Shown one piece after another: positions 1 to 64,000 of a stretch of DNA of 64,000 nt. This DNA comes from a virus. Lineage: Duplodnaviria; Caudoviricetes. The number at the start of each line of letters is the position of its first letter. Within the stretch, counting starts at the first letter, position 1. The stretch is taken from the IMG/VR virus record IMGVR_UViG_3300044712_000786, positions 32,001 to 96,000 of that record; one strand, given 5' to 3'. Below the pieces are notes generated by a model. It ran no database searches, was not told the DNA's origin, and worked only from the letters and a program-made list of their open reading frames with translations. The translations under genes were made by a program, and so were the position numbers.

Positions 1-2
1 TA

Positions 3-1913
3 AAATGGCTACAAGCTACGAACCTCACGAGTAGCATAGGTAATGGTATTCGAATATTGGGCATTAGTGGAGAAGTCGATGGCTGTATAGTGAAAGGATA
101 TGATACTACGCAACATAGCGCGGGAATCATGAGTAATACTGATGGCGTCTTAGTGCGTAATTGTGTGGTATCTGATTATCGTTCTACAGGGGGCGTACTC
201 CATTATGGATTTGAATTTACTGAAGTAGTGAATAGGAAGCTTTATAATAACACTTGTGTTAATTGTGATTATAGCTTCGTAACAAATAGCTCTGTAGACA
301 TGATGAATTGTTTATCTAACAATTGTCCGCAAGGATTTCATGGGGGAGCATCTGCTGCAAGTTCAAATAACCTTTCAAACTTAGCTAGTGATGCTCCCGG
401 CCTTAATCCTCGAACTGGCGCAGCTTTGTTCATGGATTCAGGTAACGGAGACTTTCGCCTATCCCCTTACGATACGGGCGCGATGCTGCGAGGAACAGGG
501 TTATCCCATATCTTTACTACGGATATCGTAGGAACTAGCCGTGGGACTGGCACCGTTTGGGACATCGGGGCACATCATAGCACTGAGATTATCAAAACAG
601 TAAAGCCATCAGGACAAAGCGGAAATTATAATAGCCTCTCCGCTTGGGAAGCGGGAGAACAAAGAGACTTAACTATCATTAACAAGATAGAAATAGCAGA
701 AATTGACGGTAACTGGACTGAGGTAGACCCGAATCAATTAGACATTAATGGCTACACAACCGATATAGATAACTATTTAGTCATAAGAGCCGTAGGCTCA
801 GCACGACATGCAGGAAAATGGGATAATACGAAATATATCTTAAGTCCAACAGTCAGCCCCACCACGAGAACCTATGAAAACTATACTCGTTATGAGGGTC
901 TGCAAATGACTACTCAAGTAACGGGTGCTTCAATCATTGTTCATTTCGGGTTTTCTTTTTACAATACTATTGACTCATGTTTAGTGGTTGCTAACGGGCC
1001 TCGCGCCGATTCGGGAATATGTTATGGTATTATCGCTGAAACAAGCGGAAGTTTAGTTAAAAATTGCGTAGTAACTAATGCCAAATCAGCAGACGCGAGT
1101 AGCGCAGAAGGGTTCTCAATACAATATAATAGCGTTGCTTTAAATTGCACGGCCTATAACTGTGGCAGAGGATTTAGGGCATATCCTAATGATGTTGCTA
1201 CGGTTATCAACTGCTTAGCCCAGAATTGCAATGATGGATTCTTCACGGCGTCTAACTGGCATACGGGTTCTTCTAATAACTGCTCAGACTTATCGAGCGA
1301 TACTCCCGGCGCTAACCCTCATACGGGCACCGTCCAATTTGTCAACGCTGCCAACGGCGACTTTAGACTTAGCAGTGAAGACACAGTAGCGAAAGGTCAG
1401 GGAGTTAATCTTTCTTCTCTTTTTACTACAGACGTTGGCGGCAATACTAGAACTGAGCCTTGGGACATCGGCGCTAGTATTTGGTTTGATGTTTCTGTCT
1501 CGGGTGCAAATGTTCAGATAAGTAGTCCAATTTCTGATGTCTCCACGGGCTTTTGGTCGATAGCCCCGCTATACGAGAAGATAGATGAAATTTCTCCGAG
1601 CGATTCGGATTATATCTACTCTTCAACTAATCCTAGCAACGATACTTGCGAAGTATTGTTAACTGGAGCAATTAATCCAAATGTTCATACTGGGCATTAT
1701 TTAACTTATAGATATCAAAAAGAACTGGATAATTCAAATCAAATTAATCTAGTAGTCGGGCTATATGAAGGAACGACTTTGATTTCTCAGCAAACCCACA
1801 ATGACATTCCTTATGGCTGGATAACTACTGGATTCTATTTAACTTCGGGCGAAGCGGCTACTATCACAAACTATAACAATATTAGGGTAAGATTGACGGC
1901 AAATAAGGTCTAA
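3..1913 (+). CDS. Virion/fibre-associated parallel beta-helix (pectin-lyase-like) repeat protein, 5' truncated by window
   Basis: Frame is open from nt 3, so the TTG start at 57 is not the true start. Two copies of a module with NC/NN beta-helix rungs followed by GDFRL...FTTD..G..R...WDIGA. Confidence 0.65.
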   Translation, partial: KWLQATNLTSSIGNGIRILGISGEVDGCIVKGYDTTQHSAGIMSNTDGVLVRNCVVSDYRSTGGVLHYGFEFTEVVNRKLYNNTCVNCDYSFVTNSSVDMMNCLSNNCPQGFHGGASAASSNNLSNLASDAPGLNPRTGAALFMDSGNGDFRLSPYDTGAMLRGTGLSHIFTTDIVGTSRGTGTVWDIGAHHSTEIIKTVKPSGQSGNYNSLSAWEAGEQRDLTIINKIEIAEIDGNWTEVDPNQLDINGYTTDIDNYLVIRAVGSARHAGKWDNTKYILSPTVSPTTRTYENYTRYEGLQMTTQVTGASIIVHFGFSFYNTIDSCLVVANGPRADSGICYGIIAETSGSLVKNCVVTNAKSADASSAEGFSIQYNSVALNCTAYNCGRGFRAYPNDVATVINCLAQNCNDGFFTASNWHTGSSNNCSDLSSDTPGANPHTGTVQFVNAANGDFRLSSEDTVAKGQGVNLSSLFTTDVGGNTRTEPWDIGASIWFDVSVSGANVQISSPISDVSTGFWSIAPLYEKIDEISPSDSDYIYSSTNPSNDTCEVLLTGAINPNVHTGHYLTYRYQKELDNSNQINLVVGLYEGTTLISQQTHNDIPYGWITTGFYLTSGEAATITNYNNIRVRLTANKV

Positions 1914-4900
1914 TGCCTTACGATGTATTAACAAGTTCGAATGCTGCATGGCCATGGCCAAGCGGAGTAACGGGTTTGTACGTTGAAGGTATTGGTGGTG
2001 GTGGCGCTGGTGGTTATGGTGCTGCTAACCCCGCTTATTGCGGCGGTGGTAAAGGCGGTACTTATGTAAAGAAATTTATTACTAAAGGTGTTGAAAGCAC
2101 GTTAAATATTACTGTTGGCGCGGGTGGCTTGGGAAATAATACTGCGGCTCAAAACGGTTCAGCTTCTTATGTCATACAAAATGGCACGGCGGTTTTCTCC
2201 GCTCCCGGTGGTGCGGGAGTAGCTACTAATGGGACAGTGGGAGCAACGGCTCTTATAGGGGCCATCACTGGTACTACTTTTTATCACGGAGGCAATGGAG
2301 CTAGCTCAACGAGCACTTTTGGTGGTGGTGGTGGCGGTGCAGGTGGACCTACTAGTAGCGGAGTCAATTGTACGGCAGGAGCTTCGGCGGGTCTATTTGG
2401 AGCAGCAGGCAACGGGACTTTTCTTAATGGTTTGACTTATCAGGGTGGGGGTGGAGCCAGCGTAGCCGTTCGTACTGTTGGTAATACTGGTATAGCCTAC
2501 GGTGGTGGTGGTGCTGGCGGAAGCACTAACCAAGTTTCTGACAAAGCGGGTGGTAACGGCGGTCAAGGTATAATTGTTTTATCTTACTCAGTTATTAACA
2601 CTAACTCCATTAATGGTTTAGCGGCAATTACAGCAGGTTCGACTACTTATACTTATACCATTGACGGTCTAGCTAACATACAAAAGACTTTATCTAGTGA
2701 TTTATTGGGCCTAGCTCGAATTTTAGTTACTAATTTCAACTCAATAGATGGTTTATCTAGAATTTCTAAAAGTAGCGCTTCTGAGATAAGCGGTTTGACT
2801 AGAATTCAAAATAGTAGCACAGAAACGGCAAAAGGTAGCGCTCGTATTCAAGTTTCTAGCGCTTATAATCTAAATGGTTTAAGTAGAATCCAAGCAGTCG
2901 AATCTTTTAGCGTATATGGCTTAGCACGCATTCAATCCGCCCAATCCTATAGCGTTTTGGGTTGTGCGAGTATTGTTGCAACAGCGGGTAACTCTGCCCA
3001 AGTTTCTTGGGTTCAGTTTCAAGTTCCCCTAGTTCAGGGCGCGGCACCAACTACATATACAGAGACCATCAATGGCCTAGCTAGGATACTAAATACTTCT
3101 AGTTCTAATTTACTTGGCTTAGCTCGAATTCAATCGACGCTTATCAACAATATAGTTGGTCTAGCGAGAATTAGCAAATCTAGTTCATTTACGATTAGTG
3201 GCTTATCTAGAATACAATCTTCGTATTCTAATTCAATAAATGGTTTAGCCCGAATTCAAGTAACTAATTTAAGTTCTATATCGGGTCTTGCAAGAATCCT
3301 GAATTCAGCAAGTTACGCAATTTTAGGCTTAGCTAGAGTAAAAAATACCCTATATGGTAGTATCTCTGGCTTAAGCAGAATACAAAGCGCTTATTCTTTC
3401 TCGGTTCTTGGCTTAGCTAGACTTAAAATAACGAACGCTAATACCGTTCAAGGTTTAGCTCGAATTACCGCTTCTTCTAGTAGTTCAATTATCGGTTTAG
3501 CGAGAATAAGGGCTTCTCTATCTAATACTATTTCTGGTTTAGCTAGAATTTTAAATAGTTCTTCTGCCTCTGTTAGTGGTTTAGCTCGAATTTCTAGCTC
3601 GGCTAATTATAGTATTAATGGCTTAGCTCGAATTTTTGCGACAACTCAGTATTCGATTAGCGGCACAGCACTTATTCAGGGGTTATTCGAAAAGAGCCAT
3701 TCTATTTATGGTTTAGCTAGAATATTTAATACCTCTTCCGCTAATATTAGCGGTTTAGCTAAAATATCGATTACTTATTCTAATAGTCTTTCGGGCTCTG
3801 CTCGTATTACTTCTCCAGTTTCAAGCTATTTAATCGGCTCAGCTAGAATTCAAAAGACTTCTGGAAGCCAGATAAACGGTAACGCTAGGATACTAGTTCC
3901 CCTTACTTATAATATTCAGGGTCTTGCGAGAATTCTCAAGACGGTCTCTAGTGATATCCAAGGTTTAGCAAGGATTCAAAATAGCTCGGTTAATACGATT
4001 TCTGGTCTAGCCCGTATCTCTAAAACAGCCCTTTACAGCGCATCGGGCTTGGCGAGAATTCAGAAAGCTAGCTCGTTCACCATTTCTGGCCTTGCGAAAA
4101 TTGCCGTTAACTACAACTATTCAATTAACGGTCTAGCTAGAATATATGCAACTTCGACTAATAGCATATTTGGTCAAGCCTATATCGCAAGTTTAGTAGG
4201 TAAAACTAATAGTATCATTGGTCTAGCTCGAATCTTCAATACTAGCCGCTCTCAGTTATTCGGCCTAGCGAGAATTTCCAAGAGTTTCTCTAGTAACGTT
4301 TCGGGCCAAGCTCGAATACAAAAATCTCTATCTAGCAGTATTAATGGTCTAGCGCGAATTCAGGCGGCTCAAGTTTATACTGTTAATGGCTTAGCTAGAA
4401 TTCAGAATGCGTTTAGTTCATTTGTCTTGGGCTCAGCTAGGGTAAGTAAATCTTTAGTTAGTGCAATTTCTGGTCAAGCTAGGATTTCTAAGAGCTTGGA
4501 AAGCTCTATCTCTGGACTTTCGAGGATTAAGACTTCTTCTGTTTATTCCCAATTGGGGCTAGCACAGATTAAGAGCACGTTAAGTTATTCTATATCGGGA
4601 ACAGCTAACATAGTTCAAACGAGCAGTCAGGTTAAGACTATTTCTGGCTTAGTCCGAATTTATAACACCTACTCATCTTCCATTAATGGTTCCGCTAGAA
4701 TCTTAAGGCACATATCTACGGATATCGTTGGTTTAGCTCGAATCAAAGCCTCCAGTAGCCAGAATATCAGCGGATTAGGAAGAATTGAAAAGAGCTTTTC
4801 TAATACTGTTTCTGGCTTAGCTAGGGTGATGTTGGTTCAAAGTGGAGAAATCAGCGGCTCTGCTAGAATCTTCAATACTTACTCTTACGGTATCCAAGGA

Positions 4901-5110
4901 CAAGTTTTAATCATTGGAATTACCATAGGATTTGGAATAGACATTACTTTAAATACTTCCAAGCCCAATAATTCGGCTATTACAACTAAGCCTAATAATT
5001 ACGCTAATACAACTCAACCCGACAACAATATAACCACAACTAAGCCCAGTCACCAGCTTATAACGACTAAACCTTCATTTTCTATAGAAACTCAACGTCC
5101 TAATACCTAA
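1913..5110 (+). CDS. Fibre-like virion protein: Gly-rich N-terminal domain plus ~53 14-aa (I)xGLARI repeats
   Basis: GGGGAGG-rich N-domain typical of phage tail-fibre modules; regular 14-aa repeats; C-terminal TxP 9-aa repeats. Confidence 0.7.
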   Translation: MPYDVLTSSNAAWPWPSGVTGLYVEGIGGGGAGGYGAANPAYCGGGKGGTYVKKFITKGVESTLNITVGAGGLGNNTAAQNGSASYVIQNGTAVFSAPGGAGVATNGTVGATALIGAITGTTFYHGGNGASSTSTFGGGGGGAGGPTSSGVNCTAGASAGLFGAAGNGTFLNGLTYQGGGGASVAVRTVGNTGIAYGGGGAGGSTNQVSDKAGGNGGQGIIVLSYSVINTNSINGLAAITAGSTTYTYTIDGLANIQKTLSSDLLGLARILVTNFNSIDGLSRISKSSASEISGLTRIQNSSTETAKGSARIQVSSAYNLNGLSRIQAVESFSVYGLARIQSAQSYSVLGCASIVATAGNSAQVSWVQFQVPLVQGAAPTTYTETINGLARILNTSSSNLLGLARIQSTLINNIVGLARISKSSSFTISGLSRIQSSYSNSINGLARIQVTNLSSISGLARILNSASYAILGLARVKNTLYGSISGLSRIQSAYSFSVLGLARLKITNANTVQGLARITASSSSSIIGLARIRASLSNTISGLARILNSSSASVSGLARISSSANYSINGLARIFATTQYSISGTALIQGLFEKSHSIYGLARIFNTSSANISGLAKISITYSNSLSGSARITSPVSSYLIGSARIQKTSGSQINGNARILVPLTYNIQGLARILKTVSSDIQGLARIQNSSVNTISGLARISKTALYSASGLARIQKASSFTISGLAKIAVNYNYSINGLARIYATSTNSIFGQAYIASLVGKTNSIIGLARIFNTSRSQLFGLARISKSFSSNVSGQARIQKSLSSSINGLARIQAAQVYTVNGLARIQNAFSSFVLGSARVSKSLVSAISGQARISKSLESSISGLSRIKTSSVYSQLGLAQIKSTLSYSISGTANIVQTSSQVKTISGLVRIYNTYSSSINGSARILRHISTDIVGLARIKASSSQNISGLGRIEKSFSNTVSGLARVMLVQSGEISGSARIFNTYSYGIQGQVLIIGITIGFGIDITLNTSKPNNSAITTKPNNYANTTQPDNNITTTKPSHQLITTKPSFSIETQRPNT

Positions 5111-5131
5111 AATACAAGTGTAATTAATAAC

Positions 5132-5470
5132 ATGGCAGTCGAGACATCAAATTTTTCGATAAGGCAAGGCGACACAGTTAATATCAGGATTTACGCTAAG
5201 GATTCTGAAGGCAATTATCTTGATTTAACTAATTATTCGGTAACAGGGTCGGTAAGAGAAAGGTTTTCAAGCACTACAGCTTTATTCCCTTTAAGTCCGA
5301 CAATCCATCCCTCGTTAGTCAGCGGAATAGTGGATATAACCATTAGTAGCTCCGATACGGAGTCTATTCCTGTTAACCGATATGTCTATGATATAGAGGT
5401 TTACGACTTTTCTTCAACTTATAAAGTCGCCAATGGTTATTTATCTATTCAGCCTGAAGTAACGAGATGA
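5132..5470 (+). CDS. Small tail-tip/baseplate adaptor-like protein (BppU/LtfC-like Ig fold)
   Basis: IRQGDT...DLTNYSV...G.VDITIS...YVYDIEV pattern; lies between fibre genes; GTGTAAT motif upstream. Confidence 0.55.
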   Translation: MAVETSNFSIRQGDTVNIRIYAKDSEGNYLDLTNYSVTGSVRERFSSTTALFPLSPTIHPSLVSGIVDITISSSDTESIPVNRYVYDIEVYDFSSTYKVANGYLSIQPEVTR

Positions 5471-8400
5471 CTACTAGAATTCCTGTAACAGACATATCGG
5501 GTAAGATGGTTTGGCCATCTGCCATATCTAACTATCAGACGGTAGTAGATTCCATGGCCGCTTTAAGGGCTTTTGACGTAGGACCAGTAGTAGATGGACA
5601 AACGGTTTTCGTCAAAGGGTATTATGCCGTAGGCGACTTAGGAGGGGGAAATTTTCGTTGGGACGCTACTTCTACCGCTACTGACGATAGCGGCATGTAT
5701 ATTGTTCCCGATTCTAATCCCGCTGCTGGACGATGGATTCGGTTTCTTAATGGGGAAGCGTTTAACGTCAAAATGTGGGGCGCGAAAAGCGATATGGTGT
5801 TTTCAGACCCAGACCATTGGGTAGATGGAGCGGGAACAGATAATGCCCCCATGTTTAATAGGGCTATTCAGTCAATTGCTGGCCAGCAAGTTTTTAACCA
5901 TTCTCGGGAATTAATATTTCCTCATGGAGCCTATTTAGTTAAAGATACTATTTATCTTTGGGCTAATATGAAATATTCTACAGACGGTGCATTAAATAGC
6001 ACGTTTGTATGGATGTCAAGCGGAGTTAATAAAGACATCTTTGTTTCTAGAAATGCTTCTGGAGCTATAGATAGGATGAATCGCCCCCCTCCCGCCGCTT
6101 CTGGAACAGTCCCAGATGGATATTATCAAACAGTGGGAGATGACCATGCGCTGAAATTTGATGGAATGGTTATCGCTTACTGCGGGTTTAATGATGCACA
6201 ACCCCCTGATGCTGGAATAGTTAGTTATACCTCCCAGACTGGATATAGCTGCTTTGTTTGGTGTCATCCCGGTGAAGGTTCAGAACTTAACAACCTTTAT
6301 ACTTGGGGTGGTAAATATGGTATTAGAACAATAGGCGGGGGCGCTCCCGGTCCTTACGTTAGAAGAGTTTCGGCTTGGCACCCAGCTAAAGCGGGTTTCG
6401 GTTACGAAGCTATTAAAAATTGGTTCAGGGTAGATGGCTCTTGGGTTCTCAAAAAAGATGGCGCTGGGAATATCTTTAGTTTAGACAATCCCTCCTGTGA
6501 TTATAGGGCTTGGAATTGGTCTGGCGGTATGGTTCATATTCAAGATAACGCTGGAAGCGTTTATCTCAAGGGGCCTAAATTCGAAGGAATTGCTAGGAAT
6601 GGGGTAGTATGCGTAGAATACGGTCCAGACGATTGGACAATAGGACAAATCGATATTCAGGGGGGAACATTCAACTGTGGTATTCTGGGAGCCGTTGCAG
6701 ATTATAATAATGTTTGGTCTAGCGCCGTTACATTTAATAAGATTCAAGATACTGGCACTTATGGGGCGGCTATCTATTCTGGGAATTATGACATGCCTAC
6801 TGTTACTATTGACAAAGTCAATATGTATCAAGTCAAATACCTTGTGGAGGATAGAGTAAACGATTATCGATGGGGAATCAGGAGTCTCGGTTTAGACCAA
6901 GGTAGATGTAATAGAAGATTTACTTACAATGGAAGAAGAACTCTTGCTTCTGGGGTAGCTCATTCATCTTATTTCAAGCCATTCGTATCGACGGAAGATA
7001 CGTCTGTAATTCAATTCAGGCCCGACAAAACGGGTTGGTGGAGAATTGCTACGGCAACTAATTATAATTTCGGCGGGACTTTCGAAATTAACGGTGTCTA
7101 TTCTGACTCTACTTCTTTTAACGTAAGTTGTCCTACTTGGTTAGAGAGTGGTTCGGCTAGAGAAGTCGAACTTTCATTAAATAGGTCACCCAACGTAAAA
7201 TCTAAAACAAGCACCTATAACCAAAAACATGTTACTAAAGCTCGTGCGTATTTAGCTTATGGACCGAAGGGGGCTAATTATGAATCTGGTTATACTTGCT
7301 ATTTAGATGTTTATGTAGATAAACCCTTATGGACAAACCCAGCTTGGACGGGCGTAAATTCGGAAGAGTCTTTTATTTATGATTTTCTTTATATAACCTC
7401 TAGAACAGAAAATCGTTATGCGGACTCTAGGGACGAATCCTCATTTATTAAACCAATTTTCTTAGGAACTGGTAAAATAGACTATAGCGGGTTCAATCCA
7501 AATGACCCCAACCTTTATTCATTCGGACAGTTGGATTTCGAAAATCAGGGATTTGTTTGCAACGATGGTTCGCCCGTGGGCGCTCACTTAAAAATGGGCG
7601 ATGAGCATATCTTTGTAGATAATAACGGTGTTCTGAAAAGATATAATCAGGGCGCTCAAGTTATCATAGTAGATAATCAGAACGCTCAAACTTATACAGA
7701 TTATAGAGCCTTCTTTACTTCTGGTGGTGGTGGAGTTGAATATATTTTAAGAAGTCATACGGGGAACCTGAGGGATGCGATTACTACTCCTAGAGTATTT
7801 GTTTCCCCATACGAGACGGGAAATGGTATAGGCGCGTTGTTTTCAGCTACCCCATTCTATCTAACTGGTATTACCGTAGTCAATGCGGGTTCTGGCTATA
7901 ATAAGAATCCCTCTATGACAGATGGCCATAAAATCTTATTTGAAGAAGATTATGGCAACGAAATAATGGCGAGTCGCAGGTTATACGCTAATGACGTATT
8001 CTATATTACTAATCCCAGCGCTAATTCTAGAATTATCTCGGGCTCTGGATTTTATACCAGTCTATTCGTAGGAGACAGACTAGTAGGACCCAACAACTCG
8101 AACTATTTAATTGATTACGTAGTAGACGATAAAGTTGCTATTATAAGCCCTTTTTATCCAGCAGCCGTAACCAATGGTATGTTCAGGAGAGCTGGATATA
8201 GTTTAGTTAAACAGGAAACTGGTTTTTATCATGCCGTAACTGATGTAAAAATTTCGTTATTACATGATACGCCTTGGCATTCTGGCAGCGGATTTACTAA
8301 ACTTGTGGTGCGCTCTACTAATGGGGCAACGGTAGCCGAAATAGCAAGGACGGGTATGTCTGGTGTTCTTCAACCCCCAATTAGCTTTTATTGGCCTGTT

Positions 8401-8556
8401 ATCGGAACGGGTGGATTTGGCGGGGCATTAGAAAATAACGCTGGTCTTGAGGCTGTTTTTGTTAATAATAGTAATGTTATTACCCCTCCCACAGGTTCGG
8501 GGATTGCTAGAATCACCGTTTATTCAGTTAAAAATAAAGTCGGCATAGCATACTAG
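5467..8556 (+). CDS. Tailspike / receptor-binding protein with pectin-lyase-like domain
   Basis: VVDSMAALR...VKGYYAVGDLGGGNFRWDATSTATDD particle-binding module, then NVKMWGA...TDNAPMFNRAI...FPHGAYLV beta-helix start. Confidence 0.75.
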   Translation: MTTRIPVTDISGKMVWPSAISNYQTVVDSMAALRAFDVGPVVDGQTVFVKGYYAVGDLGGGNFRWDATSTATDDSGMYIVPDSNPAAGRWIRFLNGEAFNVKMWGAKSDMVFSDPDHWVDGAGTDNAPMFNRAIQSIAGQQVFNHSRELIFPHGAYLVKDTIYLWANMKYSTDGALNSTFVWMSSGVNKDIFVSRNASGAIDRMNRPPPAASGTVPDGYYQTVGDDHALKFDGMVIAYCGFNDAQPPDAGIVSYTSQTGYSCFVWCHPGEGSELNNLYTWGGKYGIRTIGGGAPGPYVRRVSAWHPAKAGFGYEAIKNWFRVDGSWVLKKDGAGNIFSLDNPSCDYRAWNWSGGMVHIQDNAGSVYLKGPKFEGIARNGVVCVEYGPDDWTIGQIDIQGGTFNCGILGAVADYNNVWSSAVTFNKIQDTGTYGAAIYSGNYDMPTVTIDKVNMYQVKYLVEDRVNDYRWGIRSLGLDQGRCNRRFTYNGRRTLASGVAHSSYFKPFVSTEDTSVIQFRPDKTGWWRIATATNYNFGGTFEINGVYSDSTSFNVSCPTWLESGSAREVELSLNRSPNVKSKTSTYNQKHVTKARAYLAYGPKGANYESGYTCYLDVYVDKPLWTNPAWTGVNSEESFIYDFLYITSRTENRYADSRDESSFIKPIFLGTGKIDYSGFNPNDPNLYSFGQLDFENQGFVCNDGSPVGAHLKMGDEHIFVDNNGVLKRYNQGAQVIIVDNQNAQTYTDYRAFFTSGGGGVEYILRSHTGNLRDAITTPRVFVSPYETGNGIGALFSATPFYLTGITVVNAGSGYNKNPSMTDGHKILFEEDYGNEIMASRRLYANDVFYITNPSANSRIISGSGFYTSLFVGDRLVGPNNSNYLIDYVVDDKVAIISPFYPAAVTNGMFRRAGYSLVKQETGFYHAVTDVKISLLHDTPWHSGSGFTKLVVRSTNGATVAEIARTGMSGVLQPPISFYWPVIGTGGFGGALENNAGLEAVFVNNSNVITPPTGSGIARITVYSVKNKVGIAY

Positions 8557-8570
8557 TGTAATAAAAGTAT

Positions 8571-9059
8571 ATGCTAGTTGTAGACATCGCAGATTCTCTC
8601 TATGAGGACTTGGGACAACCAAGTTCGACAAGTATTGCTTCTATTGCGTTTTGGTTAAGAAACCACATAGGACACTTAAATACTTTAATTGGAACATCTT
8701 ACGTCTTAGACGAAGACCAAGAAATTATGTCGGGAGACAACGAGATTGGAACTTCTGAAGCCGACATTCTTAAACAATTGTATATGGTTTATTGGGCGAA
8801 GCTCCAAGTTAAGAATTATTTGGGCGCTTCTGGCACCGAATCCGTTCTAACTATAGAAGATGATGGGGCGAAAGTAACCAAAATAAATAAAACAACTCTA
8901 GCATCTGAATATAGGAATTTAGCGAAAGATGAGCAATTAGCCTTAGACCAAATGGTTAATTCCTATAAGAGGCATGGCTCTTTGCCAGTTCAGGTTACTG
9001 GAGACGATACAGTTGCAGCAGTTTATCAAGTAGTTGACCCAAGGACAAGATATGTCTAG
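8571..9059 (+). CDS. Putative head-tail adaptor (neck) protein
   Basis: Size, synteny before closure/terminator/tube genes, late motif upstream. Confidence 0.45.
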   Translation: MLVVDIADSLYEDLGQPSSTSIASIAFWLRNHIGHLNTLIGTSYVLDEDQEIMSGDNEIGTSEADILKQLYMVYWAKLQVKNYLGASGTESVLTIEDDGAKVTKINKTTLASEYRNLAKDEQLALDQMVNSYKRHGSLPVQVTGDDTVAAVYQVVDPRTRYV

Positions 9060-9486
9060 TTTAATAGGCGCAGCCGCTCAAGCGGAATTTACTGGTCAAT
9101 TAATAGACCATTTTGATACTTTTAAAAAGCCTCTAATAGTCTTTAAAGAGCCTATACAGACGGTCAATACGGACGCTAATGTTTACGTTGGTTATAACGA
9201 AATACAAGGAGAAACCGTTACTTATGCTCCCGTAAGCGGAGCGTTTTACGCTTTAAAAGTAGCTAATAATAAAGTAGCCGTCAACTATGTCCCCCGAACA
9301 GATAACGTTGTTTATTCAAGCATTATCAGAATTAAAGTCCTTCCCGAAACTCATAAATTTATAAGCGAGGGAAAAACTGAGTCGGTTTTATTCAACGATA
9401 TGACTTATAACGTAATTAGCTCCCCTATCCCCAAAGACATATTTGGGCTAAGGTTTTATTATTACGATTTAGCACAGTCCTTCTAA
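9052..9486 (+). CDS. Putative head-closure protein
   Basis: Synteny; ATG at 9052 overlaps the upstream gene end. Confidence 0.4.
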   Translation: MSSLIGAAAQAEFTGQLIDHFDTFKKPLIVFKEPIQTVNTDANVYVGYNEIQGETVTYAPVSGAFYALKVANNKVAVNYVPRTDNVVYSSIIRIKVLPETHKFISEGKTESVLFNDMTYNVISSPIPKDIFGLRFYYYDLAQSF

Positions 9487-10094
9487 TGAAAAACATTGTT
9501 TTAAATATTAACTCTATCAATGAAAGGGTAATTAAAAACGCCCCGAGTATGAAGGGTTTTATGAACAATGCGGCTAGAGCAAAGCTTGTATCTAGAAAAA
9601 ACGCGCTAATTAAAGCGTTTGACGCGCATTCAGTAACCCGAGAAATAGAAAAGGGACCAGATTCTACCTCTAATTCTAGTTCTACTTTAGGCGGAAAACC
9701 CAACTTATTCAGTTTTATTGGATTCGAAAGCGGGAGTAACCCCACATCGGAACTTAGGCAGTTCCTAATGAGTTATATTGATTTGTATAAAACTCCCCCT
9801 AAGATAAAGGGAAATAGTAGAGAAGTCTTCTTCGAATATCAAGTTAAAATCCCTAGCAAAGCTGAAATTGGCGCAGTTACGCCATTACCATTTAAAACAA
9901 GGTCTTCTAATAAAAGCTGGGCGCTTAGTATCGAAAGTGGCCTTTGGGGACTCTCCCATTACCTCTTTGGACTTTTTGCTTCTTCTCGTTCAGGCACGGG
10001 CTTAGAGTCTAAGTATAAAGTAAGGGATACCGAATTTGCCCCCGTTCCGTATTTGACTAAATTGTTATACGATTTTCAGGAATCATTATTTTAA
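9486..10094 (+). CDS. Putative tail-completion/neck protein
   Basis: Synteny; basic composition; WALSIESG motif. Confidence 0.4.
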   Translation: MKNIVLNINSINERVIKNAPSMKGFMNNAARAKLVSRKNALIKAFDAHSVTREIEKGPDSTSNSSSTLGGKPNLFSFIGFESGSNPTSELRQFLMSYIDLYKTPPKIKGNSREVFFEYQVKIPSKAEIGAVTPLPFKTRSSNKSWALSIESGLWGLSHYLFGLFASSRSGTGLESKYKVRDTEFAPVPYLTKLLYDFQESLF

Positions 10095-10942
10095 TGAAGG
10101 CGCAATATAAAAATAAGTTATTGTCGAGTTTTACGTTATGGTTTAACCATCAGTTACTATCTGAAGGGGAAGCTTTCAAAAATCATGGTTCGTATTTTTA
10201 TCCTACTAATCAGATTTTTAATGGATTCCATACATATGCCTGCCCTTTTAATCAATTGGTCTCTGATTCTTCTATAAGTGGGGCACAGGTTCCCACTGGG
10301 CTTTATGTTAATAATGTCTTTGTTACTTCTGGCGTAAGTGGTTTCCATGGAATAGATTACGAGAGAGGCAGAGCTTATTTTACCTCTCCTTTACCTAGCA
10401 CCGCTAAAGTTTCTGGCAACTACGCATATAAAGAAGTTAATGTTGTCTTAAGTAACGAGCCAGAAGAAAAATTATTGTTCGAAACTAAGTATTCCCCTCG
10501 TTCTCCCATAGGTAAGACACCAACTGGACTCTTCTCTAACGAACTTACGTATCCCGTTGTTTTTATTAAATATTTTAAAAATACAAATACCCCCTTTGCT
10601 TTAGGTGGAGACGATAACTCAACCAGTCAAATCTCAGCTATTGTTTTAGCTGATTCAGACTTTACTCTTGATGCTATTACTTCGATTTTCGAAGATAAGG
10701 CTAGGACTATAGTACCCCTATTTAGCCCTAACGAATATCCATATAACTATTATGGTGAACTTAGAAGCGGATTTAACTATACCGCAGCTTCCGAGAATAA
10801 AGATTATGCCTTTATAGATGACTCTAGCTCAACATATTTCAGCCCTAACTTCCAAAATAGGATAAGAGAAGTTAACCCTAATCTATTCTTAGGTGTAATA
10901 GATTTTGTTGTGACTAAAGTCCGTGCCCCTCGAACAGATTAA
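10094..10942 (+). CDS. Putative tail terminator protein
   Basis: Directly upstream of the tube gene; YPVVFI...QISAIVLAD pattern. Confidence 0.45.
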   Translation: MKAQYKNKLLSSFTLWFNHQLLSEGEAFKNHGSYFYPTNQIFNGFHTYACPFNQLVSDSSISGAQVPTGLYVNNVFVTSGVSGFHGIDYERGRAYFTSPLPSTAKVSGNYAYKEVNVVLSNEPEEKLLFETKYSPRSPIGKTPTGLFSNELTYPVVFIKYFKNTNTPFALGGDDNSTSQISAIVLADSDFTLDAITSIFEDKARTIVPLFSPNEYPYNYYGELRSGFNYTAASENKDYAFIDDSSSTYFSPNFQNRIREVNPNLFLGVIDFVVTKVRAPRTD

Positions 10943-10996
10943 TTTTCACAAAAAAACAAAAATAATGTAATACTCATTAACAATAGGATTTAAATT

Positions 10997-12121
10997 ATGG
11001 CAAGAAATCGTGTTATTTACCAGTCTGAAGGCGTGTTCGTTGGTCAAAAGACCCCTTGCACTGGCGACCACTACCCCGCAGATATCAAAGAAATTTATCG
11101 TGTACAAAGCGCGAACTACTCTTTCAACCTTAATAAGCGTGACGTTAACCAGTTTGGTGAACTAGCCGCTATTGATAGAGTCGTTCTCGACCCTCCCACT
11201 GTTTCCCTTGACGCTACTTATTTGCTCGCAAACGCTTATAATGAGAACGCTTTGGGAATGAACGTTGCCGTTGCTGGAACTGCTACTTGGAGCAATGCTC
11301 TAACTGGTATTCTTGGCGGCACCACTGACCAAAAATGTATTTGGGTGAAGACAGTTGCTTATGGCTCCGACCTTCATAACCTTAATACTACTGGCGCTTC
11401 AGTAACTCCTTTCGGCGTTATTGGCTTTGGTAATGGTTATTTAAGCTCATATTCTGTTGATGCTTCGGTTGGTGATTTTCCTCGCGCTAGCGTTCGTTTC
11501 GACGCATCAAACGTTAAGTTCGATAACTTTACTGGCGGTGGATTTACTAACTATGCAACCCAAGCTTTAGTAAGCCCCGCTATTTCGATTACGGACGGCA
11601 CGCTTATTAACTCTAAGTATTGGTTGCCTTCTGGTGTTTCGACTACCGACGCTACGGATAAGACTACTGTGTTACGTCCCGGTGACCTTGTGTTTGATTG
11701 GGCTAGCGCAACTGGCTTCATGGGAGCTAACCTTGCTGACGCTAAAATTCAGAGCTTCTCGATGTCTGCTGACGTTGCTAGAACCCCGCTGAATCGTCTT
11801 GGCACTAAGTTCCCATTCTCATACGAAATTAATTTCCCTATTAATGCTACGTTGAGAGTGTCGGCTAACGTTGGTGATATGAATACTGGCTCGCTTACTG
11901 CCCTAGTTAGCGATACTGGTAGCTTCGACCTGACCGTTAAGATTAATAAGCCGGGTACTACTACCGTTGCTTATGCTGCCGCTCTTAAGGGCGCTCAGCT
12001 TGACTCTCAGGAATATAGCTCGTCCATCGGTGATAACAAATCCGTTAACTGGAGCTTCTCGGTTCCTATCGGTGGCGTTAACGATGTTACTAAGGGCTTG
12101 TTCATCAGTGGTTTGCTGTAA
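10997..12121 (+). CDS. Major tail tube protein
   Basis: beta-rich S/T/G/A composition; precedes chaperones and tape measure; own late motif and terminator. Confidence 0.7.
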   Translation: MARNRVIYQSEGVFVGQKTPCTGDHYPADIKEIYRVQSANYSFNLNKRDVNQFGELAAIDRVVLDPPTVSLDATYLLANAYNENALGMNVAVAGTATWSNALTGILGGTTDQKCIWVKTVAYGSDLHNLNTTGASVTPFGVIGFGNGYLSSYSVDASVGDFPRASVRFDASNVKFDNFTGGGFTNYATQALVSPAISITDGTLINSKYWLPSGVSTTDATDKTTVLRPGDLVFDWASATGFMGANLADAKIQSFSMSADVARTPLNRLGTKFPFSYEINFPINATLRVSANVGDMNTGSLTALVSDTGSFDLTVKINKPGTTTVAYAAALKGAQLDSQEYSSSIGDNKSVNWSFSVPIGGVNDVTKGLFISGLL

Positions 12122-12142
12122 TTAATCTAAGTTAATCAAAAG

Positions 12143-12178
12143 TAAGCTCGATTTTCCAAAATCGGGCTTATTTTTTTC
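12143..12178 (+). terminator. Intrinsic terminator after tail tube gene
   Basis: AAGCTCGATTTT-CC-AAAATCGGGCTT followed by a T run. Confidence 0.7.
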
Positions 12179-12224
12179 CCCTTTATCTAAAACAGTGTAA
12201 ATCTGATTGGTAAAAGGTCTATCT

Positions 12225-12527
12225 ATGGATACGGATGAAACTCGTTTAAAGGAATACGCATTATTCCATATAAATCGAAAAGTTGTTAATCTCTACAAAC
12301 AATTACTATTTGTTTTAGAGGACGTTCGAGACGAAAAGTATAACATACAAGATGATAGAATCTATCAAATTACCAGAAAGCGAATATTAGATTTGGGGAA
12401 TGACACTATTAGAGAAATAGAAGAGCACTTTAAATTTTTAGAGCTAAATGTCAAAAATGAATATAGAGAATGTCATCAGACAAAGATTAAACCTTCAGAG
12501 CACGCAAAGGGCGCTGGAGGAATTTAA
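12225..12527 (+). CDS. Hypothetical protein (tail module)
   Basis: ORF; ATG downstream of a GTGTAAA motif at 12195. Confidence 0.5.
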   Translation: MDTDETRLKEYALFHINRKVVNLYKQLLFVLEDVRDEKYNIQDDRIYQITRKRILDLGNDTIREIEEHFKFLELNVKNEYRECHQTKIKPSEHAKGAGGI

Positions 12528-12672
12528 CGTTTCCCCTAAAATAGACTTTATAAAGTCGAGCACTTTCGCTATAATTTATAGAACATGGACCGTAGAAAAA
12601 CAGAAAAAGTTTTTAATCAAATTGGGCGGTCATGTTAATTTAAAAGAAACGGAATCATTTATAAACAGGTAA
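12448..12672 (+). CDS. Hypothetical protein
   Basis: ORF filling the gap in the tail operon. Confidence 0.4.
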   Translation: MSKMNIENVIRQRLNLQSTQRALEEFNVSPKIDFIKSSTFAIIYRTWTVEKQKKFLIKLGGHVNLKETESFINR

Positions 12673-12677
12673 AAGGC

Positions 12678-13424
12678 ATGAAAAAACTACATGAATTCAC
12701 AGTAAACAAAGAACAAGAAGTTGACGAAGCTATTGTTAGCAAAGACGAAAAGGGTCAGGAAATTACCACTATTACTAAGGTAAAGAAGCCCGTTCCCCAA
12801 AAGTTTTTCCTAGCTAAGCCAACTCGTTCCTTATATGACGAAGCGGACCTATTCTACGCCGTAAAGCTATCTGAAGGCATTAAGGCGGGGCTGCTAACTA
12901 AACCCCTGCTGGCTAAGCGTTATGCTAACGATGGCGGCTCCATGAGCGAACCAGAAAAGCAAACCTACGCTAACTTATATGTTAATCTGTTTGAAAAGCA
13001 GAGCGAATATCAGAAATTTATTTCCGAGAAGCCTGAGACAGAGCGCACGGCAGAAGATAAAGCTAAGATTAGCGAGATTCTTAAGGATTTAACTAATCTT
13101 CGTCAGCAAATTCAAGAATTTGAGCTATCTCAATCTAGTTTGTTCGACCAAACCGCCGAAAGCAGAGCTAGGAATAAGACTATCCTTTGGTGGGTTCTTT
13201 TCCTTTGTCACAAGGTAGAAGGGGATAAAGAGCTTCCCTATTTCGGTGAAGGGGACTATGACTCTAGGCTAGCTAAATATGACGAGATAGAAGAAATAGA
13301 AGACCAGTTCGTTACTGATACTGTGTCCAAGTTCCTTTACTACGTAAGTTTCTGGTATATGGGTAAAGCGTCCAATCCCGAAGATTTTGCCATGTTAGAT
13401 AAGCTCCAAGAAGAAAATAAATAG
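12678..13424 (+). CDS. Putative tail assembly chaperone
   Basis: Helical, acidic; between tube and tape measure. Confidence 0.5.
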   Translation: MKKLHEFTVNKEQEVDEAIVSKDEKGQEITTITKVKKPVPQKFFLAKPTRSLYDEADLFYAVKLSEGIKAGLLTKPLLAKRYANDGGSMSEPEKQTYANLYVNLFEKQSEYQKFISEKPETERTAEDKAKISEILKDLTNLRQQIQEFELSQSSLFDQTAESRARNKTILWWVLFLCHKVEGDKELPYFGEGDYDSRLAKYDEIEEIEDQFVTDTVSKFLYYVSFWYMGKASNPEDFAMLDKLQEENK

Positions 13425-13429
13425 TCCTA

Positions 13430-14434
13430 ATGTTCGATAAGTTTCAAGAAGTTAAATTAAAAATAGCTCTCTTTGAAATTATTCGGGGGTTTACAGTAAT
13501 TGACGTAGGTAGGCATAAGTCTATCTACGTCAAACACTTTACATTCATCGATACTGCCAGTATTGATTTAAAATATGCCGAAGCTTACAAATTCGCTATA
13601 GGTAAAGGCTTGCCCCTTATAGACGAACAGATAAAAACCGCTATTGGCAATAATACATGGACGGAAAAACAGGAAAAAAGATATTCGGAAATTCCCGCCG
13701 AAATCAATACTCTTAAACTAACTAAATCTAAGCTATTTTTAAAAAGGGAACTAGACTCTATTAACTCCGAAATAGAGACGCTGGAAAAAGAGCTTCTTCG
13801 CTTGGAGTATGAGCGTTCTGAGGTAGTAGGTTATACAGCGGAAATATTTGCTACTAAAAAAGCAAATGAACATGCTATTTATTACTCATTCAGGGGTAAG
13901 AACTTAGATACATTTTACTTCTCGGAAGAAGAATACGAAACCTTCTCCAACGAAGAAATTAGCAATCTTATCGTGGGACACGCAGGTTATGTAGCCAAAT
14001 TTACTCCGAAAGAAATGAAGCGTATAGCTATTTCTACGGCTTTCATGAATATGATATATCTAGCTGGAGAAGATATCATGTCATTCTTCGGGAAACCCGT
14101 CTTAGAGCTAACTAATAGACAGATGGAAGTCTATAATTTAGGGCGTTATTTCAAAAATCTAATGGCTGAATATAAGGGAACTATTACGGATGATTTACTA
14201 GCGGACCCAGATAAGTTTATCGAAGCGGCAGAAAATACCAAAACAGCCCAAAATTTCGCAGATAAATTAGATAATAAAGAATCTTCTGGAACAGCTATTG
14301 TAGGCGCTACTAAAGAAGATATCGAAAAACTAGGACTTACTAAAGAAGCTGGAACCATCAGTTTGGCAGACGAAGCCTCTAAAAAGGGCGGCAGCTTGAG
14401 TATGGAAGAGTTAATGAAACTCCACGGATATTAA
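13430..14434 (+). CDS. Putative tail assembly chaperone 2
   Basis: Coiled-coil-like; immediately before tape measure. Confidence 0.45.
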   Translation: MFDKFQEVKLKIALFEIIRGFTVIDVGRHKSIYVKHFTFIDTASIDLKYAEAYKFAIGKGLPLIDEQIKTAIGNNTWTEKQEKRYSEIPAEINTLKLTKSKLFLKRELDSINSEIETLEKELLRLEYERSEVVGYTAEIFATKKANEHAIYYSFRGKNLDTFYFSEEEYETFSNEEISNLIVGHAGYVAKFTPKEMKRIAISTAFMNMIYLAGEDIMSFFGKPVLELTNRQMEVYNLGRYFKNLMAEYKGTITDDLLADPDKFIEAAENTKTAQNFADKLDNKESSGTAIVGATKEDIEKLGLTKEAGTISLADEASKKGGSLSMEELMKLHGY

Positions 14435-14478
14435 TCATTTGCCTTATCCTAAGTGTAATATTAAAAGGATAAAGGCAT

Positions 14479-17400
14479 ATGAACTTAGACGGAAAATTAG
14501 TAATTGGTGCGGACGTAACCCCAGCCCTTAATGAGATAGTAAGGATGGCGGGTAAGCTGCCCCCCTTCAAAATTAGAGTAGACACCCGAAATTTCCCATT
14601 AGGCTCAATGGCGAAATCGGCTGACCAGTTTGCTCAATCCATTCAGGCCGCTAATCAACGTGTGTTAGCTTTCGGAGCTTCGGCGGGAACCATTTACGCA
14701 ATAGAAAAAGCTTTTAGATTCCTAGTATCTTCTACTATCGAAGTAGAAAAGAGACTTACTGAAATCAATGTAATTTTGGGGGCTTCTAGCTCGAACTTAA
14801 AACAATTCAGTAATGAATTATTTAACATTGCCAAAACGACTGGTCAAAGCTTTGATGAAGTATCTAAAGCAGCCCTAGAATTCAGCCGTCAAGGTTTGGG
14901 AGTAACTGAAACTTTAAAAAGAACTCGTGACGCCCTTATCCTGACCCGTCAAACTGGTATTGATGTTGGCGAGGCGGTTAGCGCCATCACCGCTACTTTA
15001 AACAGTTTTACTAAAGCTGCTTATGATTCTACTACGGTAATTAATAAGTTAGCTAAAGTTGACCAAAACTTTGCTGTTAGTGCAGGCGACTTAGTCGAAG
15101 CTATTAAGCGCGTAGGTAGCTCCGCTGAAGACGCGGGAGTTTCCTTGGATGAACTTATCGCTATGGTAACCTCTGCTCAACAGATTACCGCTCGTGGAGG
15201 TTCTGTTATTGGTAACGCCTATAAGACTATCTTTACTAGGTTACAACGTCCTGAAGTATTGAACCAGTTAGAGGAAATTGGTGTAGCCGTTAGAGATAAC
15301 AGTAACGCTATTCTTCCCGCTATTAAAATACTGGAGAACTTCTCTAAGTCCTATGATAACCTTAATCAGTCTCAGAAATCCGCCGCTACTGAATTAGTCG
15401 GTAGCGTTTATCAGATTAACGTTTTAAAAGCTGGATTGAAAGACTTGGGGAGTAGCTATTCTTTCTACGAAAGAGCTTTAAATGACTCCGCTTCCGCTAC
15501 TGATGAAGCTATCCTTCGTAACGAGAAGATGAATAAGTCTATCGCTGCAATGGTGAACTCTACTAAGGAAAGTTGGAAACAACTTTCTGCTGATATTGGC
15601 GAGCAAGCTATTGGCCCAGCTATTAAAAGGGCTTTGGGGGCTTTTGATTTTGCTGCTGGTGGATTAAGCGAACTCTTTTCCAAAAACAAGGGCTCTGGAG
15701 AACAATCAGTTAATATTGGTAAAGACATCGGTCAAGGAATTCTAAAGGGACTTTCTCAATTTATAGAAGGACCGGGATTAGCTTTGGTTGGCTTAGTAAT
15801 GTTTCGCTTCGCTAAAACATTTACTAAATTTGCGATTGATTCTGCTAAAGTAGTTGGCGAACTTAATAAAAATATAGAAAATCGGGCTATCTTGGAAAGC
15901 GAAATTGCGACTGTTTTAGCTCAACAACCTAAAATCTACGAAAGACTTCTAAGCGGAGAGATTACCCGAGAACAAGCGGAAAGGGAAGTTCTTACTATTA
16001 TTAGAAATCAAAATGCCGCCTTAGATATCCAAAAGGGTATTATTACTAGCATGGGAACTTCTATTTCTACTCGTGGAGCAGCGGCAGTTACAAGAGATAA
16101 AAAGGTTGTTGTGGCTGCTTCTAGAGGATACATCCCAAACTTCGCAAACCCCGTTCTTACTGAAAGGGCGGGGGCTTACAAAGCTGGTTACGTGCCGGGA
16201 AAAGTTAAACTTTTCGAAAATAAAGTCATTAATGATGCGGAAAGAGTTATTCCTCCTTCTAATCTAAAAAATCTGGGCTCGACAGCTAATACTTCTGCCA
16301 TCGTCCCTCCTTTAGCTAGCCCCGCTGGACAGGTTTATAAAGCTGCTTTTAAGACTATGTCGGGAGTAGATTTAGCTACTGGACAAAAGGGTTTCATGTA
16401 TGGAAGAAATTACTTTCAACGCGAATGGATTAAAAGCACGGCTAAAAATAGAAAGCTGAGCGTTAATGACCCCGATGTTATTATGACTTTGGGGAAGGAA
16501 TTCGCGAATAAATATGGAACTAAACAGGGGTTCCTTGCTGTAAATAAAGGTTTTGTACCTAATTTCGCGCAGTACCAGTATCCTACCATTGCTGCTATAA
16601 GGAAGCAGCGTCCTCAATTAGGGGATATCTTGAAAAATGCTCCTACAGTTTGGGGGCAGGCTACTGGACAGAGATTCCTTAATCATGATTTGACAGGCGA
16701 TAAAATCCCCATCAGCTATAGAGATAATATTAACTTAGGGGATATGATGAATAACATCCTAGCGAAAGGTAAATTCAGGGCTAGTGAGGGATTCGTTCCT
16801 AGTTTCGCTTCCTTTAAAGAATATAAGGGTATCGGTCTAACCGCCAGAGTCCCCGATAGCGAAATCCTTGACCCCGAAGCTGCTTCAAAATTTGCTCAAA
16901 AACTTTCCTTAGATGGAAACGTATCTACTTTGCTGAAAGTTATTCGTAAAGTTGCACCTAAAAGCCCCGCGCTCGAAGATAATTCTTTGAAATTTGAAGT
17001 AAACTCGGGACTTAGATTTGGTAACGATTTTAAAGCTAGTGGCTTATATCAGTCTGATAATGATACAATATCTATATCCTCTTCTGCTAGAAGCCAGACC
17101 CTAGCTCATGAAATGGGGCATATGGTAGATATATCTTCATTCAGTGATTTTTATAAACAGTCGGGTTTTTCAAGAAAAAAACTTATCAACGCATTAAGAA
17201 GGGACCAAATAAAGTTTAAATCTCGACCTTATTTAATGACTGGAGCTTTTGACGGAGACATGGTTAGAGACATGCTAATGATGTATAGAAGCCCAGATAA
17301 AAGAAATAAGGAAGCTATTGCTGATATTTTTGCGGATTCTGGAAGGATATTCAATCCCAAAATGGAGGATTATAGTCATAAAAAGTATCTAACTACTGGT

Positions 17401-20400
17401 GAAGCGCCGAAAATGATTCGCAAAGGGATTAAGAAAATATTAGGATTAAAATCTAGCGGATTTATTCCTAACTTTGGACCCATCAAAGACCCCTATAAGG
17501 TAAATCCTATTTATCATGTACTAGAGACGATTAGAAAATCAAGTGGCAGCGATTATCAAAATAATTGGGGTGAGCCCATAAACTACGATGAGAGACAAGA
17601 AGAGAATAAAAGACTAATAGCTTCTGTAAAATCTATCGGTTTTGCAGGCTACGGAATCAAAAGTGATAATAAAGATTACCAAATTGGTTCTATGTTTGCC
17701 CCTTATGCTATAACTACTGGATATGAAGAAAAGGAGGTGGCTAAATACATCCCCATGGATAAACTGAAGGCGGCTGGGCTATCCGAAAGACGTATTTATA
17801 AAATGCTCTTTAAAGGAGATAGACTGAGTTCTCGTTTCCAGCAGTATAACGACCCCTTTTCTATCGAATCCTCTCAGGCAAAAATACGCAGAGCCAAAGA
17901 GGGTATCGCCGTTAAAAAAGCCTCTGGAAATACTATAAACCTAAATGCTGCAACATATCTAGCTAGCCGAATGAAGGAAAATAGTCAAGATAAGTGGGCT
18001 CAGCAAAACGCTATTAGCGAAGCTCTTAACACTATAGTTCCTTATCCAGAGCTACAATCTGAGAAACAGGAAGGAAAGGTAGTTAAACAATATCTTAGTT
18101 CAGGCGACAATAAATATAAGCGCGGTTCCCTTAAGGAAACCAAAGAAAAGCTTATGCAATATTTTGGAATCAAAGTAAACAAAACAGACGCCGCAGGAAT
18201 GTTATCTGAGAAACGTCTACTAAGAAGTTTAGGTTTGGCTTCTCGTGGAAGCCCAACTTTAGCAGAGGACAGGGGGCTAGAGCTTAATGACTATAAAAAT
18301 AATCAACAAAGACGTATAACGGTCTCTTCTAAAATAGGTCAATATAGAAAAGAGTTAGAAATAGCTTCTTTAGTTGATAATCCTATATCTCCCGCGATGT
18401 CTTTAGATGACTATAGGCGTTATATTTTAACGCACGGCGCTACTCCAACTACCCCATTTTCGAGGGTAATTACTCAGTTACAAAGGGCGTCTGCTAAGGA
18501 GGACAAGGGGGATAGAAAAACTAATCTAGAATATGCATTACGAAGTATAGCGGGGGGAAGTGTATCATCCACTGCCACAATTAGAAATTTGCCGCGCCTA
18601 AATAAAATATTTCCAGAATTGAAATTGACAAATAAAGAAATTATTAGAGCTTTCAAAAATTCCACTTATGGAAAAATATTCCGACCCGCAGAACAAAAAC
18701 CGTCTATTTTAGGTCAAACGATGGAGTCCCTTAAGGCATTTAAAGGCTTTAGGTCAACTCAAGCAAAGGCTAGATTAGGTAGAGGGGAAGTAAAAGGCGT
18801 TACTCAAGATATGTTCAATTCGGATATAACCCCTTATGCATCATTCTCTATTATTCAAAGGGAAACCCCTAAAAATATACAAGATATCTTATTTAATCTA
18901 GAAAAATCATTTGCCGACAGAGTCAGTCAATCCAAGCTGCTATTTAGAGGCTCTAGTATAATTGAGCCAATGCTAGTTAATCTATTAGGTTCATTTACTT
19001 CTCTAGGAGGTAGGACAGACGAAAAAAGAATAAGGTCTTATCTTACTTCTTCTATTGTAAAATCCGCTAGTTACGGACTTAGCTCTCCGATAGGGGATAA
19101 AAAAGGCGTAGTAAGCATTTATTCTCGACCAATATTGGAAAATTTAGGACTGCTTCAATCTGGTTTAGTTCCTAGTAATGAACAAGCTAATTCTGTTGTT
19201 GCAGAAAGGCTACATAGAAAAGCTTTAATGGGGGTATTAAATCTAGAGAATGGCAGACTGCTTAAGCCAAAAGACTTCATGTCTTCAGTAAGAGATATAG
19301 AAATACCAGAAGAACTGATTCAATTTAATAGGGGACTAAACGAGTTAGCTTCTGGCTCTATTATAAATCGAGCAAGTCCTAAAATAACCTCCACTCCGAT
19401 GGGCGGGGTTATGAACCTATATCGAAAAGTAGAAACAAGTGGAATGACGCCAAGACAAAAAGATTTTAGAGGGCCTAAAACACCGCTGCCTTTCGAAGAT
19501 ATAAAGGGCTGGGATAGCGAGCGAATGGTTAAATACCTACGAAGTTCTCTAGGTGATACTGAAAGGGGAGTAGCTCCATTTGGTTCAGAACATTCTTCTT
19601 ATTTCGATTTAAGATACATGTCTTTTACTGATAGGAAGATGAGAAAAGATATTGCAGAAGGTAGAGTTAGTCTTCAAGATTACTCTTCTATTATTTTCCA
19701 AAGAAAAGTTCCCGTTCAGGAACTTGTAACCCCAGAAAACTTGGGCGATATAATGACTTCTGGGGAAGCTACTAAAAAGAAAATATTTGATAGGGGCGTG
19801 TTTTTTGACCTTCCTCGGTTTAGAGATAAGTTCGGAATTAGTGAACATACTTCAGAACGCGAATATCCATTTTTAACAACTGCTCCCGCTGGAAAAGTAT
19901 CTAACTTCGGTAAAATTTTCGGGCTTTCGAGAAGTAAGGGATATGTTCCTAATTTTGCCTATATTCCCGGCATAAGTCAATTAGCTGGAAGACTACTTAC
20001 TAATATAACTCATACCGAAAGCTATGGGTTAAAAGAAAGAATGGATTCCATCAAACAATTAAAACTTAAAGACTATATTGGGGCTCTGGTAAAAGATATA
20101 CCTACCCCCGCTGCATCCCCTAAAGGAGAGGTATGGAATACTTACGATAGGGATATCCTATTCCGTTCGGTCTTTAAATTGCCACATAGAGTTCTAATGC
20201 CCGAAAATCAAGACTTTCTTAAGTCTAGAAAATTAGTTAAAACTTCTGATAGTACATATAGGTTGACTAACAAAGGACGCATACTAAGTAATGCTTTACA
20301 AAGTCTATCTCAAGGCAAGTATGCTCCACAACCTAATAACCCCAACGAGCTTTATATTCTAGGCCAAAATAAAACTATGGGGGGTTTTGACTTTACGATT

Positions 20401-23400
20401 AACAAAGACCAAAATAAGGTCGGCTATCATGACCTTTGGGATTTCGCCAAAAACCCTTGGGAAAAATTCGATTTCAAAGGCGCGCTAAGTTTTGCTGGCC
20501 AATATGCTAAAAGCGTAGTTAAGAATCGTTCTTTTGGAATGACTGACGAATTAAGGTCTCACCCCTTTGTAGCGGAAGATAACTCGATGTATCGCCAAAG
20601 CCCAGCTTCTATGTTGGCTAGAATGGCAATTAGTCCGTTTGCTAGACCTGTTCGAGTTCAAGACTCTTTCTCCCCTCTAAGTAAAGAGAAAGTAGAAAGA
20701 CTGCAAAAACTCAAGTCCTCTTCTTCATATGGAAGCAAGAGACATAAAGTTTATAATCAAGCTCTAACAGATGATAGCCTAGTAAAGCAACTGCTAGAAC
20801 TAGCAAAAAATCCCCCTCCTTCTGTAGGCATAATGAATAAAGGCTTTGTTCCTAATTTCGTTCTACCCAACAAGGGTTTCTTGGGCTCTCCATTCCCGTT
20901 TGAAGACTTCAGAAAGCTTAAAACGCTTGAAGAGCAATATAAGTTCATTAAAAGCGAGTTTCCTAAAGTGGGGCTAGCTAACCATCCTATTGGCGAGGGC
21001 TCTTCTCGCGCCGTTTATGGTATCGGCGGTAATATGGTATTAAAAATGGTTAAAGATACCAAGCATATTATCGATGGATATAAAAGCCACCCTCTAAACG
21101 AAGCTATTAGACAGAAAGTTTTACTAAAAGGATTTGCTCAAAATCAAACAGAGGGAAGTCAAATGTTTGCTGGCTTCCGAGACATTGTTCCTTATAACTA
21201 TGAAGTAGACGATAGATTCAAATACATCATAGCCGAAAGAGCAGCGGCAATGACCCAAGCAAATGCGGTTAAATTCGGTTATCCATCTGTTTCCGATGCT
21301 CTATATGAGCCCCGCTTCCGTAGGAGACTTACTTCTCTTTATAAAACGGGAGTAATTCCAGATGAAGGTTCTAAAAACTTTGGATTTATAAGGAGAGGGG
21401 GAGAAAATAGACCCGCGTTAATCGACTATGGATTAGACACTCAAACAGCTAAAAATCTATATGGTTTTACTGGGCAGGATTTTATTTCTAAGGGTTTAAT
21501 CCCGAATTTTGCTATAGAGTTTAAGGATAGAAAGCGCATCTATAAGACAGGCTTTGGTGGAGATACAGAGTTTCTAGAAAAGGTTCTATCTAAAATTAGC
21601 CCCGATACATCCTTACTGCAAGCTACTATTCATGGTAGTAGAGACGAATTATTGCAGCGAGTTACCCCAGCGGAATTAGAAGAAATTCTCGCGCTTAAGA
21701 ATATACCTATTAATAAAGACACTATTGCTCATATTAATATAGTAAAAACCCGTTTCGGTAATCTTCCTCATACCTTTGGTATTCAGCAGAAACTTTCTGG
21801 AAGCACGGCCCCCCTTGTGGTTGTTCCTTCGTTCCCAGACCCAGTAATTAACGCTGAAACTGGATTAGGCACTAAAGAAGGTAGGGGAACACTTATTAAT
21901 ACTATCCTAACGAGAAATCCTCGCGGAGAAGGAATAGTTCGCCCATCAGTAGATAGATTTGGACAGATAATGAAGATTCTCCAAGATAAATGGGGTAATA
22001 CTACAGAAGTTATTGGACTAGAAAGAGCTAGGCAGATGTTCGGCCTAAACGCAAAAAGGAAGGCTAGTGGATTCATTCCTAACTTTGCTGACCCGCTTAA
22101 ACTTGCTATAGCTCGCGAAATAGCCGCTGGTGTTCCAGCTAGCTTAATTAAAGTAGAAAATCACGCAAGTCTTAAGAGCGCAAATAATCCATTGGGATTA
22201 GCGGTTACCAATAAAAGAGACGAGCCCAACGGAGTATCCCAAGGTATTTCCCGCGCTATACGCGAGGGAGCTAACCCTAAAACTTATGGTAGCGGTAGGG
22301 TTCCCAACTTTGCTGACCAACCCCGAATTCTAACTGGCTTAAAGGGAATTTTACAGTCTAATCCCGCAACCGATGCTAACTTCAATCAGGGAGTTAGAGA
22401 CGAAATACTAGAAAAAGCTAAGACCCTAGTATTAAAAATGAAAGATAGTCAGGTTCCTATTGGGGAACTCGGGGTTCAAGCAGATAAGGCAGTTAAACAG
22501 TTTACCAAAATGGTAGCTGGTTTGACTAAGTCTCAGGAAATGATTGACTCATTTTCTAAGTCAATTAGTTATTGGAAGAGAGAAAATCAGAAGAACCGCC
22601 CTTCTACTCCGCTGAAGAATCAAGCGGATATTGGGGCTGGATTAGCTGCCCAAAATGCTTTAGAAGCCGAACTTCAAGCAAAAAGACAAGCTCAAGAAGA
22701 AAGAACTCAAAAGAGAAGATTAGATGCTCAAAGTTTCAAAGAAAAGACAATTACATCTACAGTAGGGCGCATTAATCAAGGCGAATTTATTCCTAATATA
22801 AGAAAGCCTATTTTGGCAGATGAAAGAGTAAGCGGAGCCCTGAAAAATCAAGCGATTTCCGTTGTCTCTGATGGAGGATTTGTATTAAGTGGGGATAGGA
22901 AGAAATACTATGACTGGTTAGCGAAGAACGATAAACAAGCCTTCAGGGGCGCTAAACAAATGAGAAACGCTAATCTCCAAAACAGAGCCTTTGGAGTAAG
23001 TTTCGGGGCTTCTATGGTTGGTGGACTAGCTAGCCAATTTATTGGTGACGCTACTCAAGAAAGAAGAGGATATAGTAAAGCTGTCGAAGGTGGGGCTAAC
23101 ACTCTAGCTATGGGAGCATTAGGCTTTCAGGTAGCTGGGCCAGCAGGAGCATTAGCTTTGGGTGCTGTATCGGGATGGGGTGCTGTTACGGATACTATTA
23201 AAGCCTTTAATGACACTCTTCCTGATTTACAAAAGAATCTGGAAGCTGTAACCGAAAGGTCTACAAGGACTTCAGACGCATTTAGTAAGTTCATACAGAC
23301 TAGCGAACAAATCAATAGTATTTTACTAAGTCCTAAACCGGGAGCAGCTAGAGAGTTACAACGCTTACGCACTCAACAATCTTCGGCGCTCGCAGATATT

Positions 23401-26400
23401 CCAGATAGAGACTCATTTGGTAAGTCTGCACGACAAGACCTATTAGACGCATTTAAAACTGGCGACGTAAACAAACAAATCGAAATCTCCGAAAGAGTAG
23501 CTAAGAGAATAGGAACAGAGAAAACCGCTGCCGAATTAGAAACTGGCTTTGCCGAATATCTTGACAAAAATAAGAAGATAAACAGCGAGGGATTTAGCCG
23601 AATTGACAGCTTTGAAAGGACTCTAAGGAGTTCTGTTAATAAGCAGGGATTAACCTTTGACCAATTCTTAGCTACTAATCCCGGCTCCTTAGACTATATT
23701 AAAAGCTCTGGAAGCGCCGAACAAATGGATTCTCGCCTAAGGGAATTAATTAATAAATTCGACCCTAGCTTTAATACTTCGTTTTCTGGAGCATTAAATA
23801 AACTATTTACAGAAGAAGGACCGCTTAAGCAGAACGCATATAAGAGAGTATTTAGCGGAGCTACTAACGAACAATTGGATAGCGAGCGAAAAGCCCTTGA
23901 ATTAATGAATAGAAATCAAGTAGAAAGCGCTAAATATATCGAATCCTTCGGTAATCAAGTTTTCTTAACTAAGGAAAAATTCCGCTCATTTACTGATGAT
24001 ATCGTCGCCTCGATGGAGAGGTTTAATGCTAATCTGCAAGCCGCAAATGAAAGAATAGATATATTCGGTAAGGGTCTAATTGATTTAAATGAACCTTCCT
24101 TGCGCCCCGAGGGACAACTAAATATTAGTCAGGGATTTAGAGATATACAGACAAAAGCGCAAGCCCAATCTCAATTTTCTCTAATTCAGAAACAGTTTGA
24201 ATCTGCTATGAGCGCTGCCCTAACTAAGGCGGAAACCCAAAGGTTCGACGCATTTGAAAAGTTAATGGGCGAAAAAGCTGGTGTTCTAAGTGGCGCTCAA
24301 CAAGTATCTAACGCCGCTTATACCAACGTTCTTTCTGGCGGTGACTTACTACAAAAACTAAACAATATTAATAATAGGACCGAAGTAACGGGTGGATTAT
24401 CTGAGATTAACAAAATTAATCAAGAATCTATCAGAAACACTTTAGAGGAATTTAACAAGATTGCCCGAGAAAAAGATAGCTCTATTACTGCTTTAATAGA
24501 TACTACCGCTAATAAGTTAGCCGCTCTTGATTTAACCAAGACTTTGGAAACTAGCCGCCTTAACTTGAATCAAAAGTTGAATTACGGGGGCGGGTTATCC
24601 GAAATACTAAATGGTAATATCAAAGCCCAGATGGTTCAGCTAGGAACCTCCGCTAATGTAGCTAATACTCTTAGAAACAGCACTGCTCCCGGTGAAGTAG
24701 CTTATCAAAGGGCTGAAATTCTTAAGAAATTCAACGTAGAAGTTCCCGAAAGCCTTAGGAAAGAACTATTTACAGAAAGTAAAAAGAATTTAACTCAAGC
24801 TGGTTTTTCGATTCCCGATGAGGTAATTCAAAAACAAATAGATTCTACATTCCCTAAATCTGACCCAGAGCGAGAAGCTAAAATAATTAAAGCTATGGAG
24901 GAAATGGCTAAACTAAGCCTCGCTGCTGTAAATGAAGAGTCATTAATCAAGCAAACCGAGCTAAGTATTGCTACTCAAACCCAGATTAACACTAAGAATA
25001 TATCTGATGGAATAGCACAAATATTAAAAGATGGATTGAAGGTAAGCGAATCTAAGAACACTAAAGATAGTCCCGCTCCTAGCTCATTTGAAATGCCAAT
25101 GTCTTGGGACATGCCTGCTAATCCGATGCTAAAGTATGATATTGGCTCAGTTTCTAAATCTATTAAATCTAAGGAAGAAGAATTTAAGAAAATAGAAGAT
25201 AATCCTGTAATGACTGTAATGCAGCGCGAAGGATGGTCTCCGTTTGCCGAAGCTAAACCTAAAAAACTTTATACTTTTTCTGATTTAAGGGAGATGGAAA
25301 GACTACAGGGAGAAATTGATAAAGATAAAACGACTCTTGCTAAAATCAAATTAGACGCCGCCAGAAATCAAATCTCTATTCCGTTTGGAATGTCACAAGA
25401 CTGGGAAGATAGCAAACCTAGCAAAATTACCCCTAATATAGGAACAACGAAAGCTAACTTAGGTTATTACGGAGGGATGGCTTATGATTTACCGATGCCG
25501 ATGACCCCTTCTCTGCCAGTCTATAATAACAAGAATATTATTACTCTAGCGGAAATTAAAGCTAAACAAATTAACGCAGCTAACGAAAAGAACTTCGGGG
25601 ATGTTATAAGGGAAGGACCGTTGCCTATTTCAACTACGGACCCAACTGCTCGACCACAAGCTAAAAATACTAGATACGCGGCAGAATTAAGACAGAGAAT
25701 AGAATTAGACGCCGCTACTAAAGATTATATAGCTAGCACGAAAGAATTAACAGAAGCTATGTATGGTGCCGTTGGAGGTTTTACTACCTTTAATGATACC
25801 ATTATCTCTACTCAAAAAACTCTAATTGACTTTGCGGGGTCAGTAAAAGAAGGTTTCCATGACTTAATTGGCTTAGCTATAAGAGGAACGGGCGATATTG
25901 AGGAAAGATTCCGCGAAATGTTCGAGGAAATACTTAATAAAGCCGCAACAAATATGGCTTCTAGCGGACTTGACTTTGTATTTAGCCAAGTTACTAAGGG
26001 TATTGGAGTTGAAAGCCTATTCAAGAATAAGGGCGGTTATATTCCTCGATTCTCTGAGGGTGGAGTAGTAAGAGGGGGTTCGGGAACTAAAGACGATGTT
26101 CTAGCTCAGCTTAGCGGCGGCGAATACGTTATCAATAGGTCCGCTGCTGAAAAAATTGGTTATAAAAACCTAGAAGCAATTAATAAAGGAGGTTCTTCGG
26201 GCGGTCCTTCTAACTGGGACGCTTTTGGGGCTGCTGGTGGAGCCGATTCATTTATTAATCAGCGCTCTAGCGGGATTACCGCTCATTTACAGAATGCTTA
26301 TCGATATAATGACCCTCGTCAGCCAACTGCTGGAGAGGTTGTAGTTGACCCTAGGTTGTCTATCCAAGCTCTAACTGACATGGATAATCCTCAAAGCAGG

Positions 26401-27213
26401 ATTAGAATGGAAAGGGAAGAGAATCTATTAAACTACATAACAGATAAACAAGATTTTCAAAAAGCCCAAGACAAGGCTCAGAAACAGTATAAGGAAGGTC
26501 TATGGTGGAGCTTTGGAACATCTTTAGCTGGCGCTGCTGGCAATACTTGGGCAGCGGGAGCTAAACCTAATACTTTAGGTGGCAAAGACTTTAAGGGAGC
26601 TTATGATACCTCTACTTCGGCTGAAGGCGCTGATTGGTCTAATCCCGGCTTTGAATACGAAAGATTCCAGTGGGATAGTAGTGTATCTCGCAGACCCCTA
26701 ACCCGTAATTCGGGAGGTTCTATCAATTCTAAGACAGCTTTATTAACTGGGGGCGAATATGTTATGTCGCCTGCTACTGTAAGCCGCCTAGGGGTGTCTA
26801 GAATGAATACCTTGAACGCTGGACACGTTCCCACTTTCGCTCTAGGAGGGCTTATGGGCTCTTCTAACGCTGGAAGCTCTCCAGACTCACTTAAGGAGTC
26901 TATAGACAAGCTAGTAGCCGTTTCCCAAGAGATACGGGGCACCCTAGAGGGTAAGGATACTAAAACGGGTAATAAAGATTCGGCACCCGCTATATCCAAT
27001 AACGTTAATATAACTATTTCTGTTACTCAGACTGGAAAAGTCAACTCAGACACTCAAGTTTCGTCTGGTGCAGGGGCTTCCGAGAAGGAAGACAAGAATA
27101 AGAAGCAGGACGAATACAAGAAACTTGGTATGATGATTGAAAACAAGGTCTTGGAAGTTATTGTTCAGGAGCAGAGACCGGGGGGTCTGCTTTATGATTC
27201 CGAATCTCGTTAA
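14479..27213 (+). CDS. Giant tape measure protein (4244 aa) with internal enzyme-like cassettes
   Basis: N-terminal TMP core (LKQFSNELFNIAKTTGQSFDEV...NKLAKVDQNFAVSAGDL...GNAYKTIFTRL); helical distal region; C-terminal GGYIPRFSEGG...LSGGEYVIN module present twice; position after chaperones. Confidence 0.9.
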   Translation: MNLDGKLVIGADVTPALNEIVRMAGKLPPFKIRVDTRNFPLGSMAKSADQFAQSIQAANQRVLAFGASAGTIYAIEKAFRFLVSSTIEVEKRLTEINVILGASSSNLKQFSNELFNIAKTTGQSFDEVSKAALEFSRQGLGVTETLKRTRDALILTRQTGIDVGEAVSAITATLNSFTKAAYDSTTVINKLAKVDQNFAVSAGDLVEAIKRVGSSAEDAGVSLDELIAMVTSAQQITARGGSVIGNAYKTIFTRLQRPEVLNQLEEIGVAVRDNSNAILPAIKILENFSKSYDNLNQSQKSAATELVGSVYQINVLKAGLKDLGSSYSFYERALNDSASATDEAILRNEKMNKSIAAMVNSTKESWKQLSADIGEQAIGPAIKRALGAFDFAAGGLSELFSKNKGSGEQSVNIGKDIGQGILKGLSQFIEGPGLALVGLVMFRFAKTFTKFAIDSAKVVGELNKNIENRAILESEIATVLAQQPKIYERLLSGEITREQAEREVLTIIRNQNAALDIQKGIITSMGTSISTRGAAAVTRDKKVVVAASRGYIPNFANPVLTERAGAYKAGYVPGKVKLFENKVINDAERVIPPSNLKNLGSTANTSAIVPPLASPAGQVYKAAFKTMSGVDLATGQKGFMYGRNYFQREWIKSTAKNRKLSVNDPDVIMTLGKEFANKYGTKQGFLAVNKGFVPNFAQYQYPTIAAIRKQRPQLGDILKNAPTVWGQATGQRFLNHDLTGDKIPISYRDNINLGDMMNNILAKGKFRASEGFVPSFASFKEYKGIGLTARVPDSEILDPEAASKFAQKLSLDGNVSTLLKVIRKVAPKSPALEDNSLKFEVNSGLRFGNDFKASGLYQSDNDTISISSSARSQTLAHEMGHMVDISSFSDFYKQSGFSRKKLINALRRDQIKFKSRPYLMTGAFDGDMVRDMLMMYRSPDKRNKEAIADIFADSGRIFNPKMEDYSHKKYLTTGEAPKMIRKGIKKILGLKSSGFIPNFGPIKDPYKVNPIYHVLETIRKSSGSDYQNNWGEPINYDERQEENKRLIASVKSIGFAGYGIKSDNKDYQIGSMFAPYAITTGYEEKEVAKYIPMDKLKAAGLSERRIYKMLFKGDRLSSRFQQYNDPFSIESSQAKIRRAKEGIAVKKASGNTINLNAATYLASRMKENSQDKWAQQNAISEALNTIVPYPELQSEKQEGKVVKQYLSSGDNKYKRGSLKETKEKLMQYFGIKVNKTDAAGMLSEKRLLRSLGLASRGSPTLAEDRGLELNDYKNNQQRRITVSSKIGQYRKELEIASLVDNPISPAMSLDDYRRYILTHGATPTTPFSRVITQLQRASAKEDKGDRKTNLEYALRSIAGGSVSSTATIRNLPRLNKIFPELKLTNKEIIRAFKNSTYGKIFRPAEQKPSILGQTMESLKAFKGFRSTQAKARLGRGEVKGVTQDMFNSDITPYASFSIIQRETPKNIQDILFNLEKSFADRVSQSKLLFRGSSIIEPMLVNLLGSFTSLGGRTDEKRIRSYLTSSIVKSASYGLSSPIGDKKGVVSIYSRPILENLGLLQSGLVPSNEQANSVVAERLHRKALMGVLNLENGRLLKPKDFMSSVRDIEIPEELIQFNRGLNELASGSIINRASPKITSTPMGGVMNLYRKVETSGMTPRQKDFRGPKTPLPFEDIKGWDSERMVKYLRSSLGDTERGVAPFGSEHSSYFDLRYMSFTDRKMRKDIAEGRVSLQDYSSIIFQRKVPVQELVTPENLGDIMTSGEATKKKIFDRGVFFDLPRFRDKFGISEHTSEREYPFLTTAPAGKVSNFGKIFGLSRSKGYVPNFAYIPGISQLAGRLLTNITHTESYGLKERMDSIKQLKLKDYIGALVKDIPTPAASPKGEVWNTYDRDILFRSVFKLPHRVLMPENQDFLKSRKLVKTSDSTYRLTNKGRILSNALQSLSQGKYAPQPNNPNELYILGQNKTMGGFDFTINKDQNKVGYHDLWDFAKNPWEKFDFKGALSFAGQYAKSVVKNRSFGMTDELRSHPFVAEDNSMYRQSPASMLARMAISPFARPVRVQDSFSPLSKEKVERLQKLKSSSSYGSKRHKVYNQALTDDSLVKQLLELAKNPPPSVGIMNKGFVPNFVLPNKGFLGSPFPFEDFRKLKTLEEQYKFIKSEFPKVGLANHPIGEGSSRAVYGIGGNMVLKMVKDTKHIIDGYKSHPLNEAIRQKVLLKGFAQNQTEGSQMFAGFRDIVPYNYEVDDRFKYIIAERAAAMTQANAVKFGYPSVSDALYEPRFRRRLTSLYKTGVIPDEGSKNFGFIRRGGENRPALIDYGLDTQTAKNLYGFTGQDFISKGLIPNFAIEFKDRKRIYKTGFGGDTEFLEKVLSKISPDTSLLQATIHGSRDELLQRVTPAELEEILALKNIPINKDTIAHINIVKTRFGNLPHTFGIQQKLSGSTAPLVVVPSFPDPVINAETGLGTKEGRGTLINTILTRNPRGEGIVRPSVDRFGQIMKILQDKWGNTTEVIGLERARQMFGLNAKRKASGFIPNFADPLKLAIAREIAAGVPASLIKVENHASLKSANNPLGLAVTNKRDEPNGVSQGISRAIREGANPKTYGSGRVPNFADQPRILTGLKGILQSNPATDANFNQGVRDEILEKAKTLVLKMKDSQVPIGELGVQADKAVKQFTKMVAGLTKSQEMIDSFSKSISYWKRENQKNRPSTPLKNQADIGAGLAAQNALEAELQAKRQAQEERTQKRRLDAQSFKEKTITSTVGRINQGEFIPNIRKPILADERVSGALKNQAISVVSDGGFVLSGDRKKYYDWLAKNDKQAFRGAKQMRNANLQNRAFGVSFGASMVGGLASQFIGDATQERRGYSKAVEGGANTLAMGALGFQVAGPAGALALGAVSGWGAVTDTIKAFNDTLPDLQKNLEAVTERSTRTSDAFSKFIQTSEQINSILLSPKPGAARELQRLRTQQSSALADIPDRDSFGKSARQDLLDAFKTGDVNKQIEISERVAKRIGTEKTAAELETGFAEYLDKNKKINSEGFSRIDSFERTLRSSVNKQGLTFDQFLATNPGSLDYIKSSGSAEQMDSRLRELINKFDPSFNTSFSGALNKLFTEEGPLKQNAYKRVFSGATNEQLDSERKALELMNRNQVESAKYIESFGNQVFLTKEKFRSFTDDIVASMERFNANLQAANERIDIFGKGLIDLNEPSLRPEGQLNISQGFRDIQTKAQAQSQFSLIQKQFESAMSAALTKAETQRFDAFEKLMGEKAGVLSGAQQVSNAAYTNVLSGGDLLQKLNNINNRTEVTGGLSEINKINQESIRNTLEEFNKIAREKDSSITALIDTTANKLAALDLTKTLETSRLNLNQKLNYGGGLSEILNGNIKAQMVQLGTSANVANTLRNSTAPGEVAYQRAEILKKFNVEVPESLRKELFTESKKNLTQAGFSIPDEVIQKQIDSTFPKSDPEREAKIIKAMEEMAKLSLAAVNEESLIKQTELSIATQTQINTKNISDGIAQILKDGLKVSESKNTKDSPAPSSFEMPMSWDMPANPMLKYDIGSVSKSIKSKEEEFKKIEDNPVMTVMQREGWSPFAEAKPKKLYTFSDLREMERLQGEIDKDKTTLAKIKLDAARNQISIPFGMSQDWEDSKPSKITPNIGTTKANLGYYGGMAYDLPMPMTPSLPVYNNKNIITLAEIKAKQINAANEKNFGDVIREGPLPISTTDPTARPQAKNTRYAAELRQRIELDAATKDYIASTKELTEAMYGAVGGFTTFNDTIISTQKTLIDFAGSVKEGFHDLIGLAIRGTGDIEERFREMFEEILNKAATNMASSGLDFVFSQVTKGIGVESLFKNKGGYIPRFSEGGVVRGGSGTKDDVLAQLSGGEYVINRSAAEKIGYKNLEAINKGGSSGGPSNWDAFGAAGGADSFINQRSSGITAHLQNAYRYNDPRQPTAGEVVVDPRLSIQALTDMDNPQSRIRMEREENLLNYITDKQDFQKAQDKAQKQYKEGLWWSFGTSLAGAAGNTWAAGAKPNTLGGKDFKGAYDTSTSAEGADWSNPGFEYERFQWDSSVSRRPLTRNSGGSINSKTALLTGGEYVMSPATVSRLGVSRMNTLNAGHVPTFALGGLMGSSNAGSSPDSLKESIDKLVAVSQEIRGTLEGKDTKTGNKDSAPAISNNVNITISVTQTGKVNSDTQVSSGAGASEKEDKNKKQDEYKKLGMMIENKVLEVIVQEQRPGGLLYDSESR
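16126..22314 (+). repeat. Nine copies of peptide motif G[FYLR][IV]P[NS]F[AGV] inside the TMP
   Basis: Motif starts at nt 16126, 16549, 16789, 17458, 19939, 20842, 21493, 22069, 22294; looser copies near 22783, 26035 and 26821. Confidence 0.9.
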
Positions 27214-28072
27214 TCTGTTCTCTTAAGCTGATAATCTCACGCTCAAGCATGTTAATAGCCTGATTATAAACAACATCTATAGTCAGGCTGTTTTGCATCA
27301 TCATAGGAAGCTCTAAAACGGGGGTAAAATCTCTCGAAATTGAATAGGGAGCCCTATTTACTAAATTTGGGTATAGCGTATTAAGAACAAGCTTCCATTT
27401 TTTAACAGATAGCTTGCCCGAAGATAGCCCTTCTTGGATAGGGTTACTTACTATAATAGTAGAAGTGTTATCCTGAGAGCTTAAGGAGGATACTTCGCGC
27501 TCTAATACGAGGGCTTCATCTAAAACGCTAAAGCTAATATCGAATACAGCCCCCTCTCCAGAGCCCCCCTTCATTTTACATTCTCCTTCAGGCGCTTTAA
27601 TATACAAACCTCTATTCTTTACCCCTATACGAGATATTACCCCACCTTCTTTGATGTTGGTAACGATTATCTTAGTAGAAAGATACTCCCCCTCTTTTAC
27701 GTCAAGGGAGGGTATGCCAGCATCTACGCTCAAAATATCCCCTACTTTATATCCAGAACCATTGTTAAGAATAGCGGTAACTATGTCCATTTCATACTGC
27801 GGGAAACTTAGAAAAATAGAATCCCCATATTGAAGCTTTGGAATGACATCTTCAGCTATGGAAATACATTTAGAATCTACTACCTTGAAATCCCAAGCTA
27901 ACTCTTCCTTTGAAGCGAAGTTAATGACATAGAAAGCATTCTCTTTATTGACCCGTAAATAGCTGCCTTCTCTGACCTTAGATAGGTCATCTAGGGTACA
28001 ACAATACGCTTCATTAGTATTGTTTTTAATCGAAAGAGAACTTCCGTTAAACAAACTTCGTGGATTAATCAT
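27158..28072 (-). CDS. Hypothetical virion-associated protein
   Basis: Long ORF; ILNNGSGYKVGD motif like tail-fibre spacer modules; converges on and overlaps the TMP end. Confidence 0.5.
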   Translation of the reverse strand: MINPRSLFNGSSLSIKNNTNEAYCCTLDDLSKVREGSYLRVNKENAFYVINFASKEELAWDFKVVDSKCISIAEDVIPKLQYGDSIFLSFPQYEMDIVTAILNNGSGYKVGDILSVDAGIPSLDVKEGEYLSTKIIVTNIKEGGVISRIGVKNRGLYIKAPEGECKMKGGSGEGAVFDISFSVLDEALVLEREVSSLSSQDNTSTIIVSNPIQEGLSSGKLSVKKWKLVLNTLYPNLVNRAPYSISRDFTPVLELPMMMQNSLTIDVVYNQAINMLEREIISLREQINEIRNHKADPPVSAPEQ

Positions 28073-28074
28073 TT

Positions 28075-30612
28075 TTAGCTATAAACGATAGGAATTAAAG
28101 GAACGTAAGTCCAAGCGGGAACGTTATTGTCTAGTCCCCCGCCTACGCCCGTAGAAGTATAACCCGTGCATACAAACAAATGAACGATAGAACCAGTCAT
28201 ACCCATGTCTGGATTACCAGTGCCTACGGTTACCATACCGGGGTATCCCGGTCTATAACCACGAGCCTTACTAGGGGTATACATGTTATTCTGAAGAACT
28301 AAAGCCCCACTTCTAACCCATACGTTTCCAGAAGCAAAGAAATTGACCGAGTTATCCCAAGTAGGAGACTTGGCATAAGTAGAAGCGTCTGCGATAACAC
28401 TCGCCCCGCTCTTAGTAGTAATGTTATGACCAAAAGCCAAGGAAGAATTAGCAGCCGTATTTTTTGTTCCACCTAGGACTAATCCGTAATCGCTAGAAAC
28501 AGTGTTGCCAGTTCCATTAAGAACTGTTCCATAATTAGCTGCGGAGACGGTATTGCCTCGACCATTACCGATGAATGAAAATGTAGAGCTAGAACTTACC
28601 GTTTGTCTTGTTCCATGAACAATAACCGAATACTGGGCGGAAGTAATTTGATTTAGCTTACCGTTTAAGATGACATCCATATGGTCACCAACGGGAGTAT
28701 CAATAGAGTTTCCAGAGCCATTACCTATCAACGAAAAATTACTATAGCAGAAATTAGTAACACCATTGCCAATGGTAGCATAATTAGCAGCGGTTGCTCC
28801 GCAATTAACGCCATTTGCTTCAGTATAATTACATTGAAGAATAACTACTCCAGAACCAAAAGACTGACAAAATGAGCCATCGCTTGTGCTGTTTTCCGCG
28901 CCTCCTAAAATCGTAGAATAATTATTTGAACTAATGGAGTTACTATAACCTCCAGCGGAAGAATAATCGCTGCTCGTAACATGGTTATCGAATCCAAAAA
29001 TAATAGAGCTATAGCTACTATCAACCGTATTACTATAACCTCCTAAAATTGTGCTGTATAGCTTCAAGGTTTTAATAGTATTACTACGTCCCCCGAGAAT
29101 TCCCCCGTAAGCTCCAGAATTAGTATTGCTGCGCCCACCAGCTATAACGCCATAAGTCGCGTCTAGATTATTATCGTTTCCTCCCCCGATAAAACTAGCT
29201 GATGAATTTATCTTGTTAGTATCTCCACCAGCAATAACGGAATTAGTAGCCTTTAGTAAATTAGCTTGCCCCCCACCCACAACCGAATATGTTCCGCTAC
29301 AAATGTTATTCAATCCCCCCAGCAGAGAAGAGAATCCTAGCAAACAAGAATTGCCTAATCCTCCACCAATAGTAACATACAAATCGGCGGCTGTTCTTCC
29401 AGCTACATTAGTAGCTCCACCCACAATACAGCTATAAGTGCTAGCAATAGTATTGCTTTCCCCACCTAAAGAGCAAGATTTAGCTCCACTTATTCTATTG
29501 GATAAGCCACCTACAATACATGAATCGGTAGCACCCGCTACGATAATGTTACTGGTTCCCCCCGCAATAACGCTAGAATCGCTCAGAACAGAGTTTTTAA
29601 ATCCCCCACCAATAGAAGCTCCGTCTGCATTTTGAAGTAAATTACCAGTTCCACCTACGCAAGAGCTATAATCAGAACCGCTGATAGTATTTGTAAATCC
29701 AGCTAAGCTAGCTACATATTTGCTTAACTTAACTGAGTTAGAGCTTCCCCCTAATATTAATGCTCCAGTAGCTCTATTAACATCTGAGTTCGTAGAAGAT
29801 ACAATAGAAGAATTAATTGCAGAAATTAAGTCGGAGTTATCTGAACCTATGACAGTAGAATAATTAGTTCCAGATACCATTGTATTAGTGCTGCCCACTA
29901 GAGAACATCCAGCCCCGCCAGTAACAGAATTATAATTACCTCCCAAAATTGAGCTATTAAGCGAGTCGGTAATCTGACTATAACCGCCCATAATAGTGCT
30001 CTGGTCCGAATTAACAATGGTGTTGCTATAACCTCCAATAAGAATTGAGTAGTCTCCAGAAGTTATTGAGCTTGCTTCGTTGGCTATAATAGAGGCATTA
30101 GTAGAAGCATGAATATTAGCGCTGCGAGACGAAATAACGGATGATAAAGTCGAATTTCCAGTAATATTACCCTGTCTGCTTCCTCCAATTATAGAATTAG
30201 AACCATAAATCGTATTGGTAAAGCCGCCTAGAACAATATTATTATTTCCAGAAATCGCCTGTTGATTTCCTCCTATAATATTACTGTATTGCCCAGTAAT
30301 CTTATTAGACCTAACCTGACCCACTACAAGACTTTCGAATAAACCAGTAGTATCAGCGGCACTAAAAACCGTGCCAGCCCCAGTCACCATTAAATTGCCG
30401 CTAAATATCCTCAGGGCTCCGTATCTCTCGCCAAAAAGACCATTCATCCCAACGGAGTTATTTAAAGAAATAAATAATCCAGAATGCAGGGCGCTCAAGA
30501 AGACGCTAGTCAAATCTACGCCATAACTAACCCCGCCCTTGTTAACGAATATTGTATCCGCTAAAGCTGGATTAGTAACCGTTGTCAATTGTGATACTTT
30601 TTTATCTGCCAT
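28075..30612 (-). CDS. Fibre protein with S-x-I-x-GG-x-x-N repeats (YadA-head-like beta-roll)
   Basis: Dozens of IxGGxxN repeats; MADKKVSQL N-terminus common in phage fibres; late motif upstream. Confidence 0.7.
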   Translation of the reverse strand: MADKKVSQLTTVTNPALADTIFVNKGGVSYGVDLTSVFLSALHSGLFISLNNSVGMNGLFGERYGALRIFSGNLMVTGAGTVFSAADTTGLFESLVVGQVRSNKITGQYSNIIGGNQQAISGNNNIVLGGFTNTIYGSNSIIGGSRQGNITGNSTLSSVISSRSANIHASTNASIIANEASSITSGDYSILIGGYSNTIVNSDQSTIMGGYSQITDSLNSSILGGNYNSVTGGAGCSLVGSTNTMVSGTNYSTVIGSDNSDLISAINSSIVSSTNSDVNRATGALILGGSSNSVKLSKYVASLAGFTNTISGSDYSSCVGGTGNLLQNADGASIGGGFKNSVLSDSSVIAGGTSNIIVAGATDSCIVGGLSNRISGAKSCSLGGESNTIASTYSCIVGGATNVAGRTAADLYVTIGGGLGNSCLLGFSSLLGGLNNICSGTYSVVGGGQANLLKATNSVIAGGDTNKINSSASFIGGGNDNNLDATYGVIAGGRSNTNSGAYGGILGGRSNTIKTLKLYSTILGGYSNTVDSSYSSIIFGFDNHVTSSDYSSAGGYSNSISSNNYSTILGGAENSTSDGSFCQSFGSGVVILQCNYTEANGVNCGATAANYATIGNGVTNFCYSNFSLIGNGSGNSIDTPVGDHMDVILNGKLNQITSAQYSVIVHGTRQTVSSSSTFSFIGNGRGNTVSAANYGTVLNGTGNTVSSDYGLVLGGTKNTAANSSLAFGHNITTKSGASVIADASTYAKSPTWDNSVNFFASGNVWVRSGALVLQNNMYTPSKARGYRPGYPGMVTVGTGNPDMGMTGSIVHLFVCTGYTSTGVGGGLDNNVPAWTYVPLIPIVYS

Positions 30613-30632
30613 ATACCTTAAAGTAGTTTACA

Positions 30633-31943
30633 CTAATAAATGAATCGTCGGGCGCTCTCTAATAGAATTCTATCCCCGTTTTCAAACAATAAATAGCCTG
30701 TTTCTGCTAATGCATCGAATTGTAGCAAATTAACATAAGCTGAAGAATTGAGTCCCAAAACACCGCTAATAAATAACCCCTTGGATAAGTCTTGAGGGTC
30801 TATTTCTGTTTCAAAATCGAATCTAGCTGTTTTATTAGCTCCGATTCCGTCTCTAAATGACACGCTATTTAATTTCGACTTTCTAAAAGCATAAACTACC
30901 TTTAAACTGTTCCTGTTACTACCACTTATGTCTATATTAAAATGATTATCATTGGCAAAAAACGAACCAATGGAGCCAGTTACTACATCATTTATCATCG
31001 CCTCAAAAGACAGGTTGACAAACACTGGTAAATTAATAACCCTATCCATGGGAGCCGTATACCCTAAATTAGTCAACGGTAACCTATTTAAGTCCATAGA
31101 CCATTCATAGGATTGTAATGACATAGAGCTAGAAGTAGTACCCAAATAACTATCTAATCCCGAGATATTTACCTTAATGTCTCCCGGTAATATAACGCTG
31201 GCGTAATTTCCAGAATCGAACATCGAAGGCAGAGAAAATCTTTGTTGAGCCCCTGAATAAGTTCTAGGGTCAATAGCGGGGACCATAATATTATCTGCCC
31301 CGCTGTTATAAGACATGTGTTCAGCTATATAAGAAACGGTGGTTTGAGGAAAAGCCCCCACCGAAGCAGAAGTTCTATAGGAAGTAAGATAACAATTACC
31401 AAAACCCAATGTATCGACATCACTTCTTCCGCTCACTCCATAAACATCCGTATTTAAATCTTGATTATCGCGAGCAATGCCCACAAAAATATTCCTACAA
31501 TCTCTATATCTCTTAGGCCAGCCCAGAGAACTATCAGAGCCGTCTTGTCTAGTTAGAAAACCAGATATAAGACATACGTTGTAATTATCTGGAAACGCCT
31601 GTCCACTATCATAATGGTTAATATAAAATCCCATCCTAACTTCATTAATAGGGTTGAAGTTAAGATAAGAGAAGCTAAGGCTAACACTGGGCGGCTCTAT
31701 CATTACGTTAGCAGCCGTTCCCATTTTTCCTAAAGAATAAACCTTTGTCCTTGCGGCGGAAATACTATAATCAAATGAGTTAATCCTATGTAATGGAAAG
31801 ACTAAGTTCTGATAATCTCCGCTAAGTAAACCATTATTACCAGTGCAAAACACCCCATAGTTATCCATGATATGGTAACCAGTGGCAGGAGCAGGGCCTA
31901 TAAAGACGCCCTGAACATTATAAATGATTCTATTCCTTGGCAT
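30633..31943 (-). CDS. Tail-tube paralog (minor tail / tube-initiator-like)
   Basis: Colinear similarity to 10997..12121: RNRIIYN/RNRVIYQ, FGNCYLTSY/FGNGYLSSY, PGDI/PGDL, KGLFISG/KGLFISG. Confidence 0.75.
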   Translation of the reverse strand: MPRNRIIYNVQGVFIGPAPATGYHIMDNYGVFCTGNNGLLSGDYQNLVFPLHRINSFDYSISAARTKVYSLGKMGTAANVMIEPPSVSLSFSYLNFNPINEVRMGFYINHYDSGQAFPDNYNVCLISGFLTRQDGSDSSLGWPKRYRDCRNIFVGIARDNQDLNTDVYGVSGRSDVDTLGFGNCYLTSYRTSASVGAFPQTTVSYIAEHMSYNSGADNIMVPAIDPRTYSGAQQRFSLPSMFDSGNYASVILPGDIKVNISGLDSYLGTTSSSMSLQSYEWSMDLNRLPLTNLGYTAPMDRVINLPVFVNLSFEAMINDVVTGSIGSFFANDNHFNIDISGSNRNSLKVVYAFRKSKLNSVSFRDGIGANKTARFDFETEIDPQDLSKGLFISGVLGLNSSAYVNLLQFDALAETGYLLFENGDRILLESARRFIY

Positions 31944-33840
31944 CTATTTGACTTGCAAAAAGAATAGATGCTAGATACCCATCTAATTGATGTTCTTCGG
32001 CTACATCGGCTATAGCGTCTACTCTTTCTGGATTTGTATCAACTGGCTTTTCGACATAACTCTTTACTTTATCTAGCCAATCTTTGGGCTCTTCATTACT
32101 AATTAAAACGGAAGCTATGTTGCGAGCGATTTTGTTCTGGTTATCGTCCAGTTCTTTCGTTTTGAATTTCTTAAGAAGAATCTTCTTAATCTCATCTTCC
32201 GCTTTCTGAGCAGCCCAAAAGTTATCCTTTACTTTCATTACGCTGTAAGTCGCGCCCATAGGTCTAACTTTCTTAGTAGACTGTTTACTCTTGGTCCCCT
32301 TGGGTCTTCCATTTGCGCCAGATATTTTAGGCTTGGGAGCATTATCTACTTTATATTTAGCCATGGCCATTTGGTCCGCTGGACCCCCCGCAATTGGTTG
32401 ATACAAGCCCTTGTCTCTAGCCTGTTTAAATGCGGTTTGGCTTTCTAAGGATGAAATATTATCGGGTAGAATGCCCGTTTCAATAGCTTCTATAGTTTCT
32501 TCCGCTGTAAGTAGACCAATTTCCGCTAACCTTGTATAAAGCTTGGCATACTCTAAAGAATCCTTCAGGTTAATATCAGCAAAATAAGGAGTAGGGAAGC
32601 TTTTAAATCCCATGTCCTTACTAATCCTCTTAATCTCAGGAATTAGGAAGTCATAAAGAAAAGCTTGACGCCCTTGCTTTAATCTTTCGATGAAAACCTG
32701 AACCTTCATGCTCTGATTAGCAAACTTTTCCCCATCGCCCATAAGAACGTTATTTAAGCCCATCCTAATGTCTCTATCAACGCTTTCATACTTCTTGGGG
32801 TCTAAGAAATTCGAAATGTCAGGGATAATAAACTGAGCCTTCGTTGTCCAATCCGCTATAAGAACCCTGCCAACAGACTCATTTTGGAATAGCTTCTGCA
32901 TTTCCACCATTGCCGCTACGTTAGTCCCTCCCTCATCAGGGGGAGCGCCCATAGTAATCAACAAAACAGCCTGTTGAACTGTTCTAGTAACAGCCATGTC
33001 CATTTTGCGCATTTCGGCTTTCCAGTTAAGGTCAGCCAGCACTGGATAACCCATGGGAATAGCAAAAGGCTCATAGCTTTGTTTCTTATAGAAGACAGCG
33101 TATGTTTTATTAGGGTCAAGCGGCATAGACATATTGACCGTGCCGCCTTTTTTAATTTGTTTCTGAATTTCTGGAGGTAGACTCTTAAAAACCTCAAGGT
33201 CTTCATCGGTAACTGGCTTGCGGAGTCTCGACAATTCATATTCACTAAGTATCTTGTTATACAATGTATTAACGAAAGAGATATTCCCAGACGCTTCAAT
33301 TTCCGCTGGATTTAGAACTACATATTTAACTGGCAATCTGAGCGCTGCTGTAGATTGTTCTAGCCCATAGGTTTGTGTAAGTTTTGTAATAAAAGCTTCA
33401 TCGATAAGCGAGTCTAAACGAAGCAGGAACACGCTGCCAGAGCGATAATATTCTCTAAAGAAAATATCCTGTATATTCCACATGCTTATTTTCTTAAATA
33501 AAGCATTAAAAAATTCTCTAGCTTTGGCCGTCCCCCCCTTGAATGATATATCACTAATAGAGAATTCGGTCATTAGGTCTATAGTATTGCGGAATATCGA
33601 AAAGTTATAATAGGCTTTCTGGCATAGCCTTATAGCGTCTTTGACATCGATACTGCAACTAGAACTCCTATGGAAGGGGTCTATACCTGACTCGATATTG
33701 GTATAATTATCCGTCCTTTCTATAGTTCCCGCTCTATTACGTCTCGTTGGCGAAGTGGAAGCTATGCTTTCCGTTACCAGAGGGATAGCCTTACTAACCT
33801 CTACCTTAGCGTCTGCCTTTATATCTTTCTTCTTTGCCAT
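31930..33840 (-). CDS. Portal protein
   Basis: Directly downstream of TerL; 636 aa; AIRLCQKAYYNFSIFRNTIDLMTEFS N-terminal helix; charged C-tail. Confidence 0.7.
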   Translation of the reverse strand: MAKKKDIKADAKVEVSKAIPLVTESIASTSPTRRNRAGTIERTDNYTNIESGIDPFHRSSSCSIDVKDAIRLCQKAYYNFSIFRNTIDLMTEFSISDISFKGGTAKAREFFNALFKKISMWNIQDIFFREYYRSGSVFLLRLDSLIDEAFITKLTQTYGLEQSTAALRLPVKYVVLNPAEIEASGNISFVNTLYNKILSEYELSRLRKPVTDEDLEVFKSLPPEIQKQIKKGGTVNMSMPLDPNKTYAVFYKKQSYEPFAIPMGYPVLADLNWKAEMRKMDMAVTRTVQQAVLLITMGAPPDEGGTNVAAMVEMQKLFQNESVGRVLIADWTTKAQFIIPDISNFLDPKKYESVDRDIRMGLNNVLMGDGEKFANQSMKVQVFIERLKQGRQAFLYDFLIPEIKRISKDMGFKSFPTPYFADINLKDSLEYAKLYTRLAEIGLLTAEETIEAIETGILPDNISSLESQTAFKQARDKGLYQPIAGGPADQMAMAKYKVDNAPKPKISGANGRPKGTKSKQSTKKVRPMGATYSVMKVKDNFWAAQKAEDEIKKILLKKFKTKELDDNQNKIARNIASVLISNEEPKDWLDKVKSYVEKPVDTNPERVDAIADVAEEHQLDGYLASILFASQIDAKE

Positions 33841-33857
33841 ATTATTAAATTACACTC

Positions 33858-35708
33858 CTAAATCATCATAGGAACGAACATTCCAGTGCTCGTATCCTTA
33901 GGTTGTCTCATGATGTCAAAATAGCACTTATTGGCCCAATTACCCAATAAAAGAGCAGTATAATTGTCCTTCCTAGCCCTATCTACCGAAGTGCTTCTTT
34001 TAAGGTGAAGGGGCAGGTCAAACGATTGGGTTCCCTTAGCTGTAGATTTTACTTCAATTAAGGCACACTGTTTCTTAACGTCATTAATTAATCTATCCTG
34101 AGTATCAATAAGGTCAATTATAGATTCTTCTTTTAACAAGTCCATCGGAATCTTAGCCGAAGACTGAGTAGATAAAGCCGAACCATTAGGATTAATTCTG
34201 GAGCCGAACCATACCTTTTTATGGTCTATGCTAGTCTGTAATAACACGTTAGCATTTCTAATAAAATCGCTGGAGAACACTTGCTTAGTGACAATTCTTC
34301 CACCAATCTTATTTTTACTGTATTGTTGCCTAGCGGTTTTTAACATTACTTCGTAATCCTGTCCGATTAAGTCGCTATCAAAATCTATGAAATCAAAACT
34401 AATGCCAGCGCGTTTAAATAGTTCACTTTCCGTCGCGCTATCAATAAACTGGAAACCTGCATTATCGATTGTGATATATACGATATCAAAACTATTTACT
34501 AAGTAGTATAGATAAGCAATGTGCTCTTTTAAATCTCCACCCGCTACCGCATAATTATGGACTACAGTAGGAACCTCAGTAGCTTCATCTATTTCCATTA
34601 AACACATAGCGAAAAAGTCGCTTGTGGGAGAGTTACTAAAGCTAGGGTCAATCGCTAAGATATACTTTTTATCTCCAGTTCCAACTAACTTAAGAGTCGT
34701 TTCTTCTCCGTCTGGGATTGTGCAAATCTGCATCTTCTTAGCTGAGAAATATCCCTCGCTATCGTCTACAAAAGCTGCTCCATACTCGCGCATGAAGGAG
34801 GAATGAGAAGACCCACCATCTTTTGCCGCCTGAATGATTTCCTGAGAAAGCATGTGCGAAGGTAGGGCTTCATAGCTCATTTGAGCGATGAAATACTTAG
34901 ATGATGTTATCTCTGGGGACTTGATATTATCAATAAATTCGCAGTATTTTTGATATAAATACTCAAAAGTATAGCTAGCCGAAGAAAGAAAAATAACCCT
35001 AGTTTCGTTCTCGAAGACAGTCCTTTTAGCGGGGTCCAACTTGCCTTCTTTAATAAGCTTATCTTCAATTTCGGTAACTCTAATTCTCTCCTTGACGTTC
35101 ATGGGGACGCTCAAGAAGGGGGTCAAAACAGACTCAACAATATCCTGAGGCATTAATAGGAACTCGTCAATAATCAAGACGTTAGCGCGAAAACCACGAA
35201 CCTTATCACCGCTAAGAGGAATAGCTGATATAGTAGAAACGTCTCCCGTAGGATGAGCCATGTTCCATTCGAATAAGTCGTTTCTTCTCTGCTTTAGTCC
35301 GAAAGCTTGCTGCAAAATAATAGAGCTAGGTGAATCTACTATCTTTTCTAATTCAGTAAATATATGTCTAGCTGTTCTGAATGTAGGGCCAGCTATGATA
35401 ATCTTTGCACCGGGATTAAAGATGGGATACAAAAAGCAAAAGAAAGCCGCCATGGTACTTTTAGCTCCACCACGGGAAAGAACCGCGAGACTGAAGTTTC
35501 TATTAAACCATGCTTTAAGCATGATTTCCTGATAAGGAGCTAACTTAATACCACTAAATAATTCGGTGGCTATATATAGATTATGTCTAAGGAATTTTAC
35601 CAAACTGGACTGAGCTTGCTTATCTTCTAGCTCCCCTGTTAACTCCATTAAGCCTTGATTAACGTCAGCCAAGTTTAACTCGTATTTTTCTGGGCACCAA
35701 AAAGCCAT
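33858..35708 (-). CDS. terL: Terminase large subunit
   Basis: Walker A SRGGAKS, Walker B VLIIDE, RNase H-like nuclease YILAIDP...D...KDNYTAL. Confidence 0.92.
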   Translation of the reverse strand: MAFWCPEKYELNLADVNQGLMELTGELEDKQAQSSLVKFLRHNLYIATELFSGIKLAPYQEIMLKAWFNRNFSLAVLSRGGAKSTMAAFFCFLYPIFNPGAKIIIAGPTFRTARHIFTELEKIVDSPSSIILQQAFGLKQRRNDLFEWNMAHPTGDVSTISAIPLSGDKVRGFRANVLIIDEFLLMPQDIVESVLTPFLSVPMNVKERIRVTEIEDKLIKEGKLDPAKRTVFENETRVIFLSSASYTFEYLYQKYCEFIDNIKSPEITSSKYFIAQMSYEALPSHMLSQEIIQAAKDGGSSHSSFMREYGAAFVDDSEGYFSAKKMQICTIPDGEETTLKLVGTGDKKYILAIDPSFSNSPTSDFFAMCLMEIDEATEVPTVVHNYAVAGGDLKEHIAYLYYLVNSFDIVYITIDNAGFQFIDSATESELFKRAGISFDFIDFDSDLIGQDYEVMLKTARQQYSKNKIGGRIVTKQVFSSDFIRNANVLLQTSIDHKKVWFGSRINPNGSALSTQSSAKIPMDLLKEESIIDLIDTQDRLINDVKKQCALIEVKSTAKGTQSFDLPLHLKRSTSVDRARKDNYTALLLGNWANKCYFDIMRQPKDTSTGMFVPMMI

Positions 35709-36649
35709 TAGATTAGTCCTTTCTCGTAAGATAACTGTAAGTCGAACTTAAGAAGTTCCCCTTTAGAGGCAAATATCTTCTGGATAATTTCAGTCGCCTT
35801 TTTCCTATTATAAACGAATAGGAATTGAACATTAGGAAACTCCTGAATCAAATCTCTCACATTATGGAAGATAAAATCGGGGGTTACTCTCATTCCACGG
35901 GGAACATATAAACCGTTGAGTGTAAGGGCGTTACTTATATCAGATTCTATTAAGACTACTAGTCTTCCGCCAGCCTTCCTAGCTCTAACGAATTCAGAAT
36001 TTAATCGTTTGTAACTGGAGCCGAAACTTGATATGAAATCTCCCAGTGATTTACGTTCGATGAATATGTCTGAAGCCTCGACTCCTTTACCTTCATCATT
36101 TCTGTAAATACAGGAATAATCACCAAAGTTAAGAGTTGCAATCTCTGTCCCCCATCTAAATTCAAGAGGTTTTTGTTCTCTCGTGTCAACGAGAATTGTG
36201 GGGGTTTGGTGACTAATGGTTTGACTGATTTCATAATAAGGCTCGTATTTCACTAAATACCCCATCTTTAGAAGCTCTCCATAAAAGCTTTCGAATAATT
36301 GGGTCATGTAGTTAAAGGATGGTAAATACAAGCTTTTACATTCTACCTCCGAGGGAGCATACAACAAATTTTTGTCTGACTTTCGCTTAAGTAAGTAATC
36401 TAAACAGTATTTTTTTTGTCTCTCTTTGTCCTGTTTAATAAACCAAAAATGAAAGTTGTCCTTACAATTAAAATCGTGACTAAAATAGTGTTCTTTATTC
36501 TTAAAAGCCATTGGCTCACAAGTAAATAAATCTACTTTAGGAAAATGCTGGGTATAGTATTTTTCCACAGTAGTTTTATGAGAACGTAGATGACGATGTA
36601 ACTTTACATCATCCTCAAACTCAGTTTTACATATAAGACAATTAACCAT
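35708..36649 (-). CDS. C2H2 zinc finger plus ERCC4 (XPF/Mus81-type) nuclease
   Basis: CLIC...HRHLRSH; VDTREQ, GDYS and IERKSLGDF motifs of ERCC4 domains; start re-assigned to ATG 36649. Confidence 0.8.
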   Translation of the reverse strand: MVNCLICKTEFEDDVKLHRHLRSHKTTVEKYYTQHFPKVDLFTCEPMAFKNKEHYFSHDFNCKDNFHFWFIKQDKERQKKYCLDYLLKRKSDKNLLYAPSEVECKSLYLPSFNYMTQLFESFYGELLKMGYLVKYEPYYEISQTISHQTPTILVDTREQKPLEFRWGTEIATLNFGDYSCIYRNDEGKGVEASDIFIERKSLGDFISSFGSSYKRLNSEFVRARKAGGRLVVLIESDISNALTLNGLYVPRGMRVTPDFIFHNVRDLIQEFPNVQFLFVYNRKKATEIIQKIFASKGELLKFDLQLSYEKGLI

Positions 36650-37727
36650 TGAATACTTCTCCCCTAGACAGGCCGAATATTCTAGCTTTTGTTTCATCAA
36701 GGGCGGATAGTTTCTCTATTTCGTCGCCCAGAAGTCTTTTTCTTTCTTCCGCATACTCTATAAGTCTCTTTCGTCCCTCTTCCTCTTTCCATACTTGGAC
36801 TAAATTAAGGACAGTCGCGTTTTCTTTAATTTGGTCTTGTATTCTCTGACTGCGTTCTTCAGTTAAAGCCTTAAATAGCTTCTGCTGGCGTTGCACGCTA
36901 GAATTGTGCTCCGTTCGGGCAACATTAATAGCTTCTACTAACTGCATGGACATTTTTCCACCCTCTTGGACTATTTTAGTCTGCTCATTTTGAAGCATAT
37001 TAATAGTTCTTTGAATGCTAGAGGCCATAACAACTTCCGTGCATAGCATAATATACTGGTCTATATCTTCCTTAGTAAGGTCGGGCTTATCAAAGGTATA
37101 TTTAATAAAGCTGCTTTCAAATAGTTCCCTGTCTGACTTAGTATCATAGGTTTCCATCTGATATACGAACCTGAAATCATGGAGGTAAGTCATCAGAGAT
37201 TCTATCTCTTTTCTTATCTTAGTAGATATGGTTTTGTAGTCGTAATTACAGCCATGAACATATTTATTAACTCTCGCAACTGCCCTATCTATAGTATTGG
37301 GGGCTTTATATTCGGCTTCAACTGAATTAGGGTCCTCGAAAGGAGAAACTCCCTCTAAGTTTTTAATAAACGATAATACTAACTTGACTTCCGAATGTAA
37401 ATTAGTTAGATTGGGATTATTAAATAAGATTTGGGCTATCTCGAAAGCCTTCATCGTCTGACAGTTATTCTTAATATATTCTTCCTGCTCGGGGGTTAGG
37501 GTAATAGCTGGTTTAACGATGGGCGCAGATTGATTTTTAGGAACTATTTTTCTCTCCGCAAGAAAGCTCTTAATAAGTCTTGCGTGTTTGGTAGTTCCCT
37601 TGTCGCTAACATCAGGTCCGAAAGCCAGACGAATTAACTCTGAAATAGATGGAGGGTCATAAGGTCTATTATTCCACTCGTCTAGGATTTTTTGCTTCTG
37701 TTCGTCTGTTAATGTTAATTCGCTCAT
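36642..37727 (-). CDS. Hypothetical protein in packaging operon (small terminase candidate by position only)
   Basis: HTH-like N-terminus, coiled-coil C-terminus, two genes upstream of terL. Confidence 0.4.
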   Translation of the reverse strand: MSELTLTDEQKQKILDEWNNRPYDPPSISELIRLAFGPDVSDKGTTKHARLIKSFLAERKIVPKNQSAPIVKPAITLTPEQEEYIKNNCQTMKAFEIAQILFNNPNLTNLHSEVKLVLSFIKNLEGVSPFEDPNSVEAEYKAPNTIDRAVARVNKYVHGCNYDYKTISTKIRKEIESLMTYLHDFRFVYQMETYDTKSDRELFESSFIKYTFDKPDLTKEDIDQYIMLCTEVVMASSIQRTINMLQNEQTKIVQEGGKMSMQLVEAINVARTEHNSSVQRQQKLFKALTEERSQRIQDQIKENATVLNLVQVWKEEEGRKRLIEYAEERKRLLGDEIEKLSALDETKARIFGLSRGEVFNG

Positions 37728-38416
37728 AGAATATCTATTTCGCCTCTATTTAAGCTTTCTTTTACCTTCTTCATAATCGTCTTTCGAAGGTTTTTAATCT
37801 GTTTGTAACCGGGAGCGCGATGTTTTTCTGAAGTTTTAAAGCCCATAATTGCCGCCGCTTCTTCTTCGCTCTTATGCTCAATAAATAAGAGCTTGTAACA
37901 TTTCCACTCCGAAGGCTTTAGAATCTCTTCCATTCTTTTGTGAATATTGGGGGCGGTCCTTTCTATATCTATAGTATCTTCGTAACGGTTGAACACTTCT
38001 TGAGTATGATTGTCTAATGGGACTGGCAACTTAGTATCATAGGCACGCTTTTTAGTCTTTTCCCATCTAGCATAAAGAGGACAAGTAGAGCATTGCTTAG
38101 TGTATATGTTGCATAAGTCATCCCCTTCCGCAGCAGCACATTTTAAGCATGGCCTTGAGAAGTTATAATACATATTCCTAATCAAGTTCTTAATTTGACT
38201 AGAAATAACGGTATTAATCCAAGGGGCTAAGGGTCTGCTGGCATCATAAAGATGCCACTTCTTAAATATATGTATCCTAAGGATTTGCGCAACATCATCG
38301 AAATCGAACCAAGATAACGCCGTCAGGGTCCAACGGCTCTTGCGCTTATTTATTTCGTTATCTATCTCCCCGATATGCTCTTCGAAAAGGGGAGCATTTT
38401 TTTTGCGTCGGGGCAT
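37724..38416 (-). CDS. Phage RNA polymerase sigma factor (ECF-like) with Cys-rich insert
   Basis: Region 2 DFDDVAQILRIHIFKKWHLYD...PWINTVISSQIKNLIR; region 4-like helices SEWKCYKLLFIEHKSEEEAAAIMG; CLKC...C...CSTC insert. Confidence 0.7.
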   Translation of the reverse strand: MPRRKKNAPLFEEHIGEIDNEINKRKSRWTLTALSWFDFDDVAQILRIHIFKKWHLYDASRPLAPWINTVISSQIKNLIRNMYYNFSRPCLKCAAAEGDDLCNIYTKQCSTCPLYARWEKTKKRAYDTKLPVPLDNHTQEVFNRYEDTIDIERTAPNIHKRMEEILKPSEWKCYKLLFIEHKSEEEAAAIMGFKTSEKHRAPGYKQIKNLRKTIMKKVKESLNRGEIDIL

Positions 38417-38419
38417 AGG

Positions 38420-38839
38420 TTACTTTTTCTTACCGCGAACCCTGTTTTGGGGTCTAATAGAGCCAGCTTCCCTAGAAAACTCTTCTAGAAACTTTTTCTG
38501 TGATACTTTGGGTCCTTGTCTTGATGGGAGGTTGGCTTTAGAGCCTCCTACACCGCTCATAAGAACATCATTTAGAGTGCTCTTGGGTCTGGCGGGGGCT
38601 ATAATTTCAGATTCTAGCTCTAAATCTTCGGCGCTTAAGGAAGTTACTGCATTATCCGCGTCATCATCGTCATCATCTAGGGTATTATCGTCATCGTCAT
38701 CTGGAGGGGGAGTAACGAAAGTAGAAACTTTGGCCGTTGTTTTGCTCAGAAAGGACTTGCCACAATAGCCACAGAAAGCAGGCGTCTTAGACGAATATTC
38801 AGTCCCCTGACCACAAGACTTACAATAATACTTAAGCAT
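38420..38839 (-). CDS. Zinc-ribbon protein with acidic tract
   Basis: CKSCG...CGYCG; poly-Asp run. Confidence 0.6.
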   Translation of the reverse strand: MLKYYCKSCGQGTEYSSKTPAFCGYCGKSFLSKTTAKVSTFVTPPPDDDDDNTLDDDDDDADNAVTSLSAEDLELESEIIAPARPKSTLNDVLMSGVGGSKANLPSRQGPKVSQKKFLEEFSREAGSIRPQNRVRGKKK

Positions 38840-38928
38840 AACTGTTAGATTATGTTACACTTAAAGGGATGTTTCTAGAAAATCTTTATTTTTTTTATAG
38901 CCCACTTAACTACTGTAATTAAAATAGG

Positions 38929-39216
38929 ATGCATTCTAAACCATTCATTTTCAAAAATTCTAAAGGAGTAGAATACAGCGTGACTGTAGAGAATATTCCC
39001 CCGAAGAGGGAAGCTTTAGGGGAATGTGATGCCCCTTGGAATAATAACCCTAAGATAGTGATAGAAGCAGACTTAACCGATAGGAGAAGGCTTTCAGTAG
39101 CTATAGAAGAGATAGCTCATGCCTTCTTTTTCGAAAGACCCGAAAAAGATATAAAGAAATTCGCCGCTACTTTAGCGAAATTCCTTTATAAAGATGATTG
39201 GAGAAAGACTTATTAA
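38929..39216 (+). CDS. Small zincin-like protein (EExxH variant of HExxH)
   Basis: LGECD...IVIEADL...AIEEIAHAFF...IKKFAATL. Confidence 0.5.
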   Translation: MHSKPFIFKNSKGVEYSVTVENIPPKREALGECDAPWNNNPKIVIEADLTDRRRLSVAIEEIAHAFFFERPEKDIKKFAATLAKFLYKDDWRKTY

Positions 39217-39947
39217 GCTATAGGAGCATGAATAGCTTCCAAAGCACTTACTAAGAACTTAAGGAATTCGGACCTAACAATGTCCTCTTTCCCAAATTTA
39301 AAATGGTAAACTCCATGTTCAGCCGCTCCCTCATAACTAGATAAGTGATTGGCTAAGGTCTCAAATCCGCCCCGATTACCGTTCTTTAAGTCTGTCTGAC
39401 TAGGGTCAGCGATAACGAAACACTTAGAAAAGTGACCGAAACGAGTTAGAATGGTTACTATTTCCTTCATGGAGCTATTTTGAACTTCGTCAAATACTAT
39501 TGCTTTTGCGTTCCAGCTTAAACCACGAGCGAAATTAGTTGGAAAAGCAACAGCCCTCTCTTGTTTAAGGAGATTGTCGGCTTCCTGCTTGGGGAGTAGC
39601 TCTTGCAGCTTATCCATAAACGGGATATTATAGAACTGCATCTTATCACCTATGCTTCCCGGTAAATAGCCTGTTTTACTATCCGAACTTTCTACAGCGG
39701 ACCTTACGTAAATTAATTCCGAAACCCTCTTTTCATTTAATAGCTTTAAAGCACAGTAAATAGAAATTAAAGTCTTGGAAGTTCCCGCGCAACCAGAAAC
39801 AAACATAACTCTAGTATTCTTGTCTAGAGCTAATTTTATGAATTCTTTTTGTTTTTCGGTCCAGTTTAATTCTCTGATGTTCAAAATACCCTGAAGCTTA
39901 TCCCTTTGATGAACGTATAACGACTCGTCCTTGTTTCTTTTTTTCAT
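39213..39947 (-). CDS. phoH: PhoH-family ATPase
   Basis: GCAGTSKT Walker A; SAVES...GYLPGSI; RGLSW...FDEVQN; DPSQTDL; FGKEDIVRS. Confidence 0.93.
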   Translation of the reverse strand: MKKRNKDESLYVHQRDKLQGILNIRELNWTEKQKEFIKLALDKNTRVMFVSGCAGTSKTLISIYCALKLLNEKRVSELIYVRSAVESSDSKTGYLPGSIGDKMQFYNIPFMDKLQELLPKQEADNLLKQERAVAFPTNFARGLSWNAKAIVFDEVQNSSMKEIVTILTRFGHFSKCFVIADPSQTDLKNGNRGGFETLANHLSSYEGAAEHGVYHFKFGKEDIVRSEFLKFLVSALEAIHAPIA

Positions 39948-40101
39948 ATAGTAAGAACCACAATAGATTACACTAGAGACACTTTCGAATAAAAAAATCG
40001 GTTAAAATCTACTTTAAATTTCACAAAATCACTTATCTATTTTAATTTAATCGTGCTTTTGTAAGATTGACAAGATTTAAAACTATTCCTAGAATTAGGT
40101 T

Positions 40102-40311
40102 ATGGATGCAGCAGAAAGAGTTAAAAAGCTGTTCGAGCAAGCAAAAACAATAGGTCTTCCTTTTCCTTCGGCGGGAATGATAGAGGATTCTATAAGAGAC
40201 GCGGAATGGGACGCTCTGTATAAACCATTGGAAGTGTCTCAATATCACCACGTTAAACCTCATTTTATGAAGGAAGTATGGAAACGAGCAAACGAAAAAG
40301 TGGAAGTTTAA
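40102..40311 (+). CDS. Hypothetical protein
   Basis: ORF at the start of the + strand block. Confidence 0.5.
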   Translation: MDAAERVKKLFEQAKTIGLPFPSAGMIEDSIRDAEWDALYKPLEVSQYHHVKPHFMKEVWKRANEKVEV

Positions 40312-40514
40312 TAACGGAACTAATATTCATCCTTATAGGATTTGGCTTATTATTCCTAAAACTATGGTTTCCCATCCCTTGGTTGGTTATCCTAGCGGTG
40401 GCGACATTCCCAATGTGGTTTGGTTGGCTCTTTGCCATTAGCGCTTTTATTTTATCGTTGCTCGCCGCTTTCTTAGGCGGGGTTTTAATCTGGATTTTTG
40501 GAAAAAGCAAATGA
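40278..40514 (+). CDS. Small membrane protein (2 TM segments)
   Basis: Two hydrophobic stretches. Confidence 0.55.
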   Translation: METSKRKSGSLITELIFILIGFGLLFLKLWFPIPWLVILAVATFPMWFGWLFAISAFILSLLAAFLGGVLIWIFGKSK

Positions 40515-41083
40515 CCCTACAGGACAGAATTGACAATTACGTTGCCGAGACTGGGTTTCCTAGAACTTTATTTTTAGGAGAAGATGGGCGTCTAGTCGGC
40601 ACTTGGGTTATGGGAAATAACTATCATGTCACAACTAGCTATTATGGAGGTTATCCTCACGGTTACTTAAAACGAATTAAGGCAATGTTTCCCGATAAAC
40701 GGAACGTGCTTCATCTTTTTTCGGGCAAGGTAGACACGAAAATTATTCCCGGTCAAACAGTTGATATAAATGATACAAACAAAGCCGATTATGTAGACGA
40801 TGCCCAAGAGTTAACAAGCGTACCTCTGGAACTCTTCGACCTTGTTTTAGCTGACCCCCCTTACTCCGTAGAGGACTGCGACCACTACCAAACTACGATG
40901 ATTAAACGGAACAAGGTAATGGACGCTCTAGGGCGCAGACTTTCAACTAAAGCTCATGTTGTTTGGCTTGACCAAGTACTTCCAATGTATCGTAAAACAG
41001 ATTTCGATATGGTAGGCGTTATCGGTATGGTAAAGTCTACAAACCATCGTTTTCGAGTAATAACTATTTTTCAAAAAAAATAA
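40511..41083 (+). CDS. Amino-methyltransferase (N6-A/N4-C DNA MTase-like)
   Basis: LHLFSGK motif I, TVDIN, DLVLADPPY motif IV. Confidence 0.75.
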   Translation: MTLQDRIDNYVAETGFPRTLFLGEDGRLVGTWVMGNNYHVTTSYYGGYPHGYLKRIKAMFPDKRNVLHLFSGKVDTKIIPGQTVDINDTNKADYVDDAQELTSVPLELFDLVLADPPYSVEDCDHYQTTMIKRNKVMDALGRRLSTKAHVVWLDQVLPMYRKTDFDMVGVIGMVKSTNHRFRVITIFQKK

Positions 41084-41269
41084 ATGACTACTATAACTTG
41101 CGACCTTTGTAAAAGTAAAATAAATGGACAACCCATCAAAGTTATTATGCGCGATGGCGAACACCCGCATAATGGCTCAACTATGTATACTACAGTTGAT
41201 TGCTGCGATTTCTGTATTCGGAAGCTTCCTCTAGAATGTAACGCGGAAGTAGACGATTATAAACAATAA
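41084..41269 (+). CDS. Small zinc-finger protein
   Basis: CDLC...CCDFC. Confidence 0.5.
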   Translation: MTTITCDLCKSKINGQPIKVIMRDGEHPHNGSTMYTTVDCCDFCIRKLPLECNAEVDDYKQ

Positions 41270-41270
41270 T

Positions 41271-41456
41271 ATGTATACCCTATATTTCAAGCATGAAGGG
41301 AATTGGTATCATTACGCCACTTTTGACGGTAGCGAAATTCCTAAATATGTAGAGTTTATAAAAGTAGATAAAAAAACTAAATTTAGATTAGTCAAGACTG
41401 AGCTTCTGGTTGAGGGGACGGCTGAACGGGTTGCGAAGACTTTAAGCGAGCTTTAA
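41271..41456 (+). CDS. Hypothetical protein
   Basis: ORF in a tightly packed operon. Confidence 0.45.
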   Translation: MYTLYFKHEGNWYHYATFDGSEIPKYVEFIKVDKKTKFRLVKTELLVEGTAERVAKTLSEL

Positions 41457-41682
41457 CGATATACTTTTCCTTGATTTGCTTTAATAAATCTGGATGTGCG
41501 GCTTGCCATTTCTTAGCATTACTTACGTAACGTTCTTTATTCTGTTGATAATGAGATTTCTGGCGTGCATCTTGACAAGACTTACAATCATATCTCAGTC
41601 CATCTTTAGTAGCCGACTGTTTACGAAATTCGCTAATAGGCTTTTCAACTTTGCATTTGGAACAAGTTTTCAATATATCCAT
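41392..41682 (-). CDS. Zinc finger of the type fused to HNH/endonuclease VII enzymes, without a nuclease domain
   Basis: KTCSKCKVEKPISEF...DGLRYDCKSC; GTGTAAT 8 nt upstream. Confidence 0.6.
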   Translation of the reverse strand: MDILKTCSKCKVEKPISEFRKQSATKDGLRYDCKSCQDARQKSHYQQNKERYVSNAKKWQAAHPDLLKQIKEKYIVKARLKSSQPVQPSPQPEAQS

Positions 41683-41725
41683 ATAGATAGATTACACACA
41701 ATTAAGGATTTTTGAAAAATTATTT

Positions 41726-43714
41726 ATGAATGAAGATGTCAAATTTTCTGATACGGGCGAAGCTCACCTTCACCCTAATACAGACTGCCCTTATGCTGGA
41801 GACTGTCTAGTGGAAATAACCGATGGCCAAGAAAAATATGTCTATTGCGAGGGGTGCGATAAGACTTGGAACGTAAAAGAACTTAAAACTATATGAGACC
41901 AGTCCATAACTCAATTGTCTTCTTTAATAGAACTCTTTATAGACAATACCCAATGACCTTCGATTGCCGCAAAATTCTTAACGAACATATGGAATCTAAA
42001 GTAATCCCCCTACATAATAGGTTTGACAAAGAGGGATTTTTACAACTACCTAATTATGGGAAATTGTCTGGGATTTTTGAAAATAAGCTATGAAACAACA
42101 ACGCTCTCGCATTTTTCCAGAAGTGTTTGATATAGTAGGAGGTAATCGAAACTACGCGTTAATCCGTAGTAATATAAGAATGCTCGTATTTAATTTTCGT
42201 TATCAGGATACAATTAATATAGCTAACAATATCATGGACACTTATAAATATGAATAAGGTTAGCCACCACTTCTTTAATCAATTTAATATAGGCGAGTTA
42301 ATGCGAATAAGGGCCTTAGCCAATCATCTTGATTTCATTGAGAGAGGATTTCCAACTTATGGTTTCGCGGCGGTTATTAAAAACAATTTAGCTCATTGTC
42401 GTTTTGTAGATTTTTGAAAAATACCTTTATGAAGAGTGTCACCCACCTTATCGATGATAACTTTTTTTCATTATTAGAAAATAATGTTCGACATAGTTGT
42501 ATCGACAATGTCCGAGTTAATATGAGGTTTCTTGTTTTTAACAGGGGTCAAAGAATGACGGACAGTATCAGTATGGTTATTTATGAAGGGTATGATTTTT
42601 GAAATATGAAATCCGTAGCTGTCCAAGTTCGCTTGCCTCATTTAGACGTTGATTGTGATTGCATGTGGGAATCTGTATACTATAACATAGAAATAAAATT
42701 AGCTCGTATAGCAAGACTAAGAGACCCGATAAGATTTGGGTTGGAAGAGATTTTTGAAAAATATGAATAGTGTCGGGTTCACATTTGATAGCTTCACAAT
42801 CCAAATGCTTTTCAGTGCTAATGTCAAATACTCTTTTGCTAACAGTAATATATTTGGGACTTTTACTCTTGCCCTGAATATAAAGCATAATTTAAAGGGT
42901 CTATATGAAGAAAATTAAACGCACTTTAGGACCCCACGGTTCCCCTCTTTCTTATCTATTATCCTATCCTCAATGGTTAATATTCGAGAACTACATGGAC
43001 AAGCATTCTTTCAGACCTAATAGAATATTCTACTTAAATCCGTGCGGTTTTCTAAAGTTTGATTATAATGCGATAGATTTTTGAAAAATAACTATGAATG
43101 AATTAGCCCCCCATTTTAATGATTTTATGACTTTCAGTATGGATATTACTGCGCCTGCAATCAACTCAAACCTTGTTTTTGATTCATATAATATGGCGTT
43201 TAATATAAAGTATGATATATGGCTAGATGATAATGTCTATGATGAAGTAAACCTAAATGAACTTTTAATGTGGGAAAATATAGACCATGATTTTTGAAAC
43301 ATGAATAGTTTAAGAGCCCCCCTTGACCATTTCATAACCGACATAATTCAACGCCAGCTAGTCTATCCCTATCCTTTTTTCTATGGCTTTGCCTCTTATG
43401 GAACGGCTGCAATCTTTCGTTTAAATCTAGCTCTACACGCTTATAACGAAATAGGAGACATCGATATATCAAGATTTGCTCCTTTGTCTCTTACCTCTAT
43501 TCCCAGTGGTTTAGACGTTGATGATTTTTGAAAAATTACTATGAATAGATTGCGCGACCATTTTCTCACCTTCGTCCATCACACTCTTATACATAAACCC
43601 ATTTCTTCCGAAGTTTCTTTCACTGGATTTATGTCTTATATGAACGCTTTGACTATTAAGGTTTCATTGTATCGATACGTAAGGAATAGAGATAAAGTAT
43701 TGTTGGATTTTTGA
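41726..43714 (+). other. Array of 11 translationally coupled micro-ORFs (51-76 aa)
   Basis: ORFs at 41726-41896, 41893-42093, 42090-42257, 42250-42417, 42429-42602, 42606-42770, 42763-42918, 42905-43084, 43094-43297, 43301-43531, 43541-43714; six end in D-F-stop. Confidence 0.7.
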
Positions 43715-43724
43715 AACTTACTGA

Positions 43725-43749
43725 ACGGGAATATACCGTCCCGTTTTTT
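43725..43749 (+). terminator. Intrinsic terminator ending the + strand block
   Basis: ACGGGA-ATATACCG-TCCCGT-TTTTT. Confidence 0.7.
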
Positions 43750-43899
43750 CTATATTAAGCGATGTTGTTCCCTAGCGGGAATATTAAGCGAGATTTTTGA
43801 AAAGTTTATTAAAATGTCTTTTTTGGTGCAACATATGAGAGTATACGTAAATACATATATTTATGTATAGATTTTTGAAAATATCTAGTTTAGTGAAAA

Positions 43900-44000
43900 G
43901 GGGTGGAGTGAAGTCAAGCACCCCCCCCGCCCATATAAATTTCGCTAATGGGCATTTTTTCAAAAACACCCCCCCTACTGGCCCCTCCCCCGTCATTAGA
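43900..44000. other. Non-coding C-tract island at the convergence of + and - transcription
   Basis: Homopolymer C tracts near 43920, 43969 and 43983, an inverted TTTTTGAAA at 43958-43966, flanked by opposing terminators. Confidence 0.6.
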
Positions 44001-44016
44001 CAAACTAATATTTGAA

Positions 44017-44045
44017 TTAAAAAAAAGGGAGCATAAGCTCCCATA
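44017..44045 (-). terminator. Intrinsic terminator
   Basis: GGGAGC-TTAT-GCTCCC then T run on the - strand. Confidence 0.7.
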
Positions 44046-44046
44046 A

Positions 44047-44253
44047 TTAGCACACTCGCGCATCACATACCCTTACAGTATGACCCAAGCTATTAATGAA
44101 GCTGATATGTTCGCCCCGCTCATTAGTCACAAGGCCGATGGCCTTTTCGCATAAGGCTTGCTCATTACGTTCGCGCAACTTGCGCGTGCTAATGTAACGT
44201 TGGCTACGTTGTTTGGCTATTACGTTTCCTTGTGCATCGCGTACGATAATCAT
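44047..44253 (-). CDS. Hypothetical early protein
   Basis: ORF with A-rich leader and terminator. Confidence 0.55.
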   Translation of the reverse strand: MIIVRDAQGNVIAKQRSQRYISTRKLRERNEQALCEKAIGLVTNERGEHISFINSLGHTVRVCDARVC

Positions 44254-44398
44254 ATTTTATTCTTTCGTTTTAGGGGACATTGGTTTTTCTAACATGGCAA
44301 GGGCAAGGCAGGCTTGCCACAAGTTGAACTTCTTAGTGCGCTTTCGAGATTTCATGGGCTAATATGGCAATGGTTGTCAGTAGTAGGATTGTCATAGC

Positions 44399-44833
44399 TT
44401 ATTCTTGATGGCCATCCCAGCTACCATGAGGGGAACCCATAGACAAGGCATCGCACAAGGCGGCATTAGCTGAGATAACATGGCATTTCTCCGCACTGTC
44501 AAACATCGATTTCGCCATGTCGATTGCTTCCTGCCATAGCTTGCCCCGCATACGCACGTAATCCCCTTTGCCGTTAAGGATACGCAATTGGGCAAGGTTG
44601 AATAATCCCCTTTGCAGCTTGGCAAGGGTAGTAGAGACATAGAAGAAAGCACCAGCATCGCACATGGTCTCAGCGGAATGTGCGTTGACATTCCACAATG
44701 TCATGAAAGCGCCCTGTGCCTGCTCTTCACTGCCATCAAATATGATATAAACTGAGGTGCCATTCAGTTGCACCTTGATAGGACAATTCGCGATTACTAA
44801 CATATCTTGCCTTTCGTTAATGTTGGTTGCCAC
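44399..44833 (-). CDS. Hypothetical early protein (GTG start)
   Basis: ORF; variant promoter TAGACT-16-TAATCT 7 nt upstream. Confidence 0.55.
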   Translation of the reverse strand: MATNINERQDMLVIANCPIKVQLNGTSVYIIFDGSEEQAQGAFMTLWNVNAHSAETMCDAGAFFYVSTTLAKLQRGLFNLAQLRILNGKGDYVRMRGKLWQEAIDMAKSMFDSAEKCHVISANAALCDALSMGSPHGSWDGHQE

Positions 44834-45070
44834 TGGTAAAAGATTATCACACCTAGTAGAGAAGTCTAGACCTTAGTTGTAAGTAGTTAATAATCAATAT
44901 AATCCAGTTACTAGAAAAAACGGCCCAGTTAGTAAATATGGTTAAGTGGCTTACTAGCAAGGGTATAGGTTGACAAATGCAAGTTAAGGCTAGCTCATAG
45001 TATGCATAAGCGCAACTCACGCTTCCTAGGCTGCTCTATAGTGCATCGCACGCTTGACCCCTTGTCCTGC

Positions 45071-45103
45071 CCTTGCCTAGCCTTGCCTAGGCTAGCCTTG
45101 CCT
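45071..45103 (+). repeat. CCTTGCCTA(G) tandem repeats
   Basis: ccttgcctag ccttgcctag gctag ccttgccta. Confidence 0.7.
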
Positions 45104-45144
45104 ATACTGCGCTTATTTCCGCCCTCTTGTATTTCGCTAAGTAC

Positions 45145-45175
45145 AAAAAAAACGGGGGATATTATCCCCCGTGTG
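45145..45175 (-). terminator. Intrinsic terminator after ardC
   Basis: ACGGGGGATA-ATATCCCCCGT hairpin then T run. Confidence 0.75.
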
Positions 45176-46021
45176 TTATGCTGCCATCGCTTCTTCTGTT
45201 ACTGCCTGCTCTGCTTTGTTCTCACCTAGCAACCAGTCAACGCGCTTTTGTGCCTGCCCTGCTGCTGCTATAACTAGCTTAGTATCACTACCTAACCTGC
45301 TCGCCCATCCCCTAATGTATGCAACAGAGTTATTATAGACATTGCTTGCATCTATGCCTAGGCGAGCTAAGAGCATATTAGCTCCAATCTCAGCAACTAG
45401 CTCTTCTTTGCTATACTCTTCTCCCACTCCTACAGTATCCTTGCCATCGACAAGCTTGCCAGTCCAGTGAATCAATTCATGCGCGAGCGTAGTCCAGTAA
45501 CCCTCATTAGTAGCAAACTGTTCTTTATTAGGCATTTGCACGTAATGCTCGCTAGGCATATAATACGCACGATTGCCACCATGCCGCAAGTCAACATTAT
45601 GCTTGCTAATAACGTCCATTAGGTTAGTGTCAACCACTACGTTCTTAACCTCAGGCAGCTTAAAGCCATGATTCTCAACATCATCAAGAGAGAATACGTT
45701 GTAGTAACGTAGCATAGCCCAACTTCTCTCTAGCGTGCTGCCATCACTACCCTTAACAGCGTCAAATTTCTTCCAAAAGCAGATAGGATAAGCCTTGCTT
45801 CCCTTCTTAATGTAGCCACCACGTTCTTTGATTTGATTGAACGTAGCAAACCACTGGCCTTTACCTACTAAGGACAACAGAAGGAGGTTAATGCCACGAT
45901 ACTGCTTTTGGGTTAGTGCGTTCTTAGGCCATACCATAGTCCAATCACGTTGCCAAGGCAAGGTCGAACTATCAGTAATGTCTTGTACGATTTTCGAAGT
46001 AATAATGTCGTAAACGTTCAT
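45176..46021 (-). CDS. ardC: ArdC-family antirestriction protein (ssDNA-binding domain plus zincin domain)
   Basis: LPWQRDW...NALTQKQYRGINLLLL...ATFNQIKERGGYIKKGSK...RYYNVF; AYYMPSEHYVQMP...LAHELIHWTG...YSKEELVAEIGA. Confidence 0.9.
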   Translation of the reverse strand: MNVYDIITSKIVQDITDSSTLPWQRDWTMVWPKNALTQKQYRGINLLLLSLVGKGQWFATFNQIKERGGYIKKGSKAYPICFWKKFDAVKGSDGSTLERSWAMLRYYNVFSLDDVENHGFKLPEVKNVVVDTNLMDVISKHNVDLRHGGNRAYYMPSEHYVQMPNKEQFATNEGYWTTLAHELIHWTGKLVDGKDTVGVGEEYSKEELVAEIGANMLLARLGIDASNVYNNSVAYIRGWASRLGSDTKLVIAAAGQAQKRVDWLLGENKAEQAVTEEAMAA

Positions 46022-46235
46022 AAGCTTATAATAGGCGTTCTTTTTGAGAAGTCAACATCTATCTTTGAGTTAGTAAGTGTTGACTAACTAAAAATAGCTG
46101 TTAGTATGTGGTTAGTCAAAGACGACCACCGCTAGGGGGAATGGTAATAGGGGCGGAGCCTGCTCTGATTTTAATTAATAAAATTAGGGGTAGGTGAGTG
46201 GCTTTGTCACGCTAAAAAAGGGGAAAGCCCCCGTG

Positions 46236-46373
46236 CTAAGGTCCAATGTCACGTAATACTTCTGACATGAATATGTCAAGCCACTCGTTATACTCGGCTT
46301 GCTCTTCTGGCGTCATTTGAGCAAAGCGCGAAGTTTCGTCCTGTGCGTCGATTGTTGCGAAGTCGTTTTCCAT
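46236..46373 (-). CDS. 45-aa acidic peptide (not in ORF track)
   Basis: Own promoter with ATG at +1; 12 D/E versus 2 R. Confidence 0.65.
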   Translation of the reverse strand: MENDFATIDAQDETSRFAQMTPEEQAEYNEWLDIFMSEVLRDIGP

Positions 46374-46403
46374 AATCAGAGAATATAGAATCTTTTTAGG
46401 AAG

Positions 46404-46568
46404 TCAAGCTCTTTCAAGCTCGCCGCTCCAAAACTCAATTACCTTGTCGCCCACTCGAACAAAGTAAACAAAGTAATGATACCATTCTTCTACCCTTTCA
46501 ACTACACCATAAGACTCTAAAGAAGGGATTACTACTTCCTGCCCGACTTTGAATTTTGGCTCATTCAT
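46404..46568 (-). CDS. 54-aa SH3/KOW-like small protein (not in ORF track)
   Basis: MNEPKFKVGQEVV...YGVVERV; own promoter. Confidence 0.65.
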   Translation of the reverse strand: MNEPKFKVGQEVVIPSLESYGVVERVEEWYHYFVYFVRVGDKVIEFWSGELERA

Positions 46569-46598
46569 AAGCTAAGAATAGCAAATCTTTTTAAATTG

Positions 46599-46802
46599 TC
46601 AAGCCCCCTCTTTTTTGACTTGTACTTTCCATCCGTGAATATGGGCTAACTCATACAGTAGTTCGCGGAATCCCCAATGGCACGCGCCCGATGGAAACAG
46701 ATGATAAAACGCATACTCTTGAGTCAGGTCTATTCCCCCAAGATGAGACGCATTATCAGAAACTAAGTAGTCTCCCTTCTCTTTAACCTTGAGTATAAAC
46801 AT
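46599..46802 (-). CDS. Hypothetical early protein
   Basis: Coupled to the upstream ORF. Confidence 0.5.
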   Translation of the reverse strand: MFILKVKEKGDYLVSDNASHLGGIDLTQEYAFYHLFPSGACHWGFRELLYELAHIHGWKVQVKKEGA

Positions 46803-46988
46803 TTATTCCCCGCAATCTTGTTTGAATTGTTCTACTCCTTCCGCGTATCCCGCCCAATAATCATCTTGGGGAGTATCAGAATCTTGCATGTTCTGTTTAG
46901 CTACGCAATATTCCCCCGCCCATGTATACCCTTTTTGCTCCGCTGTTTTGTAGCCGCTATTAAAACCGCTTTTGTAATCGCTTTTCAT
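46803..46988 (-). CDS. Hypothetical early protein
   Basis: Own leaderless promoter. Confidence 0.65.
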   Translation of the reverse strand: MKSDYKSGFNSGYKTAEQKGYTWAGEYCVAKQNMQDSDTPQDDYWAGYAEGVEQFKQDCGE

Positions 46989-47029
46989 AGTTGAATAATA
47001 GACGGTCTTTTTAAGAAGTCAAGCTTTAG

Positions 47030-47295
47030 AAAAGCGGGAGACTTTGGCAGCGTATCCAAAGTCCCCCGTAAACCCCTAATAGTCATGCATTTATCCCTTT
47101 TCATGCACCGCCGCGTCTTTTGTAGGTAGCACCCATTAATTCATTCCCTGCTACTTTCGGGTATATCCCCCAATATACATTGTGAGTCACGCGGTCTTTG
47201 TGCTCACACCCCGCTTTCTAGTTCCTACTGGGCCTCTTTTCGAGCGAGGAAACGCGCCAGTCACGGGAACTTACTTTTGGTGGGTCTTTGTTCAT
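47030..47295 (-). ncRNA. Candidate structured RNA A (5' part could encode a 25-aa peptide)
   Basis: Promoter (-35 47324-47329, -10 47302-47307), several hairpins, strong terminator 47030-47068. Confidence 0.4.
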
Positions 47296-47334
47296 ATTCA
47301 AATATTATCAGTCTTTTTTGAATTGTCAATACTT

Positions 47335-47580
47335 TCAACCGATAATCAAAAACTTTTTCTTGGCAATGTGCGCAATGTTATCTAACTCATTCATATCCCA
47401 GCCATCACCGAAAATGTATTGGCATTGCCAGCGAATTAACTTAGCTACTACTTCCAAAGTCACATAAACAGGCTTAAAGTCAGGCAAGCCGCAACCATAG
47501 ACAGTGGAATCATCCACATTAGTAAGGTCTTTGTTGCTCTTGGCGATTTCGAACGCTTGCTTGAATTCGGCTTTTGTCAT
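47335..47580 (-). CDS. Hypothetical early protein
   Basis: Own leaderless promoter. Confidence 0.7.
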   Translation of the reverse strand: MTKAEFKQAFEIAKSNKDLTNVDDSTVYGCGLPDFKPVYVTLEVVAKLIRWQCQYIFGDGWDMNELDNIAHIAKKKFLIIG

Positions 47581-47634
47581 AATCAGATAATACGCAATCT
47601 TTTTAAAACGTCAAGCCCTTTGTTTACGCAAAAC

Positions 47635-47799
47635 TTAGTACCTATAATTAAAACAATAACGGCCTTGTCTTTTTTTGCGGATTGCGTTTTGCTTTTTAGT
47701 AAATCTTCCTTTCCATGGATAGCATTTTAAGCAAACCCAAGAGCCATGCAAACAATAGTTAGCTAGACAATTACAGTTTGTGCAGTGGGGCTTATTCAT
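47635..47799 (-). CDS. 54-aa basic Cys-rich peptide
   Basis: MNKPHCTNC...WVCLKC...K/R-rich tail; ATG overlaps the upstream stop. Confidence 0.55.
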   Translation of the reverse strand: MNKPHCTNCNCLANYCLHGSWVCLKCYPWKGRFTKKQNAIRKKRQGRYCFNYRY

Positions 47800-47932
47800 C
47801 GCATAAGTTATGCTCATAGTCTTCATCAGTTCCCATTCCCGCACTGGCCATGGCAGAATCAAAGTCGCCGTCCATATCATCAGGCAACTCGGTTTGAGAC
47901 TCGTAATAACTATCGATATATTCGTCTTCCAT
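47792..47932 (-). CDS. 46-aa highly acidic peptide (not in ORF track)
   Basis: Own promoter; 17 D/E and no K/R; DGDFDSAMASAGMGTDEDY. Confidence 0.75.
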   Translation of the reverse strand: MEDEYIDSYYESQTELPDDMDGDFDSAMASAGMGTDEDYEHNLCDE

Positions 47933-48008
47933 AACCAAATAATAGCGAATCTTTTTAAAATGTCAAGCCAATCCAAACAAAAAAAGAGAGGGGCTTTCGC
48001 CCCCCGTG

Positions 48009-48545
48009 CTACTCGATTACCATTGTATCCCCATCCATTCGAACACTTTGCAGAGTCTCACCGCTCAAAACAAACTCGCGCACACGATTAATGGGCAACT
48101 TATCCCGCAAGTTATTCTTTTCTACAGTCAACGGGCGACTTTTGACTTCCTTGTATTCGCCCTTTTCGATTACAACTTTAGTATGGGCCAAACCCATCAC
48201 GTTAATGCAACCCGTTGAAATGCAATACTTTAGTCCATTTGCAATCTGAATGTATGCATCCGCTTTGGTGTAAGCGGGATTATAAGTCCCGTTCTTGATT
48301 GCTTCTCTGCTGTTCAAGAGCGAATCATAGACTTCCTGCCAAGCTTGCAACTGTAAAGCACCAACCATAGCAGGCTTAAGCAATTCCATTTCAGTGATGC
48401 TAGCCTCTATCTGTTTTGCATAGCTTGCGCCCAAAATCAGAGTATGACGGGCGACTTCTCCCGTTCCCTTAGCTTTGTAGGTAAAGGACACAAACTGAGC
48501 TTTACCCGCGTTCTGTCGAATAGACTCGATGATGTCGTGTAGCAT
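48009..48545 (-). CDS. Hypothetical early protein
   Basis: Own promoter and downstream terminator (47985-48008). Confidence 0.75.
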   Translation of the reverse strand: MLHDIIESIRQNAGKAQFVSFTYKAKGTGEVARHTLILGASYAKQIEASITEMELLKPAMVGALQLQAWQEVYDSLLNSREAIKNGTYNPAYTKADAYIQIANGLKYCISTGCINVMGLAHTKVVIEKGEYKEVKSRPLTVEKNNLRDKLPINRVREFVLSGETLQSVRMDGDTMVIE

Positions 48546-48597
48546 ACCTAAATAATACAGAGTCTTTTTAAAATGTCAACTGTTTTGAACAAGTTCG

Positions 48598-48777
48598 TCA
48601 ACACTCAACTTGAACTATTGTTTTAATAACTAAACGACAATTACGATTAGGAAAACACTTAGCCCATACGCGAAACTGTTCTTTAGCTTCTTTTTCGCCT
48701 GTATGGACGGGTAACCCGATAGAATCGTAATAACCGCCATTTGGAGCTTGTTCCTGAATCCAATATTGATGTTCCAT
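48598..48777 (-). CDS. 59-aa hypothetical protein (not in ORF track)
   Basis: MEHQYWIQEQAPNGG...; coupled to the upstream ORF. Confidence 0.5.
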   Translation of the reverse strand: MEHQYWIQEQAPNGGYYDSIGLPVHTGEKEAKEQFRVWAKCFPNRNCRLVIKTIVQVEC

Positions 48778-48947
48778 TATATTGCCTCCGAAGCGTGAAG
48801 AGATTCAATCATGTTCTCTTTATTCCAGCCGCAATTGTCGCAGCCCATCACCCAAGCACAAGCGTCAATCTGTTCTTGCGTCATGGTTGAAATTGCTTGG
48901 CGCATATTAGCGAAAAATTGTTCCCTTGTTAGCAGCTTTTTGTTCAT
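48777..48947 (-). CDS. 56-aa hypothetical protein (not in ORF track)
   Basis: Own leaderless promoter. Confidence 0.6.
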   Translation of the reverse strand: MNKKLLTREQFFANMRQAISTMTQEQIDACAWVMGCDNCGWNKENMIESLHASEAI

Positions 48948-48977
48948 GTCCTAATACTAAAGGATTTTTTTAAATTG

Positions 48978-49178
48978 TCAACATTCCCTTGCATCAACGT
49001 ATAGAATCAAGTCAAGGACAATTTGAGTGATTCTCTGGGGATACCGGATTTTGCGCCACAATAATTGATAACGCGGCTTGCGAGTTTTGATGTATTTTTC
49101 CCCCGCCCATTTGTTAATGTAATTTATTAATCTGTAACCACATGGATACAGATAGAGGAACCGAATGAGTTTTATCAT
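48978..49178 (-). CDS. Hypothetical basic protein
   Basis: Start re-assigned from TTGCCC-16-TATAAT-7-ATG. Confidence 0.5.
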   Translation of the reverse strand: MIKLIRFLYLYPCGYRLINYINKWAGEKYIKTRKPRYQLLWRKIRYPQRITQIVLDLILYVDAREC

Positions 49179-49219
49179 CGCCCTTATTATACAATAAATT
49201 GTCAAAAGGGCAAGCTAAT

Positions 49220-49366
49220 TCAGATAGTATCAGTCTTTTTTGAATTGTCAATATCTGCTTTAGCCGCTCGCCTTTCGGCTTTAGCCACCTTGCGCTTATT
49301 GTAAGGCCGAAGATGTTTCCACCACTCGGGAGATTTTGTCAGGGTGTCTTTTCTTTTGTGCGCCAT
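49220..49366 (-). CDS. 48-aa basic peptide (not in ORF track)
   Basis: MAHKRKD...EWWKHLRPYNKRKVAKAERR; own promoter. Confidence 0.65.
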   Translation of the reverse strand: MAHKRKDTLTKSPEWWKHLRPYNKRKVAKAERRAAKADIDNSKKTDTI

Positions 49367-49388
49367 ATTTGAATAATATGAAATCTTT

Positions 49389-49619
49389 TTAAGATGTCAA
49401 TTCTTTTGCGCGTTGGATAATCTTTTCCCTTATCTCTAAACCATTCTCCTTATATTGTCTGGGCGACTCATCCACAGCTTGTAATACTGCTCTATAGCAA
49501 CATTCCCCGAATAGTCCTAAGCTTTCGCCCCGCCTATCATTGACGGGCATAATCCCGCCCCATCCCTTTTTGTTCGTCCTATCTACTCCACATAAAGAAC
49601 AAATTCTTTTGATGTCCAT
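49389..49619 (-). CDS. Small Cys-containing protein
   Basis: CSLCG...ECC; coupled ORF. Confidence 0.55.
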   Translation of the reverse strand: MDIKRICSLCGVDRTNKKGWGGIMPVNDRRGESLGLFGECCYRAVLQAVDESPRQYKENGLEIREKIIQRAKELTS

Positions 49620-49624
49620 AACGA

Positions 49625-49945
49625 TTACTTAAGCCCATAATAATAATCTTCCTTAGGCAAGCGAGCGTTCTTAGAGACAAAGCTAATAAAGTCGCCCCAA
49701 TTCTCCACAGCCCACTTAGCATCAGCTAGGCGCATAATGCTTTCGCCTTCCCTAGTTGCCTCGCGCAACTCCTTAATAGCCATAATCTTCTGGTCTGAAG
49801 TAAAGCGATATTTCTCTACTGCCCCTTTCAGCTTATTAACCAAATCAGCAGAAACGATGATGTTTACTTCGTCAATGGTTGTGCCCAATTGATTAGACAG
49901 CAAGCCAAGCAATTCAGAGTAAGTAAGAGTAAGTCGCAATTTCAT
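49625..49945 (-). CDS. Small protein with ribosomal L7/L12-C-terminal-like motif
   Basis: KIMAIKELREAT...LADAKWAVE; start set by promoter geometry. Confidence 0.5.
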   Translation of the reverse strand: MKLRLTLTYSELLGLLSNQLGTTIDEVNIIVSADLVNKLKGAVEKYRFTSDQKIMAIKELREATREGESIMRLADAKWAVENWGDFISFVSKNARLPKEDYYYGLK

Positions 49946-49990
49946 AATCAAATACTAGCAAGTCTTTTCTAATTGTCAACACCTAACATC

Positions 49991-50197
49991 TTATATGCTA
50001 ACTTGAACAATAAATTCCCCCGTGGAAATAGAGCAGTAATTCCCAATCATATCCGCTCTAATAAGTTGTTCTACTTCCCTGCGGTCACTATCGGTATTAC
50101 CTTTACCCTCAACTCTATTGCGTAAACTATCTTCTGTTTCACCTGAATGGACTATCTTGTTTCCAATTGTGAATAAGTAAATGTATTTGCGTTTCAT
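49991..50197 (-). CDS. Hypothetical early protein
   Basis: ATGA overlap with the upstream ORF. Confidence 0.5.
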   Translation of the reverse strand: MKRKYIYLFTIGNKIVHSGETEDSLRNRVEGKGNTDSDRREVEQLIRADMIGNYCSISTGEFIVQVSI

Positions 50198-50505
50198 ACC
50201 AGTTCGATGTTAAGAGTATAGCAGATGCATGATGCAAGGTCAGAGCCATTTTCGAGTAAGCGCCTGATTAGCACGGGCATACTCTCAGGGGAGATAAGAC
50301 AAATCAGCTTTGCGCCATCATCTTGAAACTTATCGCCCCGCTCGGGGACAAAGCACGCTTCTAAGTGGCTATCAATCCCCTGATTAACCGCTTTCATGCA
50401 GTCTGTTCTATCGACCCCCGCTAAAGACATCAGATAAGGCTCTGTCATAGCTTCTTTAACCGCCTTGCCTAGTTCCTCACTCCACATTGCGCTAAATCGT
50501 TTCAT
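50194..50505 (-). CDS. Hypothetical early protein
   Basis: Own leaderless promoter. Confidence 0.7.
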   Translation of the reverse strand: MKRFSAMWSEELGKAVKEAMTEPYLMSLAGVDRTDCMKAVNQGIDSHLEACFVPERGDKFQDDGAKLICLISPESMPVLIRRLLENGSDLASCICYTLNIELV

Positions 50506-50527
50506 ATCTCTATAATAGAGAATCTTT

Positions 50528-50755
50528 TTAAGATGTCAAGAGCGTCTTTTCTACTATATGCCAATGCTCACCTAGAAAGCGCTGAGCTTGCTTCTTAGTA
50601 ATCTTCTTAGCGAAGCCATGGCCCATTTCTTTTTTCTGCCAGTTACAGGCTCCCGGCAGTCCGCTTTTGAAGAAACTACGCCCCCAAACTGATTTATCAG
50701 GGAAAACGAAGATTCGGGGGGTTTGTGTGCCGTATGTTATTTTGTAGTATGTCAT
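50528..50755 (-). CDS. Hypothetical early protein
   Basis: Coupled ORF. Confidence 0.55.
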   Translation of the reverse strand: MTYYKITYGTQTPRIFVFPDKSVWGRSFFKSGLPGACNWQKKEMGHGFAKKITKKQAQRFLGEHWHIVEKTLLTS

Positions 50756-50961
50756 TTTTCTAATTGTAGTTCGCTAAGGTTCCAATCGATTACCAGCCTA
50801 TGATTTCCATCATTCTCAAATTTTAGGAAAGCGGAAGTCCGAACTGTCCAATCGATATTGCCATTATACCCAATGCCGAGTTTTAGCTCGCCCTTATCGA
50901 CATTACTGTTATGAACAAGGGAGTTATCCCTATCGTAAACTTTAAAAGAAGAGACGTTCAT
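50752..50961 (-). CDS. Hypothetical early protein
   Basis: Coupled ORF. Confidence 0.55.
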   Translation of the reverse strand: MNVSSFKVYDRDNSLVHNSNVDKGELKLGIGYNGNIDWTVRTSAFLKFENDGNHRLVIDWNLSELQLEK

Positions 50962-51130
50962 TTAATATCTTTCTTAGGGTCATTTCTCGCCTATAGGCCC
51001 AATCCGCATTCTTAGCAAAAGGGTTAGGGTGTTTTAACGTCCAAAGTGATTTTAGACGGTCAATTTCTTCCTGAATAGCTTCCTTAGTCTCACCTTTAGC
51101 CCAATCTTCGGCGTGATATTCTGCTGACAT
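50942..51130 (-). CDS. Hypothetical early protein
   Basis: Own leaderless promoter. Confidence 0.65.
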   Translation of the reverse strand: MSAEYHAEDWAKGETKEAIQEEIDRLKSLWTLKHPNPFAKNADWAYRREMTLRKILNERLFF

Positions 51131-51153
51131 AATCAGAGAATACAGGGTTTTTT

Positions 51154-51336
51154 CTAATTGTCAACCTTTTTAGTCGGAAGCTCGCTCGGATTGCTATCCC
51201 CACAATAATTACAGCAATATCCGCTAATAACAGGATGACCGCATTTCTTACAAGCGTAGATTGTGGGGACAAAGCTGCGAGCAAGCTGATTAGCCAGAGC
51301 TTGCCAGTGCGGAGTATACGGTTCGATGGTTTTCAT
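51154..51336 (-). CDS. Small zinc-ribbon protein
   Basis: CKKCG...CCNYCG; own promoter. Confidence 0.65.
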   Translation of the reverse strand: MKTIEPYTPHWQALANQLARSFVPTIYACKKCGHPVISGYCCNYCGDSNPSELPTKKVDN

Positions 51337-51581
51337 ATAGTCAACAATATAGAGTTTTTTCTAATTGTCAACCCATTCATAGAGTAGGGCTAACAACAGA
51401 GCTAATATGAGAATTTCCACGATGTTTGGGGCATTTAGCATAAGGTGCGGAATCTGCCCCGCACGTTTGGCATTTACCTTGCGCCTTTTTACGCAACTGA
51501 TACTTGCGTTGACGGGAGATTTTCAAAAATCTTATTTGGTCTCTTATCATGTGTAAATTCTATTGGTTTTTTACTAACTTG

Positions 51582-51839
51582 CTATACAATCTCTTCCAAC
51601 GTAAGGTAATAATCGAGTTTGCGGGTGGATTCTTGACCCAATACCACAAAAGTAAAAGGTATGAGAGTATTAGGATTCTTAACCCTGAAATGAACAGATT
51701 TAGCTTGTGCTAACAAGTTACGCAACTCTGTAATTTGATTTTCCGCCTCGCTGAATGTCATTACGTTATTATCCAGATAAACATCGTATGAGTAAGCTCC
51801 CACACGAGCGACAATAAACACTTTATATTGCTTTTCCAT
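51582..51839 (-). CDS. Hypothetical early protein
   Basis: Coupled ORF. Confidence 0.55.
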   Translation of the reverse strand: MEKQYKVFIVARVGAYSYDVYLDNNVMTFSEAENQITELRNLLAQAKSVHFRVKNPNTLIPFTFVVLGQESTRKLDYYLTLEEIV

Positions 51840-52033
51840 TAGCTTAACCTCGCAATCTCTACCTTGCTTTCGCCCCGCCGAGACTTGGCTTTAGCGAGTT
51901 TCTGTTTCTTGGTTAGAAGGTCATGAGCCGCTTGACGCGCATCCGCCTCACGTTGCCGCTTCTCTCGTTTAGCGTGCAACACATTCGACTTATAACCGTT
52001 AATCTTGATGTTCCGTTTGGTTTCTGCTTTCAT
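51839..52033 (-). CDS. Basic helical early protein
   Basis: Own promoter TTGAAA-16-TAGATT-6-ATG. Confidence 0.65.
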   Translation of the reverse strand: MKAETKRNIKINGYKSNVLHAKREKRQREADARQAAHDLLTKKQKLAKAKSRRGESKVEIARLS

Positions 52034-52055
52034 AGTGTAAATCTATATGAGTTTT

Positions 52056-52478
52056 TTAAGATTTCAAGCCGTTACGCGCTCTGACTAACTTATCGATAAC
52101 ATCGATGGGAAACTCCTGACAGCCGACTATAACTTTATCTTTATAAACAAGGGCAGTATGATTGTTGTTTAGTTTGACTTTTGCTCCCCTACTGAGAGAC
52201 CAATCTATAGAGATAAACTCTTCAAAAGAAAGGTCTTTACACATAGTATCGCCGCATTTAGAGCCCGAAACTTCGCGCAAGTTTCCTTCTATTCTAATCA
52301 TAGAGTAAGGCCAAGTCTCAAAGTCCTGCTCAAAAGAGCCCCTTTCAAGATAGCTTTTCAGGAAAACATTAGGATTCTCATCAGAGTTAATGGACACGTT
52401 CCTATAGCCAGCAATAGCTAGAATAGAAAGAATTGCAACGTGCTCGCTAACGTTTTTTGATTTAATTTGGTATCTCAT
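52056..52478 (-). CDS. Hypothetical early protein
   Basis: Own leaderless promoter. Confidence 0.7.
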   Translation of the reverse strand: MRYQIKSKNVSEHVAILSILAIAGYRNVSINSDENPNVFLKSYLERGSFEQDFETWPYSMIRIEGNLREVSGSKCGDTMCKDLSFEEFISIDWSLSRGAKVKLNNNHTALVYKDKVIVGCQEFPIDVIDKLVRARNGLKS

Positions 52479-52491
52479 GTTCTAAGTCTAT

Positions 52492-52884
52492 TCAGTTTTT
52501 TTGTTTTGTCAAGTTCGACTTTACTTTGCGCCAGTAAGCATCTGTCAAATGTTTTTTACTTTTCCAATCGGGACCCGAGTTATGAACCCGCGCCATAGTC
52601 TCGAAGTCGTTACTAGCCAACGCTTTAGGACAATAGCGCGACATGTAAGCCTCCATTACTTTAACGCTATAGTCAAGGTTAGTAACCATGCTATAACTAC
52701 CTTTAACTCGGGAGTCAAGCCAATAAGATTTGGAGATTTGCAGGGGACCTAGCGATTTGCCAGCATCCCCCACAATCCGCCCGTGCCTCCCACTAGTCTC
52801 AGTCAGGTGAATAGCACGGACGAAATTGGTATTGATTGCGCCCTGCAAACTAAAGGCGAGAAATAGAATAGGCAGAAATTTCAT
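52492..52884 (-). CDS. Signal-peptide-bearing lysozyme-like protein (i-type/destabilase-like)
   Basis: MKFLPILFLAFSLQGA signal; AIHLTETSG catalytic Glu helix; GPLQISKSYWLD; MARVHNSGP. Confidence 0.75.
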   Translation of the reverse strand: MKFLPILFLAFSLQGAINTNFVRAIHLTETSGRHGRIVGDAGKSLGPLQISKSYWLDSRVKGSYSMVTNLDYSVKVMEAYMSRYCPKALASNDFETMARVHNSGPDWKSKKHLTDAYWRKVKSNLTKQKN

Positions 52885-53090
52885 ATCTTATCAATAAAGT
52901 ATTCTGCTACGGAAAACGCTACACAATCATCCCCCCCATAAATGGGGACGGGAAAACGTGCATAAGTTAATTGAATTACGTATGAATTAAGATTCTTATC
53001 GCGAGGCGGATGAAAACGCGCTATAACTCTTCCTTCAAATCCAGTTATTGTCTTAACTACATCGCCGATTTTGAATTTATATGTTCTCAT
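52881..53090 (-). CDS. SH3/KOW-like small protein
   Basis: YKFKIGDVVKTITGFEGRVIA; own promoter. Confidence 0.65.
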   Translation of the reverse strand: MRTYKFKIGDVVKTITGFEGRVIARFHPPRDKNLNSYVIQLTYARFPVPIYGGDDCVAFSVAEYFIDKI

Positions 53091-53126
53091 GCCTTGATAC
53101 TATCAGGTCTTTTTGAATTGTCAAGA

Positions 53127-53215
53127 TGGTACCAACGACTGGATTCGAACCAGCAAGGCTTTTAATGGCCGAGGGATTTTAAGTCCCTTGTGTAAACCAA
53201 TTCCACCACGTTGGC
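53127..53215 (-). tRNA. trnL: tRNA-Leu (anticodon UAA), CCA encoded
   Basis: GCCAACG/CGTTGGT acceptor, AGGGA-CTTAAAA-TCCCT anticodon arm, long variable arm, GTTCGAATC T-loop, ACCA end. Confidence 0.93.
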
Positions 53216-53221
53216 AAAGAC

Positions 53222-53409
53222 AGCGCGATGGCGGATTCGAACCACCGACCTATGAAGCTTCTGGCCTCATTGCTCTGGGATTTAGGCAAGTTGTTAACGA
53301 CCCACCATTTACCCCATCCCCACTAGTATACAGCGCACGCAAGCCTTATTCTAGAATTATCTCTATTGCACGCCTTAAACCGTCGAATGAACCGCTGAGC
53401 TAATCGCGC
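53222..53409 (-). ncRNA. tRNA-shaped gene with 114-nt D-loop insertion and enlarged anticodon loop
   Basis: GCGCGAT/ATCGCGC acceptor; GCTCAGCGGT[53390..53277]AGAGC D-arm; ATGAG-GCCAGAAGC-TTCAT arm; AGGTC variable region; GGTGG-TTCGAAT-CCGCC T-arm. Confidence 0.75.
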
Positions 53410-53410
53410 A

Positions 53411-53678
53411 TAAATTCTAGGCTATTAGACTTGCTCCGCTTAGTTATGTATTCCTAAGCATTCTAGCTTCGGGAATTACCCGTCATTATCTAATTCTTTC
53501 CCGCCGAAGGAACAGACAGCATTAACGTAGCTGCCTACACGTTCGAAATTCTGATTGACTTGCGGGGGGTTAAACATAAGCAAGGTAGCTACTCCTCACT
53601 CATGCCGCTTATAGTCGGGATTCCTCCCAATGGGTCTACCCGATTCGCCAGCCGCCAATCAAAGCTGACTTGCTAGCT
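53411..53678 (-). ncRNA. Candidate structured RNA B, 5' of the tRNA cluster
   Basis: Promoter (-35 53707-53712, -10 53685-53690) with no ATG at +1; multiple hairpins with GNRA/UUCG loops. Confidence 0.5.
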
Positions 53679-53715
53679 AAATTGAATCTACCAAACTTTT
53701 TTCAGAAGTCAAGCT

Positions 53716-53856
53716 TTAGACTTCGGTATAAGCTACGGTAATATCTACAACCCCATTGCCATACTTCTTCTTAGCTTTCTTTTCAGCTGCATTGTGGGAG
53801 CCAGCTTTAATCAAAGCTATCTCAATTCCATTACAATAAACAATATAGGTCTTCAT
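53716..53856 (-). CDS. 46-aa hypothetical protein (not in ORF track)
   Basis: TAATG coupling; MKTYIVYCNG... Confidence 0.55.
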   Translation of the reverse strand: MKTYIVYCNGIEIALIKAGSHNAAEKKAKKKYGNGVVDITVAYTEV

Positions 53857-54014
53857 TAATTTCCTCTCACGTAAGCTTTTTCTTCTGTCTTGCACTTAGG
53901 GCATTCAAAAGTCATAACGTCATAGCCCTGAAAATCTTCCTCTATGTTGAGGAACTTAACCTTAGCGGCATCGAACCGCTCTTTACATTTGGGACAGGTA
54001 ACGAAGTGTCTCAT
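53856..54014 (-). CDS. 52-aa zinc-ribbon protein (not in ORF track)
   Basis: CPKC...CPKC; own promoter. Confidence 0.7.
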   Translation of the reverse strand: MRHFVTCPKCKERFDAAKVKFLNIEEDFQGYDVMTFECPKCKTEEKAYVRGN

Positions 54015-54044
54015 ATCTAAAGAATACAAAACCTTTTTAAATTG

Positions 54045-54236
54045 TCAAGGTCTGTATTTAGTTTCGATGTCCTTTAATTCCTTTTCCTTTTCCGCCTTTC
54101 GCACTAAATACGTTCGCAATATAGTACCGTGATAATCGATTGTCTTATCCAATTCTATAATGTCCCTCTTAAGTTGAGCCCTCTTTTGCTCTATAGAAGT
54201 CCTTACGGCTTTAGGCAGCTTCCAGATTTCAGTCAT
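54045..54236 (-). CDS. Small coiled-coil protein
   Basis: Coupled ORF. Confidence 0.55.
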   Translation of the reverse strand: MTEIWKLPKAVRTSIEQKRAQLKRDIIELDKTIDYHGTILRTYLVRKAEKEKELKDIETKYRP

Positions 54237-54448
54237 ATTTTCCTAAGTGATTTCTTCCAGTCCCCGCCGCTAGGTCCCCCGCATATCTCATATTCATCTC
54301 GTTGGAGACCCCAATAAGACAATAGCATGTCTTCTTCCATTTCTTTGTGAATACGCGGCTTTCTCTTAAACGCGACCCATATACCCCAAGGTTGACGGGC
54401 AAGCCACTTATACCCATTAGGGATTTCTGCGTTAATTAATACAGTCAT
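54233..54448 (-). CDS. Hypothetical early protein (Trp-rich)
   Basis: YKWLARQPWGIWVAFKRKP...GDWKKSL; ATG overlaps the upstream stop. Confidence 0.6.
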   Translation of the reverse strand: MTVLINAEIPNGYKWLARQPWGIWVAFKRKPRIHKEMEEDMLLSYWGLQRDEYEICGGPSGGDWKKSLRKI

Positions 54449-54660
54449 TAGTCTGCCCAAATTGCGGGAATTGAATGTATGTCTAAATCGCTCGCAAGGA
54501 TAAATCCTTCTATACCCTTAATCTGGATTAATCCCATATAAGGGTCAAGAAAAAGTCCATTGCGAGGACCACTAGGAAAGAAAGCTAAGAACGTCCTAGG
54601 ATTAGTCATCGCATCTGACTGCCTTTCGGCTTCTGCCATTAACTTAGCGAGCGTTTCCAT
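54448..54660 (-). CDS. Hypothetical early protein
   Basis: Own leaderless promoter. Confidence 0.65.
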   Translation of the reverse strand: METLAKLMAEAERQSDAMTNPRTFLAFFPSGPRNGLFLDPYMGLIQIKGIEGFILASDLDIHSIPAIWAD

Positions 54661-54734
54661 AACCGAAGTATAGAGGGACTTTTTAGAAAGTCAAGCTGGT
54701 TCAAAAAGAGGGGAGTTTTACCTCCCGTTGTCAC

Positions 54735-55709
54735 TTACGCCACAAGCAAGTCAATCGCTTGCTGTTTGAGCCTTGCCCCACTCCCCAAGAGGATAGAATC
54801 AAAGCGGCTTTCGCCCTTTTCCTTATCGCCCGTCACGCGAATCGAACGGGAGAAATCGGTGAATTCAGTAATCGCGTTCAAGTAATCATAGCGGCTCTCG
54901 CCTACGTTACCCGTTCCCCGCTGAAACAGAGAGATAACTTCCTCCCGCACGTTTTCAGTTCGAGTAGAAACTTCCACTTCCCCAGTTTCCTCGTTAACAG
55001 AAGCGGGAAACAGGACTTCGTTGAACTTGACCGCGTCATCCACGGTCATTTTCTTGGTTTTAAGCATGTTCATCACTTCACCGAGCTTAGTGAAGTAAGC
55101 TTCAGCAATACCAAGCACGCGCTGAGCCTCTTCTTTCTTGCTCTTGTAGTTCTTGGTATGGCGAATCTTAATCTGATTAGTTGCCCCGTCAAGAGCAGCA
55201 GTCAGAGTATTCTGACAAACTACGCGCACCGCAACATGTTGCATCCAAACACCATGGGAACCATCATGGGCGGTGACCAAAAGCACCCACTGTTCATGCT
55301 TGTCAGTCGAGTCAACATAGACCGTATTAGGCAGCTTTGCCATAATCCAAATCTTGCGCCCGTCATGCAAGGCACCCGCAGTCTCATAGATTGCCTGCCC
55401 CGCACCAACAACTTCGTCAAAGAACCCGAAGGCATCCGCGTTCTGAATGACAGTGTAGCGATTCTTCACCACACCAAGGGGGAAATTGTTGTCGCAACGA
55501 ACGACAGCTTTATAATCCCTCAACTCGATGTCCTGCCCCTTGACAGTGAGGGGACGCTTCTCAACTTGCCAATCCAAATGTGCATGTTGAATTGCTTCGG
55601 CAGCAGTGGCAAGCCCTTCGATGACTTGTCCCTGCCCGTGCCAAGGCACTTGGCGATTACCACTGAACATTTCCGTTACTCCGTTTACGACTGATAGATT
55701 TGCGCTCAT
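54735..55709 (-). CDS. DUF932-family phage/plasmid protein
   Basis: PWHGQG...AIQHAHLDWQVEKRP...VVRCDNNFPLGVV...YTVIQNADAF...ETAGALHDGRKIW...AHDGS...VRVVCQNTL...RHT; terminator at 54705-54728. Confidence 0.85.
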   Translation of the reverse strand: MSANLSVVNGVTEMFSGNRQVPWHGQGQVIEGLATAAEAIQHAHLDWQVEKRPLTVKGQDIELRDYKAVVRCDNNFPLGVVKNRYTVIQNADAFGFFDEVVGAGQAIYETAGALHDGRKIWIMAKLPNTVYVDSTDKHEQWVLLVTAHDGSHGVWMQHVAVRVVCQNTLTAALDGATNQIKIRHTKNYKSKKEEAQRVLGIAEAYFTKLGEVMNMLKTKKMTVDDAVKFNEVLFPASVNEETGEVEVSTRTENVREEVISLFQRGTGNVGESRYDYLNAITEFTDFSRSIRVTGDKEKGESRFDSILLGSGARLKQQAIDLLVA

Positions 55710-55778
55710 ATTGTTTTTTGTTTAATTGTTTACTACTCTCTAATCTTAAACAATCTTTTTGAAATTGCAAGAGGTTTT

Positions 55779-56012
55779 TTACTTAAATCCAATTCGATTT
55801 GACTTCGGGGGTTCGTCCCGCACTTCCATCACAACATTAGGACTGAAATCCCAGATAAAGCCTTGATGCCCATAGGTTTTCACAAACTCGCGCATTTTAG
55901 TGTGACACAATGCTGCCAACTCCAATATCTCAAAGCCTAGCTTAATTTGCTTTTCACTAGTCTCGTGAGGCGAAACTAAACGGTATTTGTTATCTTTTTC
56001 GGCGATATACAT
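55779..56012 (-). CDS. Hypothetical early protein
   Basis: Promoter overlapped by a 20-bp palindrome. Confidence 0.6.
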   Translation of the reverse strand: MYIAEKDNKYRLVSPHETSEKQIKLGFEILELAALCHTKMREFVKTYGHQGFIWDFSPNVVMEVRDEPPKSNRIGFK

Positions 56013-56054
56013 ATGTTTTGAACAAGTTCAAAACTAATCAGTCTTTTTAAGAAG

Positions 56055-56435
56055 TCAAGCCTTCTCGAAGACAAAGCTTCTATTTCCTTTATCGTTAATG
56101 AAAGCAAGTGCTTTATCAGCATCATCAAAGATAGGGAACCAGTCAGGGTCATTGTCATCGCAGTAGAAACTCTTTTGCACCCTGAACTTATATTTCTTAG
56201 CTTCTAATTCAGCTAAAGATAAGCTCTTATATATTTGCTGAGTAACCCAGTATTCCACAATGGGTTCAGGACCGAATACAACATGAGCTAATTCGGCCAT
56301 GGTCTTATGTCTGGAGTTACCGAAGCGCCTCCAATAAGTTCTCTCATGCAAGATAGGCTCCCCCTCAGGGGTGACATAGTTTGCTGCTTCCCAACCCCGA
56401 CCAGCAAATACAGGTTCGCTATGTAATTCTATCAT
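56055..56435 (-). CDS. Hypothetical early protein
   Basis: Own leaderless promoter. Confidence 0.7.
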   Translation of the reverse strand: MIELHSEPVFAGRGWEAANYVTPEGEPILHERTYWRRFGNSRHKTMAELAHVVFGPEPIVEYWVTQQIYKSLSLAELEAKKYKFRVQKSFYCDDNDPDWFPIFDDADKALAFINDKGNRSFVFEKA

Positions 56436-56484
56436 ATTTCGAGAATAGAGAGATTTTTTAAGAAGTCAACATTAGTTCAAAACG

Positions 56485-56739
56485 AAAAAACCCCGCCAGT
56501 TTCCCAGCGGGGTAAATACCCTTGGTTCAGGTCATGACTCCCGAAGCAAGGTTATCTCAGGCAGCATCCAAGGCGAGATATCCAACATCGCCTTCATGGG
56601 TTAGCCGTTGGCGGCTGGGTCTGCCATATTGAAAATGATGGGTGGTTCAGCCCGAGTCTCTACAACCTAGGTCAATGGCCACTTCCCTAGAATTGCTGCA
56701 TGGTTTCAACAGCCGATTTATGCTATCTTTGCGCCACCC
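56485..56739 (-). ncRNA. Candidate structured RNA C
   Basis: Promoter (-35 56768-56773, -10 56746-56751), +1 GGGTGG pairing with CCACCC, nested hairpins, terminator 56485-56513, no ORF over 21 aa found. Confidence 0.55.
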
Positions 56740-56769
56740 AAAGACAGTCTAGCAAGTATTTTTCCGTTG

Positions 56770-57006
56770 TCAACCTCGAAACAATCCGAAAAGAATAAGC
56801 AGTCCTATTATAATCCAGCCTATGATATTTAGGCCAGCACCTAAACCCTTGGCTTGATTCAGAAAATCTTTAGCGTTATCGGACATCCGAGGATTATCCG
56901 TTACCGTTATACGCCATTTCTCCTTGTCAGATAAAGGTCTAGGCGTAACAGATTTCTTATATTTCTCTGCCATTTCCCTAGCGAATTGTCGTTCGCCTTC
57001 TGTCAT
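56770..57006 (-). CDS. Small protein with C-terminal transmembrane helix
   Basis: NIIGWIIIGLLILFGLF; start set by promoter geometry. Confidence 0.6.
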   Translation of the reverse strand: MTEGERQFAREMAEKYKKSVTPRPLSDKEKWRITVTDNPRMSDNAKDFLNQAKGLGAGLNIIGWIIIGLLILFGLFRG

Positions 57007-57062
57007 ACCCACCATGCTACATTAAATTTTAAAATTGTCAACTCGTTTGAACTAGTTCAAAC

Positions 57063-57353
57063 AAAAGGACCCCCGACAGGGTAATTACTCCCATCGGGGG
57101 TTTTGGCCTATCTATCTTTGCGCGAAGACCTTTCAGCCAGTGTTATTAGGCGTTTTCTCGCCCGTCCATTCCCCTCATAACGCATCGAGCTAAGGACGCT
57201 ACGGCATCGCGGGTTATCTTTCGGACTTTTCTCTTCACAGTGCGGCAACCATGACCTTCAGGAAGTTTTTTGTTTGCATTTTAACAAGAACCTATAGTGC
57301 TCTCATCGGGCCGCTAGAGAATCATATCTCGTTTCCCATGCCATTGCTGGCAC
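57063..57353 (-). ncRNA. Candidate structured RNA D
   Basis: Promoter (-35 57382-57387, -10 57360-57365), +1 GTGCCA-GCAA-TGGCAT hairpin, terminator 57063-57104. Confidence 0.5.
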
Positions 57354-57369
57354 ATCCTAAATCTATCAG

Positions 57370-57657
57370 TTATTTTCCAACAGTCAAGCCCCACTTCAGC
57401 AATTCTTGCCACGAATCAAACTCAAAAATCTTAAATGCACCATTTTCGAGGAGCATTGTCGCAAGGCCCTGAATAGACGGCGAGGTAAATGCAGACCAAC
57501 TATTACCCGTGGTTAAATAATAAAAGCAGAAGGCTTTGTATTCTGTCCCGTTGTGGGTAATAAAACCCGCACGAGAATCCGTAGTAACCCCGTAATATTT
57601 GTCAGTGGAGACTTTATCGGGGGTGATTTCGACACATGCTTTAACAACTTGTTTCAT
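57370..57657 (-). CDS. Hypothetical early protein
   Basis: Own leaderless promoter. Confidence 0.7.
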   Translation of the reverse strand: MKQVVKACVEITPDKVSTDKYYGVTTDSRAGFITHNGTEYKAFCFYYLTTGNSWSAFTSPSIQGLATMLLENGAFKIFEFDSWQELLKWGLTVGK

Positions 57658-57673
57658 ATTTGAATAGTATCTA

Positions 57674-57844
57674 TTATTTTCCTTCAGTCAACTCTTTAAT
57701 GCAGAAAGGGCAACCCCCTTCGCGCCGTTCTCGCTTGCTGCGAGGCACACCGACAACAACATGTCGAATGCGCAAATTTTCATCTGATTTGGTTAGATAG
57801 CGCCCGTGTTTCAGGCAGCTTACTTCGTAGAATTTAGGACTCAT
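57674..57844 (-). CDS. 56-aa Zn-binding peptide (not in ORF track)
   Basis: CLKH...CPFC; ATGA coupling. Confidence 0.55.
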   Translation of the reverse strand: MSPKFYEVSCLKHGRYLTKSDENLRIRHVVVGVPRSKRERREGGCPFCIKELTEGK

Positions 57845-58155
57845 AAATGTTTTCCTTTATAAACAGCTTTATATTTTTCAAGATACGCTATAGCTTTTTC
57901 GGGGGTTGTTACGTATCTATTTTCCTCGCAACACCATGCGCTGAAGGAGTCTCCAAACAATCCCAACAGAGCACATTCAGGACCGAGGATAGCAACCACA
58001 AATCTGGTTAACGTATTTCCAAAATAAGCTTCGAATATCGCCCCCGATTGGAAATTTGTCCGAATATCCTTTTTCCTTTCAGCAAGTATATTTGATATCT
58101 CGTCAAATTCAACGGGATGTCCCGCAGCCCAATCTAGGATTGTCTCTTTAGTCAT
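57841..58155 (-). CDS. Hypothetical early protein
   Basis: Coupled ORF. Confidence 0.55.
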   Translation of the reverse strand: MTKETILDWAAGHPVEFDEISNILAERKKDIRTNFQSGAIFEAYFGNTLTRFVVAILGPECALLGLFGDSFSAWCCEENRYVTTPEKAIAYLEKYKAVYKGKHL

Positions 58156-58390
58156 ATCTCGATTCTATATTACTTTTTGAATGTGTCAATACCCATTTCT
58201 TAGCTCGCTTTAGATAACTATCAAAGTATCCCTTATCTTCGTTATCTACTCTCTGACCACAGTTGGGGCAAATACCGAAGTTCTTATAACCAAACAAGGC
58301 CGCTTGTATTTCCCCCTCAGTGTCACTACCCCAATACTGTTTACATACGGGACACTCTAATGCTAGCTTTAACGATAAAGAAAGGCTCAT
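58148..58390 (-). CDS. Zinc-ribbon protein
   Basis: CPVC...CPNCG. Confidence 0.6.
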   Translation of the reverse strand: MSLSLSLKLALECPVCKQYWGSDTEGEIQAALFGYKNFGICPNCGQRVDNEDKGYFDSYLKRAKKWVLTHSKSNIESRYD

Positions 58391-58510
58391 TTGCTTCTCA
58401 CTACATAACTTCCATCTGATTTCTTAAAGATATAGCCAATCACCTTCCTATTAGACCAGATAAAGATGAAATGACTATAACCGAGAAAGCCAGCGTAATT
58501 ATGTTCGAAT

Positions 58511-58735
58511 TCAATCATTCAGCCGAGAGATATTAGCCCTTGCCAGCCCATCGATGGCACCGTTTTTCAGGCCCCGTTTGATAGCACCCGCTAAGATAGC
58601 TGCAATCTTATGAGCCGTCTCCGCGCCACCTTTAGCTTCCGAGATAAGTGAGAAGCCATCTTTCTTGAAGTGCCATTTCCGAAAAGTAGGACTGAATTGA
58701 AATTCGATATCTTTGATTTTGTAAGTTTTAGCCAT
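58511..58735 (-). CDS. Hypothetical early protein
   Basis: Own leaderless promoter. Confidence 0.65.
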   Translation of the reverse strand: MAKTYKIKDIEFQFSPTFRKWHFKKDGFSLISEAKGGAETAHKIAAILAGAIKRGLKNGAIDGLARANISRLND

Positions 58736-58758
58736 AGCTCAAGGATAGATAGCTTTTT

Positions 58759-58998
58759 TCAGATGTCAACACTATTACCATCCTTGTCTAACCTAAAGAA
58801 CTCGGGTTGACTTCCCGCGTCGATTAGATTATCAGCAGCCTCTTTAGGGGTAAGCTCTTGAACACTAGAAACGTCAAATGTATGCAAGACAGATGTTTCA
58901 TTTACTTCCCTAGCAATATCTTCTAGGTCTATATTAGAGATATCTTCCTCGCTTAAAATGATAAGCTTGAATTCGGTTTTGTAGTATTTTTTAGCCAT
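58759..58998 (-). CDS. Acidic hypothetical early protein
   Basis: Own leaderless promoter. Confidence 0.7.
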   Translation of the reverse strand: MAKKYYKTEFKLIILSEEDISNIDLEDIAREVNETSVLHTFDVSSVQELTPKEAADNLIDAGSQPEFFRLDKDGNSVDI

Positions 58999-59086
58999 GT
59001 CCTAATACTAGCTGGACTTTTTAGGAAGTCAAGCCCAACGCCGCTTTTGAATTTCCCTTTTCTAAAAGTCACATGTAATACTTTAT

Positions 59087-59770
59087 GTGATATCTCTTTA
59101 TACTGAAGAAGAACTTCTAAATTCTAAACGAGGAACTAAACTAAAGCTTAGATGCGAGCACTGCCTTAAGGAGTTTTATGTAATGGCGTCTGTAGTAAAA
59201 CAGAAATTAATGGGAAAAAAAAGATGGGAAAAGAAACTCCGTTTTTGTTCTCAAGATTGTTCCTATTTAGGCCAAAGAAAAAGAATAAAGACTAATTGCA
59301 AACAGTGTGGAAAAGATATGGATATATGGCCATGCGACCTAAAGACACATATTAATCAATTTTGCTCTCAAAGTTGCTCTGCCAAACACCGAAATGCTCA
59401 TAAAACTTGGGGCTCAACCCGTTCTAAATTAGAGATTTATATTGAAAAATGCCTCACCGAAATTTATCCCAAGTTAGAAATACATTATAACAAGACTTCT
59501 GCAATTGGCTCAGAGCTAGATATTTATATTCCGTCTTTGCGGCTAGCTTTCGAACTAAACGGGATATTTCATTACGAACCAATTCACGGAGACAAAACCC
59601 TTCAAAGAATGCAAAATAACGACCAAAGGAAGTATCATGCTTGCATTGAAAATAGTATAAGTCTCTGTATTATCGATTCGTCTTCTCTGAAATATTTCAA
59701 GGAAGAGCGTGCAAAGCCCTTCCTTAAAATCATTACTGATTTGATAAATGGGAAACTGGGGTCAGGGTGA
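59087..59770 (+). mobile_element. Free-standing PD-(D/E)xK (Vsr/DUF559-like) endonuclease with CxxC fingers, likely homing-type
   Basis: Repeated CxxC...FCSxxC fingers; SKLE, ELDIYIP, AFELNGIFHY; opposite orientation to neighbours; late motif ATGTAAT 7 nt upstream. Confidence 0.65.
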
Positions 59771-59787
59771 CTGAACCCCAGCTTTGA

Positions 59788-60039
59788 TTATGCCGCTACA
59801 GCGGTAGGCGCAACGGGCGCGGACGTAGCTGCGGCAGCAGCAGCCTTCGCTTCGTGATACTTGCGCCAGCGACGTTTCTGGGCTTGCCCAATCTTCGCTT
59901 TCGCCGCATCGCTCATACCGCTCTTCGTGACTTCAACCGTTCCGCCGAGGATACCCTGAAGGCGAACCTTAAGAGTCTCGATTTGCTTGGCGAGTTCCGC
60001 CGCTTCCGTAAGTTGCTGACTTGTCAATACTGTTTCCAT
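59788..60039 (-). CDS. Small putative DNA-binding protein (coiled coil plus basic helix)
   Basis: LTSQQLTEAAELAKQIETLKVRLQGILGG; MSDAAKAKIGQAQKRRWRK; Ala-rich tail. Confidence 0.65.
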   Translation of the reverse strand: METVLTSQQLTEAAELAKQIETLKVRLQGILGGTVEVTKSGMSDAAKAKIGQAQKRRWRKYHEAKAAAAAATSAPVAPTAVAA

Positions 60040-60123
60040 ATTACCTTTCGTTTTGTTTATTGTTTAACTACATCCCCAATCTACTACCTTTTTTTAATAA
60101 GTCAACAAACTCTTTTTTACTAG

Positions 60124-60390
60124 CTAACTCGTTGTTACTGACTTCTTTGTAGCCTTTCCTATTAGATGACCAAGAGGAATTTGTTCCCCGATTAGGTGAT
60201 TTTCAGAACCAGCATCCCTAAGAACATAGCCATAGTTATTGACTTCAGCCGTGTCATCCCCTTGGATAAGAAGGACATTTGCCTTGTCAGTGCGCTTAGC
60301 TCCTTTGTTCTTACAGTTTTGGGCAGCTTCATGCAGTGTTTTGCCCCTTCCCCAGTAACCCATTACTATCACGATAATTGTATATTTCAT
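60124..60390 (-). CDS. Hypothetical early protein
   Basis: ATGA coupling. Confidence 0.55.
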   Translation of the reverse strand: MKYTIIVIVMGYWGRGKTLHEAAQNCKNKGAKRTDKANVLLIQGDDTAEVNNYGYVLRDAGSENHLIGEQIPLGHLIGKATKKSVTTS

Positions 60391-61070
60391 TTTCTTGAAT
60401 ATCCGTTTTTCCTGATTGATTTGGCTTGAATACTACCTTTTTTACCCTGCCCGTGGATGAGTAGAGCAAAAGACTTTTCTGCTTTCATGGCTAGAGAATC
60501 ATCATGGTCTATTTCTAACCCCAATTCTTTAGCTTCCTCTTCACTATAAACAACTTGCGCGAATACAAGATTGTATTTAGCTATTAAGTCATCACACTTT
60601 CCACCCTTCGAAGCTGTCAACTTAAAATTAGAAGGAATCTCATTAATCCTTGCTATCCAATAGGGTAGAGATTTGGTATAAGTATAAAACAGCTTATTAG
60701 GAAACCGCCGCGCTACTTCCATCCATGCATCGAAATAGGTCTGATTAAAGAAGTCCCCGCTACCACCAGTCCTAACATAACCCATGTCGTCCTGCTTAAC
60801 CCCCTCCTCTAATAGGGATACCATTTCTTCAAAGGATTTCCCTTTTAGTTGGTCAAAGTTTTTCCATCTGGATTTACGCACAGAGGGAAAGCCACACTCC
60901 ATACTAGCAGCATAGCACCTAAACCCTTCCCCGTCCTCCACCATCTTACCCGTCGCCCTATCAGCGCAAGTTAGACAATCCTTAGCAAAAGGACAGCTAT
61001 ACCCCGCAGGTAGCGAGAATATAGCTATCTTTTTTGAAAGTTTGGCGTTGCCAGTTGTGAACTTAAGCAT
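60387..61070 (-). CDS. GP88-like phage protein
   Basis: GNAKL...FSLPAGYSCP...C...CYA...SGDFF...FYTYTKS...NFKLTAS; own promoter. Confidence 0.7.
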   Translation of the reverse strand: MLKFTTGNAKLSKKIAIFSLPAGYSCPFAKDCLTCADRATGKMVEDGEGFRCYAASMECGFPSVRKSRWKNFDQLKGKSFEEMVSLLEEGVKQDDMGYVRTGGSGDFFNQTYFDAWMEVARRFPNKLFYTYTKSLPYWIARINEIPSNFKLTASKGGKCDDLIAKYNLVFAQVVYSEEEAKELGLEIDHDDSLAMKAEKSFALLIHGQGKKGSIQAKSIRKNGYSRK

Positions 61071-61167
61071 ACGCCAATCTTAAATATTCTTTTTAAAATG
61101 TCAACTCTTAATAAACCTCCCGTCGATTAGAATTAATAAAGCAATGCATAATAACAGTATGTCCATA

Positions 61168-61422
61168 TCAACGATACAACCCTTCCTTGATGGAAGCAAT
61201 GCTCCCCTTGCCCAGTAGTATTAATACAGAACCTTCTTTATGCACAAGCTCTTCTTTATCGTTAAAGTGCGCGTTTTCATCATCTATTTCGTAAGCGTAT
61301 GCTTCTGCCCCATAGAATGTATGACCGTTCTTTTTGATGTCATTGACTGCCTCGTGCCAAGTCTTGCCGAAGCCCCAAACAGTCTTTTTATTAATTGGGT
61401 GTAGCTGACTGACCACTTTCAT
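61168..61422 (-). CDS. Hypothetical early protein
   Basis: TTGCCA-16-TAGACT-6-ATG. Confidence 0.65.
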   Translation of the reverse strand: MKVVSQLHPINKKTVWGFGKTWHEAVNDIKKNGHTFYGAEAYAYEIDDENAHFNDKEELVHKEGSVLILLGKGSIASIKEGLYR

Positions 61423-61444
61423 CGCACTAGTCTAGCGGATTTTT

Positions 61445-61849
61445 TCACGCTGGCAAGGATGAAAGGTCAGGCGTCTCAAATTCAATATAGCCAAACTTAT
61501 AAGGATACAAATCCATTTCTGCATCTTTAACGATAAAGTTTGTTATTTGAATGCTTTGTAATATTTGTTCCGCTCTTATTTGTGCCTCCGGTAGTAGCCC
61601 ACGCTTTTTCCCTTTGGATTTTCCATAGTCGATATTTAGCAGTTCAAAAAGAGCTATATTTAATAGGGCTTTATTTAAGTCCTCGTTATTTGTCCAGAAG
61701 TAAGCAAAGTTTGAAGTAAGCCAGTGAAGCTCACCCGAAGTTGCCTGATGGTTATAGAATGAGTAATATTTTCGTTCTATTTCGATGGGGTCATCGTTTT
61801 CGATTCCAATTGCTGTAACGGAACCAAAGTCATGGCGATGCAGAAGCAT
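61445..61849 (-). CDS. Hypothetical protein
   Basis: ORF; start uncertain. Confidence 0.5.
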   Translation of the reverse strand: MLLHRHDFGSVTAIGIENDDPIEIERKYYSFYNHQATSGELHWLTSNFAYFWTNNEDLNKALLNIALFELLNIDYGKSKGKKRGLLPEAQIRAEQILQSIQITNFIVKDAEMDLYPYKFGYIEFETPDLSSLPA

Positions 61850-61987
61850 AAGGGGCTGCTGCCCTTATATTTAACGTTAACTGCTTCCAAATCAGCTAAC
61901 TTAAACGGCGAGAGAGTCTCTCTTAAGAGTAGCATTATCCCAATCATACCAAGAATTTTCCCAGTGTCAAGTGGGTAAATCCCCCAT

Positions 61988-62260
61988 TTATTGGCTCGCT
62001 TTTAACTTCAAAATCGCTAAATTCTCATGCAGTAGATAAGATGATAGTTGAGATAAGTTAGAGAAACGCATATCAGGATACATTTCCTGAACCCCGTCAG
62101 CAATCTGGACTAACATATTTGAGATAGTAACCATTTGCTCGGGGCCATCTTGGTTTAATACGTCTCTATTATTTAGCACGATTTCGCTCGACATTCGCGC
62201 CAATTCATCTGCCTTATTTTGAATTATTTCCGTTAACTCAGGTCCGCTATATGTTCTCAT
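61988..62260 (-). CDS. Helical hypothetical protein
   Basis: Likely start MRTYSGP at 62260. Confidence 0.5.
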   Translation of the reverse strand: MRTYSGPELTEIIQNKADELARMSSEIVLNNRDVLNQDGPEQMVTISNMLVQIADGVQEMYPDMRFSNLSQLSSYLLHENLAILKLKASQ

Positions 62261-63799
62261 AAATTGCTGTTTCAACTGAATGCCATAAAAGATTAAGAGG
62301 ATTATCTTCGTAGATAAATAGCCTCGCCCCATCTAAATCAACCTTACGAACCTTTTTCTTTAATTTATTCCAAGCTTCGTTATCTATCTGAGGTTTGATT
62401 TTGTAAAAGCACGGGGACATAAGCTGGTTAAATGATATTTCCAAAAAACAGCTTAAAAAATCGTAATCTGTGCGAAATAGGCATTCTAACTCGTAATTTT
62501 ATAAAACTTATTAAAACAGACATATTCTTATATGCCTCAACTAAGGCCGTTGAGCGATAGAATTTAAATCCTTTATTATTGAACCACATTACCTCTGAGT
62601 CGAATTTGTCTTTTACTGACTTCATCCTATTAGCTTTTTTTCACTTGTCAAGTCCTTATAGATTTCTCTTGTTATTGCCGTATAAGGTATATTTCTTAAA
62701 AATCTAAATTTTGCCCAGCTAATACCCATATCTACCCTATGATAGATATGGGAGTGTCCACAACCATTCCTAATCTCATTTGCAAAGTCAAATATTTGTT
62801 TATTTAGCGCTCCCATACGAATATCCTTATTTTATCTACAAGAACATCTACTAATATCCATATTTGGCTTTCGTCTTCTATTCCTTTATAAGCTAACTTA
62901 CGGATATCCGAGTTTACATTAGCAAATAGCTTTCCATAGCTTTGACAGTCTATTTCCCAAAATCTAGACTTAATAGAATCCATATACAGCCCCCCTTACA
63001 TTTGACCTGATGTTCCTAATAACAGATAAATACAGGTGACGAAACACTTCCATATAGATTCCTTCGCGTGCATCTATCTGATTAAGTCTAACAAGGATAA
63101 CAGGTTGCATATTTATTTGAACTTAGTGCGTTAAGTGATATCACTTTGATAGCATTAAATAAAGAAATTCATTATTTAGGGAGAGAAGTTTTTGACAGAA
63201 CCCTATTTGTTATTTTAATCATTCCCATACTATCCTCCATTCTTCTCTATTTCCTATATCCCGCAAAGAGCCTAAGACACTTTCCGTTATCGAATCAATA
63301 TAAGAACAACGCGTCTCTATTTTGTCATAGGCAGAATCAAAGTCCATTGGATTGATATCGTTTAAAGCTTGGTGGCAAAAGGAATCTATTTGCCAATAAA
63401 CTTTATCTTTCAGACTTTTCATCGATTAAATAAACAATTATAAGAGTAAGCTTCGTCCTCTACTTGGAGCCTTAAATCACTTAATGTAAGTGATATTCCA
63501 CTATTATTGATTTTCCTTATTTCTTCAAATTGAACGAAGTCTTTTAATCGCCCCCATGCCCACACATCTAATTCAAAACGTATTAATTTACGTAGCGGGT
63601 TCATCTTTGATTAAATAAACAAATGGATTTTTGAAACATCTGCCCTAGTATTAAGCTTTATATTGATAAAATGAGCTAATTTATGCTCTGTCTCGCGCAT
63701 AACTGAATTAAACATTGGGTTATCTATGCTATTAGCTAAACAAATATGGTAACAGCTATTGTCGCACTGCCAGCCGAAAAATCTAAATAAAGGCGTCAT
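62247..63799 (-). other. Second array of coupled micro-ORFs (45-70 aa)
   Basis: 62247-62444, 62428-62625, 62622-62816, 63219-63422, 63419-63604, 63611-63799 plus shorter ORFs near 62828-63100; MKSVKDKF / MKSLKDKV / MNPLRKLI N-termini. Confidence 0.6.
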
Positions 63800-64000
63800 T
63801 TAAAGCCTATCCCTATTATATCTACCCAAAGGAAGTTCCTCAAGCCGTATGTCTTTGCTTTGAGGTTTATTTCGTGGTTAGCTAGGCTTACGCTTTCCCA
63901 ATAAATACAAATATTTAATAGACGCCATCCAGATTTCTCTTCTTCCAATATTAAATTAAAACAGGGCTTCATTTTTTAGACAGACGTTTTCTAGACTCGC

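Follow-up and report, generated by a model that had tools for sequence, protein, structure and literature searches.

A stereotyped sigma70-type promoter array with predicted leaderless mRNAs in an uncultured soil tailed phage

Introduction

How are phage genes translated when each start codon directly adjoins a promoter? The question is raised by a gene array on the minus strand of an uncultured ~203-kb (202.7-kb) soil tailed phage. An earlier note had described about 26 genes here with a stereotyped promoter that makes leaderless mRNA; its start coordinates are the A of each ATG, and the genes lie on the minus strand. Here, we report the extent, build, and conservation of this array, considering minus-strand genes of the window (the whole 64-kb stretch of DNA analyzed), the whole genome, and related phages.

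Extent of the array

The pattern TTGM-N18-TANNNT-N6-ATG had 25 matches in the window versus 0.46 expected from 100 shuffles, none of which gave more than 3. Every match lies on the minus strand, within 46,019 to 61,456. A 28-nt weight matrix, used for both window and whole-genome scans, placed 37 promoters at 46 to 62.7 kb (Table 1), 29 adjoining a start codon and 8 not. Across the genome, it gave 76 minus-strand sites over ~83 kb of 202.7 kb (~3 expected [~2.8]) and only 6 plus-strand sites. All 26 starts listed earlier were recovered, 24 with N6 and, as had been claimed, two (51336 and 57006) with N7. That list was nonetheless short: it missed the starts at 58155, 49178, and 61935, the 8 promoters without an ATG, and the array beyond 61.5 kb, which continues up to genome position ~160.9 kb. 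Its suggestion that the promoter rule reveals real open reading frames (ORFs) is supported at 47932, where a coupled ORF follows and a homologue of the 46-aa acidic protein occurs in another viral contig, and is unsupported for the 25-aa ORF at 47295.

Only ~6 good minus-strand terminators were found for the 37 promoters, and the units are therefore likely nested 5' ends inside longer read-through transcripts. Three of the 8 promoters without an ATG drive ORF-free units, whose predicted folding is stronger than that of shuffled controls (z = −3.1, −2.4, and −2.3).

Table 1. Minus-strand features of the window (window coordinates; gap, nucleotides between the −10 element and ATG)
Position	Element	Gap or leader	ATG	Associated features
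37724–38416	Sigma-like phage protein			sigma70 region 2 only
46019–46055	TTGACT, 16 bp, TATTAT	N6	46021	ORF 45176–46021, 281 aa, ArdC-N + zincin metallopeptidase, anti-restriction-like
46371–46407	Promoter	N6	46373	Acidic 45-aa ORF 46236–46373
46566–46602	Promoter	N6	46568	54-aa ORF
46986–47022	Promoter	N6	46988	61-aa ORF; coupled 67-aa ORF 46599–46802
47293–47329	Promoter	N6	47295	25-aa ORF only, doubtful; unit ends at terminator 47068–47035
47578–47614	Promoter	N6	47580	81-aa ORF
47930–47966	Promoter	N6	47932	Very acidic 46-aa ORF; coupled Cys-rich ORF to 47635
48543–48579	Promoter	N6	48545	178-aa ORF; G001 orthologue, same arrangement
48945–48981	Promoter	N6	48947	56-aa ORF; coupled ORF 48598–48777 with true GGAGG Shine-Dalgarno site
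49176–49251	Tandem pair, promoters at 49251 (A-tract) and 49213			No ATG behind 49251
49213	TTGCCC, 16 bp, TATAAT, no A-tract	N7	49178	66 aa; G001 orthologue, same arrangement
49364–49400	Promoter	N6	49366	48 aa
49943–49979	Promoter	N6	49945	106 aa
50503–50539	Promoter	N6	50505	103 aa; coupled 68-aa ORF
51128–51164	Promoter	N6	51130	62 aa; 2 coupled ORFs
51334–51371	Promoter	N7	51336	60 aa
52031–52067	−35 TTGAAA	N6	52033	64 aa; coupled 85-aa ORF
52476–52512	Promoter	N6	52478	140 aa
53088–53124	Promoter, directly after tRNA-Leu 53127–53215	N6	53090	69 aa; coupled 130-aa Destabilase-like ORF
53216–53712	Promoter 53712–53685			No ORF behind; ~460-nt structured stretch into tRNA-Leu
54012–54048	Promoter	N6	54014	52 aa; coupled ORF
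54658–54694	Promoter	N6	54660	70 aa; 2 coupled ORFs
55707–55770	TTGCAA, 16 bp, TAAGAT	A-rich leader, ~27 nt		DUF932 gene 54735–55709; G001 orthologue likewise with leader
56010–56058	Promoter	Leader, ~12 nt	56012	77 aa
56433–56469	Promoter	N6	56435	126 aa; terminator 56513–56490 precedes
56488–56773	Promoter 56773–56746			ORF-free ~250-nt structured RNA candidate; terminator at end
57004–57041	Promoter	N7	57006	78 aa
57060–57387	Promoter 57387–57360			ORF-free ~290-nt structured RNA candidate
57655–57691	Promoter	N6	57657	95 aa
58153–58189	Promoter, inside upstream ORF's end	N6	58155	104 aa
58733–58769	Promoter	N6	58735	74 aa; coupled ORFs
58996–59032	Promoter	N6	58998	79 aa
60037–60105	Promoter	Leader, ~32 nt	60039	83 aa
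61068–61104	Promoter	N6	61070	227-aa GP88-family protein; G001 orthologue with promoter, N7
61420–61456	−35 TTGCCA	N6	61422	84 aa
61933–61970	Promoter	N7	61935	52-aa ORF, uncertain
62590–62651	Promoter	Leader, ~28 nt		Heads array of coupled ~60-aa ORFs

Promoter structure

The consensus is TTGACA, a 16-bp spacer, and TAnnnT, with both hexamers near-perfect sigma70 matches, which supports assignment to the sigma70/sigmaA type. The 16-nt spacer reported earlier stood up across the genome: on the minus strand, TTGAC-16-TAnnnT occurred 58 times versus 2 to 11 times for other spacers in the 13- to 21-bp range. Spacer positions 1 to 4 are T-rich and positions 5 to 10 read AAAAA(G), with A reaching at least 80% at positions 5 to 9 and AAAA present in 53 of the 58 sites. 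This A-tract is real and is kept in G001, a sister phage of 209 kb whose coding DNA is no more than 70% identical; there, 27 of 34 sites combine the 16-bp spacer with the TTTTAAAAAGAT block. An activator site was among the earlier proposals for it, but in saturation mutagenesis of promoters with 16-bp spacers, spacer composition alone could shift activity >600-fold (PMC12641261), which gives a strength element intrinsic to the promoter at least equal likelihood. Most likely, the block is an intrinsic spacer element that would make a sub-optimal 16-bp spacing strong. No recognizable RNA polymerase gene was found in the phage genome; the host holoenzyme should therefore read these promoters. The exact promoter module was not enriched in any GTDB species-representative genome among the matches listed, which cover at least 120 stretches.

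Predicted transcription starts

An ATG or GTG follows the −10 element by 5 to 9 nt at 56 of the 76 sites (6 nt, n = 42; 5 nt, n = 5; 7 nt, n = 7; 8 nt, n = 1; 9 nt, n = 1), ATG being used 52 times and GTG 4 times. Because 8 window promoters lack it, the ATG does not belong to the promoter as such. A Y-R-Y triplet centered 7 bp after the −10 element is present in 34 of the 42 N6 sites; at that place, it fixes the start site of Escherichia coli RNA polymerase in ~93% of cases (PMC12641261). Predicted 5' ends are A-rich (43% A) and open, with a folding energy of −2.7 kcal/mol for the first 36 nt versus −5.0 kcal/mol for internal windows (p = 1.7e-8). The experimentally defined determinants of leaderless translation are an AUG start, zero leader, and an accessible 5' end (PMC8459731), and the phage units carry sequence counterparts of all three in their ATG dominance, N6 dominance, and weak predicted 5' folding. 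Together with conservation in the sister phage, these features bear out, as a prediction, the proposal that transcription starts on the A of the ATG to give leaderless mRNAs. That no Shine-Dalgarno (SD) sequence precedes the listed starts is true by construction.

G001 orthologues exist for only 12 of 55 promoter-proximal ORFs, so gene content turns over quickly; promoter-N6-8-ATG is kept in 8 of the 12 (37 to 56% amino acid identity). The distance is looser in G001 (6 to 9 nt), and some of its transcripts may therefore carry 1- to 3-nt leaders, which in Caulobacter cut leaderless translation ~2-fold per nucleotide (PMC8459731). More distant viral contigs (L016 to L019) carry TTGACA-16/17-TAnnnT-N6-ATG arrays. 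TerL and portal searches returned no Thermus phage among the relatives and no detectable kinship with phage phiYS40.

Starts beyond the promoter array

Start contexts were counted genome-wide from crude longest-ORF greedy gene calls, which include spurious ORFs, giving 59 sigmaA-leaderless starts, 14 after GTGTAA, ~14 after CCA, and 164 that are stop/start coupled; no more than 26 were SD-like and free-standing. The second promoter class, GTGTAAW-N7/8-ATG (14 versus 1.6 expected), lies before structural and late genes; this −10-only class (GTGTAAT-N7/8-ATG) is probably read by the sigma-like protein in Table 1, a candidate reader. At tRNA 3' ends, an ATG comes 3 to 4 nt behind 6 of the 17 tRNAs (tRNA-CCA-N3/4-ATG). 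Judged from these contexts, initiation without SD sequences is a genome-wide feature extending beyond the early genes, and for most phage genes translation seems to do without a ribosome-binding site. The phage does have a few true SD sites (e.g., GGAGG before 48777), from which a functional anti-SD sequence in the host can be presumed.

Proposed explanation and alternatives

We think it probable that host-read stereotyped promoters produce leaderless mRNAs phage-wide, in a lineage fitted to a leaderless-tolerant host. Under this explanation, promoters at 46 to 62.7 kb of the window would form the densest stretch of a minus-strand early/middle transcription domain of ~83 kb, in which host RNA polymerase holoenzyme would read one sigma70/sigmaA-type promoter (~37 copies in the window, ~76 genome-wide). 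About three-quarters of the copies have the ATG exactly 6 nt (range, 5 to 9) after the −10 element, in a T-A-T or C-A-T triplet; given this spacing and context, transcription should start on the A of the ATG. The resulting mRNAs would be translated through 5'-end-dependent initiation, which elsewhere uses 70S ribosomes and is favored by IF2. Downstream cistrons overlapping the preceding stop (ATGA, TAATG) would be translated through termination-reinitiation, and the working rule would be a separate promoter for each cistron that lacks coupling to an ORF upstream. The second promoter class and the tRNA junctions would likewise put 5' ends on, or at most 4 nt from, the AUG. Most economically, the entire lineage would be adapted to a host with ribosomes that cope well with 5'-terminal AUGs and make little use of SD sequences.

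The earlier note suggested instead an early program that could resist a shut-off of leadered translation. In its general form, the phage itself or host abortive-infection toxins would block SD-dependent translation while phage mRNAs escape; a phage with AUG at nearly every 5' end could afford to disable SD-led initiation, its few real SD sites suggest SD use by the host, and phiYS40 provides a precedent of mostly leaderless transcripts with a shifted host IF2/IF3 balance (PMC3594737). We regard this as unlikely. SD-free starts also occur in the late class, at tRNA junctions, and at the coupled ORFs, and since the design reaches beyond early genes it is not an "early program"; coupled cistrons would still require ordinary ribosomes, and no IF3-, MazF/PemK interferase-, or S1-like gene was found in the phage, although most of its early ORFs are orphans without known family, among which an unrecognized factor may lie.

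The repeats could also mainly be recombination cassettes that shuffle small early genes, like the promoter-early stem-loop (PeSL) elements (PMC2839356), with the adjoining ATG a by-product of extreme compaction. Long identical stretches between copies (47329 and 49251 share the −35 element and the entire 16-bp spacer) and the scarcity of sister-phage orthologues fit such shuffling, as do promoter hexamers that overlap or even supply the upstream stop codon (30-nt gaps, TGA of TTGACA; 22- to 23-nt gaps, TAA/TAG in the spacer). PeSLs, however, carry a stem-loop terminator, which is rare here, and compaction alone would not be expected to give exact N6, a Y-R-Y centered on +1, a bias toward AUG, and unstructured 5' ends, making this improbable as the main explanation; cassette shuffling is compatible with the host-read leaderless design rather than an alternative to it. 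Finally, it is hard to believe that the elements lack promoter activity, or that transcription starts elsewhere, with the motif a binding site or RNA-level signal and initiation SD-free in some other way. An A-rich block 18 to 24 nt before the AUG in read-through RNA could conceivably be a translational enhancer, but both hexamers are near-perfect sigma70 matches, their spacing is fixed, and strand and orientation are strict; the element also stands before a tRNA and before structured RNA units that contain no ORF, and a phage polymerase was not found.

Comparison with known systems

In Actinomycetota, Deinococcus, and Leptospira, leaderless genes likewise have TAnnnT ~6 to 7 nt before an ATG/GTG at +1. 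Such genes are frequent in these hosts, with shares of 20 to 25% for mycobacteria and Streptomyces and as much as 60% for D. deserti, while L. interrogans has ~440 of them (PMC9031893, PMC4007540, PMC5243855). Those cellular genes have a weakly conserved −35 element and variable spacers, unlike the near-consensus −35 element and fixed spacer of this viral array. A Streptomyces BK-cluster phage that was examined had mostly leaders with SD sites. Among phages, lambda cI mRNA from PRM is the classical leaderless mRNA (PMC9031893), a single regulatory transcript as opposed to a predicted genome-wide design. The T4-type PeSLs resemble the array in their many strong sigma70-like early promoters, each placed ahead of a small orphan ORF that evolves fast, within a plastic part of the genome (PMC2839356, PMC4122927), and differ in having terminator stem-loops and SD leaders, whereas here terminators are rare and the promoter adjoins the ATG. 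Cluster O mycobacteriophages (Corndog and relatives) are a precedent for SigA-like leaderless promoters (PMC4351075), with only ~3 of 8 to 9 promoters per genome of the leaderless type (at least 56 here), no conserved spacer block, and a host phylum known to be leaderless-rich. Phage phiYS40 of Thermus thermophilus is likewise large and lytic and has no RNA polymerase of its own; most of its middle and late transcripts are leaderless, the −10 element lies immediately before the start codon, and a link between leaderless mRNA and translation control has been proposed (PMC3594737). In the present phage, the −35/−10 class itself is predicted to be leaderless, its spacer being fixed at 16 bp and its A-tract conserved. 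The leaderless classes of phiYS40 reportedly use a single −10-like element, and its early −35/−10 promoters are not known to be leaderless. phiYS40 is a precedent; the present array is by contrast unusually uniform and nearly whole-genome.

Promoter array and predicted start sites

The genome of the studied phage (IMG/VR) is 202,704 bp long with direct terminal repeats, and its DNA is present in rhizosphere metagenome DNA runs; the window covers its positions 32,001 to 96,000. Matches to a pattern of the type TTGM-N18-TANNNT-N6-ATG numbered 25 in the window (0.46 expected), all on the minus strand and within 46,019-61,456. The earlier note had listed 26 starts in this array; each coordinate is the A of an ATG on the minus strand, preceded in gene orientation by TTGAC(A/T), a 16-bp spacer, TAnnnT, and 6 nt (7 nt at 51336 and 57006). 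Its claims of a constant 16-bp spacer and of a spacer A-tract were borne out genome-wide. When spacers of 13 to 21 bp were compared, requiring neither A-tract nor ATG, TTGAC-N-spacer-TAnnnT occurred on the minus strand 58 times with 16 bp versus 2 to 11 times with each other length (plus strand, background only), and AAAA was present in the spacer of 53 of the 58 sites, with A at 80% or more at spacer positions 5 to 9.

From these sites a weight matrix of 28 nt was derived (threshold, ≥10 bits; background, Markov-shuffled genomes). It recovered all 26 starts and found 76 minus-strand and 6 plus-strand sites in the whole genome, against ~2.8 expected per strand; 76 of the 82 are on the coding strand. 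Counting only starts that open an ORF of at least 25 codons, 56 of the 76 sites abut a start codon 5 to 9 nt after the -10 element (ATG, 52; GTG, 4), with exactly 6 nt in 42. Between 46 and 62.7 kb of the window there are 37 sites (25 with 6 nt [N6], 4 with 7 nt [N7], and 8 without an abutting start), and units beyond those first listed were found at 58155, 49178, and 61935. ORFs opened by abutting ATGs have a median length of 84 codons, versus 17 for random ATGs of the region.

The consensus is c-TTGACA-(a/t)tTt-AAAAA-(g/a)a(t/c)(t/c)...-TA(t/g)(t/a)(a/c)T-tnGnnT-ATG-(A-rich). TTG of the -35 element is invariant in the window sites and the next three positions are A, C, and A/T at 70 to 100%; TA...T of the -10 element is invariant by selection, with T/G, T/A, and A/C preferences between. 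Hexamers of this kind at a spacing of 16 to 18 bp are what is expected of sigma70/sigmaA promoters. The coding-strand sites point toward genes or RNAs, and those that do not abut a start stand before genes with leaders, before a tRNA, or before candidate structured RNAs. A Bacteroidota-type promoter (TTTG ... TAnnTTTG) was rejected on comparison with the array consensus. The only strong plus-strand copy in the genome is divergent from the last early promoter and has no ORF behind it; it was set aside, the next 68 nt folding no better than shuffled sequence (z 0.49).

Since no single-subunit or multisubunit RNA polymerase was recognizable in the phage genome, the host holoenzyme is the presumptive reader of these promoters. 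The A of ATG is the 7th nucleotide after the -10 element in the 42 N6 sites, and in 34 of these it is the middle base of a TAT or CAT triplet (Y-R-Y). In a study based on 49 species and saturation mutagenesis, a Y-R-Y "start" element centered 7 bp downstream of the -10 element coincided, for Escherichia coli RNA polymerase, with the transcription start in 93% of cases (PMC12641261). Position, triplet, and published rule together make the A of ATG the likely +1 of the transcript, that is, the mRNA would be leaderless; the ATG is not part of the promoter itself, because eight window promoters lack it.

In Caulobacter reporters, leaderless translation is set by an AUG start, zero extra 5' nucleotides, and an accessible 5' end, with output roughly halved per added 5' A (PMC8459731). 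All three features are seen in the predicted phage mRNAs: AUG opens 52 of 56, N6 is dominant, and the 5' ends are open, the first 36 nt (43% A) having a mean folding energy of -2.7 kcal/mol versus -5.0 in windows from inside these genes (p=1.7e-8).

Promoters without an abutting start, coupling, and terminators

Of the promoters that do not abut a start codon, those at 53712, 56773, and 57387 are followed by ORF-free stretches of 250 to 460 nt with more stable folds than shuffled sequence; these three units are candidate structured noncoding RNAs, and an Rfam search of 45-64 kb returned nothing besides tRNA.

Nearly every promoterless gene in the cluster abuts or overlaps the stop codon before it (from -20 to +6 nt, typically as ATGA or TAATG), and convincing Shine-Dalgarno (SD) sites are few there (for example, GGAGG 8 nt before 48777). 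Start contexts were classified genome-wide for 365 ORFs, a crude set with some spurious members: 59 were assigned as leaderless behind a sigmaA promoter, 14 to the GTGTAA class described below, ~14 directly after CCA, 164 as coupled to a preceding ORF (30 of these carry an SD-like motif, against a background rate of 7%), and 26 as free-standing SD-like, leaving 88 unclassified. Good minus-strand intrinsic terminators between 45 and 64 kb number about 6 for 37 promoters, so most promoters are nested in read-through transcripts. Often they also fit into the 3' end of the gene before them (46-59 kb), their elements doubling as its stop codon: with a gap of 30 nt the stop is the TGA inside TTGACA, with 22 to 23 nt it is a TAA or TAG at spacer positions 3 to 6, and at 46988 and 58155 the entire promoter lies within the upstream ORF.

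The simplest rule that fits would be that each cistron is either coupled to the preceding one or given its own promoter, one that makes leaderless mRNA. A rule under which a start is either promoted or coupled, and never stands bare inside a transcript, could aid gene callers on such phages, whose tiny ORFs and true start codons otherwise escape annotation.

A probable second promoter class and tRNA junctions

Structural genes on the plus strand also lack SD sites. GTGTAA(T/A)-N7/8-ATG occurs at 14 sites in the genome, on both strands, versus 1.6 expected; GTGTAAW alone is not over-represented. Genes preceded by GTGTAAT include the portal (33840) and tail genes (5132 and 8571). These elements are probably -10-only (late) promoters giving leaderless or nearly leaderless mRNAs. 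A sigma factor with region 2 only is the kind of factor expected on a -10-only element, and the phage encodes a sigma-like protein with sigma70 region 2 (25 bits), no detectable region 4, and no match among cultured phages. Its operon is apparently headed by GTGTAA elements, and it is a candidate reader of the class.

Six of 17 ARAGORN tRNAs with encoded CCA have an ATG 3 to 4 nt downstream that opens an ORF of 58 to 105 aa; tRNA 3' processing would free mRNAs with almost no leader. An AUG at or beside the 5' end thus recurs with three end-generating routes (sigmaA promoters, the GTGTAAT class, and tRNA junctions). The earlier note had described an early program, a description that proved too narrow, as the same SD-less design is found at structural, portal, and tail genes preceded by GTGTAAT and at tRNA junctions. 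Separately, a third motif directly upstream of ATG precedes several plus-strand ORFs of ~55 to 190 aa in a region of 34.5% GC.

Other genes

Two very acidic early proteins, whose composition resembles that of DNA mimics, are encoded beside an ArdC-like antirestriction gene. An early ORF of 130 aa has a match to Pfam Destabilase (i-type lysozyme) at E=1.5e-5, slightly short of the curated cut-off. The promoter-driven domain also holds an adenylosuccinate synthetase homologue (PurA-like), for which a PurZ-type role is conceivable, together with ThyX and a member of the GMP reductase family, and close by are a J-domain/kinase-like gene and a vWA gene. The tail module has a single ORF of 4,244 aa, presumably the tape measure protein.

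Coordinates of promoters, junctions, and genes (window positions; L006-L008 are loci of the studied phage genome)
Feature	Position	Strand	Remarks
Leadered promoters	55770, 56058, 60105, 62651	-	Genes with 12-32-nt leaders
Tandem promoter	49251	-	Followed closely by promoter 49213, the one abutting ATG 49178
Promoter 53712	53216-53712	-	ORF-free, z -2.3, leads into tRNA-Leu
Promoter 56773	56488-56773	-	ORF-free, z -3.1, terminator-like hairpin at end
Promoter 57387	57060-57387	-	ORF-free, z -2.4, terminator-like hairpin at end
Plus-strand promoter copy	46080-46107	+	24.7 bits
Intrinsic terminators	45172, 46232, 47068, 48005, 54726, 56513	-	
GTGTAA(T/A)-N7/8-ATG	5118-5134, 8556-8573, 33840-33861(-), 41682-41703(-)		11 more elsewhere; structural, packaging, and other genes
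Sigma-like gene	37724-38416	-	230 aa
tRNA-ATG junctions	L006:16837-16913; L007:4638-4713, 5438-5513, 8761-8836, 13508-13583		Genome 132.8-149.6 kb; linkers TCT, ATTT, TTTT, TTT
Third motif, GATTTTTGAAAAAT(T/A)A(C/T)T	~40490-43560	+	Starts 40511, 41726, 43094, 43541
Acidic protein, 46 aa	47792-47932	-	
Acidic protein, 45 aa	46236-46373	-	
ArdC-like gene	45176-46021		
Destabilase-like ORF	52492-52884	-	
PurA-like gene	L008:240-1604	-	
ThyX	L008:6593-7504	-	
GMP-reductase-family gene	L008:9855-10853	-	
4,244-aa ORF of tail module	14479-27213	+	

Conservation in related viruses

An exact-module search of IMG/VR returned singletons, except for a sister phage contig of 208,933 bp (G001; 37% GC) with six matches, whose best-conserved genes have just 67 to 70% DNA identity to the studied phage. 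It carries 34 minus-strand TTGAC-16-TAnnnT sites, mostly 6 to 9 nt from an ATG, with a TTTTAAAAAGAT-like block in 27 of the 34. Orthologues there are limited to 12 of the 55 promoter-proximal ORFs; promoter-N6-8-ATG is kept in 8 of these 12, even with a drifted -35 element, and the DUF932 gene has a 25- to 30-nt leader in both phages. Four more distant IMG/VR contigs (L016-L019; 43 to 44% GC) have arrays of TTGACA-16 or 17-TAnnnT-N6-ATG at loci around GP88-like homologues, with 47 sites of 16-bp spacer in one 20.7-kb stretch of a 215-kb contig. From this conservation, geometry and spacer block both appear to be under selection.

Two cultured phages were rejected as equivalents. Synechococcus phage S-EIV1, which gave the best cultured GP88-like match (43% identity), does not have the architecture; its upstream motif is another one and its leaders are long. 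In the Streptomyces BK-cluster phage MulchMansion, the architecture was seen in only 2 of 24 upstream regions examined; TAGACT -10 elements are present, yet mostly with SD leaders.

Host

A nucleotide search against cultured phages gave no match, TerL has only ~25% identity to Bacillus, Clostridioides, and cyanophage terminases, and a search for relatives of the portal found none. PhoH and GMP reductase homology is uninformative on the host, and WhiB was not found in the phage. Among the matches listed (at least 120 stretches), the exact module occurs in GTDB species representatives only as singletons, in many phyla.

For calibration, TTGAC-N17/18-TANNNT-N6-ATG was counted against a reversed-pattern control. 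Actinomycetota, which are rich in leaderless mRNAs, gave 44 versus 8 (5.5x), Bacillota 115 versus 53 (2.2x), Leptospirales 338 versus 162 (2.1x), and large photosynthetic cyanobacteria about 1x (counts not summed). Leptospirales had been a host lead (27 versus 10 in one genome) and were dropped when Bacillota gave the same ~2.2-fold ratio. Ten GTDB Cyanobacteriota genomes of ~2 Mb (G049, G052, G055, G058, G061, G064, G067, G070, G073, and G076) gave 128 versus 23 (5.6x). The enrichment is N6-specific (71 matches in five of them, versus 23 for an N10-shifted pattern). Because photosystem II reaction-centre genes were found in none of the ten, they were assigned to a nonphotosynthetic branch of the Cyanobacteriota, which the counts predict to be rich in leaderless mRNAs. 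As a host this branch was rejected: its N6 enrichment is real, but the A-tract/16-bp version of the phage occurs 0 times in 121 genomes of the class. According to the calibration, there are low-GC lineages in which ATGs natively abut promoters, which does not identify the host; the promoter-N6-ATG signature could help to pair phages with hosts.

Interpretation and alternatives

A reading of the array as host-read promoters that would give leaderless mRNAs, supplemented by coupling, is well supported by sequence statistics, published rules, and conservation. The earlier note had proposed that leaderless messages could resist a shut-off of leadered host translation, imposed by the phage or by host toxins; its observation was confirmed and broadened, and we regard this interpretation of it as possible and do not favor it. 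Of shut-off factors, IF3_C, PemK/MazF, and S1 domains were not found in the phage, an absence of support and not proof of absence. A wider reading, to which we give a minority share of belief, is that the lineage has nearly abandoned SD initiation and that the genome is a 5'-end-dependent translation system, in which three 5'-end routes put 0 to 4 nt before AUG and nearly all the rest is stop/start coupled, paired either with a host clade of that kind or with a phage-imposed SD block. If the pairing is with such a clade, the clade could be found by this signature.

The A-tract could serve as a common operator at which a factor of the phage or the host binds. We favor an intrinsic strength element that may compensate for the 16-bp spacing, because the spacer order in the phage (T-rich, A-tract, partial TGn) fits the published four-part scheme of natural spacers (a T-rich tract beside the -35 element, a stretch of low signal, another AT tract, and a G-rich portion that includes TG), and because spacer composition altered promoter strength >600-fold in a 16-bp-spacer library (NAR 2025 study, PMC12641261).

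If the reading of leaderless units is true, one genome holds >50 of them with the same core promoter and differing coding 5' ends, a ready-made natural library on what makes leaderless mRNA translatable and a natural test of the 16-bp spacer and A-tract as a promoter element. Provided that the predicted starts are correct, we are aware of no natural set of leaderless transcription units that is more uniform.

Comparison with known systems

The closest functional precedent is the Thermus thermophilus phage phiYS40, and the studied phage extends a known phenomenon and adds no new principle. Most of the phiYS40 mRNAs of the middle and late classes are leaderless, and on infection IF2 goes up and IF3 goes down (PMC3594737). 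Most transcripts of a class are leaderless in both, here by prediction (56 of 76 sigmaA-type sites and 14 to 15 GTGTAAW sites); no sequence kinship with phiYS40/TMA was detected, tblastn with TerL, portal, and GP88 finding no Thermus phage. A few SigA promoters of cluster O mycobacteriophages are predicted to be leaderless (PMC4351075), and in phiKZ no leaderless transcript was detected by dRNA-seq (PMC8244752).

As to a strong early promoter before each small orphan ORF, the closest analogue is the promoter-early stem-loop (PeSL) cassette of T4-type phages (PMC2839356); the promoter-proximal ORFs of the studied phage are orphans of which few are common to the sister phage. PeSL cassettes differ in having terminators and leadered mRNAs, whereas the array described here has about 6 good terminators for its 37 promoters. 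Against these systems, what is new is the scale and uniformity of the array; a -35/-10 class that is itself predicted to be leaderless and whose spacer, constant at 16 bp, carries a conserved A-tract; the great scarcity of SD sites that stand free; the extension, as read from sequence, to late promoters and tRNA junctions; and the occurrence in a new lineage of ~200-kb phages.

Follow-up and report, generated by a model that had tools for sequence, protein, structure and literature searches.

The window analysed here, a 64,000-nt stretch of viral DNA, belongs to the complete genome of a soil phage (202,704 bp, with terminal repeats) whose DNA is present in rhizosphere metagenomes. The window also encodes terminase, portal-like and tail-fibre genes and, judged by sequence, its virion genes and promoters are those of a bacterial virus. 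A single 4244-aa ORF (14479-27213, plus strand) is probably the tape measure protein, and the minus strand carries genes for a 130-aa destabilase-type protein (i-type lysozyme, PF05497; 52492-52884) and a 324-aa DUF932 protein (phrog_1221; 54735-55709).

The gene under study, hereafter the D-insert gene, occupies positions 53409-53222 of the minus strand (188 nt; genome positions 85222-85409) and is single-copy in the complete 202,704-bp genome. An ORF-free leader runs directly into its 5' end, and a tRNA-Leu(UAA) gene starts 6 nt downstream of it (Table 1). The leader has no Rfam match at E<10 and occurs once in the phage genome. Since a promoter-like site lies upstream of the leader, it is plausible from the sequence that leader, D-insert gene and tRNA-Leu are carried in one transcript. 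AGATAAT was also considered and dropped: each strand has 41-43 copies of it, and a 13-mer in common with the leader falls within a coding region.

Table 1. Coordinates of the features at the D-insert locus, in window positions
Feature	Position	Strand	Basis or remark
Promoter-like site of sigma-70 type, TTGACT-16-TAGATT, second hexamer preceded by TG	53685..53712	-	consensus match only
ORF-free leader, ~270 nt, running into the 5' end of the D-insert gene	53410..53678	-	fold z = -1.83
5' exon-like part: acceptor 5' strand, U8 A9, GCTC, AGCGGT with G18 G19	53391..53409	-	sequence, ARAGORN
Insert, 114 nt, between D-loop positions 20 and 21	53277..53390	-	sequence, ARAGORN
ATTCGACGG, 5' end of the insert, directly before GGTTTAAGG	53380..53388	-	9-mer identical to E. 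coli tmRNA junction
AGATAATT, first motif common to both inserts	53355..53362	-	insert alignment
TACTAGT, second common motif, 3' of a small hairpin	53322..53328	-	insert alignment
GTAAATGGTGGGTCGTTA, third common block	53295..53312	-	14/18 positions match partner insert
A21, D stem 3' strand GAGC, A26, anticodon arm ATGAG-GCCAGAAGC-TTCAT	53252..53276	-	loop without U
AGGTC, T arm with canonical TTCGAAT loop, acceptor 3' strand, discriminator T, no CCA	53222..53251	-	
tRNA-Leu(UAA), 89 nt, canonical elbow, encoded CCA	53127..53215	-	ARAGORN; Rfam 56.1 bits

Cloverleaf and decoding capacity of the D-insert gene

A first-pass annotation, made from the letters alone, had described a tRNA-shaped gene with a 114-nt insertion in its D-loop. 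We confirm this description: a perfect cloverleaf with all 21 stem pairs can be drawn on the minus strand, with the insert between positions 20 and 21. At fixed tRNA geometry, the chance of 21/21 pairing is approximately (6/16)^21, or ~1e-9 per placement. The acceptor stem GCGCGAT/ATCGCGC is paired throughout (7/7) and is followed by a discriminator T, and U8 and A9 are present ahead of a D stem, GCTC/GAGC, with 4/4 pairs. Removal of 53390-53277 leaves a D-loop that reads AGCGGT plus A, so that a textbook D arm is restored as had been claimed, and ARAGORN calls a 74-nt tRNA once the insert is excised in silico. Tertiary positions U8, A14, G18, G19, A21 and T54-T55-C56 are all intact. A26 leads into the anticodon stem ATGAG/TTCAT (5/5 pairs, extendable to 7), which is followed by AGGTC as the variable region and by the T arm GGTGG-TTCGAAT-CCGCC (5/5 pairs); the acceptor stem, variable region and T arm are as intact as first reported. 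With its insert in place, the gene draws no call from ARAGORN at default settings and no RF00005 match at E<10 in Rfam, and the fold of the whole gene has z = -0.95 relative to shuffles.

The anticodon arm can be read as a 5-bp stem with a 9-nt loop or as a 7-bp stem with a 5-nt loop. The 9-nt loop, GCCAGAAGC, contains no U, so that neither a U33 turn nor a normal anticodon turn is possible, whether or not the insert is removed; the other 7-nt reading of the loop, CCAGAAG, puts C at position 33. At its 3' end the gene reads ...ATCGCGC-T-GTC, with the discriminator T followed by GTCTTT and then by tRNA-Leu(UAA). The odd anticodon arm, the missing U33 and the lack of an encoded CCA had been pointed out at first pass, and the sequence bears out all three.

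CCA is encoded by 17/17 of the tRNAs called by ARAGORN in this phage and by 0/2 of the insert-bearing genes, the second of which is described below (Fisher ~0.006 for this contrast). Sixteen of the phage's tRNAs form an array at genome positions 132-151 kb; these have TGC in the T-loop, with G55 instead of U55, and lack the D-loop GG, and all of them encode CCA. The canonical elbow is retained by the D-insert gene, its partner gene and tRNA-Leu(UAA). Because its loop has no U and no CCA is encoded, unlike in all 17 tRNAs of the phage, the D-insert gene most likely gives rise to a non-decoding tRNA-derived RNA, as far as can be predicted from the sequence.

Three other odd tRNA-like elements lie elsewhere in the phage genome, all on the minus strand (142578-142731, ~144.9 kb and ~130.2 kb). 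One, of 152 nt, has G3:U70 and A73, and its anticodon and variable region are replaced by ~80 nt. A second is permuted, its T arm and 3' acceptor strand preceding the 5' acceptor strand and the D arm, and a third combines the acceptor GCAAACG/CGTTTGC plus GCCA with a weak match to the tmRNA T arm.

The insert, its homologue and other split tRNA genes

The first-pass annotation had regarded the insert as self-contained and able to close on itself, which our folding analyses do not support. Taken alone, the 114-nt insert folds no better than shuffled sequences (z = +0.18). The proposed closing helix, GGTTTAAGGCG/TGCCTAAATCC, is drawable as 9 pairs with two bulges, with pair probabilities of ~0; when this helix and the cloverleaf are both imposed, the energy is -48.6 kcal/mol compared to -59.7 kcal/mol for the free fold, a cost of 11 kcal/mol. 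In the thermodynamic ensemble of the insert-containing gene, the probability of formation is 82-100% for the acceptor stem and ~13% for the D stem. Given this low value for the D stem, the insert may, in the model, disturb the tRNA fold rather than decorate the tRNA. Inspection of the insert for an internal promoter gave no good -35 element, and neither Rfam nor ARAGORN gave a signal for a tRNA nested within it.

A whole-genome ARAGORN run with introns allowed located a second tRNA-shaped gene of the same phage, which lies outside the window (genome 120893-121078, minus strand) and is referred to here as the partner gene. Its insert of 111 nt (genome 120925-121035) is placed between anticodon-stem positions 42 and 43, and on its removal the anticodon stem CAGGG/CCCTG pairs perfectly and encloses a normal CTAGTAA loop with an AGT (A34) anticodon. 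The partner gene has a canonical elbow and a promoter-like site of its own, TTGAAA-17-TAGAAT.

The two inserts align over nearly their full length at ~55-60% identity, that is, ~40-45% of aligned positions differ. The local alignment score is 36, compared to 19.9 +/- 3.5 for shuffled sequences, and was reached by 1/2000 shuffles. Common to both are AGATAATT, a TTGC hairpin loop, TACTAGT and a GTAAAT...GG.TC.TTA block; in the D-loop insert, the hairpin 5' of TACTAGT carries the TTGC within its loop at 53339-53342 (minus strand). Inspection of the alignment revealed no reading frame common to the two inserts. From these sequence data, the D-loop insert is homologous to the partner insert, and the two form a two-member family. 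A profile built from the pair found no copies in the phage genome beyond these two, and a three-motif insert pattern gave 24 matches in IMG/VR viral contigs, all of them coding, and no further copy. When the 3' exon of the partner gene was used as a query, it retrieved only an unrelated tRNA-Pro. A mobile element resembling a MITE was considered for the inserts and rejected, given only two copies, unrelated insert ends and no flanking duplication.

The partner insert is well structured (z = -3.8), with a long rod and a GTTCAT/ATGAAC hairpin. Unaided, the partner gene folds into a cloverleaf plus long rod plus hairpin, as would be expected of an arm that is retained. Only 15/33 pairs of the partner rod are kept in the D-loop insert.

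A pattern scan of viral contigs for D arms split by 95-125 nt, filtered for 7-bp acceptor closure, yielded four more single tRNA genes with D-loop inserts of 90-120 nt (L088, L100, L101 and L143), two of which (L088 and L100) derive from phage genomes >350 kb. Two of the four have normal anticodon loops (CAT and GAT), and two have TATTTAA. The D-loop site 3' of G18G19 is a solvent-exposed variable pocket, and the insert lies 3' of G18G19 in all five D-loop-split genes. The inserts of the four contigs are not alignable with the 114-nt insert. GGTTCA occurs in 3/4 of them (L088, L101 and L143), a count equalled by 2/20,000 shuffles; the same hexamer spans the 5' junction of the D-insert gene (window 53388-53393) and is present in the partner insert. 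In three cases the hexamer makes up the 5' side of a hairpin that (C/A)TGAA closes. Rfam searches of the four loci gave tRNAs and weak YrlA-like signals only, with no intron or ribozyme and no RF00028 match, and the 3' exon of the L088 gene retrieved only L088 itself.

The two TATTTAA loops belong to L100 and L101, both on the minus strand, and give A33 and a UUU-type anticodon. The acceptor, anticodon and T stems of these two genes are wholly different yet fully paired, as would be expected for a selected RNA. The same two contigs contain tRNA genes with inserts of 40-55 nt; the gene loci are 9495-9620, 9679-9805 and 949-1073 in L100, and 11715-11827 in L101. Two of the four 40-55-nt inserts interrupt the 5' strand of the anticodon stem, with end sequences in common, and two tRNA-Leu-like genes have, within the anticodon loop, an insert that the two contigs share.

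The literature gave us no account of an insert in the D-loop of a bacterial or phage tRNA gene. The D-insert gene is most likely a non-decoding tRNA look-alike that bears an extra RNA module, a type of design that is rare in large phages and has hardly been described.

Removal, decay or retention of the insert

Interruptions of bacterial and phage tRNA genes are not known outside the anticodon loop, nor by anything other than self-splicing introns. Where a group I intron splits a tRNA gene, it sits in the anticodon loop, is ~200 nt or longer, and has a conserved core and a terminal G. Searching window positions 52900-53900 against Rfam at E<10 returned no group I or group II intron, self-cleaving ribozyme, YrlA or Y RNA. 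The insert was rejected as a group I intron on account of its length of 114 nt, its D-loop position, its CCC end in place of G and the absence of an RF00028 match at E<10, and as a group II intron since it starts with TCATT rather than GUGYG, does not end in AY and has no RF00029 match. The first-pass annotation was right to exclude both classes. A BHB intron was also rejected; by inspection, no bulge-helix-bulge pairing can be drawn at either junction, and the intron 4-mers TCAT, CATT, ATTC and TTCG, which come just after the 5' junction, pair with none of the exon sequences AGAG, GAGC and AGCA just beyond the 3' junction. The complete phage genome encodes no splicing endonuclease (PF01974) and no RtcB (PF01139), and searches of it for Rnl2-type and Rnl1-type ligases found neither, with the Rnl1 control search also empty.

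It nevertheless has to be considered that the insert is an intervening sequence removed after transcription. It might belong to a new family of ORF-less, non-ribozyme introns at non-anticodon positions of phage tRNA genes, or it might be cut out without religation, leaving a two-piece tRNA-like RNA held together by its acceptor and D stems. One insert family at two positions in two tRNA bodies is what mobile introns produce, and excision restores both the textbook D arm and the perfect anticodon stem of the partner. The exons look selected and the D-loop insert looks unstructured; other viral contigs have D-loop-split tRNA genes whose CAT and GAT anticodon loops are normal; and 'enigmatic' unclassified tRNA introns have been reported in Lak megaphages (PMC6784885). 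Against removal stand the lack of group I, group II, ribozyme or BHB features, a phage genome without endonuclease or RNA ligase, and a spliced product that would still have neither a usable anticodon loop nor an encoded CCA. On balance we consider removal unlikely. Taking the idea further, both ~112-nt inserts might represent a new class of ORF-less, non-ribozyme intervening sequence removed by an undescribed bacterial or phage pathway, having invaded the exposed non-anticodon sites at D-loop 20/21 and anticodon stem 42/43, and the D-loop-split tRNA genes of other large phages might use the same route. We regard this proposal as somewhat more doubtful than removal as such.

Retention of the insert is favoured because nothing able to remove it was found in the phage genome or in the Rfam scan. 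Among the three roles first offered for the gene, a spliced decoding tRNA is unlikely, as the anticodon loop would remain undecodable after splicing, and a decoy for anticodon nucleases is unlikely, as the loop resembles no normal anticodon loop; a chimeric non-coding RNA fits best, with no splicing apparatus or ribozyme signal found.

The distribution of the locus bears on whether the gene is alive. Contigs from four related runs, with cover of the locus restricted to positions outside 53232-53359, showed no joined form and no allele without the insert. Among them, a contig of run X5 matches 125 nt of the leader (53418-53542) identically and then continues with a different, tRNA-like sequence. 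Since an identical leader stretch precedes another tRNA-like sequence there, the leader seems to form a module of its own, whichever sequence lies downstream. A relative in run X6 is identical over 33 nt of the gene (53377-53409) while differing in the leader by ~6%, a contrast that is weak (P ~0.1). The leader/tRNA cassette is absent at the matching place in relatives at 56-61% protein identity, and both insert-bearing cassettes are missing from relatives at 56-65% protein identity. Being absent from protein-level relatives and replaced after the leader in the X5 relative, the cassette is, on the sequences compared, accessory and dispensable.

More distant searches returned little. Terminase relatives at ~55% identity have few tRNAs and no match to the D-insert gene; GenBank phages matched the tRNA-Leu only; and exact look-ups and 90% clusters of the neighbouring proteins gave only identical copies of the same phage. 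A junction 18-mer matched only coding sequences in viral contigs, a leader 20-mer matched one bacterial gene only in metagenome contigs, and a 3' exon 24-mer of the D-insert gene had no match in species genomes. A 209-kb relative (L225), whose DUF932 protein is 60% identical, carries an Rnl2-type RNA ligase (8298-9293) ~1.3 kb downstream of its DUF932 gene, approximately where the D-insert phage has the leader/tRNA cassette and no such ligase.

An insert and an odd loop are two lesions in one gene, and these also fit decay. The D-insert gene could be recently dead, a canonical tRNA gene that was gained in one step with its tRNA-Leu neighbour, was then disrupted by a small mobile or recombined element, also lost its anticodon loop, and persists only because its stems have had too little time to decay. 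Two disabling lesions and no CCA are consistent with this, as are an insert that folds no better than random and keeps under half of the partner's pairs, and a dispensable cassette that is missing in relatives at 56-61% protein identity and replaced in run X5. In conflict with a recent death, all 21 pairs and the tertiary positions are intact despite ~40-45% insert divergence, and neither the phage genome nor IMG/VR yielded a donor copy; the first 33 nt, unchanged in the X6 relative with its 6% leader divergence, point the same way, if weakly (P ~0.1). Flawless tRNA bodies in the face of ~40-45% divergence between the inserts suggest that the bodies have been under selection since old insertions. 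The inserts could instead have diverged before entry, however, and the selection argument is not conclusive. We judge it improbable that the gene is dead.

Our tentative preference is for a live gene whose product is a non-decoding tRNA-derived RNA that keeps its insert. A host-type promoter would drive a single transcript of leader, D-insert gene and tRNA-Leu. RNase P would then cut at both tRNA 5' ends, followed by 3' trimming, as the intact acceptor, T arm and elbow lead us to expect. The predicted product is an RNA of ~188 nt whose acceptor stem, T arm and G18G19/TTC elbow are canonical and whose anticodon loop is undecodable; the 114-nt module, placed between positions 20 and 21, would project from the elbow at its outer corner. 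The tRNA body may act as a handle for processing, stability and recognition, and the module, a member of the two-member family whose relative sits elsewhere in a second tRNA-shaped gene, would be the working part through its conserved motifs, most likely as a protein-binding platform. A Ro60-like DUF2828 protein of the phage is a weak candidate for its partner. The combination of a retained insert and a non-decoding role fits with engineered large tRNA-aptamer fusions, which usually lose their translational (decoding) activity (PMC7590224).

A more specific proposal is that the RNA is a Y-RNA-like partner of the Ro60-like protein, in which case its tRNA-like body with a protein-binding stem would resemble bacterial YrlA in an altered topology. 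Among the phage's proteins is a DUF2828 + vWA-like one for which TROVE + vWA_Ro60 are the nearest named Atlas clusters, YrlA combines a tRNA-like module with a Ro60-binding stem and is found in phages (PMC4201824), and the start of the insert, TTCGACGG, loosely recalls and partially matches the YrlA motif GNCGAA(N)G. There is no match to RF02553 or RF00019 at E<10, however, and the DUF2828 gene (genome 153877-155352) is 69 kb away, whereas YrlA genes adjoin rsr. Ro60-like genes occur in 3/3 complete phages with D-loop inserts but also in 8/17 control contigs, which gives no discrimination. We think such a partnership very unlikely. TROVE or DUF2828 genes are common in large tRNA-rich phage contigs, being present in eight of the 17 that served as controls.

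Alternatively, the RNA might bind SmpB or enter stalled ribosomes as a mimic of the tRNA-like part of tmRNA. The arrangement GG-(TTC)-ATTCGAC-GG followed by the start of a helix is as at the D-loop/P2a junction of E. coli tmRNA and agrees with the tmRNA signature of D-loop GG, then (A/U)UUCGAC, then helix P2a, ATTCGACGG is identical over 9 bases to E. coli ssrA positions 15-23, and the GG-(TTC)-ATTCGAC-GG pattern is expected 0.01 times in that 701-nt locus. Mimicry is contradicted by the lack of a match to the RF00023 covariance model or in the ARAGORN tmRNA search, by a third acceptor pair of G3-C70 rather than G3:U70, and by the presence of a full D stem and anticodon arm. Furthermore, no reading frame (tag) is conserved between the two inserts, the phage genome is without SmpB, and the helix after the motif is energetically disfavoured. 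This makes a tmRNA mimic extremely improbable.

Relation to known systems

The closest literature, going by the sequences described, is that on the 'enigmatic' tRNA introns of Lak megaphages, whose tRNA genes have inserts of no known intron class or mechanism (Devoto et al. 2019, PMC6784885). The resemblance lies in an insert within a tRNA gene of a large phage with many tRNAs and without an Rfam intron class. The Lak inserts were found with tRNAscan eukaryote settings, and one of them is tRNA-shaped; our 114-nt insert, in contrast, lies in a D-loop and is not tRNA-shaped, and the D-insert gene has no usable anticodon loop.

Non-canonical archaeal BHB introns (Aeropyrum pernix, PMC3241643) likewise occupy non-anticodon positions, the D-arm included, but the D-insert gene differs in having no BHB pairing, no endonuclease or RtcB, and bacterial-virus promoters and virion genes. 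Group I tRNA introns share with it the interruption of a bacterial-type tRNA gene and a 5' exon that ends in U, which holds for both insert-bearing genes, and they differ from an insert of 114 nt in the D-loop with a terminal C and no RF00028 match at E<10.

YrlA (RF02553; Chen et al. 2014, PMC4201824) is similar in being non-decoding, in having a tRNA-like elbow with an extra stem, and in its occurrence in Ro60-encoding phages. YrlA is circularly permuted and lies beside rsr, however, whereas the D-insert gene has normal tRNA topology, a closed anticodon arm and a distant Ro60-like gene. The tRNA-like domain of tmRNA has an acceptor stem, a T arm, a GG D-loop, ATTCGAC and a large inserted domain in common with the gene, which for its part has no alanine identity pair, tag frame or model match and keeps its D stem and anticodon arm. 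An otherwise normal tRNA body with an extra arm is also found in class II tRNAs and in engineered tRNA scaffolds or aptamer-tagged tRNAs (PMC7590224); their extra arms are short and in the variable region, while that of the D-insert gene is 114 nt long and in the D-loop.

If the insert is retained, phages would be using the tRNA body as a natural scaffold on which to carry additional RNA modules; its removal would instead imply an undescribed route of tRNA processing in bacteria or their viruses. Because standard tRNA finders and Rfam miss such genes, the tRNA-like repertoires of phages are under-counted. Relative to the known systems, what is new here is the D-loop split of a tRNA-shaped gene, a homologous insert placed elsewhere in a second gene of the same phage, and the use of the same D-loop site in four other viral contigs, two of which are phage genomes >350 kb.

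Follow-up and report, generated by a model that had tools for sequence, protein, structure and literature searches.

The 5′ leaders of tRNA precursors are usually tens of nucleotides long and are removed by RNase P, for which an acceptor stem and a T arm make up the minimal substrate. Phage T4 carries RNAC and RNAD at the distal end of its tRNA cluster, and both are stable, discrete RNAs. They are small RNAs from the tRNA region and their role is unknown (PMC3014915). The GOLLD and ROOL RNAs are often found beside tRNAs, in phages or prophages, and are perhaps co-transcribed with them (PMC5737381). ROOL RNAs average 581 nt and GOLLD RNAs are larger; both have multi-junction architectures that are conserved, with covariation across many genomes (PMC5737381).

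Here, we analyze a 269-nt leader on the minus strand of a soil phage, within an early region rich in small genes. The phage record comprises 202,704 bp (~203 kb) with direct terminal repeats, and the window, the whole 64,000-nt stretch that was analyzed, covers bases 32001–96000 of that record. An initial annotation had proposed that the leader is a structured RNA comparable to GOLLD and ROOL; it is best read as a tRNA-precursor leader or a co-transcribed RNA of unknown role. Like other bacterial and phage tRNA-precursor leaders, it is promoter-proximal and non-coding, and it abuts a tRNA-shaped substrate with no terminator in between. Unlike them, it is long, and it belongs to a phage that fuses nearly every other early promoter directly to its gene. 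It resembles T4 RNAC and RNAD in being a non-tRNA RNA without a protein product that is apparently co-transcribed with phage tRNAs, but it heads its predicted transcript and its sequence is unrelated to theirs. As with GOLLD and ROOL, it adjoins tRNAs in a phage, a tRNA look-alike and a tRNA-Leu lying directly downstream. In contrast to them, it has 269 nt instead of about 580–800 nt with several multistem junctions and pseudoknots, no relatives and no match to an Rfam model, and its best fold contains one multibranch domain and no supported pseudoknot. Eroded tRNA genes in arrays offer a further comparison: the leader contains T-loop-like heptamers roughly one tRNA gene apart, the last of which precedes an AAUUUAU/G joint, but it has no cloverleaf, T stem or acceptor pairing, and its heptamers are too intact for neutral decay.

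An early promoter is followed by a non-coding leader and two tRNA-type genes

The phage employs a stereotyped early promoter throughout its genome, composed of TTGAC(A/T), an A-run, a 16-nt spacer and TAnnnT. A strict version of this pattern occurs 51 times genome-wide, and in 41 of these copies an ATG is located 6–7 nt past the −10 box, indicating that the corresponding mRNAs are leaderless. The sigma-70-type promoter at 53685–53712 (minus strand) fits this architecture, with a TTGACT, a 16-nt spacer containing an A-run, a TG before the −10 box, and a TAGATT. It sits right after the stop codon of a small upstream ORF, and its placement is kept in the related phage G006. Six nucleotides past its −10 box, where the 41 sister promoters carry their ATG, the sequence instead reads AGC, in agreement with the initial annotation, which had described an early-class promoter without an ATG at +1. 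From the promoter spacing, we infer that transcription starts at the A of this AGC (A53678), the same end coordinate as in that annotation. Other stereotyped promoters without an ATG at +1 are present in the window at 49251 (minus strand), 56058 and 62651; the predicted transcript from the 49251 promoter opens with UAGCUUGC, much like the leader's UAGCUAGC.

The genome is tightly packed, with ORFs of at least 45 aa covering 92% of it and most early promoters fused to an ATG. Between A53678 and position 53410 (minus strand, 269 nt), the RNA strand contains no ORF longer than 35 aa, and this stretch has neither an Rfam match nor a terminator. There is also no terminator before the next feature, and the leader runs straight into the tRNA-type genes. 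The first of them is a tRNA look-alike with a ~100-nt insert (53222–53409, minus strand). Its acceptor stem is 7 bp long, its T arm is standard, and ARAGORN reports it with the intron option only. A tRNA-Leu(UAA) follows (53127–53215, minus strand), identified by both ARAGORN and Rfam (56 bits). Directly past its CCA, the next early promoter (53097–53124, minus strand) drives a leaderless ORF at 53090. The look-alike's first nucleotide, G1, is position 53409, and the leader ends at 53410; the 5′ end annotated initially is thus upheld, whereas its 3′ limit of 53411 was off by one. With the promoter upstream, no credible ORF, and the look-alike and tRNA-Leu directly downstream, the proposal of a non-coding transcript that heads a tRNA unit stands. 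The stretch is real and almost surely transcribed. It is continuous with a tRNA-shaped RNase P substrate, whose acceptor stem and T arm begin at 53409, and its transcription and subsequent cleavage by RNase P are the steps that this arrangement predicts.

Predicted folding of the leader

The leader's minimum-energy fold has a free energy of −83.0 kcal/mol and contains four hairpins with pair probabilities above 0.9, all read on the minus strand. These are a UUGGGA-GGAA-UCCCGA hairpin with a GNRA-type loop (53615–53630, pair probability 0.91), a 13-bp G·U-rich hairpin whose loop AGUAGCUA includes the palindrome UAGCUA (53573–53606, 0.96), an 8-bp hairpin UAGGCAGC/GCUGUCUG with a 9-nt loop (53513–53537, 0.97), and a 7-bp UGCUUAG/CUAAGCG hairpin with a 10-nt loop (53437–53460, 0.93). 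The first two are found in both alternative folds. A 5′-terminal hairpin that begins at +2 (53647–53677, minus strand), pairing GCUAGC with GCUGGC and GUCAG with UUGGC, has a pair probability of 0.75–0.81. It competes with the long-range helix UGAUUGGC/GUCAAUCA, which the initial annotation had proposed to close the domain. That closing helix is possible, and can be extended to 10 bp (UUUGAUUGGC/GUCAAUCAGA), but it is absent from the best fold and forcing it costs 4.9 kcal/mol (−78.1 versus −83.0 kcal/mol).

Most of the hairpins listed in the initial annotation are borne out, and the ensemble contains four robust hairpins, though not every listed one holds. The UUGGGA-GGAA-UCCCGA (53630–53615) and CUUAG/CUAAG hairpins both have pair probabilities above 0.9. 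The GUAG-GCAG-CUAC hairpin, in contrast, is excluded by the more probable 8-bp hairpin at 53537–53513, and the C-UUCG-G loop has its closing pair as its sole pair, as the next would be C·C.

We compared the leader's folding energy to 200 dinucleotide shuffles and obtained a z-score of −1.79; the whole precursor, whose fold mixes parts of the leader with downstream parts, has a z-score of −2.05. Across 76 tiles of the same size and strand between 46 and 62 kb, mostly coding, the mean z-score was −1.25 (sd 1.37), a comparison that is noisy because each tile was scored with 30 shuffles. Coding tiles in the same region reach −4.9. The leader's z-score is near the local tile mean, and consequently its stability does not single it out: it is ordinary for the region and no more than expected by chance.

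Comparison with known RNA families

The leader belongs to no described RNA family. Searching Rfam 15 across the window at gathering scores and across the locus at E ≤ 10, the tRNA-Leu was the only match, and the scanned remainder of the genome yielded tRNAs only. The leader matched neither the GOLLD nor the ROOL model, whether judged by gathering score or at E ≤ 10, and at E ≤ 10 there was no match to a riboswitch, T-box, attenuator, group I intron or self-cleaving ribozyme. The earlier observation that signatures of RNase P, tmRNA and 6S RNA are missing was correct, as Rfam matched none of them even at E ≤ 10.

Several of these candidates were pursued individually and rejected. The type A, type B and archaeal RNase P RNA models, which contain the conserved P4 regions, were unmatched at E ≤ 10; by eye, GGGAGGAAUCCCGAC resembles the CR-I motif, but the strands with which it might pair do not come in the required order and no model matched. 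Neither ARAGORN with default settings nor Rfam identified a tmRNA, and the tmRNA calls returned by ARAGORN under relaxed settings are artefacts that cover the look-alike and the tRNA-Leu instead of the leader, with no tag identified. A 6S RNA had no Rfam match, and the multibranched fold of the leader is unlike the long irregular hairpin with a central bubble of that family. A group I intron associated with the tRNA-Leu(UAA) was likewise without an Rfam match. Elsewhere in the window, a neighboring transcript, RNA D, holds GAGAAAAGUCCGAAAG (57150–57215, minus strand), which by eye is also a reminder of the RNase P CR-I motif; Rfam matched no RNase P RNA across the whole window, RNA D included.

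The locus in related phages

The phage is isolated. Its best terminase relatives are ~57% identical and its best DUF932 relatives are 60–61% identical at the protein level; one of the latter is G006, a complete phage of 208,933 bp and the closest complete relative. A blastn search of 50,697 phage records matched the tRNA-Leu part of the locus and not the leader. Exact words from the leader and look-alike (a 15-mer and two words of 20 and 24 nt) had chance matches or none in IMG/VR, and two 20-mers found nothing in GTDB genomes, or chance matches in coding sequence. The pattern of three spaced heptamers described below was present in more than 119 IMG/VR stretches, mostly tandem repeats and none of them related. 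We also built a covariance model on the leader core (53643–53469, 48 pairs), which found itself alone when run against 640 kb of sequence from the phage and its relatives. By blastn, nhmmer and covariance model, G006 has no match to the leader and five partial relatives gave noise only, and the phage's own genome contains no leader paralogs.

The sequence upstream of the promoter is retained in relatives. The 46-aa ORF whose stop abuts the promoter (53716–53856, minus strand) has a copy in G006 with 71% protein identity and, over 96 nt, 74% DNA identity, and its alignment retrieved 61 metagenome loci. This ORF family, 46–69 aa long (MK.YIVYC...AGSHNAAEKKA; also L200:2227-2433), marks a variable locus. 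Leader-like sequence is absent from all 61 loci. In G006, the same ORF is followed by a promoter in the equivalent position, and the protein gene that this promoter drives is leaderless. Downstream tRNAs are found in 4 of the 61 loci, encoding Lys (L330), Leu-UAA (L344), Arg (L354) and Phe/Phe/Glu (L380), and the tRNA-Leu(UAA) of L344 comes after a protein gene, without a leader. The locus looks like a hot spot where cargo is swapped behind a fixed promoter. As it has no homolog in the relatives and collections searched, the leader module is lineage-specific cargo at this variable locus. For the same reason, covariation speaks neither for nor against a structured RNA; the initial annotation had counted missing covariation support as evidence against its proposal, and this support is missing here by default. 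A private functional RNA is weighed among the readings in the Discussion.

A repeated heptamer and the main tRNA cluster

The heptamer GCAAGUC occurs 10 times in the window, counting both strands, and three of these copies are in the leader. They are located at 53667–53673, at 53557–53563, where AAUCAGAAUUU follows, and at 53428–53434 (all minus strand), which places them 110 and 129 nt apart, and each falls between two helices in the best fold. Some 7-mer is present in three exact copies, as GCAAGUC is, in 1.6% of leader shuffles and in 7.8% of real genome tiles. The heptamer matches the T-loop, UGCAAGU plus the closing C, of four tRNA-type genes in the phage's main tRNA cluster. The third copy resembles the T-loop-to-CCA part of these tRNAs, and 13 nt beyond it, where real tRNA units have 16 nt, lies the joint AAUUUAU/G (53409–53416, minus strand). 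This joint is the 5′ flank common to the main cluster; the look-alike starts with its G as G1, and the RNase P site is expected directly before G53409. The resemblance suggests, as a lead only, that the leader derives from the 3′ end of a tRNA, at least in its own 3′-terminal part. All three leader heptamers are without a T stem and are preceded by an A or C where real T-loops have a U, and neither a hidden Markov model of the cluster's tRNA 3′ parts nor the Rfam tRNA model scored the leader. Neutral decay would hardly spare three heptamers while erasing every stem. Two other origins were rejected: a decayed protein gene, as 9,545 ORFs of this and related phages matched nothing above chance by tblastn, and an internal duplication, as local self-alignment gave p = 0.22.

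The main cluster is located at genome coordinates 136.9–150.9 kb on the minus strand, outside the window (L383:16900-20000 and L384:1-10900), and contains at least 24 tRNA-type units, each of which has an encoded CCA at its end and then AUUU(A)AUG. In eight cases, the AUG opens an ORF of 64–103 aa exactly 4 nt past the CCA; elsewhere, its G is G1 of the next tRNA. Judging by this spacing, the cluster looks like a case of tRNA-punctuated mRNA processing that would yield near-leaderless mRNAs, and it may be a more testable lead than the leader itself. The genes with UGCAAGU T-loops (L384:9057-9098, L384:2939-2974, L384:10875-10915 and L383:16894-16929) put a G at the position of the expected pseudouridine-55 U, which is universal in T-loops, and other units have further odd T-loops. 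ARAGORN calls just 17 tRNAs in the genome, which implies that several units depart from the canonical tRNA, among them Leu-UAG-like, Trp-CCA-like and Leu-UAA-like ones. A stereotyped promoter that lacks an ATG (genome 151273) stands at the head of the main cluster, too. An ORF-free stretch of ~369 nt comes after that promoter (genome 150871–151239, minus strand; L384:10871-11239) and closes with an uncalled Leu-UAG-like tRNA unit that immediately precedes a tRNA-Pro. A second ORF-free stretch, 590 nt long (genome 149584–150173, minus strand; L384:9584-10173), lies directly upstream of a tRNA-Arg; it matches nothing in Rfam, and its folding z-score is −1.1.

Closer to the leader, the promoter-driven non-coding transcripts C (56773) and D (57387) each possess a terminator and resemble genuine RNA genes. 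The leader's UUGGCGGCUGG (53648–53658) is perfectly complementary to CCAGCCGCCAA in RNA C (56604–56614), both on the minus strand. Such an 11-nt match has an expectation of ~0.05 per comparison and 13 comparisons were made, making chance a plausible source. An RNAduplex scan of the leader was uninformative because it pairs whole molecules.

Discussion

Our preferred reading, which we hold with about even confidence, is that the 269 nt are a long 5′ leader of an early tRNA-type precursor with no selected higher-order structure. It builds on the promoter match, the non-coding content, the adjacency to tRNA-type genes with no intervening terminator, and the lack of homologs, all of them observed. 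Host RNA polymerase would start at A53678 from the stereotyped early promoter and transcribe the 269 non-coding nucleotides, then the look-alike, and then the tRNA-Leu(UAA). Cut by RNase P before G53409, this precursor would shed the leader as a by-product that bears a 5′ triphosphate and a 5′-terminal hairpin and is single-stranded and A/U-rich near 53500–53482. Four or five local hairpins would form in the released RNA, as in most RNA of such composition. Its sequence would be lineage-specific cargo behind a positionally conserved promoter, and it may be partly eroded tRNA-array material. Against the plain-leader reading, a 269-nt spacer behind a strong promoter is conspicuous in a packed genome and could be under selection, the terminator-bearing RNAs C and D lie nearby, and the tripled GCAAGUC is matched by few of the shuffles. 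The initial proposal of a structured RNA in the GOLLD or ROOL sense fares worse, given the ordinary stability, the closing helix outside the best fold and the missing homologs. At the equivalent promoter G006 has a protein gene, and L344 has a tRNA-Leu(UAA) without the leader. The leader is not demonstrably a conserved folded RNA.

We consider it possible, if rather doubtful, that the leader is a private functional RNA: a released 269-nt species that is stabilized by its 5′ hairpin and acts in trans. Its three GCAAGUC sites could bind a protein or mimic tRNA T-loops, or the RNA could pair with other phage RNAs through the loop UAGCUA or the 11-nt match to RNA C. A dedicated strong promoter ahead of so conspicuous a non-coding stretch, the sister RNA genes nearby, the four hairpins of high pair probability, one with a GNRA loop, and the placement of each heptamer between two helices all favor such an RNA, and GOLLD and ROOL (PMC5737381) and T4 RNAC and RNAD (PMC3014915) provide precedents. 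However, no collection searched contains a homolog, and hence there is no covariation; the z-score is not an outlier, competing folds are at most 5 kcal/mol apart, and nothing, terminator or otherwise, gives the RNA its own 3′ end. A thrice-repeated 7-mer is also less exceptional among real genome tiles than among shuffles, and about one match like the 11-nt one to RNA C would arise by chance over the 13 comparisons made. A more elaborate version, which we rate as unlikely, would make the leader (B) one of several private early RNA genes together with C and D. Its T-loop-like GCAAGUC modules would engage tRNA-handling machinery or tRNA elbows, and it would serve as a decoy or scaffold with the non-decoding look-alike; complementary loops may in addition let it assemble with itself or RNA C.

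A cis-acting role is improbable in our estimate. The leader would then control the downstream tRNA-type genes, either by timing or gating RNase P or by modulating read-through from upstream early transcription. An 8-bp perfect complement between CUAGAAUU (53420–53413) and AAUUCUAG in the look-alike's insert (53358–53351) points in this direction, as do the whole-precursor fold, in which leader and downstream parts mix, and the uninterrupted path between them. Yet eight-base complements are common in 660 nt, relatives have tRNAs at this locus without such a leader, and no riboswitch, T-box or attenuator matched. It is very improbable that the function lies in the DNA, with the GCAAGTC sites forming a protein-binding array or a recombination joint and the transcript being incidental. 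The three direct heptamers, 110 and 129 bp apart, would suit such an element, as would a swap point behind a conserved promoter with different cargo in relatives; but there is no inverted-repeat or iteron architecture and no AT-rich unwinding region, and elsewhere in the genome the heptamer occurs as tRNA T-loops or in coding sequence. Scarcely credible is a small protein gene, namely the 33-codon ORF inside the leader (53476–53577, minus strand) that opens with the ATG at 53577. Although it has 33 open codons and a GGAG upstream, that GGAG, the nearest one, is 14 nt from the AUG, compared to a Shine-Dalgarno sequence 4–5 nt away in the neighboring gene, and the 13-bp hairpin buries the AUG in its 3′ strand. 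About one-fifth of starts give 33 open codons by chance, and the product has no similarity to ORFs of the phage, of G006 or of the 61 related loci. We judge this ORF spurious.

If the stretch is merely a leader, as in our preferred reading, it is of little importance in itself; the locus nonetheless documents how this phage family swaps protein genes or tRNA modules as cargo behind early promoters of fixed position. Should the leader be stable and functional, it would represent a phage RNA class without relatives and, given its non-decoding look-alike neighbor, it would bear on the ways in which large phages manipulate the tRNA pool or protect it.

Follow-up and report, generated by a model that had tools for sequence, protein, structure and literature searches.

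Type I 3'-UTR small RNAs such as DapZ and MicL are transcribed from a promoter of their own that lies inside the upstream gene, and they share their terminator with that gene. Orphan non-coding RNAs are a known product of large phages, and almost none of them has an established function. In the jumbo phage PA5oct, the ORF-less transcripts ncRNA001-004 have lengths of 236-619 nt and no sequence relatives (PMC7318152), and intergenic sRNAs have been described for phage 201phi2-1 (PMC11512511). Long GC-rich intergenic regions reveal structured non-coding RNAs in AT-rich genomes, which is the principle of the GC-IGR approach (PMC11109978). The locus of the present study, an ORF-less unit at positions 56485-56739 of the minus strand (unit C; its transcript is termed RNA C), resembles the RNAs of PA5oct and 201phi2-1 in that it belongs to a large phage, contains no plausible ORF, spans a few hundred nucleotides and has no assigned function.

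Unit C lies in a 64-kb window, the whole stretch of DNA analysed, which corresponds to bases 32001-96000 of an IMG/VR virus record. The record comprises 202,704 bp, carries direct terminal repeats and has a whole-genome GC content of 39.4%; positions are those of the window unless stated otherwise. A search of 50,697 phage records revealed no cultured relative of the phage, the best terminase match being 28% identical.

Promoter, terminator and coding content of unit C

The unit sits within a block of short minus-strand genes, in an ORF-free gap at 56436-56769 that is one of 17 gaps in the genome of at least 170 nt without a 45-aa ORF. Unit C and its neighbours comprise the following features.

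56770..57015, minus strand: 81-aa ORF upstream of unit C; hydrophobic helix at the C-terminus, own terminator lacking, no family match
56746..56773, minus strand: promoter of unit C, consisting of TTGACA (56773-56768), the 16-nt spacer ACGGAAAAATACTTGC and TAGACT (56751-56746)
56739, minus strand: predicted transcription start, the 7th base after the -10 element and first G of GGGUGG, placed by register
56485..56513, minus strand: intrinsic terminator of unit C, stem 56513-56490, U-run to 56485
56435-56055, minus strand: 126-aa ORF downstream of unit C, served by a separate family promoter (56469-56442) that has the ATG at +1

The promoter of unit C is of the sigma-70 type, TG precedes its TAGACT element, and its spacer carries the A-tract of a promoter family that is described by the pattern TTGACN-N4-RAAA-N8-TANNNT. 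The genome contains 47 such sites (46 on the minus strand), compared with 0-1 sites in shuffled genomes (n=20). An ATG is located exactly at the 7th base after the -10 element in 28 of the 47 family promoters, and this register implies that mRNAs of this phage would be leaderless. The unit C promoter has the correct family spacer (16 nt) and the A-tract but features GGG at the 7th base after the -10. We placed +1 at 56739 because the 28 sister promoters have their ATG in that register, and the distance from there to the end of the U-run at 56485 predicts an RNA of 253-255 nt. The -35 element contains the TGA stop codon of the upstream 81-aa ORF; nearly every promoter in this phage is embedded in its upstream gene.

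At the other end of the unit, a stem of 10 bp with seven G-C and two G-U pairs is closed by a GAAA loop and followed by the U-run. The fold of this terminator has a z value of -4.59, and none of 200 shuffled sequences was as stable. It is strand-specific, as the two G-U pairs turn into mismatches on the plus strand, and it ranks second in strength within 20 kb; only a handful of strong terminators are present among the roughly 30 early units. No other terminator was found between 57015 and 56513, and since the 81-aa ORF lacks a terminator of its own, the unit C sequence presumably is also the 3' UTR of the 81-aa mRNA. Unit C thereby shows the arrangement of a type I 3'-UTR sRNA, with a promoter overlapping the upstream coding sequence and a shared terminator. 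The promoter of the 126-aa gene begins 15 nt past the U-run, and because this gene has its own promoter, unit C is not needed as its leader. Neither a promoter nor a terminator is present on the plus strand at unit C.

All six reading frames are closed across the unit, with stop codons every 20-30 codons in each of them. The longest ORF on the RNA C strand encodes 21 amino acids and starts with an ATG at RNA position 143 (56597), i.e. 142 nt from +1 and within a predicted three-way junction. The body of RNA C has a GC content of 50.9%, which is the highest of the early region and in the top 0.6% of the windows of the genome; coding DNA of the same phage also has stretches that are as GC-rich. 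A preliminary description of the locus, made from the letters alone and naming no strand, had called it a clean promoter-terminator unit with no ATG at +1, and this is confirmed for 56485-56739 of the minus strand. Its reading of the product as an RNA and not a protein is likewise well supported in silico by the family promoter with GGG at +1, the strong, strand-specific terminator, the lack of any ORF above 21 aa and the raised GC content.

The proteins of 126, 81, 77 and 95 aa encoded in the neighbourhood have no match in Pfam, PHROG or PADLOC. The C-terminus of the 81-aa protein is strongly hydrophobic (GLGAGLNIIGWIIIGLLILFGLF), and the protein probably is a small tail-anchored membrane protein. 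For the 126-aa protein, a single-sequence AlphaFold model was unusable at a pLDDT of 36, and no homolog beyond the protein itself was found among 5.8 billion proteins; an identical 126-aa protein is encoded on two other contigs. A second cluster of ORF-free gaps lies outside the window at genome positions 136500-152000 (104500-120000 in window numbering). It comprises about ten gaps with lengths of 170-430 nt, of which some reach a GC content of 49-53%, and a family promoter at 119273 (window numbering) leads to a sequence with a tRNA-like ...CCTACCA 3' end. This cluster probably represents a second RNA-gene region of the phage.

Predicted fold of RNA C and known RNA families

Minimum free energy (MFE) and centroid predictions divide the body of RNA C into three modules and a linker.

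56640..56739, minus strand: module 1, 100 nt, in which P1 (GGGUGG/CCACCC) begins at +1; an extended rod in the MFE structure
56626..56639, minus strand: A/U-rich linker AUCAUUUUCAAUAU, 14 nt, predicted to be unpaired (centroid)
56560..56625, minus strand: module 2, 66 nt, a three-way junction of GGCAG/CUGCC, AGCCG-CCAA-CGGCU and AAGGCGA/UCGCCUU
56520..56551, minus strand: module 3, a hairpin of CCUUG-C-UUCGGG / CCUGAA-C-CAAGG with the loop AGUCAUGA

The preliminary description had proposed a structured RNA with two defined domains. The complementary segments that it named are all present in the sequence. In plus-strand letters, those of the first domain are GGGTGG 56640-45 / CCACCC 56734-39, CTAGG 56667-71 / CCTAG 56686-90 and GCTG 56695-98 / CAGC 56710-13, and those of the second are GGCAG 56560-64 / CTGCC 56621-25, AGCCG 56603-07 / CGGCT 56612-16 and AAGGCGA 56571-77 / TCGCCTT 56588-94. 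In the first domain, P1 and the CUAGG helix recur in the MFE and centroid structures, whereas other pairings take the place of the GCUG/CAGC arm; the domain-1 fold as proposed reaches -18.1 kcal/mol and is 11.5 kcal/mol worse than the MFE structure of -29.6 kcal/mol. The latter forms a rod with the helices UCGGCU/GGCUGA, UGCAGC/GUUGUA and CUAGG/CCUAG and a 17-nt internal loop, and its stability (z -1.04) is within chance. The three-way junction of the second domain corresponds to module 2, which is present in both the MFE and the centroid structure (z -1.97; 8 of 200 shuffles as good), although the stability of the body as a whole is no better than chance. Module 3 (-13.4 kcal/mol, z -3.08, MFE frequency 0.86) was absent from that description and is added by both predictions. 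The z values of the sub-domains (-1.0, -2.0 and -3.1) are biased, as the boundaries were set at helix ends.

For the whole unit a z value of -2.44 was determined, most of which comes from the terminator. The body without the terminator had a z value of -1.03, and 29 of 200 shuffles were as stable. In comparison with 2025 genome windows of the same length, regressed on GC content, RNA C deviated by a residual of -1.0 sd and 14% of the windows were as good; MFE frequency and ensemble diversity were unexceptional (p 0.09-0.44). RNA C does not exceed shuffled sequences or the genomic background in stability or definedness, the generic test for a conserved structured non-coding RNA. The minus strand folds better than the plus strand by ~10 kcal/mol. 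The two-domain picture of a structured RNA finds no support in these analyses: fold energy and well-definedness are at chance level, and neither an Rfam match nor a homolog was found. The secondary structure of RNA C as given here is a reasonable prediction and not a demonstrated feature.

The Rfam search, a check that had been suggested together with this picture, yielded no Rfam 15 family at gathering thresholds for unit C; the sole match at these thresholds in the window is a tRNA at 53130-53215. A permissive scan of 56400-57400 gave best scores of 10-18 bits, compared with thresholds of 33-88 bits, and E values of at least 0.49. The families covered include riboswitches, self-cleaving ribozymes, 6S, tmRNA, RNase P and group I/II introns as well as HEARO, GOLLD/ROOL, raiA and OLE. 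Because no ribozyme family matched, there is no pointer to self-cleavage. ARAGORN detected no tRNA or tmRNA in the region of unit C, with only spurious permuted-tmRNA calls at the 70% threshold, and a tRNA-like nature of domain 1 was rejected, since it has neither a D nor a T arm. Tandem repeats with a score of at least 30 and internal direct repeats were likewise not found in unit C. Mimicry of a CRISPR repeat by the terminator was also rejected: the likeness exists by eye only, and the G-U pairs of the hairpin fit the minus strand.

Relatives, neighbouring ORF-less units and a local palindrome

Unit C has no paralog in its own genome, and blastn against the 50,697 phage records gave no match. 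Two covariance models were built, one for module 1 (R1) and one for modules 2 and 3 (R2), which both detect the window itself, with scores of 129 and 159 bits. IMG/VR queries with the 126-aa and the 81-aa protein retrieved no loci; a search of IMG/VR and JGI metagenomes with the DUF932 protein gave only loci of 40% identity or less, and the terminase gave 54 loci at ~56% identity. The five largest records of these terminase relatives contained no blastn or covariance-model match to unit C and lacked the promoter family. By scanning IMG/VR with the promoter pattern, we found the closest complete relative (G006; IMGVR_UViG_3300027573_000779), a record of 208,933 bp with a terminase of 63% identity. 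G006 uses the same promoter family, whereas the more distant terminase relatives do not, and it has DUF932 (60%) and five further early genes in common with the present phage. The 126-, 81- and 77-aa genes around unit C are missing from G006, no ORF-free gap precedes its DUF932 gene, and a search of the whole record with R1, R2 and nhmmer gave no match for units C and D or RNA E (see below). A wider alignment-based DUF932 scan of 80 loci (1.1 Mb) revealed no match to unit C, and the promoter family only in G006. When IMG/VR and 185,579 prokaryote genomes were scanned for the structure pattern, only chance matches came up. Judged by these searches, unit C is lineage-specific, and with no homolog found, conservation and covariation lend no support to a function of the unit.

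Two regions of G006 are mentioned here as observations in their own right. At 181062-181251 (minus; L105:1062-1251), a family promoter is followed by an ORF-less stretch of ~105 nt with a GUCUUCGGGGAAGAC hairpin at +1 and another, terminator-like one immediately ahead of the following ATG; this stretch may represent either a 5' leader or a small RNA, and its sequence is unrelated to unit C. The tRNA region of G006 (L096:16950-18600; Gly, Leu and Gly tRNAs) lies within more than 1 kb of ORF-poor, hairpin-rich sequence. It recalls the ORF-less RNA that heads the tRNA operon of the present phage, with no detectable similarity.

Two further ORF-less elements of the present phage are unit D, which is the neighbour of unit C, and RNA E, which heads the tRNA operon. 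Short sequences connect them with unit C.

56723..56734, minus strand: 12-mer GCGCAAAGAUAG, shared with unit D (57112-57123)
56608..56618, minus strand: CCAGCCGCCAA, perfect complement of nt 21-31 of RNA E (53658-53648)

In pairwise comparisons, the 12-mer common to units C and D was matched in 3 of 300 shuffles, and the pairing site for RNA E (nt 122-132 of RNA C) in 2 of 300. Opening both sites of the C-E pairing would cost 17.7 kcal/mol, which leaves a net energy of only -4.1 kcal/mol. When all 18 ORF-free gaps were compared with each other, 12 pairs shared an 11-mer or longer, compared with 8.1 expected (p 0.15), and a motif network of C, D and E was rejected for this lack of enrichment. 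We take the C-D and C-E links as leads, suggested by short sequence matches, and not as evidence. Units C and D were also rejected as paralogs, as they have only a 12- to 16-mer in common and no wider homology. Antisense targets of RNA C beyond chance were not found in the phage genome, and targeting of the 5' ends of early mRNAs was rejected since 90% of shuffles do as well. That RNA C represents a new structured functional class, and that C, D and E form a GC-rich, early, ORF-less trio which acts together on a host or phage partner during takeover via the 12-nt motif and the 11-bp C-E site, appears doubtful to us.

The surroundings of unit C contain a 16-bp palindrome, TTTGAAC-NN-GTTCAAA, of which the genome has only two copies, 1029 bp apart (56017-56032 and 57046-57061). 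They flank the block of the 81-aa gene, unit C and the 126-aa gene; one copy is located just upstream of the -35 element of the 81-aa gene promoter and the other between the -10 element of the 77-aa gene and its ATG. Past the terminator of unit C, at ~56473-56480, there is also a half-site, TTTTGAAC. In G006 the palindrome is absent. It resembles an operator at which a local dimeric regulator would bind, or else the two ends of a cassette that was inserted. Units C and D have similar 3' junctions (56473-56499 and 57053-57079), which comprise the terminator foot and TAGTTCAAA and are 74% identical over 27 nt, and this likeness suggests that a module of terminator, operator and promoter may have been reused.

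Interpretation and comparison with described RNAs

We propose that unit C encodes a lineage-specific, trans-acting, stand-alone early non-coding RNA of ~255 nt, and we assign this reading a probability of roughly 0.5. The host RNA polymerase would transcribe RNA C at an early stage of infection, starting at the stereotyped sigma-70-type family promoter; the RNA would be released at the strong intrinsic terminator and would presumably accumulate as a discrete species. It may then act in trans on a protein or RNA of the host or of the phage, to which it would bind via unpaired stretches; the internal loop of module 1 (17 nt) and the A/U-rich linker (14 nt) are the proposed candidates for these stretches, and the 3' hairpin together with the terminator might guard it against decay.

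The main rival to a trans-acting non-coding RNA is a functionless remnant or an insulator. The unit would then be a cassette whose ORF was lost or replaced, any RNA made from it would have no role, and the strong terminator would shield the next promoter from the read-through of roughly 30 tandem early promoters. This is a real possibility, even if we think it unlikely to be correct. The fold of RNA C is at chance level, unit C is absent in the nearest relative as part of a lineage-specific block of the 81-aa gene, unit C and the 126- and 77-aa genes, and the succession of terminator, TTTGAAC motif and promoter recurs after unit D, which suggests insulated, separately regulated promoters. However, a 30-nt terminator alone would insulate, and a family promoter with 226 nt of GC-rich, ORF-free body would be superfluous for this purpose; moreover, no trace of a decayed reading frame and no protein- or DNA-level similarity to anything was found. 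Transcription of the unit could also serve the 126-aa gene in cis, with RNA C as a riboswitch or attenuator that senses a signal and sets the read-through of the terminator. The order of promoter, structured region, terminator and ORF is that of a classical attenuator, but the 126-aa ORF is provided with its own family promoter and an ATG at +1, which is not the arrangement of a riboswitch- or attenuator-controlled gene. No Rfam riboswitch or leader family matches, no antiterminator alternative is obvious by inspection, and a read-through transcript would lack a purine-rich ribosome-binding site before the 126-aa ATG. We therefore consider a cis-regulatory leader to be quite improbable.

A small-protein gene, with the 21-aa peptide or the product of another mini-ORF as its purpose, is very improbable in our view. 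The 21-aa ORF exists, and the missing Shine-Dalgarno sequence is not decisive, since the late genes of the phage also have only weak Shine-Dalgarno motifs. Early genes of this phage are, however, leaderless with their ATG at +1, whereas the 21-aa ORF starts far downstream in the predicted junction; it has neither a purine-rich motif upstream nor a counterpart in G006. It is extremely improbable that the unit functions at the DNA level, as a replication-origin transcript or a protein-binding region, or through a feature of the plus strand. In other phages, promoter units without an ORF can serve to prime replication, as at the origins of T4 and T7, and an operator-like palindrome flanks the block. 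Against such a role, the GC skew shows no turn at unit C, the GC content of the region is high and a terminator, not an unwinding element, closes it, and the plus strand lacks both promoter and terminator and forms the less stable fold.

With a trans-acting non-coding RNA as the preferred reading, unit C can be compared with the systems named at the outset and with one further type of locus. Type III toxin-antitoxin loci of the ToxIN kind have the same order of promoter, non-coding RNA, terminator and small ORF. Unlike ToxI, RNA C contains no tandem direct repeats of ~34-45 nt; unlike ToxN, CptN or TenpN, the 126-aa protein encoded downstream matches no defence or toxin model in Pfam, PHROG or PADLOC, and its ORF has its own promoter. 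The likeness to the candidates of the GC-IGR approach consists in the 334-nt ORF-free gap and in a body of 51% GC in a genome of 39%; such candidates are, however, accepted only once homologs show covariation, and unit C is without homologs. With type I 3'-UTR sRNAs, unit C has in common a promoter over the last codons of the upstream gene and a 3' end formed by a hairpin and a U-tail. RNA C is longer (255 nt vs roughly 80-300 nt), and a search of the phage genome yielded no seed or target for it beyond chance. Besides, this layout is not specific to unit C, as nearly all promoters of the phage lie in upstream genes.

The orphan RNAs of PA5oct and 201phi2-1 have no sequence relatives outside near-identical isolates, and RNA C is likewise an orphan; blastn detected no sequence similarity of unit C to any of them. 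Those RNAs were defined by RNA-seq and are thus shown to be expressed, whereas RNA C is predicted from its promoter and terminator. Conversely, the PA5oct ncRNAs lack recognisable promoters, whereas unit C is preceded by a textbook member of the promoter family of its phage. Unit C is a single-genome candidate that adds one entry to the known category of orphan phage RNAs and opens no new one. Its unusually clean predicted ends, together with the very regular code of the early promoters in its genome, would make unit C easy to test as a representative of this category.
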